Shown here: in pieces, positions 1 to 64,000 of the stretch | How the letters are laid out: each line of letters opens with the position of its first letter | Position numbering within the stretch: position 1 is the first letter of the stretch | Virus record (IMG/VR): IMGVR_UViG_3300014204_000183 | Span: 4,155-68,154 of that record | Origin: a virus | Taxonomy: Duplodnaviria > Caudoviricetes | Strand: one strand, 5' to 3' | DNA: 64,000 bases | Position numbers and translations under genes: made by a program | Notes under the pieces: generated by a model | What the model was told of the DNA's origin: nothing | Database searches by the model: none | Seen by the model: only the letters and a program-made list of their open reading frames with translations

Positions 1-43
1 TAAGCTCTCCACAGTGAAGGCAAGCTGGCATCATAGCTCCAAA

Positions 44-400
44 TTAAACTGCGCAACCTTCGAGCATCAATACGCGCGAAAAATTGCAAGGATCAGAAAG
101 CAACCCATATCGAAACAACAAACATACCCGCTCCCTAATACATGCTACAATACCGCCCTTACTAACTAGGCGTCGATTTCCGTCAATGGGAGAGGTTAGA
201 AACGCAACCTTACTACCCACTTGAGTGGTAAACTCGGCACAAGTGCCAACAATCTCTCGGCGACCCTCTTCATTGATAACCCCGACTGCAACACAAAAAT
301 CCTTTTCTTCAAGCAATGACCACATAAGGGCGTGTGGGTCTTGACAACAGTCTAGGACTTCTTTGTCTTGAATCAGCATGAAAAACGGTATCGTTGACAT
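44..400 (-). CDS. hypothetical protein (leaderless)
   Basis: 118-aa ORF; ATG lies 6 nt after a TATTCT -10 box. Confidence 0.75.
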   Translation of the reverse strand: MSTIPFFMLIQDKEVLDCCQDPHALMWSLLEEKDFCVAVGVINEEGRREIVGTCAEFTTQVGSKVAFLTSPIDGNRRLVSKGGIVACIRERVCLLFRYGLLSDPCNFSRVLMLEGCAV

Positions 401-434
401 ATAAAAAGAATACCATTTTCTAGTCAGTTGTCAA
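401..434 (-). promoter_or_regulatory. sigma70-type promoter, leaderless
   Basis: TTGACA-N16-TATTCT-N6-ATG(400). Confidence 0.85.
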
Positions 435-617
435 GTTCAATTTGTGAATTATGTGCGGGGTAATTAACCCTGCAATTTCTACAAAATCCCTGTCTGTGAA
501 TGCAGATACTTGTCCGGTCAAATACCACTGTCGATGTTTTGTATCCCACTCAGCTACCACCCATCGGTAATTTTTCACCCAATAGTAGCCACCAGCACGT
601 TGTTTAGGGTCTGTCAT
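420..617 (-). CDS. hypothetical protein
   Basis: 65-aa Trp-rich ORF; start overlaps upstream stop. Confidence 0.7.
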   Translation of the reverse strand: MTDPKQRAGGYYWVKNYRWVVAEWDTKHRQWYLTGQVSAFTDRDFVEIAGLITPHIIHKLNLTTD

Positions 618-799
618 GGTATGTAAATCACTGGATGCCCGTCGTCAAGGCTGTCATGGTTGAGACCACAGATACGCAAGTCAGCGGCAATGCACTCATT
701 TTCGGCCAGACCATACTCGCCACCCTCAACGGTCACATCACAATTTAGTTGATCGTAGGTCATAGTTAGGAGTTCGGCCAATAGTTCTTTGTACTTCAT
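614..799 (-). CDS. hypothetical protein (leaderless)
   Basis: 61-aa ORF directly after promoter. Confidence 0.75.
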   Translation of the reverse strand: MKYKELLAELLTMTYDQLNCDVTVEGGEYGLAENECIAADLRICGLNHDSLDDGHPVIYIP

Positions 800-834
800 A
801 GCTTAATTATACCCCATAGAAAGTAGATTGTCAA
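800..834 (-). promoter_or_regulatory. sigma70-type promoter, leaderless
   Basis: TTGACA-N17-TATAAT-N6-ATG(799); TGA stop of upstream amidoligase lies in the -35 box. Confidence 0.9.
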
Positions 835-1823
835 GCAGAAACTGTTTCTGTAGCAAGATTTCCACGACGGACTCGACCATAATAGCGATTAAGCTCGATA
901 TCGCCGAAAATGGCTTTCAGGCTTTCCCACCGACTAGCGCCCGACCCTCGAAAAGCGTCGTCAATCTCGTCAAACGTCTTATCTTTGGCCCATTCGACAA
1001 ATCGCAAATGTGCCCTAATCCAGTTACAAACCTCCTGTGCGTCAAGTGTTCCTTGATACAAACGAATTTCGTAGCTGCCGAATTTTGAGTAGGCACTCAG
1101 ATTGCAGAGGGAATACCGCTCCCGATCTCGGCAGAAATACGTCATACCTTCCATGTCCGTTATTCGCTCCAGCCGCGTCCGGTCAAAGTCGGCCCGCCGA
1201 CAATAACAACAGTCGTTCGCCCGGAAAGTATTGACAAGCATCCTCCATGCTGAATCGGCTTTTGCGTACGCATAGGCAACAGACTTCAAAACGTCAAGGG
1301 ACTCACCACGCATGTCGATATGAAGATGATAGCCACAATCGCTGTCAGCCTCAAACTCTAGCTGTTCGGCTTCCAATAAAAATTCCTCGATTGCCGCCAG
1401 CCCCTCGTCACCCCTCAAAATAGGGGAGGTGAATTCCATGCCACTGACGGAACAATCGTGTTTAGCCCCAAAGATGGTTTGACCCCGCAGACTACGATAA
1501 TTAGGACATCGAGACGTTTCGAGTTCAATTCCGAAACTCCGCTTGGTGATTGTCCGCTTGTAGGTCTCTGCTGCCGGGGCCACACCGGGGTCCCACATGT
1601 TGTGAAGTGTATAGCACGAAGGGCATACATACACAGTCCGACCATCTTCTGTAAATTGGTACCGATCTCTTCGGTAGTGGACCCCGCCACAATCTGCGCA
1701 GGTAAAACACTCCTCCAAGCACCGGCGACACAGGGAACAATTATCTGGCCCCGCATTACGCGGCCCTGTGTATCTTGCTCCGCACGTTGCGCATCTGTGT
1801 GTAGCTGTTAAAGTTTCTGGCAT
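831..1823 (-). CDS. putative amidoligase (COOH-NH2 ligase type 2) with N-terminal Zn-ribbons
   Basis: FGIELE, EFTSPIL, CGYHLHID, EIR motifs; N-terminal CxxC pairs. Confidence 0.8.
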   Translation of the reverse strand: MPETLTATHRCATCGARYTGPRNAGPDNCSLCRRCLEECFTCADCGGVHYRRDRYQFTEDGRTVYVCPSCYTLHNMWDPGVAPAAETYKRTITKRSFGIELETSRCPNYRSLRGQTIFGAKHDCSVSGMEFTSPILRGDEGLAAIEEFLLEAEQLEFEADSDCGYHLHIDMRGESLDVLKSVAYAYAKADSAWRMLVNTFRANDCCYCRRADFDRTRLERITDMEGMTYFCRDRERYSLCNLSAYSKFGSYEIRLYQGTLDAQEVCNWIRAHLRFVEWAKDKTFDEIDDAFRGSGASRWESLKAIFGDIELNRYYGRVRRGNLATETVSA

Positions 1824-1825
1824 TA

Positions 1826-2707
1826 TTAGTCTACCTTTGCGTGTTCACTTTCGGTACAATAATCCTCCCACGCTGCCCGCCAATCGGCATCAAAATCCTT
1901 GACCGTCGTCGTGGCGGACGTTGTATAATCCTGGGTATCATACCATGTTCCCTTAGCACGTCCTTTATGCCGCTTATATGACCCTTCGTAGTCATTCGTG
2001 TTACTGCAACCATACTTTTTGATCCAGTAATCCGGGGCCGACGAGACAAACTTGTCAAGGTCCGTCTTGACAACCAGACCATTTTCAAGGGTAAACTTGA
2101 TTGTCTGCCCTTCCGTAAGTGTGATGGTTTCATCGGCAATGCCGATGCAACTTTCCAGATGCGACCACGATGAGGAATAGTACCAAATCGTTCCCTTCCG
2201 CCCCAGTGTCAAGTCACCATTGTGGACCTGAACATAGAAGGCGTTATCGTCGAACCATGTCACAGCCCAGTAGCCAGTAATGTCAGCCCACGCCGTGTTA
2301 TAGTCACCACGGGCTTTATGTAAGGCGTCAAACAAGTGCTGCGAATCCACAACATACCCGGTTGGGGCGTCGATCATCCCGTTATGGGAACCGATGATTC
2401 GGCCATAACGGAATGGGTGCGAATTTTGGCGGTTCACTTTGCCTCGGGTGGCAAGGCGAGTATGGCCAGCAATAAACCAGCTAGTGTCCCGGCCCAACTT
2501 TTCAGACCCGTGACAAGAGGCATCCAGCCACTTAGAGATATTTTCTTTCCGTAAAGCATCCGACGGAGTTTCTGCGCATTTAATCATGCGACCAGAAGAA
2601 TCAAAGAAACCGAGAGAATCGGTTCCACGTTCCTGGTTTGCCCACGTCAAAGCACGTAGTGTTCCTTCATCCCAACCTAAACCCACGATTCCAAAAAGGC
2701 CGCAAAT
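1826..2707 (-). CDS. class II glutamine amidotransferase (Ntn), ATT start
   Basis: In-frame ATT-TGC-GGC-CTT-TTT-GGA (CGLFG) upstream of ORF-track start; RGTDSLG, GHTRLAT, NSHPF, HNG motifs. Confidence 0.85.
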   Translation of the reverse strand: MCGLFGIVGLGWDEGTLRALTWANQERGTDSLGFFDSSGRMIKCAETPSDALRKENISKWLDASCHGSEKLGRDTSWFIAGHTRLATRGKVNRQNSHPFRYGRIIGSHNGMIDAPTGYVVDSQHLFDALHKARGDYNTAWADITGYWAVTWFDDNAFYVQVHNGDLTLGRKGTIWYYSSSWSHLESCIGIADETITLTEGQTIKFTLENGLVVKTDLDKFVSSAPDYWIKKYGCSNTNDYEGSYKRHKGRAKGTWYDTQDYTTSATTTVKDFDADWRAAWEDYCTESEHAKVD

Positions 2708-2796
2708 AGAGCTACCCTCACTTACCAGCCTGATTTTTGGATTAAATGCAATCCAGTGAGTTTTGTAGACGACGGCTTTTTATCGCCTCTCACTAT

Positions 2797-2830
2797 ACTA
2801 CAACTATAGCACAAACTTAGAAATAGTCAA
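2797..2830 (-). promoter_or_regulatory. sigma70-type promoter
   Basis: TTGACT-N16-TATAGT, followed after 6 nt by ATA. Confidence 0.75.
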
Positions 2831-2955
2831 ATTATTTTTCAATGCCAGTAAACCAGCCCCAACTGTTACCAGATAGAACGTGGCCTATTGCACGTTCATG
2901 CCCTCCAAGTATTTTGGCAATACTTACCGAGCCAAGCCGCCTCCCACGAACAATT

Positions 2956-4203
2956 TTAGAACGGGGGTTCCAAAATAGCTAGTTCGGTTGGTCTGACACT
3001 GGACCCATATACATCGGAACGGTCAGCATATTTAGTAGCAAGCTCCTCGCCGACAATTTCGCTCAATGCTGCAAACTGAGATTCTACACTACCGCTAAAT
3101 TTGTCGTCAATCTCGTCAAGAGACATACAACTGACATAGTCAATAAACCTTGTATGTAGCATTACCCAATCACAAATCATATCCTTGTCAAGTGTAGCAT
3201 CGTGGGATCGCACCTCAAAACTGCCATGGACCAGATAAGCCCGCCAATTGACAAACTCGAATCGGTCCCGGGCCCCGACAAAATACTCCCAGTCGGACGC
3301 ACTATTAACCCGTCGCACGTCCTCGGGGGAATAATTAGGCGGACCCGCATAGGCATTGTGCGCCCTACTCTCAGATACTAAGCGACACCACATATCATAC
3401 ATTTTTCGATACGCATAGGCAATGCTACGCATGGCTTCCCATGTTTCTTTTGACATATCAAAATGAGCATGATAACCACAATAATGATTAACGTGCCAGC
3501 GGCGTCTATGGGCGTTGCCACAAAAATTCTCGATCTCAATCAAGCCTTCATCCCCATATAGAATGGGTGAAATAAACTCTCGGCCCTCAATTGAGCAGTC
3601 AGTATGGCATCCCCAGATGGTGTTCCCATACAATTCACGGTAACCATTGCATCGAGAGGTTTCGAGTTCGACTCCAAATTTTCGTTTGGACATAATCCGC
3701 TCGAAACTGGGTTCGATAATAAAATCTGTCGCGTCCCATTCATCGTATGTACGATCACACTCCGAGCATAATAGACCATGTTCAGTCGGATTAAGATCGG
3801 ATTGCCAGTGGGTACCCCCACAATTGGCACACGTCGAACAATTCACGTAAAAGCATTGGCGGCATAAAATTGACCCGTCTGGGTCAGTAAGGGTGTCATT
3901 TCGTTGGGTAGTAGTTCCACAATCTGTACAGCGTGCGCAAAGCAGACTGAAGCAACTGGGGCATATTCCGTGGTTGCCAAATATTCTACGATCTTCTATC
4001 AGGCCTCCAAGCCCGCAAGCAGCACAGAAAAAATGGTCCTCAAGATAGCAAGCATGATGGTAGTTTCGACCCGCTACCCGGATAGCGGCATCTTGCTCTA
4101 CAGTTTCGTGACAGTGAGAGCATTCCACGTATGCCAGTGGCTTGCATTCCGGGCAATATTTACCCTCGCAATCACACCCGCACATCTGGCATACGTCAGG
4201 CAT
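2956..4203 (-). CDS. putative amidoligase paralogue with ~7 N-terminal CxxC Zn-finger repeats
   Basis: FGVELE, EFISPIL, CGYHAHFD, FEVRSH motifs; ATG at 4203. Confidence 0.8.
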   Translation of the reverse strand: MPDVCQMCGCDCEGKYCPECKPLAYVECSHCHETVEQDAAIRVAGRNYHHACYLEDHFFCAACGLGGLIEDRRIFGNHGICPSCFSLLCARCTDCGTTTQRNDTLTDPDGSILCRQCFYVNCSTCANCGGTHWQSDLNPTEHGLLCSECDRTYDEWDATDFIIEPSFERIMSKRKFGVELETSRCNGYRELYGNTIWGCHTDCSIEGREFISPILYGDEGLIEIENFCGNAHRRRWHVNHYCGYHAHFDMSKETWEAMRSIAYAYRKMYDMWCRLVSESRAHNAYAGPPNYSPEDVRRVNSASDWEYFVGARDRFEFVNWRAYLVHGSFEVRSHDATLDKDMICDWVMLHTRFIDYVSCMSLDEIDDKFSGSVESQFAALSEIVGEELATKYADRSDVYGSSVRPTELAILEPPF

Positions 4204-4363
4204 GGTCGTCACCTTCTAGCCGAGTGTCAATGATAAGAGTTCCACCCGACATGTATGCCCCAGTCGCCTCGAATCCAATGATTTTTGATTGAGTGTACAA
4301 ATTGACAAATACCTTGCCAGCGGCAATCAATTTTTTCAACTGGTCGAGTTCGTGTGTTGACAT
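4196..4363 (-). CDS. hypothetical protein, 55 aa (leaderless; not in ORF track)
   Basis: MSTHELDQLKKLIAAGK...GDDHA*; ATG 6 nt after -10. Confidence 0.7.
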   Translation of the reverse strand: MSTHELDQLKKLIAAGKVFVNLYTQSKIIGFEATGAYMSGGTLIIDTRLEGDDHA

Positions 4364-4397
4364 ACTACTAGCCTACCACATGTGTGACTAAAGTCAA
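4364..4397 (-). promoter_or_regulatory. sigma70-type promoter, leaderless
   Basis: TTGACT-N16-TAGGCT-N6-ATG(4363). Confidence 0.75.
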
Positions 4398-4427
4398 ATA
4401 AAAAGCCGGGCGACTAGACACCAAAAA

Positions 4428-4760
4428 TTAGCAATTGTCAAGTAATTTTAATGCAGCAAAATACGTGACCCCGTTAAATTGCCGGCCCCGAATAACGTAA
4501 CTGGCCCACCTTAAACCAACACAGTCAATGCAGTCATAGCAATTAATACAGTCGAGACAGTTACGGCAATGGTCACTATTCTTACATCGGCAGCAGCCCC
4601 GGCAAGAGACGCATCTAATACAACTCGCGCAGCTATGACAATCAGCACATGCCTCGCACGTTTGGCAATCACGACAATTAAAACAGGCTTTGTTGGTGCT
4701 ATCGGATTGTGTCGCCACAATCTCTTGATCGGTCATAGCCATTATTTCGTCAAGTGTCAT
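4428..4760 (-). CDS. Cys-rich (CxxCxxC)n repeat protein
   Basis: 110 aa from MTLDEIMAM; Cys every third residue; paralogue of next gene. Confidence 0.8.
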   Translation of the reverse strand: MTLDEIMAMTDQEIVATQSDSTNKACFNCRDCQTCEACADCHSCASCIRCVSCRGCCRCKNSDHCRNCLDCINCYDCIDCVGLRWASYVIRGRQFNGVTYFAALKLLDNC

Positions 4761-4791
4761 TTTAAGCCCTAATTCAAGTGTACACCAAAAC

Positions 4792-5124
4792 TTAGCAACT
4801 GTCAAGTAATTGCACGGCCACCCTATATGCGGCATTAGTAAGCTGCCGCCCACGAATTACACAAGTGGCCCCTATTAGTCCATTGCAATCAATACAATCA
4901 TAGCATTTGATACAATCTAGGCAACTCTGACAGCGATTGCAACTTTTACATTGATAGCAACCCCGACAAGCTATACAATTAATACATTGAATACAACCAG
5001 TACAGTCGGTACAATGGCTACAATTTTGACACTCGCTGCAACCAAAACAGGCGGTATTATTGTGTGTAATCGGGGTGGCCACGATCTCTTGATCGGTCAT
5101 AGCCATTAGTTCATCTATGGTCAT
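4792..5124 (-). CDS. Cys-rich (CxxCxxC)n repeat protein
   Basis: 110 aa; colinear with 4428-4760 product. Confidence 0.8.
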   Translation of the reverse strand: MTIDELMAMTDQEIVATPITHNNTACFGCSECQNCSHCTDCTGCIQCINCIACRGCYQCKSCNRCQSCLDCIKCYDCIDCNGLIGATCVIRGRQLTNAAYRVAVQLLDSC

Positions 5125-5126
5125 AA

Positions 5127-5387
5127 TTATGTTGGCATCTCAAGGCGTGGGCTAGACATTACCTTTATCTCGCCAAGGTGGCAACTAAAACAGGTGATCT
5201 CAATCCGTTGCATATCGGGGTCATACATATGCCGGGTAGCATATGCCTGTGCTGCTTCCAGATTTTGAAATATGACATGCTGCGTATGAGTAGCATAGAT
5301 ACGTGTAACCGTGAAATCAAAAAATTCACCCACTGACGGACCCCACAAATATTGTTTTTGCCGATGTGACCAAATTATACCTGCCAA
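5127..5387 (-). CDS. hypothetical protein
   Basis: 86-aa ORF in tight minus-strand run. Confidence 0.6.
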   Translation of the reverse strand: MAGIIWSHRQKQYLWGPSVGEFFDFTVTRIYATHTQHVIFQNLEAAQAYATRHMYDPDMQRIEITCFSCHLGEIKVMSSPRLEMPT

Positions 5388-5664
5388 AAAGATGATTATA
5401 AAAAAGATGCCCCCTAACTACCGGTATAATACGGTCGTGCGTAGGTATGGCAATTATTTCCTTACTATATGGGTCAGTTAGTCTATAACTCGATCCGCAC
5501 GGCCACTGAATAGAAGCAATTCGTTTCTTCGCGGAGTCCCAAACGCCATTTACTACCCACGACTGGCAATGCTTCAAACGGTCAAATCGCAAATCCATGG
5601 GCCGCGCTGCCGAGCTAACAATGATCTCCTTGCCAGAATTGATAGTAGCTAATTCAAATTGCAT
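5326..5664 (-). CDS. hypothetical protein
   Basis: 112-aa ORF, purine-rich leader. Confidence 0.6.
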   Translation of the reverse strand: MQFELATINSGKEIIVSSAARPMDLRFDRLKHCQSWVVNGVWDSAKKRIASIQWPCGSSYRLTDPYSKEIIAIPTHDRIIPVVRGHLFYNHLFGRYNLVTSAKTIFVGSVSG

Positions 5665-5845
5665 TTGTTTCCCCGATATCTTCTGCCATTGATCGGATTG
5701 CGGCTTTCATCCTGCCTAAACAATCAGCCATCTTGACTAATCCCGCTAAACGTGCATCATCTTCGGCTTCCCACAAATCACACGCAACAATCCGTAAATC
5801 TTGCAGGGTGGTGCGAATGTGCTGGCTGCTACAGACAATGGCCAT
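5654..5845 (-). CDS. hypothetical protein
   Basis: 63-aa helical ORF. Confidence 0.6.
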   Translation of the reverse strand: MAIVCSSQHIRTTLQDLRIVACDLWEAEDDARLAGLVKMADCLGRMKAAIRSMAEDIGETNAI

Positions 5846-6017
5846 TGATACACCTATCTATTTCGTCACGTTGTTTCGCAATGTCTTGGTCGATGGCAGC
5901 TATTAGCCGTACCACTCGATTACGGTGATCTGTGTGGGCCAGCCGCGCCATCTTCTCTGCCACTGGCAGAAATTCACACTCTGTTGTCAGAATCTTAAAT
6001 CTTGTCGTCAGATCCAT
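5829..6017 (-). CDS. hypothetical coiled-coil protein
   Basis: Likely start MDLTTRF at 6017. Confidence 0.55.
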   Translation of the reverse strand: MDLTTRFKILTTECEFLPVAEKMARLAHTDHRNRVVRLIAAIDQDIAKQRDEIDRCINGHCL

Positions 6018-6150
6018 TGTGATAGCTCGAAAAAAAGCACATTTCCCAAAAATCCGTATCGGGCGGCGCAGGTTTATCAATGATCTTGATAAACTGCCAG
6101 ACCCAAACACAGAACCAAATACCAACTAAGAGCAATAATAATCCGACCAT
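5995..6150 (-). CDS. small membrane protein
   Basis: MVGLLLLLVGIWFCVWVW hydrophobic N-terminus. Confidence 0.5.
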   Translation of the reverse strand: MVGLLLLLVGIWFCVWVWQFIKIIDKPAPPDTDFWEMCFFSSYHNGSDDKI

Positions 6151-6539
6151 CGGTACCCCTCTGGTAAATCCAGCCCTCGCCACCAAACATTAAATACCCA
6201 GTTTATAACTTTGAAATGCAAACTTGATTCTGAAATTCGGCTGCGCCGCCCCCTTGTTACAACACCATTAGCCGGATTTAGTGGCCCAACGTACTTTCGA
6301 TGATTGTCTATGAACACGTAGATTTTATAGGGTCTGCCACTCAGGCGTTGAATAGAGTAAATGAACCTATCCCCTTGTGGATTCCATACAGAGAAGCGCC
6401 TAAGATCGGTAAGAATCTGGTTACGTGTTGGCGGCATATTCGACCCCATGGGCGACGGTTTATTACTCCCCACTATGTCGGTAGTATCTCCGTGGGTTTC
6501 AGTGGTTTCATAAGGGAGTGGTCGGGACTGTCTGGCCAA
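6126..6539 (-). CDS. hypothetical protein
   Basis: 137-aa ORF downstream of promoter 6567-6594. Confidence 0.6.
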   Translation of the reverse strand: MARQSRPLPYETTETHGDTTDIVGSNKPSPMGSNMPPTRNQILTDLRRFSVWNPQGDRFIYSIQRLSGRPYKIYVFIDNHRKYVGPLNPANGVVTRGRRSRISESSLHFKVINWVFNVWWRGLDLPEGYRWSDYYCS

Positions 6540-6558
6540 TACCGAAACTCGACTAGGA

Positions 6559-6624
6559 CTAATTTAAGAATACCATAGTTTGGCTGATTGTCAAATAATT
6601 TCGTGGCCAAAACTTCACTTTCAT
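6559..6624 (-). CDS. putative 21-aa leaderless peptide
   Basis: MKVKFWPRNYLTISQTMVFLN*; ATG 6 nt after TAAGAT. Confidence 0.4.
   Translation of the reverse strand: MKVKFWPRNYLTISQTMVFLN
6567..6594 (-). promoter_or_regulatory. sigma70-type promoter
   Basis: TTGACA-N16-TATTCT. Confidence 0.75.
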
Positions 6625-6658
6625 ACTACAATCTTACACTCCAAATTCAAAAAGTCAA
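6625..6658 (-). promoter_or_regulatory. sigma70-type promoter, leaderless
   Basis: TTGACT-N16-TAAGAT-N6-ATG(6624). Confidence 0.75.
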
Positions 6659-6727
6659 ATCTATTATATACGCGCACGCACGCGTAAGACCCCGACAATC
6701 ATTATAACTAATTCTTTTGAGCATGAT

Positions 6728-6755
6728 TTGCTATTTCACCGTCGTGTGGTATATT
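6728..6755 (+). promoter_or_regulatory. divergent plus-strand promoter candidate
   Basis: TTGCTA-N16-TATATT-N6-GTG. Confidence 0.5.
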
Positions 6756-6781
6756 TGAAACGTGTCGAGAGAAAACAACAC

Positions 6782-6988
6782 TTAGGAGGCAAAACACAAC
6801 AGACTACGCACGACCTGAACAATCACTATAATCGTCATGTATATGCCGACTATACGTGGTCCGCTCAAACTGTGTAGATACAACATCTCTGGCGTGGGTA
6901 ATGGGGCGCAGTCCAGCGTTAGGTTACTTGGGAGAGGTGTTGACCCCGCCTGATAGAAAGTCTGATACAGGCAGCAGAAATTTTTCAC
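6782..6988 (-). CDS. hypothetical protein, hydrophobic C-terminus
   Basis: 68-aa ORF; coding status uncertain. Confidence 0.35.
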   Translation of the reverse strand: MKNFCCLYQTFYQAGSTPLPSNLTLDCAPLPTPEMLYLHSLSGPRIVGIYMTIIVIVQVVRSLLCFAS

Positions 6989-7182
6989 TACATTGCGACC
7001 CTAAAAACTTCCCATGGGTCCAAATGCAATTTGTCCACCAGCAAATTGATCGCTTCCATTAGTTGGCGAAAGACACCACTATCAAATAATATAACTTCCA
7101 CACGAGTTCCGGCGTAGTTTCGCTTGGTAGTGGCAGCATTCAGTGGGTGCCGCACAGCGACACCTATTTTGGAACCTATCAA
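6988..7182 (-). CDS. hypothetical protein
   Basis: 64-aa ORF. Confidence 0.45.
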   Translation of the reverse strand: MIGSKIGVAVRHPLNAATTKRNYAGTRVEVILFDSGVFRQLMEAINLLVDKLHLDPWEVFRVAM

Positions 7183-7200
7183 CCAGATGCCCTGTCAGCC

Positions 7201-7233
7201 AACAAAAAGAGCCATGCTATGCTAGCATGGCTC
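7201..7233 (-). terminator. Rho-independent terminator
   Basis: 11-bp perfect stem GAGCCATGCTA/TAGCATGGCTC, 3-nt loop, followed by TTTTTGTT on minus strand. Confidence 0.75.
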
Positions 7234-7257
7234 GTAATAGCAGTGTGAACACGCTCG

Positions 7258-7635
7258 CTAGCCAAAGAAATTGGCACCTTGCATCGCCGTTAATACAGAT
7301 GTTGCAAGGGGTTCTACCTCGGTTGCCCGTGGTGGTGCCCCAAATCTACGAAACGGCGATGCTGCGCGTCTTGCCTGCCGAAGGATGGCGTGGGAATTCT
7401 GGCCAGTTAGATCCTGGAAGCTGAGGATTAGAACCTCATCGCTTTCAACTGTGATCTGGTGTCTATGAGTGTCTTTGGTGTAGATAATACGCACCCGGCC
7501 ATTTGGGCGTAATTCAATCTTACTGAGTCGGGTCAGTGTTTTGCCATCTAAGGATGCATGTAGATACACGTCATCCGGTAGTGGCTCTTGGCAAGCATGA
7601 CTTGCACGGATAATTGCATGGGGTTCAGTAGACAT
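7258..7635 (-). CDS. hypothetical protein
   Basis: 125-aa ORF with GAGGG SD. Confidence 0.7.
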   Translation of the reverse strand: MSTEPHAIIRASHACQEPLPDDVYLHASLDGKTLTRLSKIELRPNGRVRIIYTKDTHRHQITVESDEVLILSFQDLTGQNSHAILRQARRAASPFRRFGAPPRATEVEPLATSVLTAMQGANFFG

Positions 7636-7876
7636 TCAACAAACGCCCTCTCGCTTTCACAAATAAAGACACACGTCCGCTTAATATCTGTGCCGTATAA
7701 GGCACTTAAATTCTGGAATTAGCTGCCGTATAAATTCCGGCGAACTTCGTTATACCCTACTCCCTCCGAGTCAATCGAAAGGCCCCTGTTCGTTCTATCT
7801 TGATTCTCAGCCTGCATACCCATGGCTCGAATCAATGCACGAGTCAGGTCAGCGGCCACAGTCACACATTCAGGTG

Positions 7877-8098
7877 TCATACCAGTACCTCAACCCACCA
7901 ATGCTCATCAAATCCGCGGTCTAAAAATATAATACCAAAGCTATCTATAGCTTCGACACAGTCGTCAGCTAGTGTCTCGCAGGCATAGAAAATGCGCGCC
8001 CACCCCGGATACGCATCCACGGTGCCACCCATCATCTGACAATATTTAATAAAGTCGTTCACACTAGCTCCTATTATACAGCACGGCAGGCTTATCAC
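7877..8098 (-). CDS. hypothetical protein
   Basis: 73-aa ORF. Confidence 0.55.
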   Translation of the reverse strand: MISLPCCIIGASVNDFIKYCQMMGGTVDAYPGWARIFYACETLADDCVEAIDSFGIIFLDRGFDEHWWVEVLV

Positions 8099-8297
8099 CT
8101 AGCCGGACAACTTGACTCAATGCCTTTCCAAAAGCAATCTGTGCCTCTTGGACAAATGTCTCTTTCAAGTCCTGTTCGCATAGCCAAAAATGCACGGCAT
8201 CGGATTCATAAATTCGAGTCCAATTCCACTTCTTAATGCGTGGTGATGGAATCGGCCGCGTGCAAACAAGATACTCAACCCAATTTTGTTGCTTCAC
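8064..8297 (-). CDS. hypothetical protein
   Basis: 77-aa ORF with coupled GTGA overlap. Confidence 0.6.
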   Translation of the reverse strand: MKQQNWVEYLVCTRPIPSPRIKKWNWTRIYESDAVHFWLCEQDLKETFVQEAQIAFGKALSQVVRLGDKPAVLYNRS

Positions 8298-8461
8298 AGG
8301 TGTAACACCGCTTTCGCGGTGCTCGCTAGAGTATTATCAACTTCACGAATTGCGTCAGCCAGCAAAACCAAGCCGACAAGCACAGGCTGAACATTGTCCG
8401 AGCCGAGTGTATGTGACACTAATTTCACAGCCTCAATCATATCTTCAGGTTTGATGTTCAT
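8294..8461 (-). CDS. hypothetical protein (leaderless)
   Basis: Start MNIKPED 6 nt after -10. Confidence 0.7.
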   Translation of the reverse strand: MNIKPEDMIEAVKLVSHTLGSDNVQPVLVGLVLLADAIREVDNTLASTAKAVLHL

Positions 8462-8495
8462 ATTAGAATCATACAATCTTTTAGATAAAAGTCAA
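8462..8495 (-). promoter_or_regulatory. sigma70-type promoter, leaderless
   Basis: TTGACT-N16-TATGAT-N6-ATG(8461). Confidence 0.85.
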
Positions 8496-8729
8496 GTAAG
8501 TTCCTTCAGGAAGTTTCTGTCGAAGCTGGTGTGTTCGTTCTGTACCGTATGCTCCGTCTAGCTCCAACCAATCAATCACATCCCAAAATGAGGGGTGTGT
8601 ACCCATTCTACTAATGTCTTGATTCACAGAAATTAGAGACACTTCTGGCTTTTGACGGTCTGGACGCAGAGTAAACATTAAATACCCTGCATTTTTCATT
8701 CCGACTATTAGTTTAGGAAGGATACTCAT
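8481..8729 (-). CDS. hypothetical protein (leaderless)
   Basis: Start MSILPKL 7 nt after -10. Confidence 0.7.
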   Translation of the reverse strand: MSILPKLIVGMKNAGYLMFTLRPDRQKPEVSLISVNQDISRMGTHPSFWDVIDWLELDGAYGTERTHQLRQKLPEGTYLTFI

Positions 8730-8764
8730 ACTACCAATCATACCATAAGTTTCGAGAAAGTCAA
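8727..8764 (-). repeat. 38-bp direct repeat copy 1 = promoter TTGACT-N16-TATGAT-N7-ATG
   Basis: Identical to 9001-9038. Confidence 0.9.
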
Positions 8765-9003
8765 TCCCACTCACGGACTTTATACCCCTCGAATAGAAGC
8801 CAATTTCGTTGTTCGGCTGTCAACTTAAACCCGACGTGTCTAATGGTGTGTTTATCGTATACTCTGGCATATCCAAGCCGTTCGGCAATTGGTGTGTCTA
8901 TACCAAAGTGAGTATACAAATATTCATCATGGCCACAGGATGGGCAAGTATGCCACTCGCCATTTGGAAGGAGCCAGCCTGAGTCCCATTTATCGGAGTC
9001 CAT
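8761..9003 (-). CDS. hypothetical protein (leaderless) between promoter repeats
   Basis: MDSDKWDSGWLLPNGEWHTCPSCGH; stop TGA lies in the next -35. Confidence 0.7.
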   Translation of the reverse strand: MDSDKWDSGWLLPNGEWHTCPSCGHDEYLYTHFGIDTPIAERLGYARVYDKHTIRHVGFKLTAEQRNWLLFEGYKVREWD

Positions 9004-9038
9004 ACTACCAATCATACCATAAGTTTCGAGAAAGTCAA
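9001..9038 (-). repeat. 38-bp direct repeat copy 2 = promoter
   Basis: catactaccaatcataccataagtttcgagaaagtcaa. Confidence 0.9.
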
Positions 9039-9272
9039 GTCACGTAGTCCCATTAAGTCTAGAATTTTGTTTGCTTTAATTTGATTACACTGCTTACAGA
9101 GAACTTGCAAATTGTTTGTTCGGCCTCCACATAGCGACTTAGGAACTATGTGATCTTGTGTAAATAATACAAGTTTTCCACTCAGCGTGCCATAAATATT
9201 GAACGAGGTAGTTTCATAAGGGTTTCTACTACTAAGAGCATGTGGGAACGTGATATTGAGGCTGACGCACAC
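9012..9272 (-). CDS. small HNH endonuclease
   Basis: DHIVPKSLCGGRTNNLQVLCKQCNQIK. Confidence 0.75.
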   Translation of the reverse strand: MCVSLNITFPHALSSRNPYETTSFNIYGTLSGKLVLFTQDHIVPKSLCGGRTNNLQVLCKQCNQIKANKILDLMGLRDLTFSKLMV

Positions 9273-9306
9273 CTGTGCTCGCTTCCGTCAGTCAGATTAT
9301 TTAATC

Positions 9307-9525
9307 CTAGACCAGCACACGCAAGTCGCTTATTAATTCGTCAATACCGAGATTATTTATTCTAGCTTGAATACTACAGCGTATTCCTTCTAATCTCTTT
9401 GCTTTGACCGCAGAAACATTAGTTTCCAATTCACGCAGCCTATCCATAGCAGTGTACAGTTCGCGGCGAGCTTGGATAATATGTTCCTCAGCAAATATTC
9501 GGAGGGCGGCGTTTTCACCGGTCAT
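9307..9525 (-). CDS. hypothetical coiled-coil protein
   Basis: 72-aa ORF. Confidence 0.6.
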   Translation of the reverse strand: MTGENAALRIFAEEHIIQARRELYTAMDRLRELETNVSAVKAKRLEGIRCSIQARINNLGIDELISDLRVLV

Positions 9526-9802
9526 GACAATCTTTCAAAAGTGAGAGTAGCGTGCGTAACTTAGCCCGCAGTGGATGTCGAACACACCACTCAGCTAGAC
9601 ATTTTTTGTAAGCCACCGATTGCGTTAAATGTGTACGCTCAAGTAGTTTGAGAATATTATTCAGGTGGGCATCTTCAAGCTGCGTGATCTTAATAACACG
9701 GCCATCTTGGGTTACCCAGTATTCATCACTATAGCCGCAGTTGTCATTCTCCGAATCCCAATAGTCTTCAAACGCAGATGGTAGCCAGTCTTTTTGTTCC
9801 AT
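9515..9802 (-). CDS. hypothetical protein
   Basis: W.TQDGRVIKITQLEDAHLNNILKLLE, a common phage small-protein pattern. Confidence 0.65.
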   Translation of the reverse strand: MEQKDWLPSAFEDYWDSENDNCGYSDEYWVTQDGRVIKITQLEDAHLNNILKLLERTHLTQSVAYKKCLAEWCVRHPLRAKLRTLLSLLKDCHDR

Positions 9803-9889
9803 TTTCTAGCTCACAAAGTCAGCCATTAGGGTGGGGCAACTGGCGTCAAAACCTACAAGGGTAGTTTCATAAGGGGCGTACACAGCATA

Positions 9890-10075
9890 TTAGGGGTTGA
9901 TAAATTTAATTAAGACCCACTCATCTTCATCCGTACTCCGAGCATACCGATACTCAAGAGCCGCATATTCCAGCCAGCGAGTAACTCCGCTAATTGTCAC
10001 TAGCCACCAGAGAAAACGACGGAAGACACGATGTTCTCCGTCACAGGGCCGTGTAGTTTCTTTTCCAAAACGCAT
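9890..10075 (-). CDS. hypothetical protein
   Basis: 61-aa ORF. Confidence 0.55.
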   Translation of the reverse strand: MRFGKETTRPCDGEHRVFRRFLWWLVTISGVTRWLEYAALEYRYARSTDEDEWVLIKFINP

Positions 10076-10248
10076 TAAAATTCTCCTTTATAGACAATTT
10101 TCAAAATATCCCCGGCCTTGAATGTTACTGGTTCTTTGAAATCGATTGCAAATGAGTCCTCAAGAATCCAGCCATGATTAATTGGTCGCGTGATGGCGGT
10201 CCATTTTATTTCGGTGCCTTCAGGCTCTTTGGTAATTGTGTATGTCAT
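10075..10248 (-). CDS. hypothetical protein, 57 aa (not in ORF track)
   Basis: MTYTITKEPEGTEIKW...KGEF*; ATGA overlap with tatA stop. Confidence 0.6.
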   Translation of the reverse strand: MTYTITKEPEGTEIKWTAITRPINHGWILEDSFAIDFKEPVTFKAGDILKIVYKGEF

Positions 10249-10376
10249 AGCTTATCAATACCTTTCTTAAACTCCCTAAGTGCCTCTCCAAGAGACTTCA
10301 TCACCGCTGGTAATCGATTTCCGAACAACAAAAAAGCAACTAATGCCAATATGAATATATGAAAAGTGCTCAGCAT
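10245..10376 (-). CDS. tatA: twin-arginine translocase subunit TatA/E (43 aa; not in ORF track)
   Basis: MLSTFHIFILALVAFLLFGNRLPAVMKSLGEALREFKKGIDKL: TM helix, FG hinge, amphipathic helix ending EFKKG. Confidence 0.85.
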   Translation of the reverse strand: MLSTFHIFILALVAFLLFGNRLPAVMKSLGEALREFKKGIDKL

Positions 10377-10699
10377 TCAATCTGCTCCAGTATCTTCTCC
10401 CACAGGTAACAACCAGGAATCAATTGTCGTTCCAACTGTCGCTCAACGTATTCGTTCGACCATTCACGCCAGCCACGATCCACCAGCCATGAATACGGCA
10501 ATTCAACACCTGTTCGTGTTGTAATATTAAGCACCTTGTGTACTAGGCCAACTTCCAAGTCGGCCCCAATGGGTCCAGTATCCGCGGAGTCCTCTGCTGG
10601 TTGATAATGAAATCCGACGATACAATCAAACGTGCAATCATCCGAGTCAAAAATAATAGCTTCATACACAACCATCACGGCACTCCGTAAGTCTTGCAC
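10370..10699 (-). CDS. hypothetical protein
   Basis: 109-aa ORF. Confidence 0.55.
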   Translation of the reverse strand: MQDLRSAVMVVYEAIIFDSDDCTFDCIVGFHYQPAEDSADTGPIGADLEVGLVHKVLNITTRTGVELPYSWLVDRGWREWSNEYVERQLERQLIPGCYLWEKILEQIEC

Positions 10700-10931
10700 T
10701 AACGTATTCCTCCCACTGTTTCACCACGCTAGCAAACTCAATCCTTAATCGGGCTGAAAGTGTATTGACAAGGCAGTGAAAGTTCCAATGGTCTGGTTTA
10801 TAGTTTCGGCCCGCGACATCCACGTACCAGCTAGCAACTCGGCTACCGGTTGTCCTGTCAAATACATCCAGACCAGTCATAGTTGGTAGATACCAATAAT
10901 CGTACCATGGATTTAATGTAGTGAATTTCAT
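10662..10931 (-). CDS. hypothetical protein
   Basis: 89-aa ORF. Confidence 0.6.
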   Translation of the reverse strand: MKFTTLNPWYDYWYLPTMTGLDVFDRTTGSRVASWYVDVAGRNYKPDHWNFHCLVNTLSARLRIEFASVVKQWEEYVSARLTECRDGCV

Positions 10932-11114
10932 TTAATCTCTTTCATAGCGGGCCCAGTCTCGCCCTTTATCAAAACCTTTATCATAGCCGCACTCATCACC
11001 CTTCTCGTAGCCGTCGCTGAATCCCAAGGACCATGCTTTGTGAGCCAAGTCTCGTAGATTTAATGTATCTTGGGCGACATCAAACCAAGATTCAAAGTCA
11101 CTTTCATTCATCAT
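10932..11114 (-). CDS. hypothetical protein with GxxxG repeats
   Basis: GYEKGDECGYDKGFDKG. Confidence 0.6.
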   Translation of the reverse strand: MMNESDFESWFDVAQDTLNLRDLAHKAWSLGFSDGYEKGDECGYDKGFDKGRDWARYERD

Positions 11115-11308
11115 AGTCTCCCATTGAATTCAAAAATTGTGCTAGTGCCCTGGTCTATATGGATTCTATTTGTTCGCGTCCATCGAAAATATCCATCCCC
11201 AACATATAGGTCGATTGCTTCCAATGGGGCCAATAACACAATTGAATCGACCCTCCCATTTTCCGGGGCTGGCCCACCTTCAAAATACACTGGCTCGTTG
11301 TACTCCAT
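11111..11308 (-). CDS. hypothetical protein (leaderless)
   Basis: Start MEYNEPVYFEGGPAP 6 nt after TATAAT. Confidence 0.7.
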   Translation of the reverse strand: MEYNEPVYFEGGPAPENGRVDSIVLLAPLEAIDLYVGDGYFRWTRTNRIHIDQGTSTIFEFNGRL

Positions 11309-11342
11309 ATCACAATTATACACTATATTTCGAGTGTGTCAA
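11309..11342 (-). promoter_or_regulatory. sigma70-type promoter, leaderless
   Basis: TTGACA-N16-TATAAT-N6-ATG(11308). Confidence 0.9.
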
Positions 11343-11343
11343 G

Positions 11344-11844
11344 TTATAAATAATAAGTATTATTTTCTAAGAGACAACGCGCTAGCACCCATAGATGCTG
11401 ATTTCCTTTTGTCAGACAATATAGGGCGGCTAGTTTCTCTCGGAGATACCCGGCTGCAAACTTGGAGTCATATGCAACAATATTGCCACAGTTATCAATA
11501 ATATCCGCCAACTTGATTGTCTTAGCGTCAGGGCTGGCTTGGTTTAAATGCCTGCGTTCAATCGACTTACGCTTTTTTCGCGTGCCCTCCGTTGCGACAT
11601 TCGTGACTTCAGAAACTATCCTAGCTACGTTATCGCCAAATTCTTTGCGAATTTCTTCAAGAGTGACTGTGGTATCTTCAACAACATCGTGCAACCATGC
11701 CGCAGCAATTACATCGGGATCACTAGTTACTGACTGTACAATCTGAGCAACTCGGGCAGGATGAACTATATACGGTTCACCCGTGTATTTCCGCAGTTGT
11801 CCTTTGTGTGCGATAGTTGCAAATTGTTTTGGTGTCATAGTCAT
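11344..11844 (-). CDS. HD-domain protein, small alarmone hydrolase/Mesh1-like
   Basis: AHKGQLRKYTGEPYIVHP...AAWLHDVVEDT...IKLADIIDN; start trimmed to follow the tRNA. Confidence 0.85.
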   Translation of the reverse strand: MTMTPKQFATIAHKGQLRKYTGEPYIVHPARVAQIVQSVTSDPDVIAAAWLHDVVEDTTVTLEEIRKEFGDNVARIVSEVTNVATEGTRKKRKSIERRHLNQASPDAKTIKLADIIDNCGNIVAYDSKFAAGYLREKLAALYCLTKGNQHLWVLARCLLENNTYYL

Positions 11845-11847
11845 AAG

Positions 11848-11920
11848 CTGCCTCGCCAGGGCTCGAACCTGGGACAAGGTGATTAACAGTCACCTGCTCT
11901 ACCGACTGAGCTACGAGGCA
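11848..11920 (-). tRNA. tRNA-Asn(GTT)
   Basis: Cloverleaf TGCCTCG..GGTGA-CTGTTAA-TCACC..TTCGAGC..CGAGGCA-G; no encoded CCA. Confidence 0.92.
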
Positions 11921-11944
11921 TACTAGGAGTCGAACTGGCCTGTT

Positions 11945-12103
11945 TCAATTATTCTCTGCTACAATAAATACAGTCCCATTGACCCCTACAACTGTATTAA
12001 TTGTACGGTTGGCATGGGTTTCGTAGTTGATCTTGACTAAAGTTTCAGGTGGCCACTGCGAAAGGATGGCTTCAAGATCGGCGATTGTTAGTATCTTGTC
12101 CAT
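11945..12103 (-). CDS. hypothetical protein, 52 aa (leaderless; not in ORF track)
   Basis: MDKILTIADLEAILSQWPPETLVKIN... Confidence 0.65.
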   Translation of the reverse strand: MDKILTIADLEAILSQWPPETLVKINYETHANRTINTVVGVNGTVFIVAENN

Positions 12104-12137
12104 ATTCTAAGTATACCCCAAAATTTAGACTTGTCAA
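12104..12137 (-). promoter_or_regulatory. sigma70-type promoter, leaderless
   Basis: TTGACA-N16-TATACT-N6-ATG(12103); upstream stop TGA in -35. Confidence 0.9.
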
Positions 12138-12727
12138 GTCAGTCTTTTGCCACGGAAGAAGAAGTCTATCCGGCGTGCGACGACTCTGAGAGGAATGGTC
12201 GAACTCTCATAGGAACGATTCCATGGCCGTGGAAATAATATGCCCTGGCCTCCGTGCCAACGAAACTGGTCTATATTTTTATCACAGTCATCGATAAGTA
12301 ACACGTTTCTTTTTGCCAGTAGATGTTTAGCTTTGCCAACAATAAGTCGATCCACATACCCACTAGGTAAGTTATTTTGAACCCACGTCATTTTTCCAGC
12401 AAATTGCATCGCGGAGTTTATATGGCTCGTAACAATGTACACATTATCAGGGCCGACAAGATGCTCGCACGCGAGTCTCAATGGGATTGCCCACTCGGAC
12501 TGAGGTAAGTTGGCCCAAAACTCATACCCAAATTTGTCCCAGAATGCATCTCCCCGGGGAACCTCAGTCCACCATGATGCTAGTTTCCGTGCAGCCAAAT
12601 GGATATCATAGCCCCATTCCGGTTCGTACCAAGCGACTGCATCGGTGCCGCATCCGTAAGCAGATAGAATTGGTCCGGCGCATTCATTAAGTACATCATC
12701 GAGATCTAATAAAATAGTGTTAATCAT
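12134..12727 (-). CDS. HAD-family 5'(3')-deoxyribonucleotidase
   Basis: LLDLDDVL motif I, IVTS, K, LLIDD motif IV. Confidence 0.85.
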   Translation of the reverse strand: MINTILLDLDDVLNECAGPILSAYGCGTDAVAWYEPEWGYDIHLAARKLASWWTEVPRGDAFWDKFGYEFWANLPQSEWAIPLRLACEHLVGPDNVYIVTSHINSAMQFAGKMTWVQNNLPSGYVDRLIVGKAKHLLAKRNVLLIDDCDKNIDQFRWHGGQGILFPRPWNRSYESSTIPLRVVARRIDFFFRGKRLT

Positions 12728-12734
12728 ACTCGGC

Positions 12735-12929
12735 TTACTCCCAACTCCCTCCCCACTGGTCGATGTATCTATCTGGATGTTCCAACTGTGCTGGCGAAGT
12801 ACCATTTGATCGATCGAATCGCGGATCTTCAGACCAGCCACAATCGCACCCGTAGGGCCCATAGATCATTCCAACACCCACGTCAACTGAGTCCCTAGAA
12901 CACGGTAAGTTATAGATTGGACAGTTCAA
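12735..12929 (-). CDS. hypothetical Cys-containing protein
   Basis: VDVGVGMIYGPYGCDCGWSED. Confidence 0.55.
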   Translation of the reverse strand: MNCPIYNLPCSRDSVDVGVGMIYGPYGCDCGWSEDPRFDRSNGTSPAQLEHPDRYIDQWGGSWE

Positions 12930-13180
12930 TTTACATGGACCTTTGGTGGTTCGGTGCAGACATACCCCGACAACGTTTCAAATCGCGTTTTGTACCCTGG
13001 TGGTAAGCCAATTCTATACACAACACTGCGGCTTGCATCTCGCATACCTTCTTCTCCGAATACAATGGAACTTGTCATAATCCCATTAACTCGAAGCAAG
13101 GCTTGCATAATCTTGGCCGTCGAAGTCTTTCCAAGATTCGGCCAACTCTCCTCTTCACCTACGTCATAGTATTCATACAT
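12926..13180 (-). CDS. hypothetical protein
   Basis: 84-aa ORF. Confidence 0.55.
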   Translation of the reverse strand: MYEYYDVGEEESWPNLGKTSTAKIMQALLRVNGIMTSSIVFGEEGMRDASRSVVYRIGLPPGYKTRFETLSGYVCTEPPKVHVN

Positions 13181-13382
13181 CGCTCAATCTCCTTCTAGGA
13201 TAGGGTAGCCCATAATTCCATCGGCCAGTTTTCTTTAACTTGTCGTGCCCTTCTGTGTATGCTCTAATCCACTCAGGTGAGGCGTGAGAATATTCATCAT
13301 CACCGTGGCCAGCCACACAGCCTCCAATATAATGCATCATGCATGTTTCACACGGGCCGCTACAGTCACTAAACATCTTCAT
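13173..13382 (-). CDS. hypothetical Cys-containing protein
   Basis: CSGPCETC...CVAGHGDD. Confidence 0.55.
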   Translation of the reverse strand: MKMFSDCSGPCETCMMHYIGGCVAGHGDDEYSHASPEWIRAYTEGHDKLKKTGRWNYGLPYPRRRLSDV

Positions 13383-13617
13383 AGAATCTACTCCCAGTGT
13401 CCCCAGCAACACGCAACATACTATGCCCCATGGCGTGGTTTAACAATGCTTCTTCTACCTCGAATCGACCATGATTACGCTCGGAATTTAAGGCGAATAG
13501 ATGCACGTCTTTCATTTCCACAGTTGTATCAATGGCTCGTAGAAATCGTTTGTGGCCTAGTGGAAGTGGAAAGTATTCCCAGATAAGCCAACAGTAACTC
13601 GTTTTAGGTAGGCTCAT
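13369..13617 (-). CDS. hypothetical protein
   Basis: Start MSLPKT with ATGA overlap. Confidence 0.55.
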   Translation of the reverse strand: MSLPKTSYCWLIWEYFPLPLGHKRFLRAIDTTVEMKDVHLFALNSERNHGRFEVEEALLNHAMGHSMLRVAGDTGSRFYEDV

Positions 13618-13784
13618 TGCTTTTTCTCTGTTGTCCAAAATTTCCAATTATCTATATTATCGAATGTCCTCTGCAAGCCGCGTCTATCTTCTTCCGCCTC
13701 TGCTTTAGATGGGTATGAACCACAGTCGCCGCAATCGGGTATCTCAGTTATCCACCACCCATCATCCCTTTTTACTAGTTTCAT
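13614..13784 (-). CDS. hypothetical protein, 56 aa (not in ORF track)
   Basis: MKLVKRDDGWWITEIPDCGDCGSY...TEKKQ*. Confidence 0.55.
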   Translation of the reverse strand: MKLVKRDDGWWITEIPDCGDCGSYPSKAEAEEDRRGLQRTFDNIDNWKFWTTEKKQ

Positions 13785-13953
13785 TGCTTAGCCGCTCAAT
13801 CTCGTCTATTGCTAGTTGTAAGGCCCCGAGCGCCTCATATGTTGATGTTAGTTTAATAAAGTTATGGAATGGGTATGCTTCATCACGAATGGCTTCGAAG
13901 CGCATCCGCCACATTTTTGTCAACTCTGGATTCCATCGACTAAACTTGTCCAC
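13762..13953 (-). CDS. hypothetical protein
   Basis: 63-aa ORF. Confidence 0.55.
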   Translation of the reverse strand: MDKFSRWNPELTKMWRMRFEAIRDEAYPFHNFIKLTSTYEALGALQLAIDEIERLSNETSKKG

Positions 13954-13954
13954 G

Positions 13955-14533
13955 TTAGCGGGTGCTCCTTGCTCGGCATTCCCAGCAACGAATTAACATA
14001 CACACGTCGTAGGCGTCGTCAAGGGCATCGTGTGTTACTGTTCTGTCAATGCCAGCCCGTCGTAGGCATTCCTGTGTATTGGGCGGCGTCTTATCATCAG
14101 GCTGTAAGAAAAGATTACCGGGATCAATAACACGGTGGCTAATTGACAAGTCTGACCATCCAGATAAATTTTTCAGAAAACGTAGATCAAATCCAGCCAC
14201 ATTCTTACCGGCTAGAACAATTTCTGACCCAGTGTACGTGTGGAGCCACTCTTTAAATTCATAGACTAGATCATCGCTATCAACAATCTTGACGGGTTTC
14301 CCTAAATGTTGTACTTCTTCTCCTGGCGAATGTTTTGCCAGCGTATCGAAAATAGGCTTATTAAGTGCCAAGGCAAATGGCTCGCCACTGTACCATGAGT
14401 CCCATGCAAGAGCGTTGAAGGTCGGGCTACGTTCCAACGGCCATTCAGTATCGTCAAGCACTGCGGCCAACTGTAGAATCTGGCAGCCGCTCCCCAAACC
14501 AGTTGTTTCAATATCAATACTTACATATTTCAT
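13955..14533 (-). CDS. DEDDh 3'-5' exonuclease (DnaQ-like)
   Basis: SIDIETTG, GKNVAGFD, THDALDDA. Confidence 0.9.
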   Translation of the reverse strand: MKYVSIDIETTGLGSGCQILQLAAVLDDTEWPLERSPTFNALAWDSWYSGEPFALALNKPIFDTLAKHSPGEEVQHLGKPVKIVDSDDLVYEFKEWLHTYTGSEIVLAGKNVAGFDLRFLKNLSGWSDLSISHRVIDPGNLFLQPDDKTPPNTQECLRRAGIDRTVTHDALDDAYDVCMLIRCWECRARSTR

Positions 14534-14730
14534 TAACTTGTATGCCCTTCTAATTGTGTTACCGTTGTTACTCCGAGGTTGTCCATACAGCATGCGAGGG
14601 TATCCAATGGTAACCCCACAAAAGCCTGTAAGTCCTCGGGCGCCTCTGTTATTTTTCCATTCCGAGTTATAACCGACACAGTCATCATGTTATTTGACAG
14701 TCTATACCGTCCAATATGTTCGCCTAGCAT
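14533..14730 (-). CDS. hypothetical protein
   Basis: 65-aa ORF. Confidence 0.55.
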   Translation of the reverse strand: MLGEHIGRYRLSNNMMTVSVITRNGKITEAPEDLQAFVGLPLDTLACCMDNLGVTTVTQLEGHTS

Positions 14731-14732
14731 AT

Positions 14733-14948
14733 CTAATCACCTGCCTGATAGATTGATAGTTTTGCTGCCGCTATTTGATCGTGGGTCGCTAGATATTTTA
14801 TTCGAGTATTATCAACTCCGCCATACTGTTCAGCTATTCGAGGGAGGGCTGACAACATGGCTCTCAGTGAGGGATATGTACAGTAGATCTTGACTGGCTT
14901 CCATCCATTATGCCGCACTTCCAACAACAATCTTGGAGTCTTAAACAT
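14733..14948 (-). CDS. hypothetical protein
   Basis: 71-aa ORF. Confidence 0.55.
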   Translation of the reverse strand: MFKTPRLLLEVRHNGWKPVKIYCTYPSLRAMLSALPRIAEQYGGVDNTRIKYLATHDQIAAAKLSIYQAGD

Positions 14949-14950
14949 TT

Positions 14951-15163
14951 TTAAGTTCTTCTGGGGGCATCCATTATTACCATTCCACGGGCTGCAAAGA
15001 CCATTGCTGCATAACGGCTGATTGCCTTCGCCCTGAAATCAAATTCGGGATACATCTTTCGGAACTTGTCCAAGAGTACCATGTGCTTTCGGAAATCACC
15101 TTCTAGTATGATCCCCATCGAAATCCAATGAGGGCAACAAAATCGCTCAACCATATAAAACAT
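14951..15163 (-). CDS. hypothetical protein
   Basis: Start MFYMVERF after AAGGAG; the longer track ORF overlaps a tRNA. Confidence 0.6.
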   Translation of the reverse strand: MFYMVERFCCPHWISMGIILEGDFRKHMVLLDKFRKMYPEFDFRAKAISRYAAMVFAARGMVIMDAPRRT

Positions 15164-15177
15164 AAACTTCTCCTTAG

Positions 15178-15250
<73 letters not shown>

Positions 15251-15319
15251 ATGGCGGAATCCCGACGTGCTCAATAGCCGCCACTATTGGCACCATACGA
15301 CAAGCAACTCTCCGAGTTA

Positions 15320-15733
15320 CTAATAGACAATAAAATAGGCAATGATTAAACCTACTAACACGCCAAATGCAAAGGTCAGGATTGTTGCCGTCTGCTCTTG
15401 CCCTCTGTCCCTCTCAACTTCCTGTTTCGATGGGTTAAGAAGCCCGCTGTTTGAGACAAACTTCTTTGTTTTGACAGGGCTGTTTGCAGGAGTGTTACCT
15501 AATGCCGCTAACCATTCATTGGGCACACTCGAAGCATCCACATTAATACCTAAGCAGTTAGGGGCATAGACACGGTCGGTAACCGAGCCAGGATCCCAAG
15601 CCACAGTCGGGCCGCGCCCGAAAACCAAAGAGCGGCCGACGGACGCGTTTTGAGCCCGAAGAACCACACCGCTATCGATTGCAACATATCCGTTCTCATT
15701 CTGATAATAGGTAATCATGCCAGTCCAGAGCAT
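15320..15733 (-). CDS. membrane-anchored hypothetical protein
   Basis: C-terminal TM ILTFAFGVLVGLIIAYFIVY. Confidence 0.65.
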   Translation of the reverse strand: MLWTGMITYYQNENGYVAIDSGVVLRAQNASVGRSLVFGRGPTVAWDPGSVTDRVYAPNCLGINVDASSVPNEWLAALGNTPANSPVKTKKFVSNSGLLNPSKQEVERDRGQEQTATILTFAFGVLVGLIIAYFIVY

Positions 15734-16092
15734 TTGACATTAATGCCCCAGGTAGTTCTAATCGCTTCAAGTGCGGCTTCTGTACCACTCACATTGATTG
15801 TTTTAATCAATCTGTCAACTATATAGGATCGGACGCTTGCCGTGAAAATCGATTTCTGGCATATTTCAGCCCCGGGGCCCCCCTTAAATTTAATCAACAC
15901 CTGTTCCATAGGCTGCTTGGCCCAGTCCGGTTCTCTACAAACAATACCTAAGCTGGTAATACCCTTGTGACCGACAAGAATGATACGATCCTTATAACCC
16001 AAATCTTCGGCCAAAAGATAGGCGTCGTCCAGTGTCTTTCCACTGGCCAGTGACTCGAAAACTGTTATAAGGTGCTTGGTTTCTGTCGCCAT
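15715..16092 (-). CDS. FxGGP-family protein (dispersed copy, leaderless)
   Basis: IKFKGGP...VRSYIVDRL; similar to 21576-21947 product. Confidence 0.7.
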   Translation of the reverse strand: MATETKHLITVFESLASGKTLDDAYLLAEDLGYKDRIILVGHKGITSLGIVCREPDWAKQPMEQVLIKFKGGPGAEICQKSIFTASVRSYIVDRLIKTINVSGTEAALEAIRTTWGINVKCSGLA

Positions 16093-16126
16093 ACTTGAAG
16101 TATAACACAATATTACTGGCTGTCAA
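16093..16126 (-). promoter_or_regulatory. sigma70-type promoter, leaderless
   Basis: TTGACA-N16-TATACT-N6-ATG(16092). Confidence 0.9.
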
Positions 16127-16129
16127 GTA

Positions 16130-16771
16130 TTATCTTGGCTTGCCATAGAATATATAGGGGATTGTTAAAGCCCGTTCTTTCAGTTCATCATCAATGTTAA
16201 GCGTTTCAATAAACTTACGAACTTGAACCGTGCAACTCCCGTGTGCCCCCACGTCATCAGTGCCAAATAGCACTGCGACCAGTGTTCCATGCTCGTCAAA
16301 GATGGGGCCACCACTGTCACCCTGTCTAGCTTTGGCCGTGCATTCTAGCATATCACTTGGCCAGTCGCCAAGTGGACTAACATACTTAACCAGTATACCA
16401 CTAGATTCTTTATAATCTCCGCTACCAAAGCCGCAGACCGTAAGAGGATCTCCAATCTTTGGTCTGTTCGTACTGATATTATAAGTTGGGAATTTAGACG
16501 GGGCTATTAAGGCAGCTAGATCCCAGATCTTATTTGATCCAACTAATTTGACTGGCTTTCCATTTATCTTAAATAGGTGGCCATCTTGTATAACGTGATT
16601 AGCTGTAATAATCAATGATTCAGTAGTGCTTGCAACACAGGTTCCGGTCCCCCAGGACGTGCTGCCAATTTCCACAGACTCGACACGAACAATGGAGGTA
16701 GGTGCCGAGCACGGTCCAGGGCAAGGGCACTGTGCCATAAGTAAAACAGCCAGTAGTATACTCATTGACAA
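16130..16771 (-). CDS. secreted trypsin-like serine protease
   Basis: Signal-like N-terminus; TANH, DLA, GDSGGP triad. Confidence 0.9.
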   Translation of the reverse strand: MSMSILLAVLLMAQCPCPGPCSAPTSIVRVESVEIGSTSWGTGTCVASTTESLIITANHVIQDGHLFKINGKPVKLVGSNKIWDLAALIAPSKFPTYNISTNRPKIGDPLTVCGFGSGDYKESSGILVKYVSPLGDWPSDMLECTAKARQGDSGGPIFDEHGTLVAVLFGTDDVGAHGSCTVQVRKFIETLNIDDELKERALTIPYIFYGKPR

Positions 16772-17022
16772 TATCCTTGGTCGTAGGCTTTTATTGCCGA
16801 AATGGCAAGCGCCGCCACTTTAATCATATTTTCTCTAAAGTCGCAACCCTCTCGGTCATTCCGAGCAACTTTATCGGAGGCCCGTCCGGCATAGGCAGCA
16901 ATGTAGGCTACCCAATCATTTTGAGTGTTGGTTTTATCAAACTCCACCGTGCCGCCGCCATGTTTTAAATCAACTTGACGGAGTCGTTCTGCAATGATCT
17001 CATTCAAAATTGGTGTAATCAT
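16762..17022 (-). CDS. hypothetical helical protein (MazG-like fold possible)
   Basis: EIIAERLRQ...NMIKVAALAISAI. Confidence 0.55.
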   Translation of the reverse strand: MITPILNEIIAERLRQVDLKHGGGTVEFDKTNTQNDWVAYIAAYAGRASDKVARNDREGCDFRENMIKVAALAISAIKAYDQGYCQ

Positions 17023-17029
17023 CCGGTCC

Positions 17030-17839
17030 TCAATAGTTTAGGATTAAAAGTTCGGTTACTCGCTGCTTTGTGCTATTTGTAGTCCCACAATTAGTGTGAT
17101 CTCTCTCGATAATGCGAAAGTCTTTATATAAATCTCTAATCAGTGGATGCTTATCGTAGCTTAAACAAACTCTATGCTTACAATTTTTTACCCGCTCTGC
17201 TAGTAGCACGTGATCGTCGATGGTAAAGTTATGCTGGTATAGTTGCGATGATGGTGTTAGATTCGTATTGACAACATACGGCGGATCTATATAGATCCAA
17301 ACCTTGTTTCCAGGAGCCACCAACAAGTGATTGTAATCTCGGCATGTGATCTTAACTCGTTTTAAACACCCTGCGGCATCTTCCAATTTTGTTGTCTTAA
17401 TGATATTCCAGCCATCTGGATGACTGTAGTAAAGTCGTGACGGAATATTATAATTTACTCGACCCGCAAAGACCGTACGATTAAGAAAAAAGTATCTTAA
17501 AGCTGGGTCCATCTCTTCATTGTGTTTGAATCGATCAAAAATACGCCCAAGTCGAGCATTGTATCTACCACTAAGTAGCTCGCCAGAGCAGGCAGGTTTT
17601 ATTTGCTTACACGATTCAATAAACCCGTCATTGCGCTTTAGCGCCCTATACACGGCGATTAAGTCGGGGTGAATATCATTTATCCACCTAGTAAGTTGAG
17701 TGTCCACTGAAAAGAATACCCCACCCCCGCCGACAAATGGTTCGCGGTACTCAAGTGTATCAGCCGGCATCTGAGCAAGTATCCAATTACGAATACCGGC
17801 TTTTGACTTTCCGCCAGGGTAGCGAAAGATATTAGGCAT
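17030..17839 (-). CDS. dam: DNA adenine methyltransferase (Dam/D12 class)
   Basis: FRYPGGKS, EPFVGGGGV, YIDPPY. Confidence 0.9.
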   Translation of the reverse strand: MPNIFRYPGGKSKAGIRNWILAQMPADTLEYREPFVGGGGVFFSVDTQLTRWINDIHPDLIAVYRALKRNDGFIESCKQIKPACSGELLSGRYNARLGRIFDRFKHNEEMDPALRYFFLNRTVFAGRVNYNIPSRLYYSHPDGWNIIKTTKLEDAAGCLKRVKITCRDYNHLLVAPGNKVWIYIDPPYVVNTNLTPSSQLYQHNFTIDDHVLLAERVKNCKHRVCLSYDKHPLIRDLYKDFRIIERDHTNCGTTNSTKQRVTELLILNY

Positions 17840-17845
17840 AGCCTG

Positions 17846-18013
17846 TCAGTCAATATCCCAAGGGTCTAGCTTCTTATCAACAGCGTCTTCAGGCTTACGT
17901 TTAGCTTGGCGCCTATTACGTCGATGTACCAAAGTTTTATACCACTTCTTTAAGGCCGGAGCGTCCAACCATCGCATTGTTCGCTGCCAGCCGGTCGTGT
18001 AGGATTTGCTCAA
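17846..18013 (-). CDS. basic hypothetical protein, 55 aa (not in ORF track)
   Basis: AAGGAG-N6-TTG; ...HRRNRRQAKRKPED... Confidence 0.55.
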   Translation of the reverse strand: MSKSYTTGWQRTMRWLDAPALKKWYKTLVHRRNRRQAKRKPEDAVDKKLDPWDID

Positions 18014-18023
18014 GGTATGCTCC

Positions 18024-18560
18024 TTAATCTGCTACTAAAATACAACCATACCAGACACCGTTTGAATCCATGGCCATGTCTGCGCCGAAGAACTGATGTT
18101 TCTTACTAGCAACAGACCAGTGCCCGGGGGATGCTTCCCAGCACTTAAAACATTCATGCCCAAGTTCAAATTTAGTGGCGGACTTCTGTTCTTTCCAAGA
18201 CTCGGCACAAATCTCCGCATAGGATGTATTGGTTATAGTCTTCCGCAACTCGGCTACACGGGAATCAAAAAGCTGGTGGCCCTGTTGTTTGTGTGTTGCC
18301 TGATAGTTAGCGTGCCGGGTGGCCATGGCCATTAATGCCGGATGAATTGCCGACTCACAGACGTGAGCCCCTGGATACACTTTGCCGGCTTCGATTAGAC
18401 CTACTTGCGTTGGGCTCCAACCCGTGGCAACTGTGCCTATTAAATCGTAATTCGGCACTATTATAGGTGTGCAGTATGGGCACTTGGCTTCAATAAACTT
18501 TAATGCTCGATAAGTCCTACCACATTTTGGGCACTTAGTATCCCGATAAAATAATCCCAT
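18024..18560 (-). CDS. CAP/SCP-domain protein with N-terminal Zn-ribbon
   Basis: H..AEICAESW..WEASPGHW..GADMAMDSNGVWYGCIL. Confidence 0.75.
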   Translation of the reverse strand: MGLFYRDTKCPKCGRTYRALKFIEAKCPYCTPIIVPNYDLIGTVATGWSPTQVGLIEAGKVYPGAHVCESAIHPALMAMATRHANYQATHKQQGHQLFDSRVAELRKTITNTSYAEICAESWKEQKSATKFELGHECFKCWEASPGHWSVASKKHQFFGADMAMDSNGVWYGCILVAD

Positions 18561-18570
18561 TATATTCTTC

Positions 18571-18810
18571 CTAGTGCTTAAAAATTATCCGTCCAATAAT
18601 CTTGTTATCAACATACACTACTTCGACTATGCGCCCAATGTTTCGGATCGGCCACCGTAAGGCACGTTTAACTACTTCTACCAACCGCTCAGTTTTAGCC
18701 CCTAGATTCCCACTTCGGATGTCTGCAATAACTTGTGCCCGCAGAGGCGGGGCTTGATAAATGCCGCGAAATACGTCATTCTTAATTGTATTAACCATTA
18801 CTTCATACAT
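18571..18810 (-). CDS. hypothetical protein
   Basis: 79-aa ORF. Confidence 0.55.
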   Translation of the reverse strand: MYEVMVNTIKNDVFRGIYQAPPLRAQVIADIRSGNLGAKTERLVEVVKRALRWPIRNIGRIVEVVYVDNKIIGRIIFKH

Positions 18811-18991
18811 CTTTTGTTCCTTTTAAATACTTGTTAAGTGCCCCAGTGGCTAGCAGCGTTGCCAGTGCTTTACCAGTCATAAACGAGCAATAGGTCAAAC
18901 CACAGATATATCCCACCGCTACAATCGGCAGTATAAAACAAACCACACACAAAGCAACACTCTTTCTAAGAATAAATCGAAATACTTTCAT
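18803..18991 (-). CDS. small membrane protein
   Basis: Start MKVFRF; hydrophobic segment. Confidence 0.55.
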   Translation of the reverse strand: MKVFRFILRKSVALCVVCFILPIVAVGYICGLTYCSFMTGKALATLLATGALNKYLKGTKDV

Positions 18992-18992
18992 G

Positions 18993-19319
18993 TTACACCT
19001 TGTTAATTTCCTCGTCTGACCAACAGAACTTACATAGTAATTCACCATCGTGGCCATAGACAAGCAACGCCAAAAAGAAGACCGGCCCACCACTCCATGG
19101 GTCAGCTTGTAAACAATCATCTGCCCATCCACCGTCCTTTAAATGGTGCCGAACTAATTGGTACTCAGTGCCAAACATGCCTGTATAAGTACCAATTACT
19201 TCCGTTTTAAACGGGCGCATATAGTTACAATGTGGGCATAGTGTAGGCTCCTTTACATTTTCATTCAAAAACAAAACTGCATCATCAGGGAGCCCGGCAA
19301 ATTGATCTTGTCTACTCAT
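18993..19319 (-). CDS. hypothetical protein
   Basis: 108-aa ORF with CPHC. Confidence 0.6.
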   Translation of the reverse strand: MSRQDQFAGLPDDAVLFLNENVKEPTLCPHCNYMRPFKTEVIGTYTGMFGTEYQLVRHHLKDGGWADDCLQADPWSGGPVFFLALLVYGHDGELLCKFCWSDEEINKV

Positions 19320-19333
19320 TTAATTAACCTCAT

Positions 19334-20020
19334 TTAATTAACCCCATTAAAATACAACTCCCGTGTCGAGAACCGTCGAAATCGCTGCAACCATTGCCGA
19401 ATCACTGCATCGTCCAAGTGAGTCGAGGCGCTCCAGCCAATCGGCAGGCTTATTAGCTCTTCGATAAACTCTGCCGTTGGAAGTCCACCTAGTTGCTCGG
19501 CAAGGCGTTGACAAACGACACTCAAGTTGTTCGTGACCGTCGTTTGTGGTGCCGGGGGCTGCCACTTCGGCACAGACAAAGATTCTAGTCCGTCTATAGT
19601 CAGCCCCCATATCACCCGCCCGCACTTTGAAAATGCTCGGGCTGTAGCCAAGAATTTCAAGCCCGTTGGCGAGATAATCCGCACTTGTGATTGCTTCTTT
19701 CTTAGCCGAATGTGAGAACTGCCAGAGGATATAGCTCGGCTCCACTGTTTGCACAAGTTGAATGAGTTTGTCTGTAAAATTTGTAGTGGGCTCCTTTGAA
19801 GTGGCTGTGGCTTCTGTGATTCCAGCGATGCAATCCACGCATCGACGCCAAGGTCTCCCGTCGAAGGTGTAGAAGTTGTCCCAGATAGGAGCCGCTTGTA
19901 GGGACTCCTCTCTGAATCGGTAATCAAGTATTTTAATGCTTCGGGGATTAGCTTCCACATAACATACCGGGGTCCAAAAATGAAGTTTTTGTAATGGGAG
20001 ATCGAAACTGCCGATGCCAC
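19334..20020 (-). CDS. overlapping alternative-frame polypeptide carrying C5-MTase motif IX-like segment (beta-type subunit)
   Basis: 228 open codons inside the MTase gene; GGLPTAEFIEELISLPIGWS...RQWLQ; true start uncertain. Confidence 0.55.
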   Translation of the reverse strand: MASAVSISHYKNFIFGPRYVMWKLIPEALKYLITDSERSPYKRLLSGTTSTPSTGDLGVDAWIASLESQKPQPLQRSPLQILQTNSFNLCKQWSRAISSGSSHIRLRKKQSQVRIISPTGLKFLATARAFSKCGRVIWGLTIDGLESLSVPKWQPPAPQTTVTNNLSVVCQRLAEQLGGLPTAEFIEELISLPIGWSASTHLDDAVIRQWLQRFRRFSTRELYFNGVN

Positions 20021-20048
20021 TATTAATTGATAAATATCTATACATCAA
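19347..20048 (-). CDS. DNA cytosine-C5 methyltransferase homologue, catalytic PC and ENV motifs absent
   Basis: SINSGIGSFD motif I, YVEAN, GADYRRTRIF, RLDSLG motif X; GITEA replaces GFPCQ. Confidence 0.75.
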   Translation of the reverse strand: MMYRYLSINSGIGSFDLPLQKLHFWTPVCYVEANPRSIKILDYRFREESLQAAPIWDNFYTFDGRPWRRCVDCIAGITEATATSKEPTTNFTDKLIQLVQTVEPSYILWQFSHSAKKEAITSADYLANGLEILGYSPSIFKVRAGDMGADYRRTRIFVCAEVAAPGTTNDGHEQLECRLSTPCRATRWTSNGRVYRRANKPADWLERLDSLGRCSDSAMVAAISTVLDTGVVF

Positions 20049-20209
20049 ACAAACTCGACCCCTTCTTGGGGTGGATTCGATTTGTAAAGTAGCTTCTGGT
20101 TGGTGATTTTCTGCAACCGTTTGTTTAATTTTTTCAACTTACGATCATTTCTATCTCGGTGATCGTTCTTGCAGTGATAGTCGGTGTCGTGTCTGAATGT
20201 TCGTCCCAT
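20045..20209 (-). CDS. basic hypothetical protein, 54 aa (not in ORF track)
   Basis: MGRTFRHDTD...GVEFV*. Confidence 0.5.
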   Translation of the reverse strand: MGRTFRHDTDYHCKNDHRDRNDRKLKKLNKRLQKITNQKLLYKSNPPQEGVEFV

Positions 20210-20551
20210 TTAAGAACTCTTAACTGCAACTTTCGTGCCATAGATGCGTTTGCGGCGTTCTTCAGTGGCATCATAGTGCATTACATAATCGAGAATCATT
20301 GTTAAAAGAGACCCCTTAATCCAGTTATACTGTCCAGGGGGTCCGCCACAGAATTGTATTGGTCCAATTGTGGCCGCGGGGATATCTTGTGGTATCTCGA
20401 AACAATATTTAAACGGTGTTGTGACCTTAGAGCCAGCGACACCATCTATAATAATCTGGTCTGCAAGAGCACCCATTTCCGATAGGATGTCAACAGCCTC
20501 GCTCGCTGTCAGATTCGCAAACTCGCGTTGGTATTCTTCTAATGATTTCAC
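20210..20551 (-). CDS. FxGGPP-family protein
   Basis: IQFCGGPPGQYNWIKGSLLTMILDYV. Confidence 0.8.
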   Translation of the reverse strand: MKSLEEYQREFANLTASEAVDILSEMGALADQIIIDGVAGSKVTTPFKYCFEIPQDIPAATIGPIQFCGGPPGQYNWIKGSLLTMILDYVMHYDATEERRKRIYGTKVAVKSS

Positions 20552-21195
20552 GGGTACGCCTTTAACGCCTTATGAACCTTGGGCAGATCATTTTTTACAT
20601 ACGCATAGAGAAAGTGATCGATTAACATTGTCAACAATGTTCCATCCCACCACTTAGGGGCTGGCGGGCCACCATAGAATTGAACCGGCACGTCACCGGC
20701 CAAATCATTAAAAAGACTCGTATCATCATACAGATCAACAAGTTGGAGGCGTTGACCACCGAATCCTATGTATGCCTTGTCAGCCCCGAAGGTCCAACAT
20801 AGTAATTCCAGTGCATCGAGTGTCGATATTTGACCAAATCGTTTGCGAAGCATACTAAAGTTAATTTGTTTCATATCCCCCTCTACCAAGTCTGTGTATG
20901 CACCTAGAATTGCCCAGTCATAGAGTATCACGTCACATAGGTATGTTAAAAGTGATCCCGTGTGCAGTCCTCGGTTATCAGGTGGACCGCCTATAAATTC
21001 AATAGGCCCCACTGCCGACGCTGCCACCCCTTCCATATAACTGGCACCTAAGAAAGTTTGTACTTCTCGCCTACTTTGAGTGTTTACAAAACAGATGCAA
21101 CTATGTCCAAGTCCAAATTCCTGGCAAAGTAGTTCAACTGCCTCGCTGGCACTTACCTCTTCAAGTTCGTTAAGGACATGCGTGTAAATCGCCAT
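20548..21195 (-). CDS. FxGGPP-family protein, two tandem domains (leaderless)
   Basis: FIGGPP..GSLLTYLCD and FYGGPP..GTLLTMLID. Confidence 0.8.
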   Translation of the reverse strand: MAIYTHVLNELEEVSASEAVELLCQEFGLGHSCICFVNTQSRREVQTFLGASYMEGVAASAVGPIEFIGGPPDNRGLHTGSLLTYLCDVILYDWAILGAYTDLVEGDMKQINFSMLRKRFGQISTLDALELLCWTFGADKAYIGFGGQRLQLVDLYDDTSLFNDLAGDVPVQFYGGPPAPKWWDGTLLTMLIDHFLYAYVKNDLPKVHKALKAYP

Positions 21196-21229
21196 ATCTT
21201 AAATATACCACGTTTTCCCTAATTGTCAA
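21196..21229 (-). promoter_or_regulatory. sigma70-type promoter, leaderless
   Basis: TTGACA-N16-TATATT-N6-ATG(21195); upstream stop TGA in -35. Confidence 0.9.
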
Positions 21230-21570
21230 CCGATCCAACCCATTGACAACCCATCTGGTAGTTGTTGTGGTAGTAGAAATTTATTTACTACGTCTAAATT
21301 GCCGTTATAATGGGCTGTAAGAATTCTATCGATTAGCATGGTTAATAGGGTTCCAGTGAATGTTGTGTATTTCATAGGTGGCCCACCATAAAATCGGCAC
21401 GGCACTGACTTTGCCTTGGCTAATCCGAAAGACGTGCTATGTAATTCCCATACTGCAAAAGGCGAGCTACCTTTATACGATGGGATATGTATTAGATCCT
21501 TGTGTGCATTTAATGCCTTCATACTTTGTACAAATTGTATCACCGTATGGTCAGCCAGCGCCGAGTACAA
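21226..21570 (-). CDS. FxGGPP-family protein
   Basis: CRFYGGPPMKYTTFTGTLLTMLIDRI. Confidence 0.8.
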   Translation of the reverse strand: MYSALADHTVIQFVQSMKALNAHKDLIHIPSYKGSSPFAVWELHSTSFGLAKAKSVPCRFYGGPPMKYTTFTGTLLTMLIDRILTAHYNGNLDVVNKFLLPQQLPDGLSMGWIG

Positions 21571-21575
21571 GATGT

Positions 21576-21947
21576 CTAGAATGGTGGTGCAGCTAGTTGT
21601 CGTTGTTGGTTCAATAATTGACGCACCTTTTCAAAGCCTTCCATCTGAATTTTAGCAGAAACACAGTCAACAATAAAGCTATACACGGTGCCATCATACC
21701 ATTTACCGCGTCCCACAGGGCCCCCATAGAAGCGAATACGCACACGATTAGCCGGTCTCCCAGTGGCTGTGCCCGCGTAAATCTGTCGGATATTTGTAAC
21801 GGCAATTGAATAGGCCTCGCCGCCTATCAAAAAGACATCCGTATCTTGATGCCCAAGTGCATAGGCAATTAGGTAAGCACAGTCGAGGTCAACAGGTGCA
21901 AAATGCCCCAGCAACGACTCGGCCTGTCTTAGATGATTCTTTTTCAT
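21576..21947 (-). CDS. FxGGP-family protein
   Basis: IRFYGGPVGRGKWYDGTVYSFIVDCV. Confidence 0.8.
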   Translation of the reverse strand: MKKNHLRQAESLLGHFAPVDLDCAYLIAYALGHQDTDVFLIGGEAYSIAVTNIRQIYAGTATGRPANRVRIRFYGGPVGRGKWYDGTVYSFIVDCVSAKIQMEGFEKVRQLLNQQRQLAAPPF

Positions 21948-22300
21948 ACGTTAAGACTCATAAACCGTCCAAGTACCGCTATATTTCCGAAGGACACGGC
22001 CTGCATAATTCGATCAACAAGCATAGTAAGAAGGCTGCCCTCATACCATTTTCGGTACCCAGGAGGTCCGCCCCAAAAGGTTATTGGTGCAAGGTCACTA
22101 GCTCTCAACATCTGAGCCCCTGGCAAGCTATTAATCAGTGCGACTGGGGTAGTGCAGAGCCCGTTCACCTCGATCTCTGTCAGACCTTCATCAAAGCTAT
22201 AGTTGAGGTAGTTCACAACCCGTGTTGCTGATAATTCTTTGAGTTTTTCTTTCAATTGATTACAAAGAATCTCGTCATTTGCCACCATTTTTATCACCAT
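21944..22300 (-). CDS. FxGGPP-family protein
   Basis: ITFWGGPPGYRKWYEGSLLTMLVDRI; start 22300 or 22288. Confidence 0.8.
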   Translation of the reverse strand: MVIKMVANDEILCNQLKEKLKELSATRVVNYLNYSFDEGLTEIEVNGLCTTPVALINSLPGAQMLRASDLAPITFWGGPPGYRKWYEGSLLTMLVDRIMQAVSFGNIAVLGRFMSLNV

Positions 22301-22641
22301 TGAAACCGCCTCTGGGACTTCTGGGGCGTCACAGCCATCAATTGATAAAGATCGCTCAGTGTATGGGAGCACAAGTACTCGTAGATTCTGTCCAGTACTA
22401 ATGTTACTAGGTTCCCTTCGTAGTATGCTAATCTGGTCGGTGGCCCTCCCCAAAACATGAAGTGAGGGGTCTCGACTGCTAGCAACCATTGCACATCTGT
22501 GTTCACCCAGTCTTTGACTCTTAATATCTGTTGATTTAAGTAGATTGTCGTGTCCGACTGGCCCAGAACCGCTAATAAGCTGTAGGCTGCTGGAGCACTC
22601 AATGTGTTTAGCAGCGCCAAAAGATCGTCTGGTATTCTCAT
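22294..22641 (-). CDS. FxGGPP-family protein
   Basis: FMFWGGPPTRLAYYEGNLVTLVLDRI. Confidence 0.8.
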   Translation of the reverse strand: MRIPDDLLALLNTLSAPAAYSLLAVLGQSDTTIYLNQQILRVKDWVNTDVQWLLAVETPHFMFWGGPPTRLAYYEGNLVTLVLDRIYEYLCSHTLSDLYQLMAVTPQKSQRRFQW

Positions 22642-22677
22642 ACATTATAAGTATACACTATTAAATACTACTGTCAA
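22642..22677 (-). promoter_or_regulatory. sigma70-type promoter, near-leaderless
   Basis: TTGACA-N16-TATACT-N8-ATG(22641). Confidence 0.85.
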
Positions 22678-23050
22678 GTCCTTGTAGTTCTTCAATCATT
22701 GTTACCCGTAATGAGTTCTGCTCGGGAGTAATTGGCCTCCACTCAGCAGAGGGGTCGTTTCGTAGTTTAAATAGATTACAGGATAGCCACCGATTACAGA
22801 ATGCGGCCAGATCGGTTGGCTGTACAGCTAATCCATCTGGCACCCATCGTTCAAGATTGACTAGCTCGCAGTGTCGTAAGAAACGTAGCTTATCCTCAGC
22901 AATCCACTTGCGATATTTCTCCTGGTCAGAGTTCTTTAGCACATCAGAAATAAGATCAACTAGGCGATGGGCTATTTCGCTTCTAGCTGGCTCTGCTACT
23001 AGGTCACGTAGCCCTTTGATGAAATCAACTAAGAGATTTAGGTTAAGCAT
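22661..23050 (-). CDS. hypothetical protein
   Basis: 129-aa ORF. Confidence 0.6.
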   Translation of the reverse strand: MLNLNLLVDFIKGLRDLVAEPARSEIAHRLVDLISDVLKNSDQEKYRKWIAEDKLRFLRHCELVNLERWVPDGLAVQPTDLAAFCNRWLSCNLFKLRNDPSAEWRPITPEQNSLRVTMIEELQGLDSSI

Positions 23051-23934
23051 GCGACATCTCCTGGGTATTTAATATGGGCCGACGGCTCTTGTGTCCAATT
23101 ATACTTCCTATAAATATTAGGATATTCGACATTGTTGCCGACGATTGTTAATAGAAATTGAATATCAGGCATGGTCCATTTTGATCGTGTAGGCAAGCCG
23201 CGGTCTCTACAAAATTCACGCCACCGACCATTGGATAGTGGCCCATTATGCAGTATTTTCATAGCCAACCGCCGCTCTTCTCGGAGCAAGAGATATTGCT
23301 GATGAGACTCTTGGATGATTGGTGAATACACCCAATCGGGCTTTGGAAAGACACCTGGGGTATAGAGTTCTCGTAGTACTTGTAACGAGGAGTCTGAGAT
23401 TCCACGATTCTTGCATTCAATAGCTACTGCAATTCCATAGCGAACTAACGACTGGATGTGCCCTCTCCACATCTCGACCGGTCTCGGTCGATAATTAGGA
23501 CTTGATTCAAAATACTTCAGCGTTCGCAAGATCCGGTTACGAGTGTGTTTTAAATCACAGTCTGTAAAACATTGTGCGCAAGCGCGGTAAGAACTGAATG
23601 GCATCCATACTAAATATTTAGGCTTTTGTCGCCGTGTAGGCGCGGGGTTCCAGTCAACCTCGGTGTACTCAATGGCGGCTGTGGGATTTGTCCAAACATT
23701 AGCTGCGATGCCATACGCCTGTCGCATATGCTGGCCAAACCGTTCATATTCGGCAGCACTTGCTTCCGCCTGTAATAACTGGGTCATTCGACTGTCAAGA
23801 GTAACGTAGTCTAGTTCATTTATATCTTCAAAAGTAATCTCCTTCCCAGTGCCACAGTCTATTAGTCGAACACCAACGCCACCAATGGCCCACTCACAGC
23901 GATATTGACGGATATCAAAATGTTCGTAAGCCAA
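23038..23934 (-). CDS. pyrimidine-dimer glycosylase/endonuclease V-like domain (MSMEG_6728 type) with N-terminal extension
   Basis: PVEMWRGHIQSLVRYGIAV..ECKNRG..PDWV..ESHQQYLL. Confidence 0.65.
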   Translation of the reverse strand: MAYEHFDIRQYRCEWAIGGVGVRLIDCGTGKEITFEDINELDYVTLDSRMTQLLQAEASAAEYERFGQHMRQAYGIAANVWTNPTAAIEYTEVDWNPAPTRRQKPKYLVWMPFSSYRACAQCFTDCDLKHTRNRILRTLKYFESSPNYRPRPVEMWRGHIQSLVRYGIAVAIECKNRGISDSSLQVLRELYTPGVFPKPDWVYSPIIQESHQQYLLLREERRLAMKILHNGPLSNGRWREFCRDRGLPTRSKWTMPDIQFLLTIVGNNVEYPNIYRKYNWTQEPSAHIKYPGDVACLT

Positions 23935-24015
23935 GCCAGGAGCCGTTAGCTGTCGAACAAAAACTGACTGATCCTGGGGACTCTATACTGTCGGATTTCA
24001 CTAGGCCGATACTGT

Positions 24016-24312
24016 CTAGGCATTGAGTTTTACCTTACTTAACAATGGATATTTACTGTCACGTGGATAGGAGCGCATAGCATTGTGCTCAGAGCCATGG
24101 CGCTCGCGCCAGACAATAGTGAAGTTGGCTCGATCTTTACTCCGTAGTACCTCGATTGTAACGACACCATCTTCATCAATGTCTTCAGTCTCGACAAATA
24201 CTTCGCCGTCTAGCATCTCTAGAACAGTGAATAGTTTTGTCATACCAAGCAATCTGGTGCTTAATTTTTTGACATTCTCTGGATGCCCAGCCATATAATC
24301 TTGTAGTCGCAT
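24016..24312 (-). CDS. hypothetical protein
   Basis: 98-aa ORF. Confidence 0.6.
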   Translation of the reverse strand: MRLQDYMAGHPENVKKLSTRLLGMTKLFTVLEMLDGEVFVETEDIDEDGVVTIEVLRSKDRANFTIVWRERHGSEHNAMRSYPRDSKYPLLSKVKLNA

Positions 24313-24839
24313 TAAATTAAATCCCTAGTTCGGATTGGCACAGCACAATTTGCAAAGTGTTGTCTACTTGCTGCCTGATAATAAGGATTCAAACGCACGC
24401 TCTCTGGCATAGTTACCTCCTGGCAGTTAGGTGACGTGACTGGCAGGTCACTTTCCGGGCAGCCAACAACCTTAGCACCATGTTGGCAGAGAAGATCGCT
24501 TGCCCATCGCTCATTAACTGTATGCGTTTTACCACAGGCGCACTGGCCGTGTAATACAGTGCAGTCTGTGTGCTGACGTGGTTTCAACCAGTACCGCGGG
24601 ATGGCAATGATACCGGAGTCATCGGGGGCAAGCGTCAGAGTCTCTATCGTGGCATCATGGGCAGCGAGGAGATCATTAACCCATTCGTCCTGTTCTTGAT
24701 GAACACCTCCACAGGCGCAGGGCCCGACAAGCATATCACATTTAGTGCGGAAGCGAGCGGTTCCATCAATGGTCCGCTTTGCGAATTCTTTTGGATACTT
24801 TACAAAGCCACTGGATTGCCGTCGTTTTAGCGTCTTCAT
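24312..24839 (-). CDS. protein with duplicated C-x6-CACG-x2-H domain (leaderless)
   Basis: CDMLVGPCACGGVH..W..DLL and CTVLHGQCACGKTH..W..DLL. Confidence 0.7.
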   Translation of the reverse strand: MKTLKRRQSSGFVKYPKEFAKRTIDGTARFRTKCDMLVGPCACGGVHQEQDEWVNDLLAAHDATIETLTLAPDDSGIIAIPRYWLKPRQHTDCTVLHGQCACGKTHTVNERWASDLLCQHGAKVVGCPESDLPVTSPNCQEVTMPESVRLNPYYQAASRQHFANCAVPIRTRDLI

Positions 24840-24873
24840 ACTATAACTATAGCATGCTTTCGCTCGATGTCAA
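24840..24873 (-). promoter_or_regulatory. sigma70-type promoter, leaderless
   Basis: TTGACA-N16-TATAGT-N6-ATG(24839). Confidence 0.9.
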
Positions 24874-24892
24874 GTGGAATTATTAGGTGGGA

Positions 24893-25471
24893 TTATACTG
24901 ATTGTGCCTGATATAGCCGTTTCCAATCGAAAAATCGCCAGCGGCCCATGGTATCAATCTCACTTGCATGGTCGATATGGCGTGTGTACGCGGCTAGATC
25001 ACTCCAAGTCTCAAAAATCATTTCTTGGGGGATGACTCCGCGGAGCCAGTCTGGTATTGCACGGAGGCCCTGCTCCATATGCAGCAGGATTGGCGCTTTA
25101 CGACGGTTTAGCACCGTCCACTCTTCATGGGTGCCAGTCGAATAGTATCGTAGATCTAAATGTACAATTGCGAAGTCACAAACGTCACACATTCTAAGGT
25201 CAATACAGCGAATCTCTCGCATCTGTTGTGCAAGAGTATCCCAGTCACCAGCTTCTTTTAGCTTCTGCCGGGCTATGTGATCCTCTAAATCTGGGCATTC
25301 ATACCCGGGTAGCATGGGTTTATGGCAGGGGTCGAGAAAGATTAGATTTAGGTCTTTTAGCTCTTCTTGAATACTGGTCCGCCAACCCGTTCCAAAATCT
25401 GGTGATAAATCGATTGGGCCCGCTAGATAAACGCGATTATAGAATAGACGGTTCATACAAACGTTCTCCAA
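24893..25471 (-). CDS. nucleoside 2-deoxyribosyltransferase-like / NMP N-glycosidase family protein
   Basis: VYLAGPID..GWR..FLDP..D..CD..STGTHEE. Confidence 0.75.
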   Translation of the reverse strand: MENVCMNRLFYNRVYLAGPIDLSPDFGTGWRTSIQEELKDLNLIFLDPCHKPMLPGYECPDLEDHIARQKLKEAGDWDTLAQQMREIRCIDLRMCDVCDFAIVHLDLRYYSTGTHEEWTVLNRRKAPILLHMEQGLRAIPDWLRGVIPQEMIFETWSDLAAYTRHIDHASEIDTMGRWRFFDWKRLYQAQSV

Positions 25472-26238
25472 GTATCAAGGGGTGTAGTTATTCTATGGCA
25501 GCCAGATGGCATGTGTATAGGCTTCTCTTTAGGCACACAGAGCATGTTTACGGAGATAGTCCACCCATAGATATTCTCTTCCACCCCATTGAAATTATAC
25601 CGATTATAATAATATGGTAAATGGTAGAATAGGTCGTAGTTCATAGCCCAGAGGCGTTTAATTAACTCGGGAGACTTATCTTCTCGATCATTCTCCATGT
25701 ATAGAATGGGGCGGCAGCGATTAATCGTTTTTAGACCCCCTTCAAGTATCTCGCCTTCCATACCTTCAGCGTCAATCTTTGCAAAATGGAAATGTGACAC
25801 AGTCGAATCAATAGTAACAAGTGGAACAGACTCGCCCCCAGTGCCACCCATTTCGACTGCGCCAAAGTTATTCGGCTGCTCGTAGTCAACCTGTGGCACG
25901 TTCAAGAGCCCTACTGTCCTACCAACACCGACACAATGTGCATATACATTTTGAAGCGAATTAAGCGCAGCATTTGCACAAACTAATTGGAATAGGATTC
26001 GTTGTGGTTCAAATGCGTAAACGCGCCCCTGTGGAACCATCTGTGCCATGGCTACCGTGTGAGCGCCATGATTAGCACCAATGTCTAGGCATACCCAATC
26101 AGGCTGTATAATCCCTCGGAATAGATATACTTCGCCCTCTGAAAATTCGCCATACTTATCTAATGCACCACCAATATACTGGTCATTAGGTAAGAATAAC
26201 ATTTGTCCATAGCGGCATTGCTTTAACTTGGTGGGCAT
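25453..26238 (-). CDS. FkbM-family methyltransferase
   Basis: LDIGANHG, AFEPQ, KIDAEGME, PILYMEN. Confidence 0.9.
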   Translation of the reverse strand: MPTKLKQCRYGQMLFLPNDQYIGGALDKYGEFSEGEVYLFRGIIQPDWVCLDIGANHGAHTVAMAQMVPQGRVYAFEPQRILFQLVCANAALNSLQNVYAHCVGVGRTVGLLNVPQVDYEQPNNFGAVEMGGTGGESVPLVTIDSTVSHFHFAKIDAEGMEGEILEGGLKTINRCRPILYMENDREDKSPELIKRLWAMNYDLFYHLPYYYNRYNFNGVEENIYGWTISVNMLCVPKEKPIHMPSGCHRITTPLDTWRTFV

Positions 26239-26876
26239 AATTCCTCCCATTTTGAAGATCCCAACCGTGTGCATCCTAACTGCAAGAATGTATCGGCCTG
26301 TTGATAAGTACTAATACCACCACTTGCTTTAATCTTTAGTGGCGAATCCTTTATGGCGGTCTTGATTAGTTCGACATCCTCGTAGGTAGCTCCGCCTATA
26401 CCAAAGCCAGTCGATGTTTTGATAAACGATACTCGTGGAACAGACCTAATAAGTAGACAAGCTGATAATATATGGGGTGCAGTTAAATAGCACGTCTCTA
26501 GTATTACCTTTATTGTGATTCGAAGCGGTAGTCGGTCGAGAATGTAGTTTAATTCATTCACTACGTATGGGTAATCACCCTCAATGAACCTTGCATAATT
26601 CATAACAATGTCAAGTTCATCAGCACCATCACGCACAGCCTGTTGTGCTTCTAGTCGCTTTATCTCTGGTGTGTTTGTACCGTGTGGGAAACTAATTACC
26701 GTCGAAATTGGAACCTCAAACTGCGAAGCATATTGCACATCACAAGGTCGAACACATACAGATGCCAAATGCTCGCGGCAAGCTAGGAGACATGCTGACC
26801 GCACCTGGGCAAGCGTGGACGTTGGGTTCAAGACAGCATAGTCTAGGGCTGCGGCAATTTGTTCTTTAGTGTGCAT
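26223..26876 (-). CDS. deoC: deoxyribose-phosphate aldolase
   Basis: VISFPHG, ELDIVMN, KVILET, FIKTSTGF, IKASGGI, RLGSS. Confidence 0.92.
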   Translation of the reverse strand: MHTKEQIAAALDYAVLNPTSTLAQVRSACLLACREHLASVCVRPCDVQYASQFEVPISTVISFPHGTNTPEIKRLEAQQAVRDGADELDIVMNYARFIEGDYPYVVNELNYILDRLPLRITIKVILETCYLTAPHILSACLLIRSVPRVSFIKTSTGFGIGGATYEDVELIKTAIKDSPLKIKASGGISTYQQADTFLQLGCTRLGSSKWEELCPPS

Positions 26877-27204
26877 GGCGTCTCTTTGGTGCAATTTTTA
26901 TGCCATTCGCTTTAACGCAGGCTTGGTAGGCGCGATTATAGGTCTTATAGGGACGCCGTTCATTATCTAACGCATGCTCCCAAAAGCTATTACCGTCTGG
27001 GTTTAGACTTAATCGAAGGGCATAGTATCTAGGAGGTAGTTCCACACCCATGAAGCATTTTCGCCACACTATGCGGTATTTTTTACACTTGGATAGCCAG
27101 ACTTTTCTAAACTTACGGCTTAGTCCTTCTGGATTAAAGCGTGAAGTCAATTTGAATTCAATGTCGGACATCTGGCACCTTTTGATATATTTTCCGACGC
27201 CCAC
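26866..27204 (-). CDS. hypothetical basic protein
   Basis: 112-aa ORF. Confidence 0.6.
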   Translation of the reverse strand: MGVGKYIKRCQMSDIEFKLTSRFNPEGLSRKFRKVWLSKCKKYRIVWRKCFMGVELPPRYYALRLSLNPDGNSFWEHALDNERRPYKTYNRAYQACVKANGIKIAPKRRHAH

Positions 27205-27743
27205 AGGGGCTGCAAGTTAGTATAATGGCAAGCAGCTCTTTGCTGCTCTGGATCTGTTAGATCGAAACTAGCTAGTGGTATGATGTGGTCAATATGCCAT
27301 TCGCTTCGATTTTCCCAGGTCATTCCAGGTTTGAATTTTGATTCAAGATACTCTACTAGAAACTCCCAGGTGCAACCAGTTAGAGTCTGGGTTGTGGCAG
27401 ATTTATGCTTTATACACTTATTTAGTCGTTGACGTAACCGCTTACCAACGCAAAAATGACGGTCATTTCTGTGCCGCGCGTTTTCCCGCGTGCGGCGATT
27501 CTCCTTGTATTCTGGTGTTCGCCGCCTCTTGTGCTCTGCCTCCTTGTATTCTAGTGTTTGCCGCCTCTTGCGATCTGCCTCCTTGTATTCTGGTGTTTGC
27601 TGTCTCTTGCGGTCCTTCTCCTTGTATTCTGGTGTTTGCTGCCTCTTGCGGTTCTTCTCCTTGTATTCTGGTGTTTGACGGTACGCATGCAGATAACACT
27701 TTTTACACATGCCCTTAGCCTCTTTAGGCTCATGGTCACACAT
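27147..27743 (-). CDS. HNH-type endonuclease with 13-aa repeats
   Basis: WHIDHIIPLASFDL..CHYTNLQPLWASENISK. Confidence 0.8.
   Translation of the reverse strand: MCDHEPKEAKGMCKKCYLHAYRQTPEYKEKNRKRQQTPEYKEKDRKRQQTPEYKEADRKRRQTLEYKEAEHKRRRTPEYKENRRTRENARHRNDRHFCVGKRLRQRLNKCIKHKSATTQTLTGCTWEFLVEYLESKFKPGMTWENRSEWHIDHIIPLASFDLTDPEQQRAACHYTNLQPLWASENISKGARCPTLNSN
27501..27677. repeat. coding tandem repeat, ~4.5 x 39 bp
   Basis: ctccttgtattctggtgtt... at 27501, 27540, 27579, 27618, 27657 encoding xQTPEYKExxRKR. Confidence 0.9.
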
Positions 27744-27981
27744 TCTTAGGTCCTTTCCCATTACGAAATTGTGGCTCGATCTTCGGAGGCGTATGCCCAA
27801 CCATACCTCGCTTATGCCTGGGATGCATAGGTGAATAGAAGATGTGGACTGCGGGTGCTGGGAAGTGTCTTAACACGTCCTCAGACTTACAAGCGGGACA
27901 CGGGGGGCTTGGATCATCGTATCTCTGCACATCAGTAAAAGTCTCGCCACAATCCTGGCACGTATAATCATAACTACTCAC
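27736..27981 (-). CDS. FmdB-family zinc-ribbon protein
   Basis: YDYTCQDCGETF...CPACKS..R.FPAPAV. Confidence 0.75.
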   Translation of the reverse strand: MSSYDYTCQDCGETFTDVQRYDDPSPPCPACKSEDVLRHFPAPAVHIFYSPMHPRHKRGMVGHTPPKIEPQFRNGKGPKNV

Positions 27982-28225
27982 GAGTTGCTCCTTTTTCTAG
28001 TATAACACAGCGATCTGGGTTCTCTAATTTAACCGGTCGTCCAGTATCATTTGATCCAGCTATTTTGAATACAGGCGGTGTTGAGCGGATCACCTCAATA
28101 TGAGAGACACGCAACGAACGGAGCCACATTTCTGACCCCCTGCGTACTGGATAAGCCACAGTGTCTCCCGGCTCAATAGGTCGGCCACCAAAATCACAAA
28201 CAATCTCGGCCATCATCGTCTCCAA
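27974..28225 (-). CDS. hypothetical protein
   Basis: DFGGRPIEPGDTVAYPVRRGS. Confidence 0.6.
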   Translation of the reverse strand: METMMAEIVCDFGGRPIEPGDTVAYPVRRGSEMWLRSLRVSHIEVIRSTPPVFKIAGSNDTGRPVKLENPDRCVILEKGATRE

Positions 28226-28352
28226 TTATTTCACTAGTCATGTTATGACAGTTTGCACACTCCATATTATCTAAGTCACAGCCCTCGGGCGCAACAAACG
28301 CAGTCTGAAATCCACAAATGCGGCATTCTTCTAATCCACTAATATACATCAT
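28194..28352 (-). CDS. small Zn-ribbon protein, 52 aa (not in ORF track)
   Basis: CRICG...MECANCHNMT. Confidence 0.55.
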   Translation of the reverse strand: MMYISGLEECRICGFQTAFVAPEGCDLDNMECANCHNMTSEIIGDDDGRDCL

Positions 28353-28552
28353 ATTCCGAATAAATCTCCCTCGGAGCCTGACACTGGATCAAATCTACAA
28401 TTTGTGGAGTCACACCTGGGACATTTTAGCATGGCCACAGTTTCGTCCTGGCATAAATATTCTGACCAGACCAGCCCACAATCCAAACAAACGCCGTCAC
28501 CAAAGTTAATATCCATTGTGTCCGCCATCATTGTCCCGATACTCTTGAGCAT
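28349..28552 (-). CDS. small Zn-ribbon protein
   Basis: CLDCG...KCPRCDS. Confidence 0.6.
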   Translation of the reverse strand: MLKSIGTMMADTMDINFGDGVCLDCGLVWSEYLCQDETVAMLKCPRCDSTNCRFDPVSGSEGDLFGI

Positions 28553-29124
28553 AGACCAACACCTTGGCCACCATACCAGCGACCATCGGGCCAGTAATTT
28601 GAAAGCGCAGGTTGCAAATCATTCTCATCTGCAATCTTGGCACAAATTTGTGGGTCAGTGTCGCCAGTTACACAGGAGATACCGAGGCATTTACACAGCC
28701 GTAAGGTTGTACCGTCCCCAGCAAATGGATCTATTACTGTATCATATCGTCTACATGAAAGATGCACGCAGTGCTCAATTAGACTAGAATCTTCGTCTGT
28801 CGGATACAGTTCAATATTTTCCTGTGTAATTCGTAGTAATGGTTTATTACCTGAATTATACATCTGAATACAGGGCTCTACTTGTAGTCCTTCATAACTT
28901 TCAAGAAGTTTATCGACAATTAATGCGACCTCGGGTGCCCACTCTTCACTGTAAGAGAGCCAAAAAATATCTGCCTTGGCCACGCCAATTTCAATAAGAT
29001 CAGAGAGTTGGCTATTATCTGGTGGATTGACAAAAACCATACGAGCATAGTCAATCGAATCAAGGAGTGTCAATGCGTCTGTACAAATTACTTGGTGCAT
29101 GATAAAATTAGCAGGGCAGTACAA
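28528..29124 (-). CDS. minimal N6/N4 DNA methyltransferase-like protein
   Basis: VFVNPPDN (motif IV-like) and VIDPFAGDGTT (motif I). Confidence 0.65.
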   Translation of the reverse strand: MYCPANFIMHQVICTDALTLLDSIDYARMVFVNPPDNSQLSDLIEIGVAKADIFWLSYSEEWAPEVALIVDKLLESYEGLQVEPCIQMYNSGNKPLLRITQENIELYPTDEDSSLIEHCVHLSCRRYDTVIDPFAGDGTTLRLCKCLGISCVTGDTDPQICAKIADENDLQPALSNYWPDGRWYGGQGVGLCSRVSGQ

Positions 29125-29345
29125 AAAGTCTTGAATTCAATAATTCGTCCAGTCTTTAATGTTTCTTGCCAGAGGGCTCGGTCTTCAATTGGCCGGACGC
29201 GATACCCTTCTAGCATATCAATCGCCTGACGAATATCCGTATAAGGGATGTCGTCCGTTGCTCCTATAATTCCACATTGGATCCAGTCAGTACCAACCAG
29301 CTTTTCTAATCCGTAGTATTTAACATGAATTTCATTCTCTGCCAT
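29088..29345 (-). CDS. hypothetical protein
   Basis: 85-aa ORF. Confidence 0.55.
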   Translation of the reverse strand: MAENEIHVKYYGLEKLVGTDWIQCGIIGATDDIPYTDIRQAIDMLEGYRVRPIEDRALWQETLKTGRIIEFKTFCTALLILSCTK

Positions 29346-30180
29346 TTGTGTCTCCTAAAATGTTATAGTCAGGTAAGTCGTGAGTGTCCAGGGCTTGAAT
29401 AAGAGCATGTGTGAAATATGTTATTTGTTCTAGCCCTTCATAGTTTAATTTGTCTGGGGTATCGCTGATTTTATGGTAGTTCGCGTGGAGGCCGGTATGC
29501 AAGAAAGCAACTGGAATGCCAACTTCCGCAAATGATTCTTGGTCGCTGTCTTTTCCACCGAGAATAACTAGTGATGGTGCCCACGGATACTGGATATACA
29601 AGTCCCTTAGAATCTTCTGCACATCTGGTACATAGGCTTGTGTATCGGTACGTAAGTATCCAACCATATCCAGATTAACCATGAAGATGGTTTTTTCATT
29701 TGGATAGAGTGGATGCTTCACATAATAGGCAGACCCATACAACCCCTCTTCTTCCCCAGAGAAGAAGATAAACACAATATTTCGCCGACTTGTTTTCACC
29801 ATCTTAGCTAGTTCGAGCACGGAGGCGGTGCCAGAGGCGTTGTCATCCGCCCCAGGACAAAATGATCGCCGTAATGGGCCAACAGCGTCATAGTGAGCCC
29901 CAACAACAAGCACCGAGTCTACGGCACCTTTTCTGACTGCAATAATGTTCTTTGACTGGCCCCGGGGCAATGGAAATATCTGCTCCTCGGGCGAGTACCC
30001 AGATGCTTTTAGCTGTTGTATAAGATAGTCAGCCGCTTTGTCACAGGCTGGTGAGCCCGCCTTCCTACCCTGAAGATCGGCGGAGGTCAGGTAATCAACA
30101 TGTCGCTTTAAATCAACGACCTGCTGTGCAAAAACAACATTAGTAACTAGACTAATCACCAGTATAAGAATATATTTCAT
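29332..30180 (-). CDS. secreted M28-family metallopeptidase
   Basis: Signal peptide; GAHYD, GADDNASG, GEEEGL, NLDMVG, SD, YHKISD. Confidence 0.92.
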   Translation of the reverse strand: MKYILILVISLVTNVVFAQQVVDLKRHVDYLTSADLQGRKAGSPACDKAADYLIQQLKASGYSPEEQIFPLPRGQSKNIIAVRKGAVDSVLVVGAHYDAVGPLRRSFCPGADDNASGTASVLELAKMVKTSRRNIVFIFFSGEEEGLYGSAYYVKHPLYPNEKTIFMVNLDMVGYLRTDTQAYVPDVQKILRDLYIQYPWAPSLVILGGKDSDQESFAEVGIPVAFLHTGLHANYHKISDTPDKLNYEGLEQITYFTHALIQALDTHDLPDYNILGDTNGRE

Positions 30181-30215
30181 ATTGTCTCTTAGATGCAAAT
30201 AATATGCCAAAACTT

Positions 30216-31469
30216 CTAATTAGTGTCGATATCCGCAGTAAGGGCTGTTAGTGGATCATCACGAAATCGTAGTAAGTGCCCTTGTAAACTAGCCATGCTA
30301 ATTTTCTTATGTGCGAGTTTTTCACAAAACCCCTCAGACAGGTCTGACATCTCCGGGAAAAACCTATTGAATAGATTTTTTGCCTGTGCTTTTGAGGCGT
30401 CATCTATCACTATATCCATATCCACTCGTCCCGGCCTAATAAGGGCAGGGTCTAATACCTCTTTATGATTAGTCGTTAGAAATAAAATCCGCCCCTCACT
30501 AGACATGATTCCATCAATTGCATTCAACAGGCCAGAGAAAGTTATATTTTCACCCTCTTCAACTTTCTTACGTGCATGGAAGATACAGTCAATGTCCTCT
30601 ATTAATACTAGGCTATTCATTGGAACATTGGCCATTAGCTCCATTAGTCGCTCGTCATTTAAACTATGGTTGCTTAGATTCAGGGTACAAATATCGAGGC
30701 GGAGTTCAGAGGCGATAGCTGTCACAAGTGAACTTTTGCCATTACCAGGAGGGCCGGATAGTAAATACCCCCGTCTGTATGGGATGCCAATATCATTGTA
30801 CCATTTTTCAGACTCAATAAACTGCCTGACATCCCGTAGAATGTGACCACTCAAATCGTCATCCAAGATGACAGACTTTAGCGGACGGAGGGCGCGCTTA
30901 GTTATTTCACACCATTCATTATAGTCTGGTCGAAGGACTCGCAACCGTTCTGAATCTATAGGGTGGGCAGCCACGCGCGCCTCTTCTATAAGGTCATAGA
31001 CGACTTGTTTATTACGACTGAAAAGTTTAAAAGTAAATGTCTCCCGGAAGCCCAAAGCAACTGTGTCACCCTTACCTTGCGTGTCTTTTCGTTCACGGTA
31101 TAAAATCATTAACTTTCGTTTATAAAAAAGAAAATGTAGCCCAGGGGCTGGTGAAAGAATTATGCGTGGCTTCTTTCGCTCTCTGGAGTCGTCGGGGCCA
31201 TCATCGTAGTCACGTTGTCTACGAGTTTGAACCGTCCACCAGCGGCAGCGCTTCCTATATGGGTGTTGAGATAGCCAAACATTCATCCAGCGGAAGGCTT
31301 CGTCACGGTCTGGAATATCAATTTCAGTTATCAATCGATGCTTAATCCACGTAAACAAGTACCCAGGTAAACTGCGAAGATAAACAAGCGCGCTCCCGAC
31401 AACGGCCAATACAAGGCCACCATTTAAAAACTGATTACTTGCAAGCTGAGTTGTTATAAAATCCCACAC
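30216..31469 (-). CDS. BCS1-like AAA+ ATPase
   Basis: N-terminal TM, BCS1_N-like region (LSPAPGLHF), RRGYLLSGPPGNGKSS, IEDID, DPALIRPGRVD. Confidence 0.88.
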   Translation of the reverse strand: MWDFITTQLASNQFLNGGLVLAVVGSALVYLRSLPGYLFTWIKHRLITEIDIPDRDEAFRWMNVWLSQHPYRKRCRWWTVQTRRQRDYDDGPDDSRERKKPRIILSPAPGLHFLFYKRKLMILYRERKDTQGKGDTVALGFRETFTFKLFSRNKQVVYDLIEEARVAAHPIDSERLRVLRPDYNEWCEITKRALRPLKSVILDDDLSGHILRDVRQFIESEKWYNDIGIPYRRGYLLSGPPGNGKSSLVTAIASELRLDICTLNLSNHSLNDERLMELMANVPMNSLVLIEDIDCIFHARKKVEEGENITFSGLLNAIDGIMSSEGRILFLTTNHKEVLDPALIRPGRVDMDIVIDDASKAQAKNLFNRFFPEMSDLSEGFCEKLAHKKISMASLQGHLLRFRDDPLTALTADIDTN

Positions 31470-31494
31470 AGTCGCGCCCTCCTAGACAAATGTG

Positions 31495-31716
31495 TTAGTT
31501 ATCGGCCTCTTTATTATACTGTGTTAGTACAATATTAATCGTCGGAATCAAATCACCGTCTTGTAATACGTCGGATGTTGATAGGTATCCAAGAGTGAGG
31601 GCAGCTTGTCCCGACTTAGATTCGTGGATAATTGTCTCTAGGTGTGTAAAGATACTAGTAAGTGTTTCACCAGTTAAATTAGCTTCTTTTAGGCGCTCAA
31701 GAAATACCAAATTCAT
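31495..31716 (-). CDS. hypothetical protein
   Basis: 73-aa ORF. Confidence 0.55.
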   Translation of the reverse strand: MNLVFLERLKEANLTGETLTSIFTHLETIIHESKSGQAALTLGYLSTSDVLQDGDLIPTINIVLTQYNKEADN

Positions 31717-32011
31717 AGATTACCTTTTTAATGGGCGTGTGTGGTGGTAATGATTTAAGACCTAACGCTTGTTTTATTTTACTCCTGGCTTCAGAGCGTG
31801 TGTTTGCACTGACAACTATTGGCTGCTGTTCTCCAATATCCAATTGCCAAACACTTGGTTTCTTATTACCAATAACACCATCTGCGACTAACTGACGACG
31901 CTGAGCTATTAGTGCCATTTGGTTAATGGCCTCTTTGGATAATTTTGACGGCCCTCGCTGTGAGTCAAGAAAATCTTTCTTAGACATTCTGTAGTTTACT
32001 AGTCTCCGCAT
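31697..32011 (-). CDS. hypothetical protein
   Basis: 104-aa ORF. Confidence 0.55.
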   Translation of the reverse strand: MRRLVNYRMSKKDFLDSQRGPSKLSKEAINQMALIAQRRQLVADGVIGNKKPSVWQLDIGEQQPIVVSANTRSEARSKIKQALGLKSLPPHTPIKKVIYEFGIS

Positions 32012-32015
32012 TATA

Positions 32016-32486
32016 TTAAACCCTCAAAGATTTTGTAAAAACAATTTCGTCCTCTTTTTCACCCATGTATATCCCAGTGCCTTTCATTACACGAGTGGCC
32101 GCGTACTTTCGATGTGTCAGCCACTGACTTAAATCAAAAGTACAACTTGGATAGCAAAAACTTTCAACAATGGGAAATTGAACATCTTTATTTCCATTCT
32201 GAATTAGGATTGTCTCAACTGCTGATAGTAACTGCGAGCCTACGCCATTATGTCTATAGGATGGTTTTACGCCCATTCGTATGATGAGTCCACCCTTTAC
32301 CCCGCTAAACCAGACAATAAAGCCAACTGGTATCCCGTTATACGTCCCAATTAAAACACCATACCGAGCCTCAACCAGCATGTCTCTCCACTCAGAGCAG
32401 CCCCAATTATCGTCAAAACACTTTAGATCAATGTCTAAGATATAATTGAGATCGCGAACTTCTGGTTTTCTAATGTTAGTTAGCAT
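32016..32486 (-). CDS. GNAT acetyltransferase (RimI-like)
   Basis: IRMGVKPSYRHNGVGSQLL acetyl-CoA motif. Confidence 0.85.
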   Translation of the reverse strand: MLTNIRKPEVRDLNYILDIDLKCFDDNWGCSEWRDMLVEARYGVLIGTYNGIPVGFIVWFSGVKGGLIIRMGVKPSYRHNGVGSQLLSAVETILIQNGNKDVQFPIVESFCYPSCTFDLSQWLTHRKYAATRVMKGTGIYMGEKEDEIVFTKSLRV

Positions 32487-33478
32487 TATTTAAATCGATG
32501 CTGGCGTGTTAAATCGTTTATACATTGCTGCTCAGGTGTGTCGATATTCGTTCTAATTGCTTGTTGCTCTAGAACTTGACAGCGTTGGTCATTTTCTTCT
32601 CTAGTCAGATCGGGGAAAATATGCCCTGTGGTAAGTGCCGTCCAGCAGGCTTGAATGCGAGATAGAAGTGTTTTCTGATGGACGGCCGAGATGCGAGCCC
32701 TGTGGTTGGCAATCCGTAATAAGGGCTTAGAGCTTGTTGGCTTTGCTACAATCTGATCGATACAAACAATGACGTTTTCATCCCCAACAGGTTCACCTAG
32801 CATCCATGAATAAATTGCTAGTTGGTCAGCCCAGTCTGTATTGGCATCTTCAAGCCAACCGTTGTGGATTTCTACACCCTTCCATAAAAATGGCTTGTAT
32901 TCCTTGTGTGCTGTGTTGTTACCACGAGACGCTTTTGCAGTTAGATCTCCCCAACCATCACGCACCAGACGATAGTTTTTACACGGACTGGTTGGCGACT
33001 TAGAACAGTACCCATTTACTTTAAAGTCTAAGATGACATGCGACCCTAGTGGGTGTATAAATCTCAAATCTGGCTTTCCAAGAAGCGGAACCGTTTCAAT
33101 ACACCCTTCGATTGTAAATTCAAATTGTGGAGCCTGTTTACTTTGCTTGAGTAAAGATAGTAAATCCTCATACGCCCCCGAGAATTTATAGGCATCAAAG
33201 ACATACTGACCGTGTTCGAGTGCCCAGTCACGGTTTTGTGGTTCAACCTGATCGGCGAAAATCGCATCAAATTGAAATTTTGAATCGGCCCCCACACCAA
33301 ATATGGCTTCGTGCATCGCAGATTTTACATAGGCGTCGAAGGCGGAACCAATGGCCATATAAGTGGTCTGTGGAAGATGCTCTACCTTCATCTCGGCCAG
33401 CCGCTGAAGATAAAACTCTTCTGGATTCTTTTCCCAAATAGCTAGGCTAGAGGGGCTGAGATAGCGAGGTAGTCTCAT
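32486..33478 (-). CDS. PD-(D/E)XK exonuclease (RecB/Cas4-like)
   Basis: LSPSSL, GKPDL, ILDFK, QLAIY. Confidence 0.75.
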   Translation of the reverse strand: MRLPRYLSPSSLAIWEKNPEEFYLQRLAEMKVEHLPQTTYMAIGSAFDAYVKSAMHEAIFGVGADSKFQFDAIFADQVEPQNRDWALEHGQYVFDAYKFSGAYEDLLSLLKQSKQAPQFEFTIEGCIETVPLLGKPDLRFIHPLGSHVILDFKVNGYCSKSPTSPCKNYRLVRDGWGDLTAKASRGNNTAHKEYKPFLWKGVEIHNGWLEDANTDWADQLAIYSWMLGEPVGDENVIVCIDQIVAKPTSSKPLLRIANHRARISAVHQKTLLSRIQACWTALTTGHIFPDLTREENDQRCQVLEQQAIRTNIDTPEQQCINDLTRQHRFK

Positions 33479-34569
33479 TCTTCATTCCTTTGGCGCAGGT
33501 AGCGAGCGTCTTTAGGGATTCCGTCGTCAGATAGCTCTCTGTATTTAAATGTTATGGACTGCCCAAGTTTGAAATGCTTAGCATTTGTCCCCCTGGGCAT
33601 CTCAATGCCTGGATTTGTTCTGGCAAAAAATTCATCTTTATCCGTGAACTGTCGCTCTTCATCTGTCAGACCAGATAGCTCTAGCCTCTTTCCATTGTAG
33701 TCCAGAATCAGGGCTCCAATTTTACCAAGTAATTTCGACCCACGCTCAGTTTCTCTTCCGCTTGTAAATCCTACTAGCCGCCCCTCATCGTCGTCGAACG
33801 GTTTGTATTTTAGTACTCCGTGTGACCGCTGTGGTTCCCAGACACCCTGTGGGTCACGTATAACAACACCCTCACCACCTTGTTCAATAATCTGCGTCAG
33901 CATTTGTTCTATGTAGTTAGTGACACCCTCTTCAGGCAACAATTTTTGTTGTAGAAGATAAACTAGACCTTCAGATGGCAGGGCCGATTGCAAGATGCTC
34001 AACTCTTCCTCAAAGGTGGCACTCTCTAGAAATCTAAAGTCTTTTAGAAAGCAATCCGGTCGTGTCTTCATCCAGGCTAGTACTTCCTCGAAGTTTATTT
34101 CTCGACGAAATTGCGGGCAGTTCACTCGGCCATCAATCCCTATAGCAGTAATAGATGGGCTCCCCCAAACAGGGAATTCAATCTTTTCCCACTCAGAATC
34201 AATGGGCACATCTTTTGAACATATTGATCGACACAGTTGGAACGTTCCACGACCAGCCCATAGCTCACCGTCAAGAGGAATACACGGTAATTGATTTATC
34301 CACCAATCTGGGGCCATGATGGGGTTCCCATACCTTGACCACAAGCCAGATGCCACGGGGCGGATCTTGGACTTCAACCCCCCAGTCTTGGGATTATAGA
34401 TATTTGCCCAGGGAACCTTTTTAGTTTCAGATCCACGACTTAGCCCGCCGTCCCAATAGCATCGCGTGCCATCTACTTTTTCAGAGAGATAATGGCCGGC
34501 CACCTTGCTCTTTGCGGCATTATACTTGTGGGCCTGCATCAAAAATTCGCGTCTTTTTGGCATTTTCAT
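33475..34569 (-). CDS. lig: ATP-dependent DNA ligase
   Basis: SEKVDGTR, LDGELW, EGVVIR, LKYKP, OB-fold C-terminus. Confidence 0.92.
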   Translation of the reverse strand: MKMPKRREFLMQAHKYNAAKSKVAGHYLSEKVDGTRCYWDGGLSRGSETKKVPWANIYNPKTGGLKSKIRPVASGLWSRYGNPIMAPDWWINQLPCIPLDGELWAGRGTFQLCRSICSKDVPIDSEWEKIEFPVWGSPSITAIGIDGRVNCPQFRREINFEEVLAWMKTRPDCFLKDFRFLESATFEEELSILQSALPSEGLVYLLQQKLLPEEGVTNYIEQMLTQIIEQGGEGVVIRDPQGVWEPQRSHGVLKYKPFDDDEGRLVGFTSGRETERGSKLLGKIGALILDYNGKRLELSGLTDEERQFTDKDEFFARTNPGIEMPRGTNAKHFKLGQSITFKYRELSDDGIPKDARYLRQRNEE

Positions 34570-34605
34570 CCCTTACTAGTATGCAAATCTGGTGCCAATA
34601 GCACA

Positions 34606-35100
34606 CTATTTTAGCGAATTTGGTGGCATTGGAGCGACTTCTCCTGTCTTTTTTTCATACATCGCGCGAAACCACTGCATATCCGCCCGCAATTGGGCGT
34701 TCAAATCCTTGAGGGTTGCCAATTCTTTTTCATTCGCGACAGCCTTTAGATACGCGATCCGTAATATTTGTATTGCTAGATCGAGATTTTTATGCGTTTG
34801 AGCATTGTCATTCGTTAAGTCCTTTATTGTCGCTGCCGAATCCATAATCACAGACTCATTTTGTTTATTCGTTTCCTGTAGTTGTTTAATCCACTTAGCA
34901 TAATCAATATATTTACGCTCAGCCACTCCCAGGCGTCGATTAGTCGCCACGAGCACTTCTTTAATATCGAGTGATTGACTGGCGACATGTTGTATTTGAT
35001 AATCCTCAAGTTCTTTTATGTAAACATTAACTGAATAGTGATCGATTACTAAAACAAACAGTCCCAGAAAAATTAACAACAGAGCTGATCGTTTACTCAT
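34606..35100 (-). CDS. membrane-anchored coiled-coil protein
   Basis: N-terminal TM plus heptads. Confidence 0.65.
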   Translation of the reverse strand: MSKRSALLLIFLGLFVLVIDHYSVNVYIKELEDYQIQHVASQSLDIKEVLVATNRRLGVAERKYIDYAKWIKQLQETNKQNESVIMDSAATIKDLTNDNAQTHKNLDLAIQILRIAYLKAVANEKELATLKDLNAQLRADMQWFRAMYEKKTGEVAPMPPNSLK

Positions 35101-35101
35101 A

Positions 35102-35749
35102 CTAGCTATCCTTTTGTAAAAAGTTAAGATACCGTTGTTCTAGGTCGCGTCGAATCCGATAAACAGTTGTTTTTGATATCCCTAGATTGGTAGCTATCTC
35201 CATGTATGTATACCCCTTTGCCCGAAGAATAATTAATTTCTGCTCAATGTTTGTTACAGCTAAGGTTAAGAGTGTGTCTTTAAGGTCAATTATTTGTGTT
35301 GGAGTTCCTGTCAGTAAATCGTCCCGTAATTTTAATCGAAGGCTGATAGGGTCGCCATTTTTAAATTTTTTTCGTAGATAATTCCCTGTAACATTAGGAT
35401 TATTATCATCGATATTAAAATTAACTAGAACTTGTTTGATAACTTGGCAAAAATATTTAGATACAGAGACATATTCAACTGGCTGAGTACGTAAATTAGC
35501 GACCCATTCACACGTGCGCAGAGTAAGGATACTAACTAGGTCCGATGAATGCCGTTGCATAGATGGTATTTTATATAGCTGTTTTTGTAAGATAACACGG
35601 CACAAAGCTAAGAGTTGCATTAAAAGCTCGTCACGGGCATTGTCGTCACCGGCCTTAAAGGTTTCCGTTAGGGCTTGAATCTGGTCCTTATCATAATTAG
35701 GCAACGAATCAAATAGCGGATCGTGTAATTTCCAGTAGCTATTAACCAT
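35102..35749 (-). CDS. sigma-70-family sigma factor-like protein
   Basis: GDDNARDELL region and C-terminal HTH GYTYMEIATNLGISKTTVYR. Confidence 0.7.
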   Translation of the reverse strand: MVNSYWKLHDPLFDSLPNYDKDQIQALTETFKAGDDNARDELLMQLLALCRVILQKQLYKIPSMQRHSSDLVSILTLRTCEWVANLRTQPVEYVSVSKYFCQVIKQVLVNFNIDDNNPNVTGNYLRKKFKNGDPISLRLKLRDDLLTGTPTQIIDLKDTLLTLAVTNIEQKLIILRAKGYTYMEIATNLGISKTTVYRIRRDLEQRYLNFLQKDS

Positions 35750-35753
35750 TGAA

Positions 35754-36245
35754 TCACCGAAGTTTATTGATAATCCACAATGTCTGTGGATGGTAACTAT
35801 AGTTCATTGCTGATTTAAATGGATAGATATAACCCCGTGAGTCATAGATTGATGAGCCATCCCACGCTACTGCATGGCCTACATGATCTGCTATCCCTGG
35901 GTGCTGAATTAATCCCGTCAGTACTCCCTGTGATGTATTTGCTAGCCACTTGTCAAATCTCTCTAAATAGTAGGCTGTTTCATATGGCGTATATAAATCG
36001 TTAGACCCAACAAATGGCACGGATGCAAACGCCAACTGTATTTCTGTGCAAGAGAATCCATTTACTAAGCAGTATTCAATACACTCCTGGATATGAAAAC
36101 CACGCCGAAATCTCTTATCTGTAGAGCAAATATCGGTCCCATCGTGCCCGAAATATTCAATTAAATTTTCAACCGGCACGTCTAAGGCCATAGCAAACGA
36201 GTCAAGTAGGCACGACCAGTTGTTTGTTGCTTTTTGTAAACGCAT
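35754..36245 (-). CDS. papain-like (C39-like) Cys peptidase homologue
   Basis: Q..NWSCLLDSFAM and GHAVAWDG Cys/His pair. Confidence 0.5.
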   Translation of the reverse strand: MRLQKATNNWSCLLDSFAMALDVPVENLIEYFGHDGTDICSTDKRFRRGFHIQECIEYCLVNGFSCTEIQLAFASVPFVGSNDLYTPYETAYYLERFDKWLANTSQGVLTGLIQHPGIADHVGHAVAWDGSSIYDSRGYIYPFKSAMNYSYHPQTLWIINKLR

Positions 36246-36418
36246 TATAGTTCGGGTTTGGTACCTGTGGCACGGGCAACTGCCAGTCCTTGGTTTATCG
36301 CCTTCTTCTTAGCCTTCTCACGGCTGGCTTCGTTACCAGCAGTGTATGGGTAGGCTTTTCCAACTGTGCCCCATTTGTACGCAGGCTTACCATTTGAAAC
36401 AACTCGTTTAACTGGCAT
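36245..36418 (-). CDS. small basic phage protein, 57 aa (not in ORF track)
   Basis: MPVKRVVSNGKPAYKWG..KAKKKAINQGLA; AAGGAG SD. Confidence 0.7.
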   Translation of the reverse strand: MPVKRVVSNGKPAYKWGTVGKAYPYTAGNEASREKAKKKAINQGLAVARATGTKPEL

Positions 36419-36466
36419 TTTCGTCTCCTTTAGTAGGTACTCATCTTGGGCCTATCAGCCCGTCTT

Positions 36467-36865
36467 TTATGCCTCATCTTCAATCTCCTGCAACCAGCGG
36501 TCTATTTCATCATTTGATGGGCAGTCGGTCAGTTTTAAATAGTCCCATAAATTGGGCGATTGAAAGAGTCTGGCATATTGTTCATCAGAGGCTTCGGTTA
36601 GAATCCATATACCACAGCCATTTTTCATAAGCAGTGGGAACTTATATTTTTGAGCCCGAGTAAACCGATAATGCTCTTCTTGTTTTATTTCAACAAATCG
36701 GACCCCGAAGTTCTTATGACAGATAAATAAATCTGATAGACCAGACTGCCAAGCTCCACCTATAAGACGTTCCACATGCCACCCGCGAGCGCGTAGATAC
36801 TTGACAATATCACGTTGAATACCATATTCAGGCCCGTGTTGTTTACGTATCCTCGGCTTGTCCAT
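36467..36865 (-). CDS. VRR-NUC domain nuclease
   Basis: EYGIQ..GLSDL..FVEIK..AQ. Confidence 0.8.
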   Translation of the reverse strand: MDKPRIRKQHGPEYGIQRDIVKYLRARGWHVERLIGGAWQSGLSDLFICHKNFGVRFVEIKQEEHYRFTRAQKYKFPLLMKNGCGIWILTEASDEQYARLFQSPNLWDYLKLTDCPSNDEIDRWLQEIEDEA

Positions 36866-38515
36866 TTAGACCTCGATGAACCATGTCCAATCTGATCCAA
36901 GTTGTACACGCTTGTTAATACTGAGGGCATACTCAGTAACAGCCTGTGTCACACCCCAGTGTGGATAAAACTGTTCCATGCCAAAATCATGCCCGCAAAG
37001 TATACCGCCGATCCGGATCTTGTGGGCCCATAACTTTATATCAGCGCTAACGCCCGCGTATGAGTGGTCTGCATCAATAAACACGAAATCAAGCGAACCA
37101 TCTTTTATACTCGTGGCTGCATTTTCAGATAAATCCCGAATAATATTAGCTCGGGCACTTGCATGCTTAGTTACTCGAAGTGTTTCGCATAGATCCTCGT
37201 CTCTCTGAGTTTGTGTGCGCTCGGTCACTCCGTCCTCAGACTTAACATATTCGGAATCGTCGGGAAAAACGCCCCACGTATCCACCATGTCGAGGTATAG
37301 ATTAGGTAGCTCGGTCAATAGATAAGCGGACAGCGCTCCGCGATCCACGCCTATTTCAGCACCACGCAAGCGGCCATTAGGCTGTAGATCCTTTATCCGT
37401 TCGACAACGTCCGGCCCACGCCACAGGCCGCGTGTTTCGTACCAGCCACCGCCCAGTAACTTTTGTAAGCGTTTAAAATACCGTAAATACTGGGGGTACA
37501 CTGCTTCAAGACTATATTTAGACTCCGCAACAGCACGACAATCCCATGGGTCTAATAAATGGATATGATTGACGGCACTAACAAACTCGGCCATGTCACG
37601 ACAACAATAGCCTGTTACACCTTGGTCTATGATCTCTGGTAGGGCACCCCAATCACTAGCAATTATAGGTGTTCCACAGGCAAGGGCTTCAATTAGAACC
37701 ATGCCAAAAGGTTCTAACCACCGGCATGGATGGATTAGTGCCTTAGCACCCCGCAGAAGTTCGAGCCGCTTTTTAGTGTCTACATATCCAGTGAACTCAA
37801 CATCTCCCGGCAACTTCCTTACCCACTGTGGAATGTCGTGCGTCACCATATCAACCCCGGCCACAATCAGTTTCATCCCAGCCCGATTCGCCACATCAAT
37901 GGCTATGTCGGTTCCCTTATCCCGGTCAATTCTACCAAGGCATAAGATGTAATCATCCTTTTTAGGCTGAACTTGAAAGTCATTAAGATCCAAATAATGT
38001 GGTATAACTGCATCGCCCCAAGGTGGGTTGCGCTCAAGCTGGAGAACTCCGTATAAATAATGCATCCATGCGCTAGATGGGAACACCTTGTGGTGCGAGA
38101 AAATTCCCGAGTATCCAACCATAAACTCACAGGATAGGGTAGCAATTTCTTCGACAAATTTTTGGTACCAGCCAAAGCTAACTAAGGCAATGTCTCCTGT
38201 CCGGTATCTAGCCCGCAGTGCCTCCCGGCCATTTGCAATATAAGTCTGCCAGATAGAGCCGTCAAGATCGTTTTTCCATGCCGCTTGTGGTACTCCGTTG
38301 TCACCGAGAACTAACCCCTCAGATATCAATTCACTCGGTACAAGCACAACTAATTCGTCACAAGGTGTGTCACTGCCTTCGGCCCCATAGAATGTTACAT
38401 GATGCCCATTGTCCTTGAGCATCTTTGCCATGTTCCAAACTAATGGAGTCATGGGCTCATAAGTATTTTCTTTACGAGTCGGTATTTGTGCCAGTCCGAA
38501 TAAATGAAATCTCAC
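36866..38515 (-). CDS. GT4 glycosyltransferase fused to class I SAM methyltransferase
   Basis: LGRIDRDKG, EPFGMVLIEALACGTP; then AEIGVDRG, DFVFIDADHSY, CGHDF. Confidence 0.88.
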   Translation of the reverse strand: MRFHLFGLAQIPTRKENTYEPMTPLVWNMAKMLKDNGHHVTFYGAEGSDTPCDELVVLVPSELISEGLVLGDNGVPQAAWKNDLDGSIWQTYIANGREALRARYRTGDIALVSFGWYQKFVEEIATLSCEFMVGYSGIFSHHKVFPSSAWMHYLYGVLQLERNPPWGDAVIPHYLDLNDFQVQPKKDDYILCLGRIDRDKGTDIAIDVANRAGMKLIVAGVDMVTHDIPQWVRKLPGDVEFTGYVDTKKRLELLRGAKALIHPCRWLEPFGMVLIEALACGTPIIASDWGALPEIIDQGVTGYCCRDMAEFVSAVNHIHLLDPWDCRAVAESKYSLEAVYPQYLRYFKRLQKLLGGGWYETRGLWRGPDVVERIKDLQPNGRLRGAEIGVDRGALSAYLLTELPNLYLDMVDTWGVFPDDSEYVKSEDGVTERTQTQRDEDLCETLRVTKHASARANIIRDLSENAATSIKDGSLDFVFIDADHSYAGVSADIKLWAHKIRIGGILCGHDFGMEQFYPHWGVTQAVTEYALSINKRVQLGSDWTWFIEV

Positions 38516-38694
38516 GCTTGCTCTCCATCTAAAATGTTGACTGTCTTCGCTAATTCCCCTAACGTCCGTCGTAACTCGCCAGCGGAGGCTGTATTCCATT
38601 CAATGATACCGCGCTGGCTAGCTAGTGCTCGTAGCTGTCGTGTTGTTAAGTTGTAGTAAATTGTGCTCGTTACATCATCTAGCTCTTCTTTCAT
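38512..38694 (-). CDS. small helical protein (Rho_N-like)
   Basis: LTTRQLRALASQRGI. Confidence 0.5.
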   Translation of the reverse strand: MKEELDDVTSTIYYNLTTRQLRALASQRGIIEWNTASAGELRRTLGELAKTVNILDGEQA

Positions 38695-39014
38695 AGTTCC
38701 GGCTCCAATTCTAAGGTTGACGCAATAATCGCGAGGTGCTTTAATGTATACCAACTTTGATTCTCAGGGTCGTCTATTCTAGACGGTATTTGAACTACCC
38801 CATTCTTAAAAATGTCCCAACACATCCCCGGCAATGTGAAAAGAAATCCGTATTCAACTTTATAGGGGTTAGTCCACGTTATACGCATCCATCGCCCTGG
38901 TGTGACAGTATCCCACCCGTCTCCTACGAGCTTACCGTCTGGGAAGGGTATTGAGTTATCATTAGCAAAGGTTATTAAAGCTAAGAGCCTTATAAGCTGT
39001 ATATTTTCAGTCAT
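38691..39014 (-). CDS. hypothetical protein
   Basis: 107-aa ORF. Confidence 0.55.
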   Translation of the reverse strand: MTENIQLIRLLALITFANDNSIPFPDGKLVGDGWDTVTPGRWMRITWTNPYKVEYGFLFTLPGMCWDIFKNGVVQIPSRIDDPENQSWYTLKHLAIIASTLELEPEL

Positions 39015-39444
39015 TAAACCAGTAGTCCTTAAACTGTCTTACTAGATGCTTTGCCCGGGATTCTACATTCTGATGATTTATTTCGCGACCCTCTCGAAAT
39101 TGTTCGTAATGTACAAACTCGTGCATAAGAATATATAATAGCTTGTCCATGCTACTTTTATACTCTCTGCCATTATTAAGCACACCAATGTGCGAATAAC
39201 GTCGCTGTCGTAGAATTATATCTCTAGTGTCTCTGAAAAATAACCCGAGGACACGCTGTGGATTTGGATATTTAAGCTGCTTTAAGAAACTCCGCATATT
39301 TTTGTCGGTAAAAAACGTTATCTTCAATTTATGTGGTATCTTTTGTGTTTGTCTTAACCAGTCTCCCGCGGCATGGACTAGTCCATTATACTTCTCATAT
39401 ACGCCTTTGTCAACTTGAATACTTAGCATGCTTGCTTTTTCCAA
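39007..39444 (-). CDS. zincin-like metalloprotease domain protein
   Basis: LMHEFVHYEQ...E. Confidence 0.6.
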   Translation of the reverse strand: MEKASMLSIQVDKGVYEKYNGLVHAAGDWLRQTQKIPHKLKITFFTDKNMRSFLKQLKYPNPQRVLGLFFRDTRDIILRQRRYSHIGVLNNGREYKSSMDKLLYILMHEFVHYEQFREGREINHQNVESRAKHLVRQFKDYWFND

Positions 39445-41825
39445 GTTATGTGTCGCATGGACTCCGCGGACTTCTTTTCAGCCCAGTTCTTACACTCAAG
39501 ACCCCACTTGATACCAATGAGAGGTACTTGTGGTCGAAATGATTCTACAGTTGTCTCAACTGTGTCCGCGACTTCGTTGACATACTTAGGATGTGTGACA
39601 CAAATAATTTCATCGTGGACATTCATAGGGGCAACACGCCATTCATTTACACCTGCCGGTTGAATATCCCATATTTTTCTCTGAGTTTCTTTTGTTATCT
39701 GTGCCCCAGGAGATTGTATTAAATGGTTATTTGCAGCCCGCATATTAGCGGCTTGAATTTGAAAGGCGGCTCCAAATAAGGCACTTTGAGTTGCTCCACC
39801 AACGAGTTGTAGTCGGTCTCTACGAACTACCTGCAACTTGCAATTACGCCAAGCTACTGGAGGTTTGTTTGCTAGTTCAAAGAGGGCCTTGCAAATCTTA
39901 TTCTCAAGTGTAAAGTAACGACGGAAGCCTAAAAATGTTTCTACATAATCTTTAGGCTCGCACCAGACAACCTGCTTTCCAATACCATCCGGCTGCCGCA
40001 TTGAGCAAAAGTCATTCTGAATGCGGGTGCGAGAGCGTCCGATTCCTGGATACTTAGCACACCACTTATCATACGCTTTGTGTGCTTGATCGGCTGGGAT
40101 GTTTAATTTTTTATTCCATGTTGTATCATCACCACCATATAAAAAGCCGAACATACCTTGTTTTGAGCGGGTGTAATAATCAATATCTGGAGATTGAGCC
40201 CCGTCCGAGGCTACAATTTCTTCGTAGCTGAGCTGCGGGTATAATTCAACGCCCAAGAGAGCATGGATCTTTTTTCCATCAAGTAATGTCTGGTGTAAAT
40301 CATCATCATCAAAGACAGCGTCGGCGATGGTTACTTCAAACGCATCGAAGTCACCATTACAAAGTGTGTAACCTTCCCAAGCCAGTGGGAACATCTCACG
40401 GACATTTTCTGCATGCTTTACACCTTGGACATTCAAACCATCGCCACCTGCCATACGTGAGGACAATGTACCGATTACCTTGAAACTAGCATGTAAGCGG
40501 CCCGCTTGTAGTAGTTTTGTGTAGAGTTCAACTTCCTTTGCCGCTATCTTTATGCCAAGAATCTCGGAGGCTCGAACCGCGGCTGGGTGCCTACCTACAT
40601 ACAACCTACCAGTCCCATTACAGCGGATGCAATGGCCATCATCACCATCGCCACCACATTTAGTACAGGCTTCCTCTTCATCTATTGTCCACTTTTCTAG
40701 CTGCTCAATATTTTGTTTCTTGGTGCTCTCTTCAATAATCAGGGCTTCCATGTCATCTAAGCATTCAGACAAATATCGACGAACCGCTGGCGGCTTATTA
40801 ATATTAACTGGGGACTGTGCGACTGTCGCTACCGCCGTTTGTAATAAGTTTTCAATACCCTCTTTATTTATAGTAAAGCCGTGCCAACGAACAGCAGCGA
40901 CCATACATGCAAGCTCGCTGTCAGTGTCCCCTGGATCAGGGCGTCCAAAGTGATCCCAAAGAAGTCGCGTATATTTTACATCATCAGAAGCATACTCACG
41001 GGCACGCTCATTTTCTGACCAGTGTCGAATATGCTCCGGTATTAACGCTGGCCACGCCATACCAACTAGTTTCCCACTAGAGTCGTAGCATTCCCAATTT
41101 GATGGATCGGCCACAGCCAGGGCTGTGGGGGCATACCCCAATTCATAGGGGCGCCAGCTACGGTCTAGTTCAATATCCTCATAATGATATTTGGGTGGGA
41201 TTTTTAAGGCGTATTCTGTTAAAAACTTCAGGCCACCAGCAGCGTGAAATTTTAGCACAACATCTTTGAAATCTTGGTTTACAACACCACGCTTGGATAC
41301 AATATCATAAACCTTCCAGCGTGGGGCATCTTTGTCGGCTGTCTTTGCAAAGTATATACCATCCAATTCTATCCGACGTTCTAATTCCTGGGCCAATGCG
41401 TACGCAAGTGCTGTAGGTACGCGTTTGATACGTATATCCTCACGTGCCATTAAAGACTGATAAGGGCCCCTACGTGAATGTAGCAGAAGGTCACACGCTG
41501 CGACTGGTTTTAAACATGGGCCGTCCATACCTTGTGGTTCCTTTAGAGCAATCTCTTGAATATGTTGCTCGGGGATCCAGTCGGGTGGTAAGAGTTTCCA
41601 AATCGTATACAGTTTAGCCAGGAGAAACATATCAAACGCTAAATTGAAGCCAATTATACTATGCTGCATGAAATCTTCAATTAATTGAAGAGTCTCTCGC
41701 ACTGGCCGTTTCCAAGGCTCGTATAGTATAATTGGGCCGTCATCATATGCATACTGGATAAGAACAGCTTGTCCATGAAGCCCGACGCTCTCAGTATCTA
41801 TGAATACGTTAATCGGTGATTTCAT
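39423..41825 (-). CDS. polA: DNA polymerase family A with 3'-5' exonuclease domain
   Basis: FIDTE, GFNLAFD; motif A DFDAFE, B RSKQGMFGFLYG, C VHDEI. Confidence 0.92.
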   Translation of the reverse strand: MKSPINVFIDTESVGLHGQAVLIQYAYDDGPIILYEPWKRPVRETLQLIEDFMQHSIIGFNLAFDMFLLAKLYTIWKLLPPDWIPEQHIQEIALKEPQGMDGPCLKPVAACDLLLHSRRGPYQSLMAREDIRIKRVPTALAYALAQELERRIELDGIYFAKTADKDAPRWKVYDIVSKRGVVNQDFKDVVLKFHAAGGLKFLTEYALKIPPKYHYEDIELDRSWRPYELGYAPTALAVADPSNWECYDSSGKLVGMAWPALIPEHIRHWSENERAREYASDDVKYTRLLWDHFGRPDPGDTDSELACMVAAVRWHGFTINKEGIENLLQTAVATVAQSPVNINKPPAVRRYLSECLDDMEALIIEESTKKQNIEQLEKWTIDEEEACTKCGGDGDDGHCIRCNGTGRLYVGRHPAAVRASEILGIKIAAKEVELYTKLLQAGRLHASFKVIGTLSSRMAGGDGLNVQGVKHAENVREMFPLAWEGYTLCNGDFDAFEVTIADAVFDDDDLHQTLLDGKKIHALLGVELYPQLSYEEIVASDGAQSPDIDYYTRSKQGMFGFLYGGDDTTWNKKLNIPADQAHKAYDKWCAKYPGIGRSRTRIQNDFCSMRQPDGIGKQVVWCEPKDYVETFLGFRRYFTLENKICKALFELANKPPVAWRNCKLQVVRRDRLQLVGGATQSALFGAAFQIQAANMRAANNHLIQSPGAQITKETQRKIWDIQPAGVNEWRVAPMNVHDEIICVTHPKYVNEVADTVETTVESFRPQVPLIGIKWGLECKNWAEKKSAESMRHITWKKQAC

Positions 41826-41831
41826 AATAAA

Positions 41832-42209
41832 CTAATCAATAGTGTTCCAGAGTTCATACGACCAACCCGGACCCTTGACGCTGGCACTACGAATTAAACC
41901 TGTGACATGTCGGCCTTTGGGTAATGAGATTATCATATGCTTCTCATAGACTAACATATCAGCAAAAAGCGTGCCATCTTTCGATAAACTTCCAACAATC
42001 TGGCATGGCCGGTTCTTTTTAAAATCTTTTCCAGAACTCCTAACTAATGCCCGTCCGCCGCCAAGCATCTCAAACTCAAAAATCTTGGCAGTTGTCTCAA
42101 TTATAAGAGTGGTGCCACGCCGTAATTTTGTCGGTTCAATGACACCCATCTTACGTTTAGCGTCAATATCATCCTGAGAAGGGAACATCTTCTTCTGAGT
42201 GGTCTGCAT
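41832..42209 (-). CDS. hypothetical protein
   Basis: 125-aa ORF. Confidence 0.6.
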   Translation of the reverse strand: MQTTQKKMFPSQDDIDAKRKMGVIEPTKLRRGTTLIIETTAKIFEFEMLGGGRALVRSSGKDFKKNRPCQIVGSLSKDGTLFADMLVYEKHMIISLPKGRHVTGLIRSASVKGPGWSYELWNTID

Positions 42210-42705
42210 TTAATACATCCTTAATTTCTGAATAGATTTGTTTATCAGCCACACGCCCCATCGACCATACTAGTAGACGAATCGGTAATCCGCCAATGCC
42301 CTTACCCATAAGATACTTAATCATTTGTTGGATGCGTTCGTGACTCTTCCGTGTTGTTTTATGATACAGATCATTGACACACACACTGGTGCCGGCCTTT
42401 CGCTCATTTAGAACCCGTAGAGAGGCTCGCTTCCATCTGGCCGGACGCAGGCTAACAACAACTTCTAGATCCGAAGGTGTAAATAATCCTATCTCTGCCG
42501 CTTGTTGTACTTCTAATGGTAATTCTAATAAAGCTAAGCGACGGCGTATCCAAATATAAGATCGCCCAATCTGCCGACCAATTTCACGAAGTGTTAGGCC
42601 GTGAACACTTCGCCTATGTGGCTGTAATGATTGTAAGAGTCGGGCCTGCTCCATTAAATTTAGTGATGGATTTTTTAGGGCCTGTGCCACGTCTTCAATA
42701 GACAT
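42169..42705 (-). CDS. ParB/KorB-like HTH protein lacking N-terminal domain
   Basis: LNLMEQA..LTLREIGRQIGRSYIWIRRRLALLELP.EVQ. Confidence 0.7.
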   Translation of the reverse strand: MSIEDVAQALKNPSLNLMEQARLLQSLQPHRRSVHGLTLREIGRQIGRSYIWIRRRLALLELPLEVQQAAEIGLFTPSDLEVVVSLRPARWKRASLRVLNERKAGTSVCVNDLYHKTTRKSHERIQQMIKYLMGKGIGGLPIRLLVWSMGRVADKQIYSEIKDVLNADHSEEDVPFSG

Positions 42706-43612
42706 ATTTTTCACCAAAGAGTTTAATGGTGGCGTCATAGTCTGGGTCATCGGGTCTCACCGCTTTATAAACGAGTATATTCGGTAGGTCGGCTATCAGT
42801 AGCAGTTTTTCCTGCTCTTTACAAGCATTGAGTATCGAAATGCGTAATTTCAAATTGCCGCTTTGACACTTTAATTCAATAATAGTCTGCAAACTAAAAT
42901 CAGCGGTCAGCTTGTTAATACTGGCAGACCAGCCTGTATAGCCTAGATGCTTGTCAAAATACTTTCGCTTCTTACCTCTGGGGTCATTTATGTATAATAT
43001 TTCTGCATCATAATTAAGTCCCAGGTCAACGGCTACATAATCCGCCGATGGAATACTTGAGGGTAGAGCTGTTGCAAGATCACTGAGTACCTTTGACTGG
43101 CTGTAGTTTAGATACGAGGTCTGGTTTGTTTGAATACCGTGTTGTAGCAGTGTTTCTGGTGTAGTATCTGGCCGCGATAGTTCCCATGGTGAGAACTTCT
43201 GGCAAGTGGCGCGCCCAACTAGTTTCTCTCCGTAGGCCACAACCTCGCTTAGTTCATAATTGCGAAGTCCTACCCCCTTAATTTTTAGGAGAATCGAATA
43301 ATTCCCCCGCCTAACAGTCGCCCGAAGATCAAGTATCTGGCTACGTTTATCGAGCTCACCAAACCATTCCGTGGCGCCAAAAGTCATGCTAAGAAGCATC
43401 CTTAGTGGCTCGTCCTTTTCGCTGGCTCCTAATACGTACACCAGTGCCAAATCAAAGTCAGAGGTGCGGGTCCACAGTTCGTTAGGGGATGGAAATAACC
43501 GTGGTAATTCGACAACTATATTCTTATAATCAAGGAGGTCGGACTTTAATACCTCAGAAGCCTCGATCTGGTGCTCAGCCAGCGATAGTAGTTGGTCAAT
43601 CAAGTTCATCAT
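42695..43612 (-). CDS. hypothetical protein
   Basis: ~305-aa ORF, no motif recognised. Confidence 0.7.
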   Translation of the reverse strand: MMNLIDQLLSLAEHQIEASEVLKSDLLDYKNIVVELPRLFPSPNELWTRTSDFDLALVYVLGASEKDEPLRMLLSMTFGATEWFGELDKRSQILDLRATVRRGNYSILLKIKGVGLRNYELSEVVAYGEKLVGRATCQKFSPWELSRPDTTPETLLQHGIQTNQTSYLNYSQSKVLSDLATALPSSIPSADYVAVDLGLNYDAEILYINDPRGKKRKYFDKHLGYTGWSASINKLTADFSLQTIIELKCQSGNLKLRISILNACKEQEKLLLIADLPNILVYKAVRPDDPDYDATIKLFGEKYVY

Positions 43613-43712
43613 CGAACTCCAACTGTAAATTGTCAAATTCCATTAAATCTTCTTCCTCTTCCAGATCGGGGAGGTCGAGAAATTCATAGATCGAGATAAA
43701 TTGTGGGAACAT
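43596..43712 (-). CDS. acidic 38-aa microprotein (not in ORF track)
   Basis: MFPQFISIYEFLDLPDLEEEEDLMEFDNLQLEFDDELD*; TAATG coupling. Confidence 0.55.
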   Translation of the reverse strand: MFPQFISIYEFLDLPDLEEEEDLMEFDNLQLEFDDELD

Positions 43713-43987
43713 TATTTTCGTCGTTTGAATTGGACTTTATATGCCTTAGCGACTAATGTACGAAGATCATCTAGGTGCTGTTGTACGGCAGGATCTTCCT
43801 TAGCTGGTTGAGCACAGGCCACAAGCGAGTTTGACAGTCCTTGTAGTGCCGCTGAGTTAAATGGAAGGCGCACGGTTGGCTTGGCAAATGCCGAGTCTTC
43901 GTCAAAAACAAGCCGAGCAACCCGATTATTATCATCGATAAAATACCAATCCAATCCGTAATTATTTATGGACCATTCAATCTTCAT
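43712..43987 (-). CDS. hypothetical protein
   Basis: 91-aa ORF, GAGG SD. Confidence 0.65.
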   Translation of the reverse strand: MKIEWSINNYGLDWYFIDDNNRVARLVFDEDSAFAKPTVRLPFNSAALQGLSNSLVACAQPAKEDPAVQQHLDDLRTLVAKAYKVQFKRRK

Positions 43988-44129
43988 CCGTCACCTCCTC
44001 TAAGTTTAATCCCGACACACCGACTCCGCAGAATGGACAGTATTCCATATGTTCAAATCCCGCTATGTGCATCGAACATGTATCGGCAATAACTTCAAAT
44101 CGACAACCACAGTCTGGACATTTAAGCAT
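43977..44129 (-). CDS. small Zn-ribbon protein, 50 aa (not in ORF track)
   Basis: MLKCPDCG...YCPFCG. Confidence 0.6.
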   Translation of the reverse strand: MLKCPDCGCRFEVIADTCSMHIAGFEHMEYCPFCGVGVSGLNLEEVTDED

Positions 44130-45447
44130 TCCCCACCTCACGCATTAGATCCAACTGATATCGTTGCGGGCCGAGATGCTCATCGTCTGTTTTTAATTTA
44201 ACCGGCAACCTCCAAGTAACCCCGTACTTTTTACCTACTCCATGCAGCAGTTGCGTTGGTTCGGTGTACCCTCCAAATGCGTTAAAAGCGTACGCGTCCG
44301 TGGCAACCCAGGGTCCGTTCATTAGAAGTTCTCCATCAAACTGCCCAAGGGAGGCGGGGCGATGGAAGTGACCACAACAGAAGTACCGTATCCTATTCTG
44401 ACCTTGCAGAGCCGTCAGTGCTGTAATACGATTCTGACGCCGTTCCATGCCATACCACGGCACCCCAAGCTGTGATCGCACGTCGTCACCGTGGAAGATG
44501 CTGAATCCAACACCATTGATATCGAGATTAATACTCCAAGAATCTGGAATAACAAAATTGATATTTTTAATATCCCGACAATACTGTTTCGCCGTGTCCG
44601 CGACTAGATAGTCCCAATTATCGTGGGCCCCGTGGTAGTCTTTCTTAATAGATCGACGGCCATGATTTCCCGGAACATATACCACATTCACAGTTTCAAA
44701 GTATGGGGCCAAGTCACGATACATTAGAGCATGCAACTGACCAATAGCGGATGAGTTCTTGAACATGTTGCGGAAATAGGATCGGTGCATGTGCCCATGG
44801 ATCTCTCCACTGGTGTGGTCTCCATAAGCAAGAACTGTTAATGATGGGAAATAAAACTGTGGGTTCAAAGTCTGCTGTGACCACTTAAGAACTGTGTCAA
44901 CATAGGTCTCAGCCCGGCGCATGCTAACTCGAAAATCATATCGTTCTAAGCCGCCACAATCTGACGGCTTTACAATCTGGTCGTGGTGGCCGTCGCTAAT
45001 GTGCATGACTAAATGCTCTTCAATTTGTCGATCACGGACAGGTCCGCGAGGGACTGGCAGCGAGGGCAGGGGCGAGAGTGGGCGCACAATGCGTTCCATT
45101 TCCTTGGCCACGGCAGTAAATAGACCATGAGATTTAGACATGACCTTTACTTGCTTTTGTAGCGATGAGCGTTCGTCCCGAAGATGATGAATTTCAGAAC
45201 TAAGTTCAAGTAGTCTGGCATCTGTGGGGTCGTATTGAACCGGTTGATTAGACTGCCCTCCAGCTCGTTTGGGAGGCACTTTACCGGGGGCCTGTTTCCA
45301 AATACGCCCAGTTGCAATGTCGGACACTACGGATCGACTTACATTGAATTCGGCCGCGACTTGTCGTTGAGTTGCCCCGGCAGCTAGACGAACCTTAATC
45401 TCGGTAGCTTTTTGAATATCTAGTTTCAAGTTAATTCCTTTCCACAA
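44122..45447 (-). CDS. HTH + calcineurin-like metallophosphoesterase
   Basis: N-terminal HTH; ISDGHHD, GDHTSG, GNHG, FHGD, GHFH. Confidence 0.85.
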   Translation of the reverse strand: MWKGINLKLDIQKATEIKVRLAAGATQRQVAAEFNVSRSVVSDIATGRIWKQAPGKVPPKRAGGQSNQPVQYDPTDARLLELSSEIHHLRDERSSLQKQVKVMSKSHGLFTAVAKEMERIVRPLSPLPSLPVPRGPVRDRQIEEHLVMHISDGHHDQIVKPSDCGGLERYDFRVSMRRAETYVDTVLKWSQQTLNPQFYFPSLTVLAYGDHTSGEIHGHMHRSYFRNMFKNSSAIGQLHALMYRDLAPYFETVNVVYVPGNHGRRSIKKDYHGAHDNWDYLVADTAKQYCRDIKNINFVIPDSWSINLDINGVGFSIFHGDDVRSQLGVPWYGMERRQNRITALTALQGQNRIRYFCCGHFHRPASLGQFDGELLMNGPWVATDAYAFNAFGGYTEPTQLLHGVGKKYGVTWRLPVKLKTDDEHLGPQRYQLDLMREVGNA

Positions 45448-45656
45448 TAGGTACAGATCATATATGAATCATTCCCACCCGAGTAATCACAACAGTAATT
45501 CATATCTGGGTGGTGGCATTTCTCTTGCAGCTCTCTCAGTCTTTTTGCTAGTTCCCTTTTATCCGCTTGGTAGTTGGAGTCTATTTTGTAGGTATCTTGG
45601 CGTAGTCGTGCATAGTCCCGCTTAATTATTTCCAATGTTTCTAGGTAGCGAGTCAA
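45426..45656 (-). CDS. hypothetical protein
   Basis: Coiled coil plus CHH/CTYCG. Confidence 0.6.
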   Translation of the reverse strand: MTRYLETLEIIKRDYARLRQDTYKIDSNYQADKRELAKRLRELQEKCHHPDMNYCCDYSGGNDSYMICTYCGKELT

Positions 45657-45711
45657 GTCGCCGGGAAGATCAGAACCTTTGTACTCAGTTACAAAACTGG
45701 CAATTATTTTC

Positions 45712-46779
45712 TTAATGAGAGTCGCTCCTTCTATGTTCTAGATAATCACAACTTACTGCCTTTAGTATCATGCGTCCACCAAGATGTGGACTAAAGCGTT
45801 CCTCAAGGGGCGTAATAACGATGCCTTCGCGGCCCTTAAACTTTGATCTAATTTGTTCCGGTTTAGCTAGCGTAGTTGGGCCGTCAACAAGCTGAGCAAC
45901 AACCTCATGGCTAAATGGACCAGTATAAAGCAATGGCACAGTTGGTACACAGAAGCGTGTTGTATAATAATTAACCGCCTCCCACGAGAGGTAGGTACCA
46001 TTTACTGATATATCAAATACCCGGTAACCAGAGTCTCCAGTGATTCCATAGTCCATACATTGTATCTTCGATCCAAAGATTTCGCCAAAGACAATCACAT
46101 TATTCGAATCCTCAGCTAGGCAGGCTAATAGATCTGTAAGATTGGAGTTAAGTGGTTTCCAATACACTGACGTGTTCCCAGACTTATCCTGCTGCTGCAC
46201 CGTGCATCTATGTGAGCCGACCATGAAGTTACCAGCAATAGCGGCTATCCGTGAACAGGTACCGTGGCATTTTTCTGTTATGCGAACTGGCGTTCCTTCT
46301 GGTATGGCATCGTGATATCGAGAGTTTCTATAGTTCTCTATATCTGTGTAACAATGAAAACGGGGATCTCCTGGGGCTTGCAATCCCTGCTTATAGTATG
46401 CCGGGGCTGGTGGATCAAATTTAAACCCATGAAAACGATCAGTTAGATCATCTCCTGGAGTGTGCGCCCATTTTGTCTTAAATACAAAGCCGAATGATGG
46501 GCAGCCACGTAACCGGATAGCCGACACACGACATTTTGACTTGTAGGCGTCGCCAGGGTAGATAGCTTCTTTTAGGTATTGGTCTACACCAAGTTGGGTG
46601 GCTAACTTATTCGGTATAAGTATATCAGGTGGAAAAAATGCCACAACCTCACCGGCTACATACTTGTCACGTGTGTCACAAACTGTGTAGGCTCCAATAT
46701 GGAGAAGATCAAGTCGATCCGCATTAGGATGGCGGTCAACACTATCAATTAGGGCGGCTTCAATTTTCAAGTCAGACAT
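45712..46779 (-). CDS. RNA ligase (DRB0094/Rnl2-like)
   Basis: HPNADRLD, TEKCHGT, VFGEIFG, FDI, REGIVI, LKAVS. Confidence 0.88.
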   Translation of the reverse strand: MSDLKIEAALIDSVDRHPNADRLDLLHIGAYTVCDTRDKYVAGEVVAFFPPDILIPNKLATQLGVDQYLKEAIYPGDAYKSKCRVSAIRLRGCPSFGFVFKTKWAHTPGDDLTDRFHGFKFDPPAPAYYKQGLQAPGDPRFHCYTDIENYRNSRYHDAIPEGTPVRITEKCHGTCSRIAAIAGNFMVGSHRCTVQQQDKSGNTSVYWKPLNSNLTDLLACLAEDSNNVIVFGEIFGSKIQCMDYGITGDSGYRVFDISVNGTYLSWEAVNYYTTRFCVPTVPLLYTGPFSHEVVAQLVDGPTTLAKPEQIRSKFKGREGIVITPLEERFSPHLGGRMILKAVSCDYLEHRRSDSH

Positions 46780-46861
46780 AATTGCATCAGAGTGTTTTAT
46801 TTTTGCATCAAAAGGGCATTATTCAGGCAGTGGCTGAACCTGACTAAATAGATTGCAAAAA

Positions 46862-48625
46862 TCATGCCAAGATAATAGGATTTCGACCACCTTTTAGCTC
46901 ACTGTGGTGCGTGATTAGGTAGTCTATGGCATTAGCAAAGTATTGAGGTTCGTCATTGTCTATAAGAAGTGCTTGCAAGTCAATGTCAGACAATTGGGCA
47001 CGAAGACGAGCTAGCTCCTTGGTGTCATTAATCAAATCAAGGGCTGTTTGGATGTATGAATCAATCGAGCCAGTTATGCACTGCGGCATATTTACCTTGC
47101 GCATAAGAGCTGATGAAGCCCTATTAAAGAAGCGTGTTCCTTCTAATGTTATAGCTGGGCAACCGATGAATAAAGAATCGACTATTGTATTATATCCGCC
47201 GAATGGGTAGCTGTCAAGTGTTATTTGGGCCCGCTCCATTAGTTCCAAGTATTCTTGATAGGGTCGATCTGTGTAAACTGTGGCCGCGCCTTCAAACAGT
47301 TGCTCCATGTCGCGCATAAATGAAATACAGGCTTGATACCTGGTGACTGTCCACGACGGGAAGAATTGAAAATGAATCGGGCGGTCAGCTTGTTGCTTTA
47401 TCGTTAAAAGAGCCTCTAGCATTGGATAGTTAATCTTTGGGGATGTCCAACAACAGTTTATAAGAAACTTGTCACTTTGGCTATTTTTACGCGTATAGTT
47501 GGGGAATACCGGATGGGCTCCTATCCCTGGAATTAGTACTAATCGCTCGCTATAATTTTTAGCCGCTAACTCTGGCAGTTCAGAATCAAGCCCACCTATA
47601 AAGTAGTCAATTTTAGATCCAAAGGTAGAGACAGGGTGCCCATATCCGGTGGCCATTATCGGTGCTACTTGCATATTGGATAGACAGACAGACTCATAGT
47701 TCATGCCCACGTCTGGAAAGTACGCGAATTGAAAATCATTATACTTTATCTCCGAGTAATCAATGCGAGTCATATCAGGTTGGAGGGTTACTCGCTTTAT
47801 GTCTTTAAATAAACCCATGTCAATTTGATTTGACTTATCTTGACTAAAATGAACAAGAGTTAAATCATATCTCTTAGCTAAACACTCAATCTGATGGTAG
47901 CAACTTTTATACACGGCCGTCGTCGGCTGCCACCTATCACAAATGATTGCTATACTTTTTTTATTGGGTGTAGTATGTATCTTAGCGCCGGAAAGTTTTG
48001 CTCTAATCTGTTTATTATACTCTTGTTTAATCAGATGATCGGTCTCTGGTGAAAAATAGGTACTTTGAAAATAGAGAGGGGCGGTTCTGAAATCTGGCAG
48101 TACAAAGCCGTCGGGGACCCCCCTTAATTGACTGACTACACGCTCATGCACCGCTTTTGAGAGTGTACCAATCGCCGGTGTCTGATAGTTCGCCCACCAG
48201 AGTGAGGTCAGTTCAGCATTGGGCTTAAAGAGATCTTCAATAGGGACAATTAACTCATTATGACATGTAGCTAACGTTAGTATCTTGATATAGTTATTTG
48301 GTTGGCTATACACACGGTCGAGAAAGGGCTGAGTTGACCGAAGAGAGGAGGCTCGCACCATATTTGTTAAAATATGATTTACATTGATAAACACCCGTGC
48401 GTACTCTTGCGGCACTTGAAAATCTGGCTGGGTGAGAATATATAAAATTGTAAACACGTAAGTATTGAATTTACAATACTGATCTTGTGTCATTTGAGTA
48501 TAGTTACACTCATTAAAATGTTTAATGATTTGCACAAAGATCTCGGAGACCTTTGTGAAATCTTTTCGCTGATATGCGGCCAAGAGGCTCGGAATATCAA
48601 TATCAGGTAGTTGGATTATAGTCAC
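46862..48625 (-). CDS. GT41 (HMW1C/SPINDLY-like) protein glycosyltransferase
   Basis: FPDVGM, APIMATGYGHPVST..IDYF, SPKIN, LDSYPFGGYNTIVDSL. Confidence 0.85.
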   Translation of the reverse strand: MTIIQLPDIDIPSLLAAYQRKDFTKVSEIFVQIIKHFNECNYTQMTQDQYCKFNTYVFTILYILTQPDFQVPQEYARVFINVNHILTNMVRASSLRSTQPFLDRVYSQPNNYIKILTLATCHNELIVPIEDLFKPNAELTSLWWANYQTPAIGTLSKAVHERVVSQLRGVPDGFVLPDFRTAPLYFQSTYFSPETDHLIKQEYNKQIRAKLSGAKIHTTPNKKSIAIICDRWQPTTAVYKSCYHQIECLAKRYDLTLVHFSQDKSNQIDMGLFKDIKRVTLQPDMTRIDYSEIKYNDFQFAYFPDVGMNYESVCLSNMQVAPIMATGYGHPVSTFGSKIDYFIGGLDSELPELAAKNYSERLVLIPGIGAHPVFPNYTRKNSQSDKFLINCCWTSPKINYPMLEALLTIKQQADRPIHFQFFPSWTVTRYQACISFMRDMEQLFEGAATVYTDRPYQEYLELMERAQITLDSYPFGGYNTIVDSLFIGCPAITLEGTRFFNRASSALMRKVNMPQCITGSIDSYIQTALDLINDTKELARLRAQLSDIDLQALLIDNDEPQYFANAIDYLITHHSELKGGRNPIILA

Positions 48626-49790
48626 TTAAAATTCCATCATGAAGAACAAGTAGACGGTTATATTGAATCCCACGAGACTTAATATCATTATAAATATCTT
48701 CTGCTCGCCACGCTGTCGTTATAATTATAATTGGATTTCCACCCACAAGAACCTGTGGGGATTGAATCTCTTGCCCAGTGCCGGGAACATGCCGGCCAAG
48801 TTTATTTACATCTGAGTCCACGACTAAGGGGAAGGTGCCACCATCAAATTTAAACATATTAATAAAAGCGGAGCTCTTACCGGTACCACCCCATAGTGCA
48901 ACTGATGACATGGCGGCTGACTGATGCAAATCCGCAATAAAGTCGCCAATACTTTCAAATGTTCGACTTACTTTAGCTGCAAAAGCCTCGGTTCCGGCCT
49001 CGTGTTGTTTTAATGCAACATTGTGTGGCGTAAAAAATCCAACAATAACTTCGTCGCCATAATATCGAGAGGCTTCGAGTACATTAAATCCTGACGTTAC
49101 AAATAGCGTAAACAAGCTATTTAACGTAAAATTGGAGACATGCTCATACAAAAAATCTGAAATTCTACCAGTTTTTATTGCAGTATCAAAACAAGGTACC
49201 TCGGCCAAGAAAATTGGATCCAGGTCATATCGACTGCACCAGTAGGCGATCTCTGCCACAAAATCTCGTGGATTTTGTAGATGTTCAATTACATGTCGGC
49301 AGGATAAAAACTTAGGGCGGTATCGTTTTAGATCGCGTTCAGGAATGAAGTAGTCCCGTACACACTTAAATGTGGTGATCTTGTCACCTTCTATTCCCGG
49401 CTCAAAACCAATACAATCAGCGTCGGGAATTGTACCTAATAATTGAGTGAAAAATGACCCATCACCACAGCCAATATCAATTAGTGGGCCCGGAGCCCAG
49501 ACTTTTGAATTCTCAACTAGCTTATCAATTAGCCGCTGCATATGAGCCTGCCAGAGCACGCCGCTGTTATACATTAGATTTGAATCGCCAGCATATGGTA
49601 CTTGGGCGTAGTCAAAATCGGTATTCCACACATGCCCACAAATAGAGCATGAATTAAATTTCATTGGAAGACGCAACGAGTCTACGGCAGCTTCGTGTGT
49701 TCTTGGCAGATTCAAGGCGGCCAGCGGCTGTGGACCGGGGTCAAAAAGTTCGCTGGAAATATTATGCCCACAAGCAAGACACCTATTCAT
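48603..49790 (-). CDS. NDP-sugar C-methyltransferase-like protein
   Basis: CLACG..CSICGH Zn site, DIGCGDG, RHVIEH, YEHVSNF, WGGTGK, VVDSDVNKLG..VPGTG. Confidence 0.85.
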   Translation of the reverse strand: MNRCLACGHNISSELFDPGPQPLAALNLPRTHEAAVDSLRLPMKFNSCSICGHVWNTDFDYAQVPYAGDSNLMYNSGVLWQAHMQRLIDKLVENSKVWAPGPLIDIGCGDGSFFTQLLGTIPDADCIGFEPGIEGDKITTFKCVRDYFIPERDLKRYRPKFLSCRHVIEHLQNPRDFVAEIAYWCSRYDLDPIFLAEVPCFDTAIKTGRISDFLYEHVSNFTLNSLFTLFVTSGFNVLEASRYYGDEVIVGFFTPHNVALKQHEAGTEAFAAKVSRTFESIGDFIADLHQSAAMSSVALWGGTGKSSAFINMFKFDGGTFPLVVDSDVNKLGRHVPGTGQEIQSPQVLVGGNPIIIITTAWRAEDIYNDIKSRGIQYNRLLVLHDGILSDYNPTT

Positions 49791-50331
49791 AACAGTCTCC
49801 TAAATGATTCCGTAGGTCATCAAACGAAAACGGTCGCCAGTCACCCAGCAATCTAAACGCGTTATCAACACCAACATCCATAGCTAGACGCCCGTGGAAA
49901 CAGGTATCTAATTTCTCTTCAAGAGTTCCGTGGGAATGACCATAAAGATGGATGGCCCCATGCTCTCTATTTCGCCACGATGCCATAGGATAATGAGCCA
50001 TGTGATAATATTGGCCATTAATTTTACGGTACACCATGTCATTTAATGATGAAACGTGCTTACGGAGCGACGGCGTATCATGGTTACCGGTAACAACATT
50101 CAATTCTGCTACCTTTAGACGCTGTCTATAGTGCCCATAGCGACTGGCTTTCCAAATAAAGTCGCCGAGAATCCATAGAGTGTCTTTGCGGCCTACAATC
50201 TCATTAATTCGATCAATGAGATACGTGTCCATTGCATCAAGATCGTCACCGAATAAACCCTGGCGGGCTGGTGTGTGTCTTAGAATTGCTTTGTGACCCA
50301 GGTGCAGGTCGGCTGTGAAAAAATTAGCCAT
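49783..50331 (-). CDS. calcineurin-like phosphoesterase
   Basis: TADLHLGH, LGDF, GNHD, HYP, GHSH. Confidence 0.9.
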   Translation of the reverse strand: MANFFTADLHLGHKAILRHTPARQGLFGDDLDAMDTYLIDRINEIVGRKDTLWILGDFIWKASRYGHYRQRLKVAELNVVTGNHDTPSLRKHVSSLNDMVYRKINGQYYHMAHYPMASWRNREHGAIHLYGHSHGTLEEKLDTCFHGRLAMDVGVDNAFRLLGDWRPFSFDDLRNHLGDCYE

Positions 50332-50563
50332 CCTTTAGCCCCCAGCCAATGGTGTGCCAGATTTTTTCGTGCTGATAATAAAATAGAATCTTAATACCAA
50401 GACAGGCCAGGGCCAATTCGACACTTGTGCATAGATTGGATGTAAACGGATACGCGACGAGTGTAGTAAGAACTAATGATATAGTCTCCCAGCTTGTTGC
50501 TTTAACAATTAATCGTTTAGGTGTGTTAGGGTTGTGTTTCTTCGGCTTCATCAAGCACCTCAA
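50324..50563 (-). CDS. DUF2061-like membrane protein
   Basis: RLIVKATSWE..KILFYYQHEKIW..I.WG. Confidence 0.7.
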   Translation of the reverse strand: MRCLMKPKKHNPNTPKRLIVKATSWETISLVLTTLVAYPFTSNLCTSVELALACLGIKILFYYQHEKIWHTIGWGLKDG

Positions 50564-53519
50564 GATCTTGCTGGAAATCCCCCATAGACATTAACTCAAG
50601 ACGACGATTTGCCCGTAAAACTTCTAGCACTCTCTCATCTGATGGCAGATGGAGAAGATCAACAATCGTTACTGCAATATTCTCGTCAGCGCCCATTCTG
50701 TGAATCCTATCCTCACTTTGTGAACGAGATTCTGGGGAATAGTCATTGGAATAGTAGACAGCCATTCTGGATTCAACTAATGTTAGTGACATACCGCCAG
50801 ATTTCGGGTGAGCGACGAAACAGACCCGTGGATTCTTGTCAACGGCTGCCCAATAGTCTAGCGGGCCATCTGTAGTTGACTGCCCATTTGCTTTGTACAC
50901 AAGCCAGCCTCGACCATCAACTCGCACGACATCCCATCCATGCTTCAAACAGATCTTGGTCACTCGATCAATTGATCCAGTGAAGCCAGCGAACACTACC
51001 AATCGGCCAGTCTCTTCGTTCTCATCTAAAAGGTTGATTAAGGCTTCATCCTTGGGGCATGGCACTTCCTTAACCGTTCGCTCAACCTTATCAACTTCGC
51101 CAATTCCGTTGCAAGTTGCACATGGAAGTTGTGTCTCAATTAGAGTTTCAACATACTCTGGGTCCAGCATTTCAGTCATTGTAAACGCATGCTCTGAATC
51201 CTCTGGATCAATCCAATAGGTATTCGTTTTTGAACCCTTGCATACTGGGCATTGCTCCTTACCGTTTATCTTATCACGATACTGGAACCCGTCACTTAGT
51301 TCTCGGAGTCTAACGAGGCCGGTGATAGTGTTGGGGGCCGACTGTAATAATGATGCCGCTACGCGCACTGTAGCAGGAGATGGCTTGCAATATACTTGTC
51401 GGTATTGTTTATCCGGCAATTCAATGCAATCCTTTTTCTGTTTAATAATTACAAGGCCCTTGAGTCGCTCACTTAAATACGCAACCTCATTCTTAGATTG
51501 CTTGAAATCATGGATATCTGATTCAACACCTGTTAATGTTAAACCAATTAAATGCGTGTGGTTGCCTTCATCTTCAAGTTCTCCACATAGATCGCACTTC
51601 TTCTCGTTATCACGCCAATCGACAAGTTGCCAGAAGGCATTTCCAATAGCCCCTTCTTCTTTTCGATGGATACCTAGTCTAAACTTAAAGGACTCAGCAT
51701 CCCCTTCTCGCAGGAATCCGGGCCACACAATCTCACACGGAGCCCACCAATCAACTGGTGACTTTGGAGAGGGGGTACCAGACATGCCGATAACAAAGCC
51801 TTCCATGCCCCAGTCACGTCGTATGCCGTCTGCAAGAGCCTGAGCTGCTTGTGTACGTTGAGTCTTGGCTGTCTTTGCACGGCTAATTTCGTCAAAGACA
51901 ACGCCCATAGGAGCAGGGTCGCCAGACTTCCACATACTCATATGTTTAACTAGACCCTCGTAGGTCATCAGTTCAATCTCAAGATTCGAGTTGACTTCCC
52001 ACCGCTTGAACTCACGCTCAACTGCGTATAAGCCCGATTTGGGACCAACCCACCACCACTTCTTCTTACCAGACTTTTCCATCACTTCGATGGCGGAAAG
52101 TGTGTTGTGCGTTACGATGTAATCATCAGTAACATAAAGTTGATTTTTATCCGCGACTGAGATACAGATACATTCGTCCTCACCTATGGGTTCCACATTT
52201 ATTATCGCCCGAGTTGGCTGATACTTAGTCGGCACTACATAGGCATTTAGTTTTCTTGTAAGTCTAAAGGGAGTAATGGTATCAGGGAAGGAAGCATAGA
52301 TTTGATAGGCGAGCCGACCGATGCGCATCTCGCCCTTATATGAGTATGTTGGATAACATGTATGCACGTGGCAAGTTCCACCAAGCGATTGTACAAGACC
52401 GACGAAGGCGTCACACAATTGTTTTGATGTTGTTGAGTATTCGACACCAGTATCAGCCGCATACCCATCAGAGTCACAAAGACCTTGTAATAGTGCCAGT
52501 CGCTGTTCAATAGAACTATACAAGTACTCTTCAGGAATGTGCTTCTCCCAGGATCTGCGACCTTTTAACTTGGACGTTTTTATCCAGCCATTTATCGTCT
52601 TGTCTTTTACGTGGTAATCAATATTATTCGAGAACTGTAAATCCTCAGACATTGCTGCATTTAATCGCGCGACTGTTTCCATATCGGGCACAGATATTTT
52701 ATTTGTCCAATCACTCAAGGATCCGTTTCCAAGTATATATCCAACAACATATGGATCGACTGGTAATTCCTTGGTAGAATAAACTACAGGTTTTACCATC
52801 GGAATATAGTATTTAGCATTGCCATTTTTTAACCTTAGACCACTCTTGATGATCTCATTTAATTCTAGTGTCTTATATCCTTGTCCTCGGTGTTTTTGGC
52901 AGGCTGACCTAACGTTCCATAGATGGTCCCCACTACAGACAACTGTAGCCCCATCAGAAAACGTGACCCTAAACATCTCCATTTTACCCCGGGGGAATAC
53001 ACCTGTAACATAGGTGGTGCCGCCATCTGGATTGATTATGGTGTCGCCAATCTTGATCTCACCAAGTGTAGTCCAGCCATCGGGGGTGGCGACTTTTGTG
53101 CTCGGTAGTCCGCCTTTTCCAAGCCCCATCTCTGCCCCAAAGATTTGATAATGGTATGTTAAGCCTGCATCCGTCATATCTTTTTGGTGGGGCCGAAGAG
53201 GTCGTTGATACGCAAAATGTTGGATTGGCCTATCGAACCATTCATAGGCATCGATGCCCATCATGACTTGTAACTGGAATAAATTCCGTCCGCAATTTTC
53301 CACCGACCAGATTTTACGTGGGGGGTCATCAAAGCCGTGCCATCGGGCATTCTTCATCGCTTTGATTTCGTCTTTAAGCGAGAAGGGCGACTTTAGAAAT
53401 TCAATCCGAGCCTCAGTGGCTTGAATTGTAGCCGGAGTTTTTATCCGGGTGCCAGAGGCGGTGGTTGTAATTAATTTGATCCCGGTAGGTGTATTAAGAG
53501 GCAGGTTCATTAGTTCCAT
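50526..53519 (-). CDS. SNF2-like SF2 helicase containing an intein
   Basis: EMGLGK|T Walker A split by intein; FDEIS, SGTP, QSEDRIHRMG. Confidence 0.88.
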   Translation of the reverse strand: MELMNLPLNTPTGIKLITTTASGTRIKTPATIQATEARIEFLKSPFSLKDEIKAMKNARWHGFDDPPRKIWSVENCGRNLFQLQVMMGIDAYEWFDRPIQHFAYQRPLRPHQKDMTDAGLTYHYQIFGAEMGLGKGGLPSTKVATPDGWTTLGEIKIGDTIINPDGGTTYVTGVFPRGKMEMFRVTFSDGATVVCSGDHLWNVRSACQKHRGQGYKTLELNEIIKSGLRLKNGNAKYYIPMVKPVVYSTKELPVDPYVVGYILGNGSLSDWTNKISVPDMETVARLNAAMSEDLQFSNNIDYHVKDKTINGWIKTSKLKGRRSWEKHIPEEYLYSSIEQRLALLQGLCDSDGYAADTGVEYSTTSKQLCDAFVGLVQSLGGTCHVHTCYPTYSYKGEMRIGRLAYQIYASFPDTITPFRLTRKLNAYVVPTKYQPTRAIINVEPIGEDECICISVADKNQLYVTDDYIVTHNTLSAIEVMEKSGKKKWWWVGPKSGLYAVEREFKRWEVNSNLEIELMTYEGLVKHMSMWKSGDPAPMGVVFDEISRAKTAKTQRTQAAQALADGIRRDWGMEGFVIGMSGTPSPKSPVDWWAPCEIVWPGFLREGDAESFKFRLGIHRKEEGAIGNAFWQLVDWRDNEKKCDLCGELEDEGNHTHLIGLTLTGVESDIHDFKQSKNEVAYLSERLKGLVIIKQKKDCIELPDKQYRQVYCKPSPATVRVAASLLQSAPNTITGLVRLRELSDGFQYRDKINGKEQCPVCKGSKTNTYWIDPEDSEHAFTMTEMLDPEYVETLIETQLPCATCNGIGEVDKVERTVKEVPCPKDEALINLLDENEETGRLVVFAGFTGSIDRVTKICLKHGWDVVRVDGRGWLVYKANGQSTTDGPLDYWAAVDKNPRVCFVAHPKSGGMSLTLVESRMAVYYSNDYSPESRSQSEDRIHRMGADENIAVTIVDLLHLPSDERVLEVLRANRRLELMSMGDFQQDLEVLDEAEETQP
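52104..53114 (-). mobile_element. intein (337 aa) with LAGLIDADG homing endonuclease, class 3 signature
   Basis: Gly1 start, DHLW block B, ECICISV block F, VTHN|T end; VVGYILGNG and LLQGLCDSDG. Confidence 0.88.
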
Positions 53520-53683
53520 CCATATGGGCCAAAAATATCTTCGTTATCATCTGGATCATAGTCATCGTCAGCGTCTAGATCGGGGTCGTAATCGTCGTCT
53601 TCTTCAAGATCTTGGTCATAATCATCATCATCACATGGATCATCTATGGGGTCATCATCAAACTCGAACTTATTATATGACAT
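53510..53683 (-). CDS. hyper-acidic 57-aa protein (not in ORF track)
   Basis: MSYNKFEFDDDPIDDPCDDDDYDQDLEEDDDY...GWN*; 28/57 D/E. Confidence 0.65.
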   Translation of the reverse strand: MSYNKFEFDDDPIDDPCDDDDYDQDLEEDDDYDPDLDADDDYDPDDNEDIFGPYGWN

Positions 53684-53685
53684 GC

Positions 53686-54207
53686 TTATCCCCTCTTATC
53701 TGACGTTAAATAAAAAGTGTGGTCTGGAAGATCGTGCTTAGTTCCAGTAAAAAGTGCTGCGAGTCCTTGTTGACAAAAACAAACATATATCTTGTCAAAA
53801 CACATCCTAACGGCCGTCGTCTGGTCTTGTCGGCACCCACGTGCGACGGCTTGTATCCACTGATGTAGAGTTCCTGTAACTAAAATAGCTTGAATCCCCC
53901 GTACAATAGTCTCTGTAAGTGCAAATTGCATGCCAGACATGACTTCTAATAATAGGGGGGTGTCCCTCTCATCGGATGCAAGTAGGCACCCAAATGTAAT
54001 AAGGCCGTGTACATCTTCCTGTGCATCCCCACTAAATTCTTTTAAGACTGACAATAGGTGAGGCAGCCCTTTTAAACCGTTGGCATCCGCGATTCGCGAT
54101 GGCGATTCACCAAGCATCTCTTTGCATAATGTCAAAAAGAGACCTTGATTAAACTGAGGTTGGAGAACTATGACTGCACTTGGATTCATGGATTGATCGG
54201 CCTCCAT
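53686..54207 (-). CDS. hypothetical protein, weak ThyX C-terminal resemblance
   Basis: ILVTGTLHQWIQAV..AVRMCF; no RHR motif. Confidence 0.45.
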   Translation of the reverse strand: MEADQSMNPSAVIVLQPQFNQGLFLTLCKEMLGESPSRIADANGLKGLPHLLSVLKEFSGDAQEDVHGLITFGCLLASDERDTPLLLEVMSGMQFALTETIVRGIQAILVTGTLHQWIQAVARGCRQDQTTAVRMCFDKIYVCFCQQGLAALFTGTKHDLPDHTFYLTSDKRG

Positions 54208-54404
54208 TTATGCCAATTATAACACGCCAGAATCAGGGATACCACGTCAATAAAAAGCATATCACTCATGCCAAGTACAATAGCATAGATACACCACACG
54301 ATATTGCCGGCAATGCTCCATAGCCAACCTGTCCGATTCTTACATCCGGTTTGCCATAAAGCTAATATAATTAAGACATTGCCTAACCATCCGAGTGTAA
54401 TCAT
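54186..54404 (-). CDS. PnuC-like small membrane protein
   Basis: LGWLGNVLII..KNRTGWLWSIAGNIVWCIYAI. Confidence 0.6.
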   Translation of the reverse strand: MITLGWLGNVLIILALWQTGCKNRTGWLWSIAGNIVWCIYAIVLGMSDMLFIDVVSLILACYNWHKWRPINP

Positions 54405-54904
54405 CGAACAGCCTGGGCCTCAAATGGTATAATTAATGGTAAACAGCAGCTATCTTCACTACAGGGCGTGACAGTCACTGTGCCCTTAATTTTTAAGATT
54501 GCAAGCGGGACGTGAGAATTTATGGGTAGCCGCCACGCGGTCCCATATTCATGCTCTTCTAAGATCCCGACACCGGGTATACTTACTTTTTTAGGACCGA
54601 GAATAGTACCCCAGTCCCCAGTGGCTCCAAAATCCTGGCTTGGTGCAATATTCAAAACAGTTCGGATTGGCTCTGGCGTTTGTTTATTAATAGAATAAAT
54701 ATGGTGACCTTTTTTAATATGGGCCACCACATATAGAACCGATGCTGGCCCGATATGTGCTGAAATAGTTACCGGTGGCGAAGTATCTTCGAGGGCGGGG
54801 TCTACTCGTCTAGATTGAATGATACCATAGACGCCTGCGACTACCAAAAGGAAAATTGCTACAAAAAGTACATAACCACAAATTGTCGCTGTTCGCTCTT
54901 TCAT
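54401..54904 (-). CDS. DsbD N-terminal-like periplasmic domain protein
   Basis: TM anchor; IKKGHHIYS; PCSEDSCCLP. Confidence 0.7.
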   Translation of the reverse strand: MKERTATICGYVLFVAIFLLVVAGVYGIIQSRRVDPALEDTSPPVTISAHIGPASVLYVVAHIKKGHHIYSINKQTPEPIRTVLNIAPSQDFGATGDWGTILGPKKVSIPGVGILEEHEYGTAWRLPINSHVPLAILKIKGTVTVTPCSEDSCCLPLIIPFEAQAVR

Positions 54905-54919
54905 ATATGTCTCCTTAAA

Positions 54920-54993
54920 TGGCGGGGGCAGGACTCGAACCTGCGACCTCGAAGTTATGAGCCTCGAAAGCTAACCAACTGCTCCACCCCGCT
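54920..54993 (-). tRNA. tRNA-Met(CAT), initiator-like body
   Basis: AGCGGGG TG GAGC AGTTGGTT AGCT..CGAGG-CTCATAA-CTTCG..CCCCGCC-A; 1:72 mismatch. Confidence 0.88.
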
Positions 54994-55006
54994 ATGCCCC
55001 GAAGGG

Positions 55007-55171
55007 CTAGATGCCAATAAAATACCTAATGGCCACGTAAGGCCATTGCGCGGCTCGCAATACAACACCAATAGGAACATCTCCACATTGTGCATAAACA
55101 TCAATTAGCAAGGTTGTCATCCCACCTAGCCAATAAGCCACGACAGGCACTAAATACTTACTGATTTTCAT
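55007..55171 (-). CDS. small membrane protein, 54 aa (not in ORF track)
   Basis: YWLGGMTTLLIDVY..GD..AAQWP; paralogue of next gene. Confidence 0.7.
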   Translation of the reverse strand: MKISKYLVPVVAYWLGGMTTLLIDVYAQCGDVPIGVVLRAAQWPYVAIRYFIGI

Positions 55172-55353
55172 TGACTCCCCTTTGTGTAATCTTTAATTTT
55201 CTGTGCAATAAGAGCGACTGTACCAATTGGCCAAGCGGCCGGACCTAGAATAGTTGACAGGCTAATATCACCACCCGCCTCATATTCGTCGAGAAGTAGG
55301 GTGGTAACACCACCAAGATAATACGTGACCAAAATTGTTGCTAACATCGACAT
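55168..55353 (-). CDS. small membrane protein
   Basis: YYLGGVTTLLLDEY..GD..AAWP. Confidence 0.7.
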   Translation of the reverse strand: MSMLATILVTYYLGGVTTLLLDEYEAGGDISLSTILGPAAWPIGTVALIAQKIKDYTKGSQ

Positions 55354-55503
55354 AATAAAATCTCCAAACTGGCATCCTTAGTTTAAAATTGAACTAAAAT
55401 CAGCAAGGATGTTTCTGAAAATAGCTATGTAACATAGGGCAAGTTATGTGGTGGGCAATTACCAATGATAACCCAGCCACTTCGGCCCTGCTGTATTCCG
55501 GGG

Positions 55504-56247
55504 CTAGCGAGCCCGCTTTGATCCGGTTGTCTCTTCGACCTTTTCCACTTCCGTATTAGCCAGATTCATAAACTTTTCAATCTCCGCCTGAATCCGATCA
55601 ACAGGTGGTAGATTAGTAAACGGAGTTGAACACTGTACACAGATTGGCACGTGCCAGCCAAAGTTACGTTTGGTTACATACTTTGCTTTTAGCGTGCATG
55701 GCATGGGTCCATGTGGTTCTACCCGCACACCCTTCTTTTCTTCAAGACGTTTTGCAGCGTCTTCTGGCAATGGAAGGAAGGAAGCGATCTTATCAGATTC
55801 CATACGCATCGATTTATTGACACCACAAAACAACTCATAGAAGCGACCTGCACTGCGTTCAAAGACTAAAAACGTTAGTCCATACATACAGCCAGAATTT
55901 TGAATCGATGCCTTTTCTTGGATCTCCTTAAATGCCGACGATGTCGGATCATAGTTTGTGACAATGGCGTCACGGTCACTTAGATCAAGGGCCTTTGCTC
56001 GACAAACAAGTGGCAATAGATCGATCTCAACTCCCAGATCCTTGATACTATCTTCTCCACTTGGAACACCATAGTGGCCGGGGCGAATTAGATCCCGATC
56101 AATTGCACCGCCCTTGCTAAAAAGTTGGATCCGGTCGAAGAACTCATTACTTTTTGTTAGATCTCCAATTAGATCACTAGCCGCATTAACACCGACGGCG
56201 GGCAATTGGTCTAGTGTTACAGTGCTCAATTCAGTACTCTTACTCAT
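55504..56247 (-). CDS. hypothetical replication-module protein (possible SSB)
   Basis: Position beside ParB/origin; FGWHVP strand; function by context only. Confidence 0.5.
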   Translation of the reverse strand: MSKSTELSTVTLDQLPAVGVNAASDLIGDLTKSNEFFDRIQLFSKGGAIDRDLIRPGHYGVPSGEDSIKDLGVEIDLLPLVCRAKALDLSDRDAIVTNYDPTSSAFKEIQEKASIQNSGCMYGLTFLVFERSAGRFYELFCGVNKSMRMESDKIASFLPLPEDAAKRLEEKKGVRVEPHGPMPCTLKAKYVTKRNFGWHVPICVQCSTPFTNLPPVDRIQAEIEKFMNLANTEVEKVEETTGSKRAR

Positions 56248-56281
56248 TGTAAAACTCCTAAGTAGGTTATAGAAACTAAAA

Positions 56282-57250
56282 CTAGGTGACGATTTCAATC
56301 ATATCTGTGTCGTGTGGATCCGCTCCTAACTTTTTAGCACGACACCGATGTAGACGTGTTCTGTCCATACTTCTTTTGTCTAATTTTTCACGGTCATGTT
56401 CGGCCCTCTGTTTGGCTCGCTCTTGTGACTCGCGTATTGACTCAGGATCAATATGCAAAACCCATGCCAAAGCCAGCTTCCATATTTCAATTTTTGTTAG
56501 TTTTTCACGCGTCGTAAGTATTTCGCCATAAATTGGTCGCTCATATTCTTGTTTAACCCTGCTGAATGTGCGCAGGTGGGGAGATGGCTTATCACTGACA
56601 ATAAGGTAGTTTTTAAGGTGCCCCTCATTGATAGCTTCTTTGTACGCTTTACGATAGCCGTTGCTTAATTGGATGAATTCCCTAGCTGTCAAAGTCATTG
56701 CTTGCTTAAGTAAATCGTCTTGAAACTGCTGTGGTAGCCGGGAGAGGGCATAGGCGGACGTTATAGGTAACTCCCCGCGGTCAAGATGTTTTTTTGCAAC
56801 AGGTATGAGGCGATTTAGCCGCAAAATATCTTGAATCTTTGCTGGCCGACAATGTAATTCTATTGAAAGATTGGCCATTGTTAATTCTGGATTTTCAATG
56901 AAGAGCATTTTTAATCTAGCCGCGTATTCAGTGTTAGTAGTTGTTTTTCGGATTAAATTTGCCTGTACTTGCCAGTTTTTTACTTCACTGTCTGTTGCTT
57001 CTTTTATTATACACGGTATTTCAGAAAGTCCACAATCAAGGGCACAGCAGTATCGATGTAGGCCTTCAATTATCTCATATTTATCTGGCTGGCGTTTAGA
57101 AATTCGCACACAGATTGCGCTGAAAAACCCGTGGGCAGCGATTGAATCGCGCATCTCAATGTAATCTAAGGATGTTTTATCCACCAGACGTAATAGTACA
57201 AATGCAGGCACCAATTGATCTAACCGTAAATTTTTTAGCTGGTCCGCCAT
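56282..57250 (-). CDS. ParB/RepB/Spo0J-family protein
   Basis: SIAAHGFFSAICVR..YEIIEGLHRYCCA..ANLIR..HTH. Confidence 0.85.
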   Translation of the reverse strand: MADQLKNLRLDQLVPAFVLLRLVDKTSLDYIEMRDSIAAHGFFSAICVRISKRQPDKYEIIEGLHRYCCALDCGLSEIPCIIKEATDSEVKNWQVQANLIRKTTTNTEYAARLKMLFIENPELTMANLSIELHCRPAKIQDILRLNRLIPVAKKHLDRGELPITSAYALSRLPQQFQDDLLKQAMTLTAREFIQLSNGYRKAYKEAINEGHLKNYLIVSDKPSPHLRTFSRVKQEYERPIYGEILTTREKLTKIEIWKLALAWVLHIDPESIRESQERAKQRAEHDREKLDKRSMDRTRLHRCRAKKLGADPHDTDMIEIVT

Positions 57251-57519
57251 TTACAACCCTCACAGCAACTTATTGTCAACTCTTTGTTATTCCCTAATGG
57301 ATGGCCACAAATATTTACTAGCATTTCACAATTACAGTCTTCCCGCCTCCGTAAAATCTGTGTCCGAAATTGACAGTATCGCCACAGTGGTATTAATGTC
57401 CAAGCTCCTGCTCCTAGTTCGCTTTTTCTTCTGTACCCCTCTAGACAAGTAGGTGGGACGCTTCCACGTTGTGGAAATATAATTGTGCCATCATCTAATA
57501 TTCGGGGTGTCGTATTCAT
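57235..57519 (-). CDS. hypothetical Cys-rich protein
   Basis: 94-aa ORF. Confidence 0.6.
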   Translation of the reverse strand: MNTTPRILDDGTIIFPQRGSVPPTCLEGYRRKSELGAGAWTLIPLWRYCQFRTQILRRREDCNCEMLVNICGHPLGNNKELTISCCEGCKWRTS

Positions 57520-57521
57520 AG

Positions 57522-57545
57522 CCTCTTATATAATAGAGGGATTTT
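57522..57545 (-). repeat. 24-bp outer inverted repeat, left copy
   Basis: AAAATCCCTCTaTTATATAAGAGG; 23/24 identical to 58502-58525. Confidence 0.85.
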
Positions 57546-57640
57546 AGACTAGAAATGTTTGTCAAAAATTTTGAAGTTAGAAATTGAAGGGCATAAATAT
57601 AAATTTAGCAGAAAAGTAAATGGCTATTAGTCATAAGTAC

Positions 57641-57668
57641 TTGACTTAAAAGACATTATATCTAAAGT
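57641..57668 (+). promoter_or_regulatory. plus-strand promoter candidate pointing into palindrome
   Basis: TTGACT-N16-TAAAGT. Confidence 0.55.
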
Positions 57669-57770
57669 GTGCGTAAAAGTCTATCAGAAAACCAAAAAAA
57701 GTATGCATTTCAATTGATATAACTACTTGCTCTGCCAGTAGTTATAACTTAGGCAAAAATGACTTACGTA

Positions 57771-58316
57771 AATTGACCTCTGAAAATTTAGTAACTTTTT
57801 GAAAAGTGGCAATTTTAACTCCTTGCCCTACAACGACTTATACCAATTGAAACAGTTGTTTATGCTTTTCAAAACACGATTTAGTAAAAAATCCGCGCGC
57901 CCCCCGAATTTATATTCGCCTTTCAATTGCTGTAACCTCTTGCCTAGCACGAGGTTACATTGATACAAAAAATGACTTACGTCGATTTGAAACAGATAAA
58001 CAGTTTTGTCTACCCGAAAAGTCGCCTTGTTGGATGAAAAAAAATATTTTCGTCTATAAGGGAACTCTTTGATTTTGGAAAAGCATAAACATCTGTTTCA
58101 AATCGACGTAAGTCAAATTTTGTGTAGATATAACTACTTGCCCTACAACGACTTATATCAATTGAAAGGCATACTTTTTTTCAAAAATTTACTCCCTTTT
58201 TACTAAATCGTGTTTTGAAAAGCATAAACAACTGTTTCAATTGATATAACTACATGATATATAAGGGCTTAAAATTGCACTTTTTGAAAAAGTTACTAAA
58301 TTTTCAGAGGTCAATT
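57771..58316. repeat. 546-bp imperfect palindrome; probable replication origin
   Basis: Perfect arms 57771-57800/58287-58316, 57844-57890/58197-58243, 57973-57997/58091-58115, all centred on ~58044. Confidence 0.9.
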
Positions 58317-58501
58317 AACATAACCTCTTACATAACAAGAGATTACATCAATTGAAAGGCAAACTTATTTAAAATTAACTATCTTTTATTGAATTGTGTT
58401 TGGAAAACCGCTTCGCATTTCAATTTGTTGGTATATCGTTTGCTTTTCTTACCTCCGTGTTATTTATGCACTTCAAATTTTAGATAGAACTTTTGGCCAC
58501 A

Positions 58502-58525
58502 AAAATCCCTCTCTTATATAAGAGG
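58502..58525 (+). repeat. 24-bp outer inverted repeat, right copy
   Basis: AAAATCCCTCTcTTATATAAGAGG upstream of primase-helicase. Confidence 0.85.
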
Positions 58526-58551
58526 ACGTAATAATCTACTGGAGCTATTAA

Positions 58552-61281
58552 ATGCATGCTACGGATCAGTTAATTAGATTCTTCCAGCTTCTACCACACA
58601 ACAACCCACGAGTAGCTAGTTGGTACACACCAGATATGGAGGTTCAGGTTCTTGTCTCCCGAGATGATGGTGAGCCAGTAGCGGGCAAGAATGGTGTTTA
58701 TTGTAATAATAACTATGCGTATGACTGGTACAATTTCCGGTTGCCAAAGAATGCCAATACTGAGCCAGTAGATAATGACCACGAGCTACGTTATCCACTT
58801 GACAAACATGCGGATTCAATTGGACTCACTGGTTGGGACTGGCGGAATAAAAAATCTATTCGTTGTGGTTTTGACTATGATTCAATTACTAGTCATGCAA
58901 AGGGCGTAGGCGTCGAAGCTGAACAACTTAACGCAATTCTTGATAAACTAATGCATGTCCCCGAGGCTCTTGTTTTAAAGAGTACAGGGGGCAGCGGTTT
59001 GCATGTGTACTTTGAATTTGATGTTGACAGCCTACCAGATACACAGAACCATACAGAACACTCAGCACTAGCGCTAGCTTGTTTAAAAGAAATTTCCAGG
59101 CGTGTCGAGTTTAATTTTGAAGCGAGTATGGATGTTGGTGGCGGCAATATGTGGGTGTGGGCTCGCAGAACCACATCAGAAAATCAAGGCCTAACAACCT
59201 TAAAAGACAACTTAAATGCAGATGGGACACGCGCCTACCTAACGCCCCCTGCGAATTGGAAAGCCTACGTTGATGTTGCGGCACGTCGTAGGTCGAAGGT
59301 ACGCATAGAAGGTGTTGATGAAGCAGATCAAGATAAAATAGCGGATAAAGCCGCTGCGCAAAGAAACACACCATTAGATGATACACACAAACGAATAATT
59401 GCAGAATTACAAGCCCATACGGAATATACGACTGTCTGGGTAGCCGACCACCATCTTTTAAACACCCATACAGCTCTCTTGAAACAACTTGCCAATGAAC
59501 GGGCTAGTACTAGTGATCCCATTCTAGGGGCATTTGAAACGTTAGCAGAGGGGCGTGATAAAACAAAACCCAACGCATTTTTGTTCCCGATGCTTGATGG
59601 GGCATTTCGTGTTTGTCGTTTTGGAAAGGGTACAAACGAACACGATACCTGGAAATTGGACAAAGGTGGTTGGACGTATTGTTTTTACAACAAACCTCTT
59701 TCTTTAAGTGGAGCAGCCGCTGCCTTTGAGGGTCTAGAAGATGACTCCAAAGGTGGCGGGTATACCTTTCCTGATAGAGACGCTGCTCTCGCTGCCGTCA
59801 AGTCAATGGGTCACAACATTGAAATACCTGACGAACTAGATAATAGACAAATACGTCTACAAGCATATAAGAAAGAGAAACTGCTTGTTGAGATTGTTAA
59901 ACACTCTGATGATAAAATTGAACCTCTAGGTTGGATGCAAAAAAAAGGGAAGTTCTTTAAGATATATAATATTGATGTCAGAACGCATGGGGAAGTTAAT
60001 GCTGATTTTGAGGAGATTGATAAGTACGTTAGATGCTTGATCTCTGGAGATAACAACACCTCGGGATGGGCATACTGGCATGAAAAAGGTACGTGGGTAT
60101 TCACGACAAAAGATGATGCTCGATCCCGTTTAAAAGCTGCTGGTTATGAGGATAATGCCGAAGTCGTGCTTGGCGAAATTCTATCTAAGGCTTGGACTAT
60201 AACACACGTCCCCTTTCAAGATGAATTTCCCGGTAATAGACAGTGGAATCTGCGAGCTCCGAAATTAAAGTATCAACCAGAAGCCTATGAGCCGGGCGAC
60301 TCGCCACATCCACACTGGGATATGGTACTAGAACACACGGGAGCCGACTTGACAGCTAATTTAAAAGAACTATCTTGGGCCCAGAAAAATGGAATAACAA
60401 CTGGAAAAGACTATCTTCAAAGATGGATCGCTCTAATGCTTAGGGAGCCATTTGAACATCTACCGTATTTGTATTTATGGGGGAATCAAAATACTGGTAA
60501 GACAATTTTACACCAAGCTATTCAAACGCTTATGGTTGGTGGAACCATGCGTGCAGATTCAGCACTTACAAACACAGGGGACTTTAATGGAGAGCTGGCA
60601 GGTGCAGTTTTATGTGTAGTTGAGGAAAAGAATATTTCTCAACAAAATGCCCAGGCAGTGTACAATAAAATAAAGGATTTAGTCCTAGCAGATGTGATCC
60701 CTATTCATGCCAAGTATAAACAAGTTTGTATGCAGCCTAATACGACACACTGGATTCAATGTTCAAATTCAAGAGATCACTGCCCTGTTTTTACGGGTGA
60801 CACACGAGTAACAATGATGTATGTTGACCAGCTCGTAAATGAGATCCCTACCCGCACGCTGATTAAAAAATTAGAAGATGAGGCACCATATTTTATGTAC
60901 ACCCTAATGAATCTTCCACTGCCAGATGTTGAGCACAGACTCCGTCTTCCAATTGTTGACACATCAAGTAAAGAACAACTTATAGATGCCAACAAAAACG
61001 CATTAGAGAATTTTATTGATGAGTATTGCTTCTTTACTCCTGGATTTGCGACATCGTTTGACGAGTTTATGGCACATTTTCGCACCAGTATTGCTGAAAA
61101 TGAAACCATATATTGGGGCCGTCAAGCTGTATTAAACGCCCTTCCACACGAGTATCCAGTTGGTAAACTTGTAGGCGGTAAGAAACATATTGGAAACCTG
61201 TCGCTGGAGAGCAGAGAAATTGAAACCAATGGATGTTATATAACTCGTCAAGGTTATCTAGTTTTAGAAACGGAAGTTTAG
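58552..61281 (+). CDS. primase-helicase (AEP-like N-terminus, SF3/D5-like helicase)
   Basis: DYD, KSTGGSGLHVYF; WGNQNTGKT, VVEE, CSN. Confidence 0.85.
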   Translation: MHATDQLIRFFQLLPHNNPRVASWYTPDMEVQVLVSRDDGEPVAGKNGVYCNNNYAYDWYNFRLPKNANTEPVDNDHELRYPLDKHADSIGLTGWDWRNKKSIRCGFDYDSITSHAKGVGVEAEQLNAILDKLMHVPEALVLKSTGGSGLHVYFEFDVDSLPDTQNHTEHSALALACLKEISRRVEFNFEASMDVGGGNMWVWARRTTSENQGLTTLKDNLNADGTRAYLTPPANWKAYVDVAARRRSKVRIEGVDEADQDKIADKAAAQRNTPLDDTHKRIIAELQAHTEYTTVWVADHHLLNTHTALLKQLANERASTSDPILGAFETLAEGRDKTKPNAFLFPMLDGAFRVCRFGKGTNEHDTWKLDKGGWTYCFYNKPLSLSGAAAAFEGLEDDSKGGGYTFPDRDAALAAVKSMGHNIEIPDELDNRQIRLQAYKKEKLLVEIVKHSDDKIEPLGWMQKKGKFFKIYNIDVRTHGEVNADFEEIDKYVRCLISGDNNTSGWAYWHEKGTWVFTTKDDARSRLKAAGYEDNAEVVLGEILSKAWTITHVPFQDEFPGNRQWNLRAPKLKYQPEAYEPGDSPHPHWDMVLEHTGADLTANLKELSWAQKNGITTGKDYLQRWIALMLREPFEHLPYLYLWGNQNTGKTILHQAIQTLMVGGTMRADSALTNTGDFNGELAGAVLCVVEEKNISQQNAQAVYNKIKDLVLADVIPIHAKYKQVCMQPNTTHWIQCSNSRDHCPVFTGDTRVTMMYVDQLVNEIPTRTLIKKLEDEAPYFMYTLMNLPLPDVEHRLRLPIVDTSSKEQLIDANKNALENFIDEYCFFTPGFATSFDEFMAHFRTSIAENETIYWGRQAVLNALPHEYPVGKLVGGKKHIGNLSLESREIETNGCYITRQGYLVLETEV

Positions 61282-61469
61282 TATGGATTGTATTATTACA
61301 GTTTTTAAGTGGGTAGGGGATAATGCTATACCAGTGGCTGAGATCCGATGGGCTGGAAAACTTCCCACAAATGGCACAAAATTTGCACTTAAACACGGTG
61401 GAGATTTTATAGAGATTCAAGACTGGGACGAGTATATTGAACTGCAAGATTACAGCTAAGGGAGGGATA

Positions 61470-61910
61470 ATGGCTAAAAAATCAAAGTGTCAAGTAAAAG
61501 ATAGTGGTACTAGACGAAAGTTTGTCACCGGAGCTGTTCGTGACTGTGCTGTTGGCAAAGGGCGTATGGATCTGTTGCCATTTCGCACCTTAATTCGGTT
61601 AGCACAACATTTTGAAGACGGGGCTACTAAATACGGAGACGACAACTGGCGTGCTGGGATCGACCTACGTTGTTATGTTGATAGCGCAGTCCGACATCTA
61701 AGTAAATTTATGATTGGTATGCGAGATGAGCCGCATCTTATTGCGGCCATTTGGAATCTTGTCGCCTTGTATGAAACAGAGGCGATGATTACAGAGGGAT
61801 TACTACCGGAATCCCTAAATAATTTACCTAATAATCCAATCGAGATCACGAAGAATCCACATAATATACAACCTACTAACAAGCGAGAGACTGATGGACA
61901 TAAATCCTAA
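61470..61910 (+). CDS. dATP/dGTP diphosphohydrolase domain protein (DUF5664-like)
   Basis: TGAVRD..GKGRMDLLP..GATKYG..NWRAG..SAVRHL..EPHL.AAIWN. Confidence 0.85.
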   Translation: MAKKSKCQVKDSGTRRKFVTGAVRDCAVGKGRMDLLPFRTLIRLAQHFEDGATKYGDDNWRAGIDLRCYVDSAVRHLSKFMIGMRDEPHLIAAIWNLVALYETEAMITEGLLPESLNNLPNNPIEITKNPHNIQPTNKRETDGHKS

Positions 61911-62136
61911 TACAAGGCAGGCAAAATTACTTATTGCTGGTGGCTTTGCCGACTTACTCTCCTATCTAACTGAGTTAGAGAATCCGATTATTGTTGGCCG
62001 GGGCTATTCACGATCAAAATTATTAGAGGCTTTTGAAGCATGGGCCCTTTTCAATAATTTTGACATAACTGAAGCGGACGATAATCTATGGAAGCATGCC
62101 TGTTTACACGGGTTTTTTAGAGGTACAGATGGTTAA
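61894..62136 (+). CDS. hypothetical protein
   Basis: 80-aa ORF. Confidence 0.6.
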   Translation: MDINPNTRQAKLLIAGGFADLLSYLTELENPIIVGRGYSRSKLLEAFEAWALFNNFDITEADDNLWKHACLHGFFRGTDG

Positions 62137-62743
62137 ATCTTATAGTGGTTTAATAAGCCTTAAATATAATTTAATGGCGGCAGTTGATGTCGAGACAACT
62201 GGCAGAATGCCCGGGTACCATGAAATTATCCAAATTGCTGTGCAACCTTTAGATTCAGAAATGGCGCCCTGCACACAGCCATTTTATCTAAAAATAGCCC
62301 CAGAATATCCCGAGCGGGTTGAAAAAGAGGCTTCCACTGTGCATGGAATAGATATCGCCGAGCTAGTACAAACAGCCGTTAGCCAATCCAGAGCGGCCGA
62401 TATGTTTGACGAATGGTTTCAAAGTTTAGACCTTCCATATAGAAAATCATTGGTGCCACTTGCGCACAACTGGGCATTCGAGGCTGGTTTTTTGAAGGCG
62501 TGGTTAGGGTATGAGAGTTTTAATCAAATTTTTCATCCGCACCCCCGTGATTCTATGCTATTTGGCATCGCCTTAAATGATAGAGCCTTTTTTCAAGGCG
62601 ACCCCGCGCCATTTAATTCTGTGAGTCTAAAAGCTATGTGTGATAAAATGGGAATACCAGTTATTAAGTCACACGACGCCCTTGCTGATGCGTTGGCCGA
62701 AGCCAAACTCTATAAAGCGCTATTACAATTACCAACAATCTAA
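62129..62743 (+). CDS. DEDDh 3'-5' exonuclease
   Basis: VDVETTG, AHNWAFE, HDALADA. Confidence 0.88.
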   Translation: MVKSYSGLISLKYNLMAAVDVETTGRMPGYHEIIQIAVQPLDSEMAPCTQPFYLKIAPEYPERVEKEASTVHGIDIAELVQTAVSQSRAADMFDEWFQSLDLPYRKSLVPLAHNWAFEAGFLKAWLGYESFNQIFHPHPRDSMLFGIALNDRAFFQGDPAPFNSVSLKAMCDKMGIPVIKSHDALADALAEAKLYKALLQLPTI

Positions 62744-62755
62744 TAGCTCCACATT

Positions 62756-64000
62756 CTACAGCTCAGCATCACAGGACCAATGGAACCTAATGAGATTATG
62801 GGCTGTCATAGACGCACTCGGTTGGTATAAAGTCGCGCCGTTTTGCATGCCAGATAAAACACCCGCCGTTCGATTTGCCACGAATGCATTCCCTGAGTTA
62901 TATTCCGACACCTGTCCTGTCACTCCATCATTGTTATTATATATAACTGGATTTGACTGGCGAAACTTGGTGGTGTGAAATCCCACCGTTGCGGCGCTGA
63001 AAAATGCCGTCGTTGCGGCACTAGTTTGAATACCATCATTTGCAGCCCCAACTGTCCCCGGGGGCACATCAACATCATAACTTTTCTCGTAGTACCGCTG
63101 GCATAACGCTAACTCCTGGCATGCGGGACGCGGGGACCAAGGTTGTACGACTGAGTCACGAAATAACCCCGCCTCAGAAAATGCCACATGGGCTGATGTA
63201 GCTACAGTATTTTCAGTCCACACAATCACAATGAGATTATTACAACTTGCGCCAATTGTTCCTGTAACAGATAGGGGCGTCCATGTGTTGGCAGCAGTCG
63301 TTACGACCGCCGTCGCCGTCACCGCTAAATTTGACGCTAGAAAAAAGTTTCCCGGCGTGTAGGTTGTGCTCGCCCAATTATTTACAACATCACTTGTTAC
63401 TGCATTGGCAGTACCAGTCCATTCAAGTATCGCAGCATGAAAAATCTGACTATTAACTGATCGCACCTGTACCTGAAAAGTAAGTATACTACCTCGGTGG
63501 GGGACGCTATCAACACCCTCAACAATCTGGACTATTCCAACTCGCCTTGCTGATGCCCCGATTGTATTTTCTATCTTAAGATGTCGCGCGGCAATGTGAG
63601 CGTCTGAAGTGTCCCGCAGCATACCTACCAACCCCGAAGGGGCTGTCACGTCTGTCAGCATGACCCACCGATCTGGGCCGTACACATCATCTGTGTACGA
63701 ACTGCCCGCGGGATCCCAGCGTTGAAACAAGTCAAATCCACCATTTATTAACAGGTTACCTTGTAGACTAGGACCTGAAGGTCCGCTTGGACCACTAGGA
63801 CCTGAAGGACCGCTTGGACCAGTCGGGCCAGTTGCTCCTGAAGGTCCGCTTGGACCACTAGGACCTGAATGACCACTAGGACCTGAAGGACCGCTTGGAC
63901 CAGTTGCTCCTGTCGCACCTGAAGGTCCGCTTGGACCACTAGGACCTGAATGACCACTAGGACCTGAAGGACCGCTTGGACCAGTCGGGCCAGTTGCTCC
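62756..64000 (-). CDS. collagen-like tail fibre protein (5' end beyond window)
   Basis: Open frame from 64000: 26 Gly-X-Y triplets then NLLINGGFDLFQRW and ELALCQRYYE. Confidence 0.85.
   Translation of the reverse strand, partial: GATGPTGPSGPSGPSGHSGPSGPSGPSGATGATGPSGPSGPSGHSGPSGPSGPSGATGPTGPSGPSGPSGPSGPSGPSLQGNLLINGGFDLFQRWDPAGSSYTDDVYGPDRWVMLTDVTAPSGLVGMLRDTSDAHIAARHLKIENTIGASARRVGIVQIVEGVDSVPHRGSILTFQVQVRSVNSQIFHAAILEWTGTANAVTSDVVNNWASTTYTPGNFFLASNLAVTATAVVTTAANTWTPLSVTGTIGASCNNLIVIVWTENTVATSAHVAFSEAGLFRDSVVQPWSPRPACQELALCQRYYEKSYDVDVPPGTVGAANDGIQTSAATTAFFSAATVGFHTTKFRQSNPVIYNNNDGVTGQVSEYNSGNAFVANRTAGVLSGMQNGATLYQPSASMTAHNLIRFHWSCDAEL
63767..64000 (-). repeat. collagen-type 9-bp repeat (GPS/GAT/GHS/GPT)
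   Basis: GGT CCT AGT/TCA tandem units. Confidence 0.9.

Follow-up and report, generated by a model that had tools for sequence, protein, structure and literature searches.

An array of sigma70/sigmaA-type promoters in an uncultured phage that probably places transcription starts on the ATG of leaderless first cistrons

The first 25 kb of a 64,000-nt stretch of phage DNA (the window; its source, the window phage) carries on its minus strand an array of promoters with a stereotyped -35 box, spacer, -10 box and distance to the following ATG. The motif is enriched over shuffled sequence, its geometry is conserved in related phages, and coding constraint in the adjoining genes begins at those ATGs. 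We consider it likely that these are sigma70/sigmaA early promoters that place +1 on the ATG, such that the first cistron of the transcript would be leaderless. The early promoters would be read by the housekeeping RNA polymerase of the host (sigma70/sigmaA type) through a TTGAC(A/T) -35 box, a 16-bp spacer ending in TRTG, a TAnnnT -10 box and an AT/AG-rich 6-nt discriminator. The expected transcription start is the seventh base past the -10 box, which at 12-13 of the 15 sites would be the A of the ATG or lie 1-2 nt ahead of it. The ribosome would then bind the 5'-terminal AUG with initiator tRNA, and later cistrons would depend on ordinary AGGAG-type Shine-Dalgarno (SD) sites or on coupling. 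From this arrangement we infer the RNA 5' ends, the mode of translation and the 'early' timing in the window phage.

A minus-strand promoter array

Both strands of the window were scanned for TTGACW-N16-TAnnnT and compared with 100 shuffles. The pattern matched 19 times against 1.64 expected (shuffle maximum, 6), and its extension to include an ATG spaced exactly 6 nt from the -10 box matched 9 times against 0.04 expected. Fifteen of the 19 matches lie on the minus strand, every one at or below position 24873. An earlier note on this DNA had listed 15 minus-strand promoters and had named shuffled sequence beforehand as a check; repeating the scan returned all of its coordinates and counts, and the motif is not equally frequent in shuffles. 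Fourteen of the minus-strand N16 matches are sites from that list; the fifteenth, 17853, is probably a chance match, since it overlaps the start of a Dam methylase gene and fails a position weight matrix (PWM) trained on a 105-kb relative, G001. The same PWM, which yields 0.4 hits per shuffled strand, finds the 14 N16 sites in the window and has zero matches in 25-64 kb. We regard the promoter array of the window phage as confirmed. The further statement that the minus strand has no such promoter right of 24.9 kb is correct for the N16 class and not beyond it, as the strand also has N17 sites, at 39413 and 47217, and at 29073 a site with N18.

Thirteen of the 15 promoters have an ATG 6-8 nt past the -10 box, as had been claimed: the gap measures 6 nt at ten of them (434, 834, 4397, 6658, 8495, 11342, 12137, 16126, 21229 and 24873), 7 nt at 8764 and 9038, and 8 nt at 22677, and promoters 2830 and 6594 are without an abutting ATG. 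The early block holds 14 sites with a 16-bp spacer and two with a 17-bp spacer. The sites are as follows, all on the minus strand and each named in the text by its higher coordinate.

24837..24873 (-): promoter N16, ATG at 6 nt; ORF 24839-24312, 175 aa (pattern scan)
22639..22677 (-): promoter N16, ATG at 8 nt; ORF 22641-22294, 115 aa (pattern scan)
21193..21229 (-): promoter N16, ATG at 6 nt; ORF 21195-20548, 215 aa (scan, G001 orthologue comparison)
17826..17853 (-): N16 pattern match, probably by chance, overlapping the Dam methylase start codon
16090..16126 (-): promoter N16, ATG at 6 nt; ORF 16092-15715, 125 aa (pattern scan)
12101..12137 (-): promoter N16, ATG at 6 nt; small ORF 12103-11945, 52 aa
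11306..11342 (-): promoter N16, perfect TTGACA/TATAAT, ATG at 6 nt; ORF 11308-11111, 65 aa
9001..9038 (-): promoter N16, ATG at 7 nt; ORF 9003-8761, 80 aa
8727..8764 (-): promoter N16, ATG at 7 nt; ORF 8729-8481, 82 aa
8459..8495 (-): promoter N16, ATG at 6 nt; ORF 8461-8294, 55 aa
6622..6658 (-): promoter N16, ATG at 6 nt; 21-codon frame running into the next promoter, a doubtful gene
6567..6594 (-): promoter N16 with leader, no abutting ATG; next long frame from TTG 6539
4777..4805 (-): additional N17 promoter outside the list of the earlier note; short leader, ATG 4760, 110 aa
4361..4397 (-): promoter N16, ATG at 6 nt; ORF 4363-4196, 55 aa
2803..2830 (-): promoter N16 with leader, ahead of GATase-amidoligase genes
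797..834 (-): promoter N17, perfect hexamers, ATG at 6 nt; ORF 799-614, 61 aa
398..434 (-): promoter N16, ATG at 6 nt; ORF 400-44, 118 aa (scan, G001 orthologue comparison)
29073 (-): N18 site
39385..39413 (-): perfect TTGACA-N17-TATAAT directly past the DNA polymerase gene; not leaderless, outside the early block
47189..47217 (-): perfect TTGACA-N17-TATAAT within a GT41-like gene, kept in three relatives

The fuller consensus reads AC-TTGACA-N16-TAtraT-T.aa.T-ATG, with the spacer ending in TRTGg. In a logo of 47 sites the invariance of TTGAC follows from the design of the search; the AC upstream of the -35 box was absent from the search pattern and is conserved (30/47 and 32/47 sites). The -10 box has T at its third position in 34/47 sites and A or G at its fourth, and the four positions ahead of the base preceding the -10 box form a TRTG extended -10 element (T 30/47, R 44/47, T 28/47, G 33/47), which has been described as common in Firmicutes. 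The 16-bp spacer falls inside the 15-19 bp range of sigma70/sigmaA, one base below the 17-bp optimum reported across 49 bacterial species, whose transcription starts centre 7 bp past the -10 box (PMC12641261). Their -35 box, -10 box, spacer and extended -10 element support the assignment of these sites as putative host-type sigma70/sigmaA promoters, and the earlier proposal of such promoters in front of early genes is borne out by sequence and comparison.

Predicted leaderless first cistrons

ORFs of 52-215 aa adjoin 12 of the 15 promoters, and the promoter-adjoining ATGs are the first usable starts of their ORFs. Taking the window phage (G000) and G001 together, the start codons adjoining promoters comprise 30 ATG, 0 TTG and 0 relevant GTG, as leaderless initiation requires. 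An ATG only 6 nt past the -10 box leaves no space for an SD site, and behind 12-13 of the promoters the first gene should be carried on an mRNA with a predicted 5' UTR of 0-2 nt. With the exception of 6658, these ATGs are supported as the real protein starts, and the rule corrects gene starts as had been proposed (16092 not 16110, 11308 not 11323, and 9003 not 9015). Over their first 36 nt the predicted mRNAs fold at -2.8 kcal/mol versus -5.4 kcal/mol for internal windows (p about 1e-5); weak structure near start codons is a general gene property and is not specific to leaderless genes.

Within 1-25 kb, an SD core of at least 4 nt is found at no fewer than 25 of about 53 crude genes, the sites of downstream early genes being of the AGGAG type, and only the promoter-proximal cistrons are predicted to be leaderless. 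The 'leaderless early transcriptome' proposed earlier thus stands for the first cistrons and is overstated as a description of the whole.

Relatives, host candidates and competing readings

The 105-kb relative G001 keeps the promoter grammar. Between orthologous promoters of the two phages the -35 box is 98% identical and the spacer 41%, a contrast that points to selection acting on the boxes; in the orthologous proteins conservation begins at Met1 and differences are mostly synonymous. Promoter 24873 has its G001 orthologue at 47537, with the protein conserved from Met1; that of 22677, at 50061, keeps both the 8-nt gap and the N-terminus; that of 16126, at 58985, keeps the 6-nt gap with an N-terminus of different length; and the leader behind 2830 (..AGTGAGRGGCGATAAAAAGCC..) is conserved at 84734. 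The full grammar occurs 12 times in G001, 13 in G019, 4 in G018, 3 in G025, 2 in G016 and once in G017, with zero in controls, and N16 outnumbers N17 in G001 (34 vs 13), G019 (54 vs 17) and G025 (21 vs 1). Contig C307, a relative of closer GC content, opens its early block with four promoters, of which three are N17 and none adjoins an ATG; the grammar is therefore not universal in the clade.

A possible reading, less probable than start placement on the ATG and compatible with it, is that the uniform geometry is mainly inherited, one cassette of promoter and ATG having been copied and recombined across the early region in the manner of the PeSL (promoter-early stem-loop) cassettes of the T4-type phages RB49 and phi1 (Arbiol et al. 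2010, PMC2839356). The regular layout would on this view owe as much to copying as to selection at the single sites. Across the full 28 nt and beyond, promoter 8764 matches promoter 9038 exactly, homology blocks between the window phage and G001 start at promoters 24873/47537, 16126/58985 and 2830/84734 with indels just upstream, and promoters are dense in both phages along the stretch of lowest synteny (about 8-14 kb). Shared with PeSL cassettes are the many near-consensus sigma70 early promoters, which stand in a variable region before small genes of unknown function, and the upstream stop codons near the promoter. However, 8764 and 9038 form the sole identical pair, the other sites differ in spacer and flanks, and copying sits poorly with boxes that are kept while the spacers of orthologous promoters drift apart. 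PeSL cassettes also carry a stem-loop terminator and a 3' SD site with start codon, whereas the promoters of the window phage have neither stem-loop nor SD: folding from -40 to +34 gave a mean z of -0.17, with 2 of 47 sites below -2, and terminator-like sites were not enriched in a terminator scan (18 vs 16.6 expected). We reject PeSL membership because stem-loops are missing at the 47 sites; an ATG 6 nt past the -10 box also stands in place of an SD site and start codon.

The spacer length raises the matter of the host. Nucleotide and protein searches of cultured phages returned nothing close, species genomes gave no match to the single DNA polymerase protein, and a protein atlas gave the label 'viruses' only. 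A polymerase alignment search found 17 loci in metagenome-assembled genomes (MAGs), 13 of them in Planctomycetota, where a single 4.2-Mb chromosome has three copies. The polymerase tree places the low-GC clade of the window phage as sister to a Planctomycetota-linked clade, not inside it, and the sole labelled member of the low-GC clade, a phage contig of 63 kb that was binned together with an Anaerolinea MAG, is weak evidence as a pointer to the host. BLAST of 20 kb against 401 Planctomycetota genomes gave no CRISPR-like match; one 32-nt match lies on a contig without repeats. Four Planctomycetota MAGs share a conserved N16 promoter with an ATG at 6 nt; this promoter drives csrA through a leader, and we rejected it as a leaderless case, since a promoter acting in this way is not evidence for leaderless use.

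The earlier note had explained the array by a host polymerase that prefers 16-bp spacers and by leaderless early genes that resist or exploit a shut-off of SD-led translation, a combination that we judge unlikely. N16 does outnumber N17 in the window phage and its relatives, and the same order holds in two of seven Planctomycetota MAGs, G007 (N16 84, control 43, vs N17 45, control 53) and G009 (38, control 13, vs 29, control 20), where N16 but not N17 is in excess, with an N18 excess in none of the seven. Yet N17 equals or exceeds N16 in the other five and in the Anaerolinea MAG, and perfect N17 promoters occur in the same phage genome. In pattern counts the Planctomycetota MAGs show enrichment at N16 as well as N17 and the Anaerolinea MAG at N17 only, a mixed outcome across the candidate-host genomes. 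An adaptive role of leaderless initiation is favored by an initiator-like tRNA encoded by the window phage (A1xC72; 1 or 2 of the 3 canonical anticodon-stem G-C pairs). Resistance to shut-off is argued against by the SD cores described above, which lie inside the same operons: most early genes are not leaderless, so that an SD block would hit most of them. Pfam and PHROG scans of about 40 phage proteins found no gene for translation shut-off, and likewise no sigma factor or RNA polymerase.

Slightly less probable again is that the promoters are real and transcription starts a few bases off the ATG, with short leaders or downstream starts and another route of translation; a start moved in this way would leave the mRNA truncated or with a short leader. 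Promoters differ from one another by 1-2 nt in the start site that they use, and gaps of 7 and 8 nt are already present at three sites, but the gap is exactly 6 nt at 10/15 sites in the window and 12/31 in G001, protein conservation runs from that Met, and ATG alone is used there. A chance or compositional artefact, for which the single probable chance match at 17853 and nothing else speaks, has next to no probability, as it is refuted by the shuffle controls and opposed by the strand and region bias and by conservation in relatives.

Known leaderless systems and implications

A phage mRNA that begins on its AUG is the lambda cI mRNA from PRM, one regulatory gene as against a whole promoter class in the window phage. 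Leaderless phage transcripts are already known from Thermus phages, and the predicted transcripts of the window phage would be another such case. A preprint (bioRxiv 10.64898/2026.04.20.719267), which cites the work on phiYS40, describes for phiYS40 and Lalka27a the use of host RNA polymerase at -10/-35 or extended -10 promoters, the first base of most transcripts being the A or G that opens the initiator codon. Those 5' ends were mapped, in a host phylum rich in leaderless genes, whereas in the window phage the geometry is read from sequence alone and leaderless starts are predicted for first cistrons only and on ATG only. The DNA polymerase of the window phage is 23-25% identical to those of the Thermus phages, and the phages are not kin. 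Leaderless bacterial genes have TANNNT about 12 bp upstream of their start codon (Zheng et al. 2011, PMC3160421), the geometry of the window phage, and in both the -10 box is the sole signal before the start codon. The bacterial trait is genome-wide and belongs to certain phyla (39% in Deinococcus-Thermus, 19% in Actinobacteria, 13% in Acidobacteria and 4% in Firmicutes; PMC3160421), whereas here it would concern one promoter class of one phage clade, with a strong -35 box as well.

It is conceivable, if improbable, that in this clade of large uncultured phages the fixed design (16-bp spacer, TRTG and +1 on the AUG) is a device by which the first gene is translated strictly when its own promoter fires, since a transcript reading through from upstream would offer it no ribosome site, with the initiator-like tRNA of the phage helping the 70S ribosome to start on a 5'-AUG during takeover. 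Other reasons for tuning the spacer to 16 bp might be, for example, promoter escape or start-site precision, and with a known host the spacer would allow a test of whether phage promoters follow the preference of the host polymerase. If the 5' ends are confirmed, the grammar would allow gene starts and operon limits to be placed exactly throughout a clade of uncultured phages of 130-175 kb, and would bring to light small early ORFs that gene callers overlook or begin at the wrong codon. If our reading is true, a mesophilic environmental case would join the few phages, those of Thermus, that rely heavily on leaderless first cistrons.

The promoter array and its anatomy

The window (bases 4155-68154 of a virus record of 68,154 bp; G+C about 45%) carries nearly all its genes on the minus strand. 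Genes of replication and nucleotide metabolism lie across 25-57 kb, a stretch encoding a family A DNA polymerase, helicase, ligases, exonuclease and glycosyltransferases; the first 25 kb hold chiefly small genes without a family match, together with a Dam methylase, an HD hydrolase, a trypsin-like protease, a nucleotidase and an amidoligase-GATase cluster. Database searches found no close cultured phage, and the DNA polymerase shares about 25% identity with those of the best database phages.

The motif TTGACW-N16-TAnnnT occurs 19 times in the window, against 1.64 matches expected. Fifteen matches lie on the minus strand, all with -35 boxes ending within 434-24873, and 14 of these coincide with the fifteen promoters that an earlier note had picked out; its remaining site, 834, has a 17-bp spacer. 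An ATG follows the -10 box at exactly 6 nt at ten sites, at 7 nt at two and at 8 nt at one, and two sites (2830 and 6594) have leaders; motif and ATG combined give 9 matches, against 0.04 expected. A weight matrix trained solely on a relative's sites recovers the 14 N16 window sites, dropping 17853, over a background of 0.4 hits per shuffled strand, and gives no match in 25-64 kb. The array is confirmed, and it extends to a clade; the accompanying claim that the stretch right of 24.9 kb lacks such promoters is true of the N16 class but not of N17, as perfect TTGACA-N17-TATAAT sites occur at 39413 and 47217.

In a logo built from 47 sites of the window phage and its relative G001, A and C stand ahead of the -35 box, the middle of the spacer is A-rich, and its 3' end reads T-R-T-G-g, that is, a TRTG extended -10, an element common in Firmicutes (PMC12641261). 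A T directly follows the -10 box, the discriminator is rich in AT/AG, and the bases before the ATG approximate T.aa.T. The usual promoter spacer is 17 bp, and in 49 species transcription starts 7 bp past the -10 box (PMC12641261); with a 6-nt gap, the predicted start therefore falls on the A of the ATG, where the surrounding T-A-T agrees with that study's "YRY start element". The promoters are not PeSL cassettes as in T4-type phages, since a test for the defining stem-loop found none at them and PeSLs, unlike these promoters, end in a Shine-Dalgarno (SD) sequence.

Conservation and accompanying elements in relatives

A polymerase search found G001 (105 kb; 83% identity), which is syntenic with the window phage at 65-75% nucleotide identity. 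Its forward strand has 31 N16 sites (control: 2); 12 of the 31 have an ATG at exactly 6 nt, and some others have short leaders bearing GGAGG. Across seven orthologous promoter pairs, identity is 98% in the -35 box, 41% in the spacer and 44-46% in the flanks. Alignment of the orthologous proteins begins at the Met encoded by the abutting ATG, and most of the differences are synonymous; in two pairs the length of the N-terminus is altered with the 6-nt gap retained. The full grammar recurs at 13 sites in G019 (175 kb, complete) and is also found in relatives G018, G025, G016 and G017, with zero in the control counts. In a 63-kb relative contig (C307), a few promoters open the early block, mostly N17 and not leaderless, so the grammar varies within the clade.

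Homology blocks shared with G001 start at promoters, immediately downstream of indels (24873/47537, 16126/58985 and 2830/84734), and the promoters may also be module boundaries. Further elements are as follows.

Window 8727-9038 (-): promoters 8764 and 9038, identical across -35, spacer, -10, discriminator and ATG, flanking one 80-aa gene.
Window 2721-2802 (-): leader behind promoter 2830 (AGTGAGRGGCGATAAAAAGCCGTCG), ahead of the GATase-amidoligase genes and conserved in G001 (~84762-84800); may be a regulatory RNA element.
Window 47189-47217 (-): perfect or near-perfect TTGAC-N17-TATAAT, then ACAATAGT, within a GT41-like glycosyltransferase gene and common to four phages (window, G001 23515, G002 23795 and L143, C307 34473); may be an internal promoter for downstream RNA ligase genes.
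Window 54919-54994 (-): initiator-like tRNA-Met with a GGAGCAG D-arm, an unpaired A1xC72, and one G-C pair plus one G-U by the anticodon loop instead of three G-C; the G001 copy keeps A1xC72, with compensatory stem changes and two G-C pairs.
Window 15177-15250 (-): tRNA called Met(CAT); since its syntenic G001 counterpart (L037:432-505, beside tRNA-Asn) has a TAT (Ile) anticodon, it is probably an AUA-reading tRNA-Ile2 needing lysidine, not a Met tRNA.
G001: nine tRNA genes; a tmRNA gene (tag AKPSFAMAA) and a Ro60-like RNA-binding protein (534 aa, phrog_850) at L038:2158-2506 and L037:11602-13203; non-coding-looking sequence after the promoter at 71343, possibly a Y-RNA-like partner.

Spacer length and candidate hosts

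The polymerase alignment includes 17 loci in metagenome-assembled genomes (MAGs). Planctomycetota account for 13 of them; several lie within megabase contigs, and a single Thermoguttaceae chromosome of 4.2 Mb has three. IMG/VR classifies some of the viral relatives as proviruses. In the polymerase tree, the window's low-GC clade (nine members, 38-46%) is sister to a 49-member clade containing all Planctomycetota loci; within the low-GC clade only one member carries a label, a phage contig that was placed in the bin of an Anaerolinea MAG. Family members inside megabase Planctomycetota contigs (L049, L050, L055, L059, L053, L051 and L047, the first three being copies on the Thermoguttaceae chromosome) appear to be temperate phages of a phylum from which very few phages are known.

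Pattern counts in MAGs, forward plus reverse, control in brackets (without G008 and G009)
Anaerolinea MAG: N16 80 (79); N17 130 (50); N18 69 (46)
Planctomycetota G006: N16 58 (12); N17 116 (20); N18 47 (22)
Planctomycetota G010: N16 48 (13); N17 74 (19); N18 23 (21)
Planctomycetota G014: N16 110 (50); N17 117 (48); N18 54 (49)
Planctomycetota G005: N16 34 (17); N17 64 (19); N18 23 (21)
Planctomycetota G007: N16 84 (43); N17 45 (53); N18 56 (44)

In the Planctomycetota MAGs N16 and N17 are both enriched and N18 is not; N17 equals or exceeds N16 in five of seven, the two with more N16 being G007 and G009. These crude counts, which may include prophage promoters, neither establish nor exclude the 16-bp host preference that the earlier note had proposed. 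The N16 preference is far stronger in the phages (N16 versus N17: 34 versus 13 in G001, 54 versus 17 in G019, 21 versus 1 in G025) than in any MAG counted. Separately, a csrA promoter, TTGACW-N16-TATCGT-ACATTGATG, is near base-for-base identical in four MAGs from different Planctomycetota families (loci L137, L138 and L139).

Start codons and mode of translation

At twelve sites the promoter-abutting ATG is the first usable start of a 52-215 aa ORF; at 6658 it opens a frame of only 21 codons. Promoter-abutting starts in the window phage and G001 are all ATG (30, with 0 TTG), and crude gene calls give frequent GTG or TTG starts among internal genes. Over their first 36 nt, the predicted mRNAs show weaker folding than windows internal to those genes, as is expected of any start region. 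Bacterial leaderless genes have a -10 box adjoining the ATG as their standard hallmark (PMC3160421), and the window promoters have the same geometry. About 13% of mRNAs are leaderless in Lactococcus cremoris, a Firmicute (PMC10986495), and leaderless phage transcripts are already described for the Thermus phages phiYS40 and Lalka27a (bioRxiv 10.64898/2026.04.20.719267).

A crude gene call places about 53 genes in 1-25 kb, of which ten to thirteen are predicted leaderless first cistrons and at least 25 carry an SD core of at least 4 nt (AGGAG, GGAGG, GAGGT) at the usual distance. Each transcript would therefore open with a leaderless gene and continue with SD-led ones, which weakens the suggestion that the phage evades a block on SD-led translation. 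Judged from sequence, these are host-type promoters of predicted early genes, and their first cistrons are very probably leaderless.

Follow-up and report, generated by a model that had tools for sequence, protein, structure and literature searches.

A 43-residue TatA-family protein encoded by an uncultured tailed phage and streamlined Tat components in its relatives

The window analyzed here, a 64,000-bp stretch of DNA that represents bases 4155-68154 of a 68,154-bp IMG/VR virus record, carries a gene for a protein of 43 amino acids that is confirmed as a real member of the TatA family and is the shortest copy known. Phages are known to encode their own versions of host components that run short during infection, and our findings extend this known theme of phage-borne host machinery. 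What is new is a clade of phages with streamlined Tat parts alongside a Tat-exported protease, and the 43-residue protein is itself new, as a minimal form within a known family. The most economical reading of these sequences is that the protein acts as a functional supplement of TatA and thereby supports Tat export in infected cells, to which we assign a probability of roughly 0.6. Full-text literature searches returned no report of a phage-encoded TatA or TatC, and a 2026 review of Tat evolution makes no mention of either.

An initial annotation, made without database searches, had proposed that a 43-residue open reading frame (ORF) with a transmembrane helix, an FG hinge and an amphipathic helix encodes a TatA, and had named a search with TatA family HMMs as the way to check it. 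The identification holds. Pfam model PF02416 (TatA_B_E) matches the protein over profile positions 1-40 of 53 with 42.9 bits, against a gathering cut-off of 21 (E 2.9e-11), and the match was reproduced in a six-frame search of the whole record. The best model by far is TIGR01411 (tatAE, NCBIfam) at 48.8 bits (E 3.7e-13, profile 1-42 of 47), with TatB models reaching only 13-14 bits. This score lies below the TIGR01411 cut-off of 53.9, and the shortfall of about 5 bits fits the absence of the C-terminal profile positions from so short a protein. Sequence matches in the PDB extend over residues 3-40 and include E. coli TatA (2lzs, 2lzr, 2mn7, 9e07_F) and chloroplast Tha4 (7b7o). The exact protein is already present in a public protein collection (P0001), where PF02416 is attached to it.

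The anatomy of the protein is likewise that of cellular TatA/TatE proteins such as E. coli TatA and Tha4, with which it shares the polar residue, the 12-residue anchor, the F-G hinge and the amphipathic helix with its conserved Phe and Lys-Lys. It begins with M-L-S-T-F, followed by the polar residue H6, exactly 12 hydrophobic residues that end at F18 (IFILALVAFLLF), and G19. The F18-G19 hinge leads to an amphipathic helix (residues 22-40) and then to a tail of three residues, D-K-L. The hydrophobic moment after the hinge (muH) is 0.61, compared with 0.24 in shuffled sequences (P about 0.001), and an AF2 model built on 23 family members consists of two helices, at residues 4-19 and 22-42, separated by a break at 20-21 (mean pLDDT 81). 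Residues F36-K37-K38 align with F39-K40-K41 of E. coli TatA, in which Phe39 is highly conserved and functionally essential (PMC5601993). The hydrophobic count of 12 is identical in all five phage copies that we have found.

A working TatA requires a polar residue, an anchor of 12 residues, Phe-Gly, an amphipathic helix and some residues that are acidic (PMC9527704 section 7), whereas transport does not depend on its C-terminal tail (PMC13673990 section 5). Each of the literature-defined features can be recognized in the window protein, except that the acidic patch is cut to one Asp. Only D41 follows the amphipathic helix here, whereas the related phage copies have DD, DPDE, DDD or DE at this site. 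Because E. coli TatA needs its D45-D46-E47 patch for full activity (PMC4121141, PMC9527704), the window protein may be weakly active, although removal of charge from the patch lowers TatA activity and does not abolish it (PMC9527704). As far as truncated forms of E. coli TatA (Lee et al. 2002; Warren et al. 2009) are described in PMC13673990 and PMC4121141, the window protein keeps the same essentials, namely the anchor, the amphipathic helix and a few further residues. Unlike those engineered proteins, it is a natural, selected truncation. It ends at about E. coli residue 46, which makes it slightly shorter than the TatA 1-49 construct (PMC4121141), and it is without the D45-D46-E47 motif.

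The initial annotation had also noted the lack of a C-terminal tail, and comparison with cellular proteins bears this out. Among 79 cellular TatAs of Planctomycetota, at least 11 residues follow the amphipathic helix (range 11-91, median 27), versus 3-8 residues in the five phage copies, and the two ranges do not overlap. The closest cellular kin are the 'FGNRLPSVM(K/R)SLG' TatAs of Planctomycetota (Pirellulales/Thermoguttaceae MAGs and Calycomorphotria hydatis). The window protein is 52-67% identical to cellular Planctomycetota TatAs, which are 53-86 residues long, and it differs from them in being phage-encoded, in its length and tail, in its single acidic residue and in an N-terminus shortened to M-L-S-T-F. 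His at the polar position was considered as a phage-specific change and rejected, because it is also found in 17 of 81 cellular Planctomycetota TatAs.

Loss of the tail throughout the clade might also be taken to mean that the protein does not support transport and instead poisons it. A tail-less TatA could enter host TatA assemblies or fill TatC sites, and so block the export of envelope proteins such as receptors, which would result in superinfection exclusion or host shut-down. Tail removal from E. coli TatA is reported to promote aggregation (PMC4121141), so altered oligomerisation of the phage protein is possible, and some substitutions in the helix trap TatA as stable oligomers (PMC5601993). 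A place in an early-type operon and the absence of a detected cargo in the window would also suit such an inhibitor. However, the residues known to be essential (F18, G19, F36, K37/K38 and the polar H6) are unchanged, the tail is not needed for transport (PMC13673990), a sister phage carries an intact TatC, and the Tat-signal protease of other relatives needs a working pathway. Given these observations, we consider a dominant-negative or hijacking TatA unlikely.

The classification of the DNA as phage, which the initial annotation had assumed, is borne out by its gene content and by synteny with viral relatives. The record is 51% complete by CheckV, or about half of a genome of ~134 kb. The window encodes a DNA polymerase, a primase-helicase, an exonuclease, an RNA ligase, an HNH endonuclease and three tRNAs, and has long runs of small genes on the same strand. 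Four related viral genomes also carry tatA: G004 (105 kb, CheckV 79%, TatA of 48 residues), G005 (147 kb, 100%, 50 residues), G006 (175 kb, 100%, 45 residues) and G023 (56 kb, 43%, 47 residues). In G004, G005 and G006, many genes occur in the same order as in the window, and the primase-helicase of G004 is 83% identical to that of the window. A tblastn search with the window TatA found no match in deposited phage genomes, and among PHROGs an unnamed family (phrog_29532) weakly matches TatA.

These relatives also bear on whether the gene could be a decaying or neutral passenger, that is, a recently captured fragment of a host gene. With its very small size and a score slightly below the TIGR01411 cut-off, the protein could resemble such a fragment. 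Nevertheless, the gene is kept in five phage lineages despite saturated synonymous divergence. Among the copies from the window, G004, G005 and G006, pS is 0.72-0.96 (saturated) and pN is 0.15-0.30, and it is this difference that indicates purifying selection rather than a decaying capture. The frame is intact, all motifs are kept, and the gene order is common to three relatives. In G004 (contig L002), a homologue of the 109-residue gene next to the window tatA occupies 7705-8007, directly upstream of tatA at 8001-8147, with the same 7-nt overlap. A passenger therefore seems most improbable.

The overlaps seen in the window itself agree with the earlier proposal that the ORF is translationally coupled on both sides (Table 1). 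The ATG of tatA overlaps the stop codon of the upstream 109-residue gene by 7 nt (ATGCTGA), the tatA stop codon overlaps the ATG of the downstream 57-residue gene by 4 nt (ATGA), and GGAG is located 8 nt ahead of the tatA start codon. Neither neighbor has a Pfam or PHROG match. The 89-residue gene of the same operon has homologues near tatA in related phages, with 54% identity on contig L002 and 40% on L004.

Table 1. Locations of tatA, its surroundings and related Tat genes
Feature	Location	Strand	Basis or remark
tatA, minimal TatA of 43 aa	window 10245..10376	-	ORF, PF02416, AF2, muH, selection
109-aa gene upstream of tatA	window 10370..10699	-	ORF; homologue in G004
57-aa gene downstream of tatA	window 10075..10248	-	ORF
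89-aa gene, same operon as tatA	window 10662..10931	-	homologues on L002 and L004
sigma-70-type promoter, TTGACA-16-TATAAT	window 11315..11342	-	12/12 match; nearest one upstream of tatA
next promoter of same class, downstream of tatA	window 9011..9038	-	bounds ~2.3-kb polycistron
Tat-signal protease, 334 aa	G005, L092 10584-11588	-	
Tat-signal protease homologue, 720 aa	G006, L095 1495-3657	-	
phage TatC, 236 aa	L091 14944-15654 = G004:C1:103030-103641	-	TIGR00945

The two promoters listed belong to a set of 25 stereotyped sigma-70-type promoters in the window, compared with 3.2 expected (0 of 100 shuffles reach 25). Most members are on the minus strand, between positions 400 and 25000. No minus-strand terminator was found between the promoters at 11342-11315 and 9038-9011. 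On the basis of this spacing and the lack of an intervening terminator, tatA appears to be the fifth gene of a ~2.3-kb polycistron of early type (host polymerase), and its expression is likely to occur early in infection. The same part of the window has several other features. Two identical 28-bp promoter units (TTGACTTTCTCGAAACTTATGGTATGAT) lie at 8737-8764 and 9011-9038 on the minus strand, on either side of one small gene. An HD_4/HD-domain phosphohydrolase (RelA/SpoT-type hydrolase family by its Pfam name) is encoded at 11344-11877 on the minus strand. The start of its longest ORF overlaps a tRNA-Asn gene (11847-11920, minus strand) by 31 nt, so that translation probably begins at a start further inside this ORF. 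Elsewhere in the window, there are two tRNA-Met genes, at 15177-15250 and 54919-54994.

The location of tatA is also relevant to the suggestion that the protein might act without TatC. An anchor joined to an amphipathic helix could thin or depolarise the membrane, and a phage might employ it as a holin, a pinholin or an exclusion factor that collapses the proton motive force. TatA clusters do thin membranes by hydrophobic mismatch, holins of the BhlA/TpeE type have the same architecture (PMC9527704), and a tail-less form may oligomerise more readily (PMC4121141). However, the neighbors of tatA have no lysis-related matches, and the promoter ahead of it is of the early sigma-70 type. Furthermore, the protein keeps to the host TatA consensus, even at the polar position that contacts TatC and for which a holin acting by itself would have no use, and the sister phage G004 encodes a TatC. 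A role as a TatC-independent membrane weakener is accordingly quite improbable in our estimation.

The initial annotation had taken the FGNRLP hinge as a clue to a host among Planctomycetota, and this suggestion has fared well. A word-indexed search of 5.8 billion proteins yielded 23 matches. The nearest are 43-48 residues long and 68-78% identical to the window protein, and those that bear a name are TatAs of Planctomycetota. From 1.84 billion representatives, an exhaustive HMMER search retrieved 680 matches; among the best 150, only 6 have a length of 50 residues or less. When 185,579 species genomes were scanned for FGNRLP[SAQ][VI]M, 358 copies were confirmed, and all but two of the best 80 carry a Planctomycetota label. 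These two exceptions are on contigs (L033 and L060) binned as Paratractidigestivibacter sp. (Actinomycetota) and Candidatus Nealsonbacteria, and both are probably mis-binned. The data support Planctomycetota as the probable host of the window phage.

Complete Planctomycetota genomes have two TatA-family genes in tandem, whereas the window phage, G004, G005, G006 and G023 have exactly one each. In a tree of the TatA core, which is suggestive at most because it was built with FastTree from 36 columns and has no support values, the His-type phage copies group with His-type cellular copies, and the G006-type copy stands apart. As a separate observation, the two best-scoring HMMER representatives, P0024 (135 residues) and P0025 (150 residues), each contain two full TatA modules (anchor, hinge and helix) in tandem within a single protein.

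A search of the related records for TatC produced one strong match (160.8 bits), in the sister phage G004. The protein passes the equivalog cut-off of TIGR00945 (136.3 versus 132.7 bits) with the whole profile covered, and it keeps the invariant HLxELR and GLYxHERR motifs, which in E. coli TatC hold the signal-binding residues E15 and E103. Its closest cellular relatives are all from Planctomycetota, are 330-380 residues long and are 42-54% identical to it. Relative to them, the phage protein is without the N-terminal extension and the ~100-residue loop between TM1 and TM2. A second short TatC is 85% identical to that of G004, and its cluster-mate (P0416) is on a contig of 136,190 bp. The unnamed PHROG family phrog_36238 also matches the G004 protein (1.5e-16).

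The G004 record was trimmed from a scaffold of 133,985 bp, and we considered whether its tatC belongs to a host flank. This possibility was rejected, because the genes on both sides of it, including those in the 3 kb beyond the record trim, have homologues in the window, G005 or G006, and GC content stays near 40%. In reverse orientation, G004 from 88 to 95.5 kb aligns collinearly with bases 4188-148 of the record that holds the window, which places the syntenic tatC site ~7.5 kb outside this contig, past its start. TatC was not found in the 51%-complete record of the window, a search that is uninformative with the syntenic site off the contig. No TatC was found in G005, G006, G023 or four other large relatives; TatC is present in Planctomycetota hosts.

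Two further observations concern phage TatC genes. The tblastn matches to TatC among deposited phage genomes were rejected as bacterial-looking records filed as phage. Several such 'phage' records (INPHARED H3-H10; Salmonella, Listeria, Staphylococcus and Acinetobacter) contain an ordinary cellular-type tatC and look like bacterial contigs or host flanks. The gene run around the G004 tatC also encodes a cyclophilin-type peptidyl-prolyl isomerase (PF00160, 147.9 bits) and a cREC_REC receiver-like protein, on the minus strand of L091 at 12901-13356 and 13736-14155, respectively.

A candidate cargo was identified in other members of the clade. With the Tat signal model TIGR01409, one G005 gene scores above the cut-off (17.7 versus 16.7 bits) and one G006 gene matches weakly. 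The G005 protein begins with MDRREFLK, followed by a hydrophobic stretch and ALA-QE, and the G006 protein begins with MYMDRRDFLK. The two are homologues and belong to a family with about 380 proteins in the collection and 424 IMG/VR stretches, for which there is no Pfam model. A strict RR-x-hydrophobic-hydrophobic motif is present in 82 of the best 120 family members, and ~18 more have RR-x-A-L variants; a few of these 120 have a Sec-like signal or none. Residues Q97, C102, H261 and N281-S282-W283 are invariant and make up the papain catalytic set. An AF2 model (pLDDT 87, pTM 0.84) matches xylellain, cathepsins and papain at probability 1.00, and also 'Peptidase C1' proteins from uncultured tailed phages; fusions to peptidoglycan-binding or muramidase domains occur among the latter. 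In G005, the protease heads the late block and is followed by two thioredoxins, the large terminase, portal, adaptor and scaffold. A role for the protease in the envelope or wall late in infection is a reasonable inference.

Both complete tatA phages (G005 and G006) encode this protease. In the window's own 51%-complete record, neither a twin-arginine protein nor a protease homologue was found by regular expression, TIGR01409 or homologue search, and G004 (105 kb) likewise has no TIGR01409 match and no protease homologue. No twin-arginine cargo was found within 8 kb of tatA in the relatives, and tblastn with the protease gave no match in deposited phage genomes. An obligate partnership between tatA and this cargo was rejected, because tatA is present in only 1 of 20 other protease-bearing viral contigs and in none of the 6 that are at least 90% complete. 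As most protease-bearing contigs are without tatA, the protease presumably uses the host Tat system as a rule, with tatA and tatC as lineage-restricted additions.

The initial annotation had raised the possibility that the phage boosts export of its own secreted enzymes. This proposal gains indirect support from the TatC and the Tat-signal protease of the relatives; the assembled 51% of the window phage genome has yielded neither a cargo nor a TatC. A bolder version of the same idea is that the clade possesses its own streamlined translocase, composed of a TatA of 43-50 residues and, in at least some members, a TatC of 236 residues, as a private route that exports the papain-like peptidase to the periplasm late in infection. 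Export of this kind would constitute a Tat-dependent, possibly holin-independent, lysis or envelope step, and the TatC and perhaps the protease of the window phage would then reside in the unassembled half of its genome. There is precedent in B. subtilis, in which TatAd-TatCd with PhoD forms a two-component TatAC translocase dedicated to one cargo (PMC13673990). G004 is similar in that a single TatA is accompanied by a single TatC and a further TatA-family gene (TatB analogue) was not found, and its relatives have one conspicuous Tat cargo. Unlike in B. subtilis, no single phage genome has so far turned up with all three of TatC, tatA and cargo, the assembled half of the window phage genome has yielded tatA only, and the G004 tatA and tatC genes are ~32 kb apart rather than in one operon. 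We put forward a private translocase only tentatively, as a possibility with the odds against it.

For the broader reading that the protein is a TatA supplement, we infer the timing of expression, the membrane insertion, the interaction with TatC and the benefit to the phage as follows. An ancestor of the clade would have captured tatA from a Planctomycetota (Pirellulales/Thermoguttaceae-like) host, after which the gene would have been pared to the part needed for transport, namely the anchor, hinge and amphipathic helix. Its transcription would start at the host-type sigma-70 promoter of an operon of early type, and its translation would be coupled to that of the neighboring genes. The protein would then insert in the host cytoplasmic membrane and join the pool of TatA protomers, which would assemble at substrate-loaded TatC, which may be that of the host or one encoded by the phage itself, as in at least one sister. 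In this way, export capacity for folded twin-arginine proteins could be kept or raised during the takeover of host gene expression. The likely beneficiary would be a folded enzyme encoded by the phage, such as the Tat-signal papain-like protease that heads a late module in relatives. Each translocation event draws in at least 16 protomers of TatA (PMC13186574), and because so many copies are needed, a phage that relies on late Tat export would gain from an early TatA of its own.

If the window tatA is active, then its 43 residues would set a lower limit, reached by natural selection, on the size of a TatA that works, and the TatC of the sister phage, with 236 residues versus about 350 in the host, would likewise be of minimal size. 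Such minimal parts could be useful for approaching the unsettled question of how TatA passes folded proteins across the membrane. Activity would also imply that Tat export is a resource on which Planctomycetota phages depend, probably for the papain-like peptidase found on >400 viral contigs. Moreover, a clade of large phages (~134-175 kb) that is without a cultured representative would gain a host assignment based on a gene.

The protease genes themselves exhibit other features. In G005, two small thioredoxin-fold genes, one with the motif WCSVC, are located directly downstream of the protease gene (L092 9804-10073 and 10076-10336, minus strand), and their products may be redox helpers for folding of the cysteine enzyme before Tat export. 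Several members of the protease family contain inteins (L095 1495-3657, minus strand; P0320, P0343 and P0344; Pfam Hint/intein), which are unusual for an exported enzyme. The 720-residue G006 protease is among these, and its insert has endonuclease-like PHROG matches.

What the first reader, a model, noticed from the sequence alone, without database searches (positions are those of the whole stretch)
19334..20048. Dual-frame C5-methyltransferase locus that has lost its catalytic motifs
Seen: frame A (19347-20048) has motif I-, VIII- and X-like segments, but GITEA replaces the catalytic GFPCQ and WQFS replaces ENV. A second frame (19334-20020) stays open for 228 codons and ends in GGLPTAEFIEELISLPIGWS...RQWLQ, resembling motif IX of phage C5-MTases. 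Known: M.EcoHK31I is a heterodimer whose beta chain (motif IX) is encoded in an alternative frame inside the alpha gene. Inference: an overlapping-gene MTase of that type, kept intact in both frames yet lacking the Cys nucleophile. It could be a pseudo-enzyme acting as a DNA-binding or base-flipping shield, a SAM sink or a decoy against restriction.
Basis: partly seen in the sequence, partly recalled or inferred. Interest (0 to 1): 0.75.

Follow-up and report, generated by a model that had tools for sequence, protein, structure and literature searches.

The report
Dead two-frame phage cytosine methyltransferase
An uncultured phage keeps a DNA cytosine-methyltransferase gene that is read in two overlapping frames although it lost its catalytic residues long ago, so the two-chain protein probably now binds DNA rather than methylating it.

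Summary
Frame A (19347-20045, minus strand, 232 aa) is a full-length member of a roughly 235-aa phage C5-methyltransferase family. It belongs to a small monophyletic clade of 8 proteins, 52-65% identical. In this clade the FPCQ loop is replaced by a shorter variable linker without Pro-Cys, ENV reads WQ[FL], motif I reads NSGIGS, and the Asn of motif X is lost.

Frame B (+1; 19334-20020) has no stop where 6.7 are expected, whereas 31 other genes of the window have 8-55. It stays open in all five syntenic relatives. It encodes a recognition-domain-like segment and motif IX (EELMGLPIGW).

Codon-position variability and a two- to three-fold drop in frame-A synonymous divergence show purifying selection on frame B in the C-terminal half. 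Frame A is also kept open there. The dual-frame layout is a property of the whole family, including active members, and this scan has noted it on other DNA many times. M.EcoHK31I is the proven precedent.

What is new here is a conserved, catalytically dead lineage that still keeps both frames. The most likely reading is a non-catalytic alpha/beta heterodimer retained for DNA binding. A complex model scored 0.81 against a best control of 0.00. The function is inferred, not shown.

The parts
19347..20045 (-). Alpha chain (frame A), 232 aa plus stop: C5-MTase large-domain homologue lacking the catalytic motifs
   Evidence: The AF2 model has pLDDT 86.4 and has the C5-MTase catalytic-domain fold.
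19334..20020 (-). Frame B (+1) open reading frame, 228 codons from GTG 20020, stop TAA at 19334-19336
   Evidence: It has 0 stops against 6.7 expected. It is open in L005, L008, L009, L010 and L011.
19958..19960 (-). ATG in frame B, conserved in all five clade DNAs (reads MWK over alpha's CYVE). All frame-B stops in relatives lie upstream of it. Candidate beta start.
   Evidence: The Shine-Dalgarno sequence is weak (TGGA about 14 nt upstream).
19682..19684 (-). GTG in frame B, conserved in 6 of 6 sequences at the point where frame-B constraint begins. Alternative beta start, giving a 116-aa chain.
   Evidence: L005 has GGAGG 9 nt upstream; the others have purine- or A-rich stretches.
19562..19684 (-). 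Beta segment VRIISPTGLKFLATARAFSKCGRVIWGLTIDGLESLSVPKW (recognition-domain-like). It is encoded by the same DNA as alpha motifs VII-VIII.
   Evidence: identity in B is 0.67 against 0.63 in A, and frame-A position 1 is more variable than position 3. Contacts alpha residues 138-143 in the complex model.
19430..19489 (-). Beta motif IX-like segment GGLPTAEFIEELISLPIGWS
   Evidence: It aligns with LNPEWVAWLMGWPIGWT of L013, which there precedes motif X in the same frame. In relatives it matches phrog_26627 and phrog_35493.
20007..20024 (-). Alpha degenerate motif I: NSGIGS in place of F.G.GG
19782..19838 (-). Alpha VDCIAG followed by a variable linker (ITEATATSKEPTT) where GFPCQ and the catalytic loop should be
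   Evidence: Identity within the clade is 0.27. pLDDT is 63.
19713..19730 (-). Alpha ILWQFS in place of motif VI (F)ENV, with Glu changed to Gln
19566..19607 (-). Alpha motif VIII retained: GADYRRTRIFVCAE
19377..19418 (-). Alpha motif X remnant LGRCSDSAMVAAIS (the Asn of GN is lost). It overlaps the tail of beta, RQWLQRFRRFS.
19485..19511 (-). Alpha clade-specific conserved STPCRATRW, with invariant Cys183
   Evidence: Its role is unknown.

Best explanation
The locus is a conserved, catalytically inactive descendant of the two-frame phage C5-cytosine methyltransferase family.

Frame A gives an alpha chain. It keeps the large (Rossmann-type) domain fold and motif VIII. It has lost the Pro-Cys nucleophile loop, the Glu of ENV, the Phe of motif I and the Asn of motif X.

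Frame B, on the same DNA shifted by +1, gives a beta chain that carries the recognition-domain-like segment and motif IX, that is, the small domain.

Both chains are made and associate as in M.EcoHK31I. The complex cannot transfer a methyl group. It is kept because it still does something that needs both chains, most probably sequence-specific DNA binding. That could serve as a shield, a regulator or a reader.

Shown here:
- dual-frame conservation;
- loss of the catalytic motifs across a whole clade;
- purifying selection on both frames;
- a retained fold.

Inferred:
- that both chains are translated (the beta start is not settled);
- that they bind each other (model only);
- that the complex binds DNA and does not methylate it.
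For: Family membership and fold.

Loss of motifs in all 8 clade members, against 50 of 60 sampled relatives that have PC[QTV] and E[NQ].

Position in the tree: the clade is monophyletic (SH-aLRT 96) and nested in the DPCQ/RENP subfamily. P0009 is an intermediate with DECQ and RET. End branches of 0.07-0.50 compare with a median of 0.56.

Synteny: the gene sits in the same place in five related phage contigs whose neighbouring genes are 50-80% identical.

Frame B is open: 0-2 stops against 6-9 expected in the five clade genes (P from below 0.0002 to 0.007), and 0-3 against 3.8-11.9 across all ten family genes tested.

Frame B is under selection:
- In columns 191-245, pairwise differences by frame-A codon position are 224/82/120. 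In columns 1-80 they are 214/172/306.
- Frame B identity is 0.70 against 0.58 for frame A at the C-terminus.
- Frame-A pS falls from 0.41-0.79 to 0.17-0.41.

Frame A is also kept open in the C-terminal half: 0 stops against 2.7-4.2 expected if only B were coding.

Alpha motifs VII-VIII and the beta recognition-like segment are both constrained on the same nucleotides. They therefore cannot lie in one polypeptide.

Complex model of alpha with beta residues 85-207: score 0.81, best of 3 controls 0.00. The mark was reached by 58 of 80 solved complexes and 2 of 110 mismatched pairs. The runs agree in at least 75% of contacts and the partner pLDDT is at least 74. This pass may reflect likeness to solved single-chain methyltransferases.

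Precedent: M.EcoHK31I (PMC2836561).
Against: There is no protein-level evidence for either chain.

The beta start is unclear. The Shine-Dalgarno sequence before the conserved ATG is weak. The frame is also stop-free between that ATG and the internal GTG, which neither candidate start fully explains.

The motif IX profile finds no solved structure by sequence. The window's own frame B reaches only E=0.066 against phrog_35493.

DNA binding is not tested. The catalytic loop, which in M.HhaI also contacts DNA (established knowledge), is absent, so binding could be weak.

The contigs are incomplete (51% and 79%), so an active partner enzyme elsewhere cannot be excluded.
Confidence: 0.6

Rival explanations
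1. Non-catalytic partner of an active methyltransferase, in the manner of DNMT3L. The dead alpha/beta pair, or beta alone, pairs with an active C5-MTase of the host or of the unsampled part of the phage, and tunes or redirects its specificity.
For: The catalytic residues are lost while the interfaces are conserved. Natural two-chain assembly is known for M.EcoHK31I. The contigs are only 51% and 79% complete.
Against: There is no PF00145 or second phrog_363 match on the 68-kb contig or on the 105-kb relative. The neighbouring Dam-type MTase (17030-17839) is found only in L005 among the relatives, so it is not a constant partner. Alpha's own large domain remains under selection, which a lone beta adaptor would not need.
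Confidence: 0.15
2. It is still an enzyme with remodelled chemistry. A different nucleophile replaces the lost Pro-Cys, and the protein modifies DNA or another substrate. The candidate is the clade-specific invariant Cys183 in STPCRATRW, which arose in the ancestor shared with P0009.
For: Cys183, Arg184, Arg187 and Trp188 are invariant in the clade. P0009 carries both DECQ and TPCR, a plausible intermediate. Motif II Glu and motif VIII RxR are retained.
Against: Four separate cofactor or catalytic motifs are degraded together: motif I Phe, the motif IV loop, motif VI Glu to Gln, and motif X Asn. L009/P0007 has VAC in place of TPC. The segment has low model confidence (pLDDT about 59). I could not measure its distance to the pocket.
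Confidence: 0.08
3. One trans-frame protein instead of two chains. A programmed +1 ribosomal frameshift joins the N-terminal part of frame A to the C-terminal part of frame B.
For: In L012 and L013, frame 0 stops after motif VIII and the +1 frame continues with the recognition domain, motif IX and motif X. That layout looks like a frameshifted gene. Frame B has no strong start signal.
Against: Alpha motifs VII-VIII and the beta segment VRIISPTG...IDGL are both constrained on the same nucleotides. Frame A is kept open to its end, with a conserved C-terminus. I identified no slippery site, though I made no dedicated search. Frame B is stop-free far upstream of any sensible shift point.
Confidence: 0.1
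4. A decaying pseudogene, with frame B a chance or leftover ORF.
For: The catalytic motifs are lost. The Pfam score is below the gathering threshold (13.8 against 22 bits).
Against: Eight full-length members at 52-65% identity sit in syntenic phages. pN/pS is 0.22-0.61. Both frames are stop-free well beyond expectation. Branches are not long.
Confidence: 0.03

Closest known systems
M.EcoHK31I (E. coli HK31, YGGCCR), heterodimeric C5-MTase (described in PMC2836561)
   Same: The second chain is encoded in another reading frame inside the gene of the first. [quoted passage not shown]
   Different: M.EcoHK31I is active, and its alpha also holds the recognition domain. Here the recognition-like segment lies in the beta frame, the beta frame is open almost from end to end of the gene, and alpha has no catalytic Cys or Glu.
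Two-frame short phage C5-MTases (phrog_363 in frame 0, phrog_1008 in frame +1). Examples: Pseudomonas phage PS-1 PS1_04, Vibrio phage ZQ26 WAP91231, and by size probably the 711-bp Dcm of phage K42 (bioRxiv 10.1101/2023.08.16.553469)
   Same: Same family, same length, and the same +1 frame carrying the recognition segment and motif IX.
   Different: Those members keep GFPCQ, ENV and GN. K42 Dcm methylates CCWGG. The window's clade has lost all three motifs.
The DPCQ/RENP subfamily (L011/P0011, P0012-P0015)
   Same: These are the nearest relatives with intact-looking motifs (33% identity). The clade is nested among them, and the beta frame is well conserved between the two groups.
   Different: They have DPCQ, REN and GN, and their beta ATG lies 4 nt after the alpha ATG behind a single GAGGAG. 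In the dead clade that start is lost, and a conserved ATG lies at alpha codon 30.
Catalytically inactive DNMT-family paralogues used as cofactors (DNMT3L; DRM3, PMC2965745)
   Same: A methyltransferase fold is kept under selection after the catalytic residues are lost.
   Different: Those proteins act with an active paralogue in the same genome. None was found here. They are eukaryotic and single-frame.

Membership tests
C5-cytosine DNA methyltransferase (PF00145) | Catalytic-domain (class I Rossmann-type) fold | tested here: met
   The AF2 model has pLDDT 86.4. Foldseek finds DNMT2, M.HaeIII and M.HhaI at probability 1.0 and TMq 0.55-0.58.
C5-cytosine DNA methyltransferase (PF00145) | Motif IV Pro-Cys nucleophile | tested here: not met
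   The loop is replaced by a shorter variable linker in all 8 clade members.
C5-cytosine DNA methyltransferase (PF00145) | Motif VI ENV glutamate | tested here: not met
   Reads WQ[FL].
C5-cytosine DNA methyltransferase (PF00145) | Motif I F.G.GG and motif X GN (cofactor pocket) | tested here: not met
   Motif I reads NSGIGS and motif X reads LGR. Motif II Glu is kept.
C5-cytosine DNA methyltransferase (PF00145) | Motif VIII Q/H.R.R | tested here: met
   Reads YRRTR.
C5-cytosine DNA methyltransferase (PF00145) | Pfam gathering score | tested here: not met
   13.8 bits against a threshold of 22.
C5-cytosine DNA methyltransferase (PF00145) | Methyl transfer to cytosine C5 | not testable with these tools
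   Needs an assay or methylation-aware sequencing.
Two-chain, two-frame C5-MTase (M.EcoHK31I type) | A second frame inside the alpha gene, open and conserved | tested here: met
Two-chain, two-frame C5-MTase (M.EcoHK31I type) | The second frame carries motif IX | tested here: inconclusive
   The motif and its position match. Relatives' frame B hits phrog_1008, phrog_26627 and phrog_35493. The window's own hit is only E=0.066, and there is no sequence match to solved MTases.
Two-chain, two-frame C5-MTase (M.EcoHK31I type) | Alpha and beta associate | tested here: inconclusive
   Model only: score 0.81, best control 0.00. The mark was reached by 58 of 80 solved complexes and 2 of 110 mismatched pairs. 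The pass may be from likeness to single-chain structures.
Two-chain, two-frame C5-MTase (M.EcoHK31I type) | Both chains are needed for methylation | not testable with these tools
   Activity is not expected here in any case.
DNMT3L-type inactive cofactor | An active paralogue in the same genome | tested here: not met
   No other hit on the 68-kb or 105-kb contigs. Both contigs are incomplete.

The most novel reading that the evidence does not exclude
A phage lineage has turned a two-chain, dual-coded cytosine methyltransferase into a non-catalytic, sequence-specific DNA-binding heterodimer. It keeps about 350 nt of true double coding solely for binding. Loss of catalysis may have been favoured because host defences can sense phage Dcm activity, as retron Ec86 does.
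Probability: 0.4. Interest if true: 0.7.

Novelty: new variant of a known kind. Interest (0 to 1): 0.6.

Why it matters
Two-frame phage cytosine methyltransferases are themselves barely documented. M.EcoHK31I is the one proven case, and this scan has noted many unverified ones.

This clade is a natural experiment. Catalysis was lost long ago (members are only 52-65% identical), yet both overlapping frames are still maintained. This argues that frame B is a real gene, because its coding signature persists in a lineage that no longer has the catalytic residues. It also shows that the alpha/beta assembly has a use beyond methylation.

If it is a DNA-binding pseudoenzyme, it would, to my knowledge, be the first such case among bacterial or phage C5-MTases. 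It would also be a compact, naturally split DNA-recognition module. In addition, it warns annotators that the label 'DNA (cytosine-5)-methyltransferase 1' on these genes is wrong as a statement of activity.

Tried and rejected
The frame-B test therefore rests on five clade DNAs plus L011.
- P0009 and P0010 were not found in viral contigs.

**Searches that found nothing useful**
- Megablast of the region against phage records gave no match.
- Pfam finds nothing in any frame-B product.
- A PDB sequence search with the beta C-terminal profile, and with the L013 +1 product, gave only noise.
- The ESM Atlas gave only sub-threshold hits (0.89) to 59-66-aa viral hypothetical clusters. This is a lead, not evidence.

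**Model that failed**
- AF2 on the 8-sequence alignment failed (pLDDT 37). It worked only with 60 sequences.

**Readings rejected**
- A SAM-sink reading was rejected because the cofactor-pocket residues are degraded.
- A shield covering every site on the genome seems unlikely on stoichiometric grounds (inference).
- A compositional explanation for the open +1 frame was rejected by the 31-gene control.

**Not done**
- I did not use sequencing-run tools, because RNA reads cannot separate the two frames.

**Caveat**
- The careful ML tree did not finish. The quick tree was used instead.

Full report
**What is there.**
The window is part of a 68-kb IMG/VR viral contig, estimated 51% complete, with nearly all genes on the minus strand. 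On that strand two long ORFs overlap almost completely.
- Frame A is 19347-20048. The probable start is the ATG at 20045, which overlaps the stop of the upstream 54-aa gene as TGATG.
- Frame B is 19334-20020, offset by +1.

**Frame A is a real, full-length homologue of a short phage C5-methyltransferase family.**
- It matches phrog_363 'DNA methyltransferase' at E=3e-11. Its Pfam PF00145 score is sub-threshold, 13.8 bits against 22.
- tblastn finds 21 phage records. Among them are the 234-aa and 235-aa enzymes of Pseudomonas phage PS-1 and Vibrio phage ZQ26, which align end to end with it.
- A profile of the family matches M.HaeIII residues 1-160, that is motifs I-VIII.
- With a 60-sequence alignment AlphaFold gives a confident model (pLDDT 86.4). 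Its best structural matches are DNMT2, M.HaeIII, M.HhaI and a prophage MTase, at probability 1.0.

**The catalytic motifs are gone in a whole clade.**
- The 5.8-billion-protein search found seven relatives at 52-65% identity, all 235-237 aa.
- In all eight proteins GGFPCQ is replaced by a shorter, variable linker without Pro-Cys. ENV reads WQ[FL], with Glu changed to Gln. Motif I reads [NH]SG.G[SA]. The Asn of motif X is lost. Motif II Glu and motif VIII RRTR are kept.
- An exhaustive profile search found more than 5000 relatives. Among the 60 I aligned, 50 have PC[QTV] plus E[NQ]. Only this clade and P0010 lack them, and P0009 is an intermediate with DECQ and RET.
- A quick ML tree makes the clade monophyletic (SH-aLRT 96). 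It joins P0009 and P0010 (99), and the whole group is nested in a DPCQ/RENP subfamily (100). Terminal branches are not longer than the family median.
- The gene lies at the same place in five related phage contigs, between an FxGGPP paralogue array and the same small genes. Those neighbours are 50-80% identical.
- This is therefore an old, maintained state and not decay. pN/pS in the N-terminal 75 codons, where frame B shows no amino-acid constraint, is 0.22-0.61.

**Frame B is not a chance ORF.**
- In the window it has no stop where codon shuffles give 6.7 (none of 5000 shuffles had zero). The +2 frame has 17, as expected.
- All 31 other long genes of the window carry 8-55 +1 stops, matching their shuffled expectation.
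- In the four distinct relatives with DNA (L005=L007, L008, L009, L010), frame B has stops only within the first 17 codons. It is open from a conserved ATG (alpha codon 30, reading MWK) to its end. In L011, a 33%-identical relative with intact-looking DPCQ, REN and GN, it has no stop at all.
- The translation is conserved: VRIISPTGLKFLATAR.FSKCGRVIWGLTIDGL, a variable linker, then L.EQLGGLP.PEF.EELMGLPIGW....L....(Y)RQW.Q.FRRFS.

**Both frames are under selection on the same nucleotides.**
- Among the five clade DNAs, pairwise differences by frame-A codon position are 214/172/306 in columns 1-80, an ordinary frame-A pattern.
- They are 155/75/125 in columns 121-168 and 224/82/120 in columns 191-245. 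In those regions frame-A position 1, which is frame-B position 3, varies most.
- Amino-acid identity is 0.65 (A) against 0.50 (B) at the N-terminus, 0.63 against 0.67 in the middle, and 0.58 against 0.70 at the C-terminus.
- Frame-A synonymous divergence drops from 0.41-0.79 to 0.14-0.60 and 0.17-0.41 in the two dual-coded blocks.
- Conversely, if only frame B were coding in the C-terminal half, 2.7-4.2 stops would be expected in frame A. None occurs in any of six sequences.
- Alpha motifs VII-VIII and the beta VRIISPTG...IDGL segment are both constrained and share nucleotides. They cannot be parts of one polypeptide, which favours two chains over a frameshift fusion.

**The layout belongs to the whole family.**
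- The +1 frame is stop-free also in active-looking members: L001, L002, L003, L006, L012, L013 and L016. There it reads the typical ..WGMM.(D/N)G....LLP(T/S)P.. and LNP.F.EWLMG.P.GW elements.
- These +1 products match phrog_1008 'DNA methyltransferase' and the small families phrog_26627 and phrog_35493.
- In L012 and L013, frame 0 stops after motif VIII and the +1 frame goes on through the recognition domain, motif IX and motif X. This fixes the identity of the frame-B motif as motif IX by position.
- In several members (L001, L002, L003, L006, L011, L015, L017) the +1 ATG lies 4 nt after the frame-0 start. In L011 both follow one GAGGAG.
- The scan's notebook shows that this layout was reported before on other DNA (446 notes). 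M.EcoHK31I is the only experimentally proven case. I verified its description in PMC2836561: beta lies entirely in another frame of alpha, alpha holds motifs I-VIII, X and the recognition domain, and beta holds motif IX.
- I found no note of a conserved, catalytically dead clade. Earlier 'dead' cases in the scan were recent breakages.

**How it probably works.**
- In a single-chain C5-MTase the chain leaves the large domain after motif VIII, builds the small domain (recognition domain plus motif IX), and returns with motif X. This is established knowledge.
- Alpha here is the large domain with a short linker in place of the small domain. Beta is the small domain.
- A complex model of alpha with beta residues 85-207 supports binding but does not show it. 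The score is 0.81 and the best of 3 controls is 0.00. The mark was reached by 58 of 80 solved complexes and 2 of 110 mismatched pairs. The runs agree in at least 75% of contacts and the partner pLDDT is at least 74.
- In that model the beta strand VIWGL pairs with alpha 138-143, and the motif IX Trp packs on the motif I helix region. The pass may come from likeness to solved single-chain enzymes.
- With no nucleophile, no Glu and a degraded cofactor pocket, methyl transfer is not expected. What remains selected is the alpha-beta interface, motif VIII and the recognition-like chain.
- I therefore read it as a non-catalytic DNA-binding heterodimer, with about 0.45 confidence for that function and about 0.85 for the dead, dual-coded structure.
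- A possible reason for giving up catalysis is that a phage Dcm encoded by a 711-bp gene triggers retron Ec86 through methylation of its msDNA (bioRxiv 10.1101/2023.08.16.553469). This is a lead, not a test.

**Open points.**
- The beta start is not settled. The candidates are the conserved ATG at 19960 with a weak Shine-Dalgarno sequence, the conserved GTG at 19684 (GGAGG 9 nt upstream in L005), and the GTG at 20020.
- Frame B is also stop-free between the ATG and the GTG, with 1.8-3.4 stops expected per sequence between column 18 and the GTG. This fits an upstream start.
- No active C5-MTase was found on the 68-kb contig or on a 105-kb relative, but both are incomplete.
- The clade-specific invariant Cys183 (STPCRATRW) is unexplained.

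Noticed in passing
window 20210-22645 (-): A tandem array of FxGGPP-type paralogous small proteins lies directly upstream of the methyltransferase gene. It is conserved in the same order in L005, L009 and L010. Another agent has already reported it (e1-5932242).
   Followed up: no
window 17030-17839 (-): A D12-class N6-adenine DNA methyltransferase (PF02086, E=1e-33; phrog_56). It is 80% identical in L005 but has no counterpart in L008, L009 or L010.
   Followed up: partly
window 12134-12862, 23038-23934, 24893-26894 (-): A cluster of nucleotide- or DNA-metabolism-like genes: an NT5C-type 5'-nucleotidase, a Pyr_excise (T4 endoV-like) domain, a weak nucleoside 2-deoxyribosyltransferase-like protein, an FkbM methyltransferase and a DeoC-type aldolase. 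It might bear on DNA modification in this phage.
   Followed up: no
window 18993-19319 (-): A 108-aa protein with a CxxC...CxxC pattern starts 12 nt after the frame-B stop. It is conserved (58-60%) directly downstream of the methyltransferase gene in L005 and L008. It matches no family.
   Followed up: no
L012:221-1439 and L013:2596-3826: In these active-looking relatives, frame 0 ends just after motif VIII. The +1 frame, which is open from the gene start, continues through the recognition domain, motif IX and motif X. The longest ORF (about 400 aa) is therefore the 'wrong' frame for the catalytic half.
   Followed up: partly
P0011-P0015, L011:912-1643: A subfamily of the two-frame methyltransferases has DPCQ in place of FPCQ and RENP in place of ENV. 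The dead clade is nested in it. Whether this variant motif set changes the chemistry is unknown.
   Followed up: no
window 16130-16771 (-): A trypsin-like serine peptidase domain (PF13365, E=4e-15), conserved in all four related contigs.
   Followed up: no

Follow-up and report, generated by a model that had tools for sequence, protein, structure and literature searches.

The array and its genes

We analysed a 64,000-nucleotide stretch of viral DNA (the window), which corresponds to bases 4155–68154 of the 68-kb IMG/VR virus record IMGVR_UViG_3300014204_000183, estimated by CheckV to be 51% complete. Its genes include those for a family-A DNA polymerase, a ligase and glycosyltransferases, along with three tRNAs. 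Its DNA polymerase is at most ~25% identical to those of cultured phages. Seven minus-strand genes of the window carry eight domains of ~110 aa with the common motif F-x-GGPP...G-[ST]-L-L-T-x-L-x-D, and an earlier model-made reading of the letters (the first-pass annotation) had described exactly this set, with a shared architecture; all seven ORFs are present as it had placed them. The genes, the promoters and one further reading frame are as follows.

Gene 1: 22294..22641, minus strand, 115 aa, FxGGPP-family domain (HMM E 1.8e-37), forms its own orthologous subfamily
Gene 2, short form: 21944..22300, minus strand, 118 aa, ATG overlaps the gene-1 stop (ATGGTGA)
Gene 3: 21576..21947, minus strand, 123 aa, start overlaps the gene-2 stop (ATGA), orthologs found
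Gene 4: 21226..21570, minus strand, 114 aa, TTG start, TGA stop lies within the -35 box of promoter P2
Gene 5: 20548..21195, minus strand, 215 aa, two fused domains, 5a (~20869–21195) and 5b (~20548–20868)
Gene 6: 20210..20551, minus strand, 113 aa, GTG start overlaps the gene-5 stop (GTGA), the structure-modelled protein
Dispersed eighth copy: 15715..16092, minus strand, 125 aa, more divergent, GGPG instead of GGPP, orthologs P0049 and P0133
Long ORF: 21944..22645, minus strand, 233 aa, the gene-2 domain preceded by an N-terminal tail of ~120 aa, of which ~115 aa overlie gene 1 in the other frame
Promoter P1: 22650..22677, minus strand, TTGACA-N16-TATACT, -10 box 8 nt from the gene-1 ATG and 4 nt from the long-frame ATG
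Promoter P2: 21202..21229, minus strand, TTGACA-N16-TATATT, gene-5 ATG 6 nt past the -10 box (leaderless type)
Promoter P3: 16099..16126, minus strand, TTGACA-N16-TATACT, dispersed-copy ATG 6 nt past the -10 box

The eight domains can be aligned over their full length (~117 profile positions), with the F, the GGP and the D invariant among them, and the paralogs are 17–30% identical to the first copy. An HMM built from the eight domains found exactly those eight places in the 68-kb record, each with an E-value between 1e-28 and 6e-39, so the family relationship is far beyond chance. MAFFT stacks all single-domain homologs onto one half of the two-domain gene 5. The fusion in gene 5 is particular to the window: every relative examined has 5a and 5b as two genes, each in its own frame, and the ATG with which 5b starts in the relatives is still in frame within gene 5, at 20872–20874. 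The fusion is a hint that 5a and 5b act next to each other, with an assembly error as a possible alternative.

Promoters and transcription units

The array is organised as two tightly packed units, genes 1–4 and genes 5a-5b-6, each behind a conserved sigma-70-type promoter with 5–9 nt between the end of the -10 box and the first ATG. The first-pass annotation had placed three members of the family behind consensus promoters, two of them with a 6-nt gap, and this was borne out: P1, P2 and P3 each match 11/12 positions of the sigma-70 consensus TTGACA-N16-TATAAT, with gaps of 8, 6 and 6 nt. Equivalents of P1 lie at the same place in eight related contigs (L001, L002, L003, L005, L009, L010, L015 and L016), equivalents of P2 precede the gene-5a ortholog in five (L001, L003, L004, L005 and L007; gap 5–6 nt), and the dispersed copy, which is found at the equivalent position in L001, is preceded by a promoter there too. 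Upstream of gene 1, no Shine-Dalgarno sequence is visible. Taken together, the 5–9 nt gap, the lack of a Shine-Dalgarno sequence and the conserved position would class the units as leaderless-type, and gene 1 is probably translated off a leaderless mRNA. Within each unit the genes follow one another closely, through start/stop overlaps in the window (ATGGTGA, ATGA and GTGA) and through overlaps of 1–26 nt or gaps of 1–2 nt in the relatives. The surroundings of the array are rich in host-type promoters. The array lies in what seems to be an early region.

Conservation of the array among relatives

For comparison we used 16 contigs (labelled L001 and so on). The relatives share only 25–80% identity; those related contigs that could be traced originate from landfill metagenomes (PMC12607003). 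Neither blastn of the array region nor tblastn of the family against 50,697 GenBank phage records found what was sought: the former returned no close relative and the latter no family member. Likewise, gene 2 had zero matches in 185,579 species genomes. A search with one protein as the query found two viral contigs, and a profile run against 1.84 billion cluster representatives found 312 proteins at E ≤ 1e-3, 102 of them at E ≤ 1e-10. Orthologs were classified for the 150 listed of these 312 representatives by scoring each against the eight window paralogs.

All related contigs that reach far enough to reveal the array share one arrangement, the same 7 domains in an unchanged order. In two remoter contigs the arrays have 7 and 6 domains, and orthology to the window paralogs is blurred there. 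Among the 150 listed representatives, a distinct orthologous group can be assigned to every window paralog, usually with a wide margin. Ortholog identities are broadly alike over the seven domains (55–74% between the window and L001). Gene-wide pN/pS between orthologs is 0.16–0.87, mostly 0.2–0.5, with pS saturated at 0.6–0.9, which indicates that purifying selection dominates. Considering the fixed order, the separate orthologs of each paralog and the purifying selection, the duplications are old and the copy number is constant. The locus is thus an old, fixed, co-retained set of 7+1 paralogs under purifying selection.

This does not agree with the gene accordion of diversified proteins that the first-pass annotation had inferred. 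Gene accordions and arms-race arrays are exemplified by poxvirus K3L amplification and by anti-CRISPR gene clusters, and accordions are recent, with near-identical copies in variable number. The phage array is like these in being a tandem set of related or small viral genes. Its copies, however, are only 17–30% identical rather than near-identical, each has orthologs of its own, and their number is constant, with 7+1 both in the window's record and in the most complete relative (79% complete). The diversifying selection that the accordion called for is also unsupported, as the gene-wide pN/pS values point to purifying selection instead.

The neighbourhood conserved between the window and its relatives includes a Pyr_excise-like protein, a nucleoside deoxyribosyltransferase-like protein, Dam and C5-type methyltransferases, DeoC, ThyX, ribonucleotide reductase and IMPDH. 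At a neighbouring methyltransferase-like locus, both frames are open in four relatives.

Library searches and predicted fold

The first-pass annotation had recognised no named family, and the library searches concur. Against Pfam, the 7 window proteins and all 103 members of the alignment gave nothing below E 0.008; for the window proteins, the best PHROGs match had an E-value of 0.059, NCBIfam yielded sub-threshold chance matches only, and PADLOC (a library of defence-system proteins) gave no match. The best hit in a sequence-profile search of the PDB (E 0.17) was noise, and the ESM Atlas returned no usable or significant match. Among the 150 listed representatives, none is fused to an enzyme or any known domain; a search for longer fused proteins also found none, which by that method's own terms is weak evidence. 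By sequence comparison, then, the paralogous family appears to match no curated library or described family, and it is this lack of a related family or fold that would be new. The novelty is confined to family and fold and does not extend to mechanism. As a piece of phage "dark matter" the family is well defined, with hundreds of members, always in arrays of six to eight paralogs.

AlphaFold2 modelled gene 6 with high confidence from the 103-sequence alignment (pLDDT 93, pTM 0.82) as an alpha/beta protein with the topology helix-helix-strand-strand-short helix-strand-[GGPP turn]-strand-long helix. A second model, made from an independent alignment of 17 gene-2 orthologs, has the same topology over residues 123–233 (pLDDT ~90). 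As the two models come from different alignments and agree, they confirm a common fold that extends beyond the GGP turn, which the first-pass annotation had left to structure prediction to settle. Its picture of a conserved scaffold with divergent N-terminal halves is supported, the scaffold being C-terminal. One point of its architecture needs correction: in the AlphaFold model the GGPP motif forms a beta-hairpin turn and is more than a loop between helices. The near-invariant residues (F67, G69, G70, P71, G80 and D88 in gene-6 numbering) are located in this second hairpin and where the last helix begins.

Searched with Foldseek, the gene-6 model had best E-values of 0.4 against the PDB and 0.088 against BFVD, and VIA-align over 48,161 chains gave a best Z of 4.2, with none at 5 or above. 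The predicted fold thus seems to be without a match among solved structures or predicted viral structures, although a missing match is not proof of a new fold. A confidently predicted fold with no known relative makes the family attractive for structure determination and for the discovery of its complexes or targets.

A second open frame across gene 1

The 233-aa ORF at 21944–22645, which covers the whole of gene 1, was omitted from the first-pass annotation. In 11/11 related loci the gene-2 frame is open along the entire gene 1, giving a long form of 218–261 aa across the relatives. Over eight pooled loci (821 codons), this frame of gene 1 contains 0 stops, versus 69 in the other alternative frame of gene 1 and 37–78 in each of the six paralogous domains read in the same relative frame. 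When gene 1 was shuffled among synonymous codons, the probability of such openness was 0.004–0.04 per locus (Fisher combined P 6e-10). As an attempt at refutation, we added two contigs for which a short gene 2 had been called (L015 and L016); the frame was open in both, and they are included in the 11/11. Given the open frame, with no stops where the paralogs have 37–78, we consider the gene-1 region dual-coding: judged by its reading frames, gene 1 is dual-coding, with a second frame free of stops along its whole length and into gene 2. The evidence is unusually clean for a case of this kind, with eleven diverged loci and with paralogs that serve as frame-specific internal controls. Gene callers disagree on the region, calling the long ORF and dropping gene 1 in 9/11 loci, and the family is therefore under-counted in databases.

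The start of the long frame is similarly regular. Its ATG lies 4–19 nt upstream of the gene-1 ATG in 9/9 loci examined, and L015 and L016 show this arrangement as well; the internal Met with which short gene 2 starts is kept in most long-form homologs. Many gene-2 homologs in the databases are 200–260 aa long and have an N-terminal extension with motifs such as LGRS and NLRLF; these arise when the FWGGPP...G-x-L-x-T-L-x-D motif of a gene-1 homolog is read in the other frame. A -1 programmed frameshift from gene 1 into gene 2 was rejected on two grounds. First, a slippery heptamer (X XXY YYZ), sought in the gene-1 frame towards the 3' end of the gene, is absent in 6/9 loci and never stands at a conserved position. 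Second, under that model the frame need not be open from the gene-1 start.

Whether the long frame has a functional product is a separate question, and the opposite can be argued: its openness could come from some other constraint, or it could serve only to let ribosomes that have started at the upstream ATG pass on to gene 2. The tail of the long form is predicted to be disordered (pLDDT ~40 over residues 1–122, with the gene-2 domain folded) and, beyond its openness, has no conservation past that imposed by the gene-1 frame; synonymous sites are saturated, so that extra constraint or reduced synonymous divergence in gene 1 is undetectable. In most loci, moreover, the long-frame ATG is 1–4 nt past the -10 box or inside the promoter, whereas the gene-1 ATG is 6–9 nt past it. 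In those loci the upstream ATG precedes the expected transcription start; it is necessarily missing from the leaderless transcript and depends on read-through transcription. Against a frame with no functional product stand the stop counts in gene 1 and its paralogs, the openness in all eleven loci, including the two called as short forms, and the conservation of a start codon in the long frame. An absence of stops that is specific to one frame also requires ribosomes reading that frame. On balance, we regard a long frame with no functional product as improbable. If the two frames are chosen by where the transcript starts, the locus would offer a simple, testable case of promoter-dependent frame selection.

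Overprinted genes are known from other phages, such as lambda Rz/Rz1 and the phiX174 genes B (inside A) and E (inside D). As in these, one gene lies wholly inside another in a different frame and both frames are open across relatives. Here, however, the overprinting frame is an N-terminal extension of the next paralog, predicted to be disordered and with no conservation of its own, and the two start codons are 4–19 nt apart at a leaderless-type promoter, where the frame may depend on which transcript is made. In sequence, the phage array is unrelated to these known genes.

Proposed function and alternatives

We tentatively propose, with somewhat less than even confidence, that the paralogs are co-expressed early and function jointly, either as a hetero-oligomer or as adaptors sharing one conserved patch. 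The proposal is drawn from their co-retention, fixed order and translational coupling, and from the 5a-5b fusion. Host RNA polymerase would make the proteins early, from leaderless mRNAs and in roughly fixed proportions. The paralogs would then be subunits of a hetero-oligomer, or adaptors with differing N-terminal halves and a common patch, which would be formed by the GGPP hairpin turn together with the Thr and Asp on the following helix. The joining of 5a and 5b in the window, when they are separate elsewhere, makes a physical association between them likely. The conserved order and co-retention, for their part, would also fit seven independent essential functions.

Hetero-oligomers built from paralog sets include the seven Lsm/Sm proteins and the alpha and beta subunits of the proteasome. 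These resemble the phage set by analogy only, in that a fixed number of old, small-fold paralogs is co-retained and evolves at broadly similar rates. There is no fold or sequence relationship, and assembly of the phage proteins is putative.

Somewhat unlikely, in our judgement, is that each paralog works on its own as an early host-interaction protein (anti-defence or host takeover), in which the variable N-terminal half binds a separate host target and the conserved C-terminal part serves only as the scaffold. Small proteins behind strong host-type promoters in a promoter-rich region, divergent N-terminal halves on a conserved core and the absence of any enzyme-like motif or known fold would all suit such binders. 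Arms-race gene sets usually differ among relatives, however, and here copy number, order and orthology are fixed over relatives at 25–80% identity, purifying selection predominates and PADLOC has no match; the tight translational coupling and the 5a-5b fusion also suggest joint action. The host-takeover module of Bacillus phage SPO1 is a known set of small early genes behind strong host-type promoters. The array shares with it many small genes of unassigned fold, consensus sigma-70-type promoters and a position at one genome end, and is presumably likewise expressed first. It differs in that seven or eight of the genes are paralogs of one family in a fixed order, and searches of the 50,697 GenBank phage records and of BFVD found nothing similar in sequence or fold.

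It is quite unlikely that the paralogs are accessory factors of phage DNA metabolism or modification, for example specificity or assembly subunits for neighbouring enzymes. The idea draws on the conserved neighbourhood listed above, which is rich in genes of DNA metabolism and DNA modification, but closeness to such genes within a phage early region counts for little as evidence, and there is neither an enzyme-domain fusion (among the 150 listed representatives or in the longer-protein search) nor a nucleic-acid-binding signature in these proteins of mixed pI. A uniform role as DNA mimics, or any uniformly charged role, was rejected because the mixed pI of the family proteins (4.3–9.2) argues against it.

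Returning to the set that acts together, the two frames at gene 1 could be tied to it as follows. A promoter-proximal leaderless transcript would give gene 1 and, via stop/start coupling, short gene 2, and read-through transcripts from upstream, which would include the upstream ATG, would give long gene 2 with its ~120-aa disordered tail. In the fullest form of the proposal, which we think unlikely, the 7+1 paralogs would make up a hetero-oligomeric early-infection machine of unseen fold, with the choice of transcript at the leaderless promoter switching the frames. If true, a frame chosen by the transcript (gene 1 and short gene 2 versus long gene 2) would be a new way to regulate the composition of a complex.

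Overlapping frames within and beside the array

In two related metagenomic contigs, L004 and L007, an insertion is found upstream of the array of FxGGPP-family paralogs:

L004:2970-3160 and L007:595-786, small Cys-rich ORF, an insert separating the 129-aa gene from the array

This ORF, which is 63 aa as called in L007, is preceded in both contigs by its own leaderless-type promoter. In the same two contigs, the gene-2 reading frame that is open across all of gene 1 extends open 85-97 nt farther upstream, and gene 1 is therefore fully nested inside this long frame. In a more distant relative, another pair of domains overlaps in the manner of genes 1 and 2, but only in part:

L011:7834-8609, overlapping fourth and fifth domains of the array

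Here, a 202-aa ORF overlaps the domain before it by about 73 codons, in the other frame, and the gene caller overlooked that domain. Two overlapping frames are also observed immediately downstream of the array:

19334-20048 (-), second dual-frame locus

This C5-methyltransferase-like gene is covered by two overlapping ORFs of ~230 aa each, and the equivalent place in four relatives (L001, L004, L007 and L009) also carries two overlapping long open frames. In some relatives, the product of this locus matches Pfam DNA_methylase.

Genes kept beside the array

22661-23050 (-), 129-aa protein gene, directly preceding the array
20045-20209 (-), small, very basic 54-aa ORF, next after gene 6
23038-23934 (-), pyrimidine-dimer DNA glycosylase family match (Pfam, weak, E 1e-4, at threshold)
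24893-25471 (-), nucleoside 2-deoxyribosyltransferase family match (Pfam, weak, E 0.003, below threshold)

The 129-aa protein is without any family match and may be functionally part of the array set. Its counterparts in relatives (124-134 aa) invariably lie ahead of the array, and the TAA stop of its gene in the window falls within the spacer of P1, the promoter before gene 1. For the 54-aa ORF, a family match was not found in PADLOC or NCBIfam; L004, L007 and L015 carry a 54-56-aa gene at the matching position. Both genes with weak enzyme matches are likewise kept beside the array in relatives.

Other features of the window

50526-53519 (-), 997-aa ORF with a LAGLIDADG homing-endonuclease domain
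11847-11920, 15177-15250 and 54919-54994 (all -), three tRNA genes, one Asn-GTT and two Met-CAT

Inteins are present in ThyX and ribonucleotide reductase of relatives. One of the Met-CAT tRNA genes sits between the dispersed family copy and an exonuclease-like gene.
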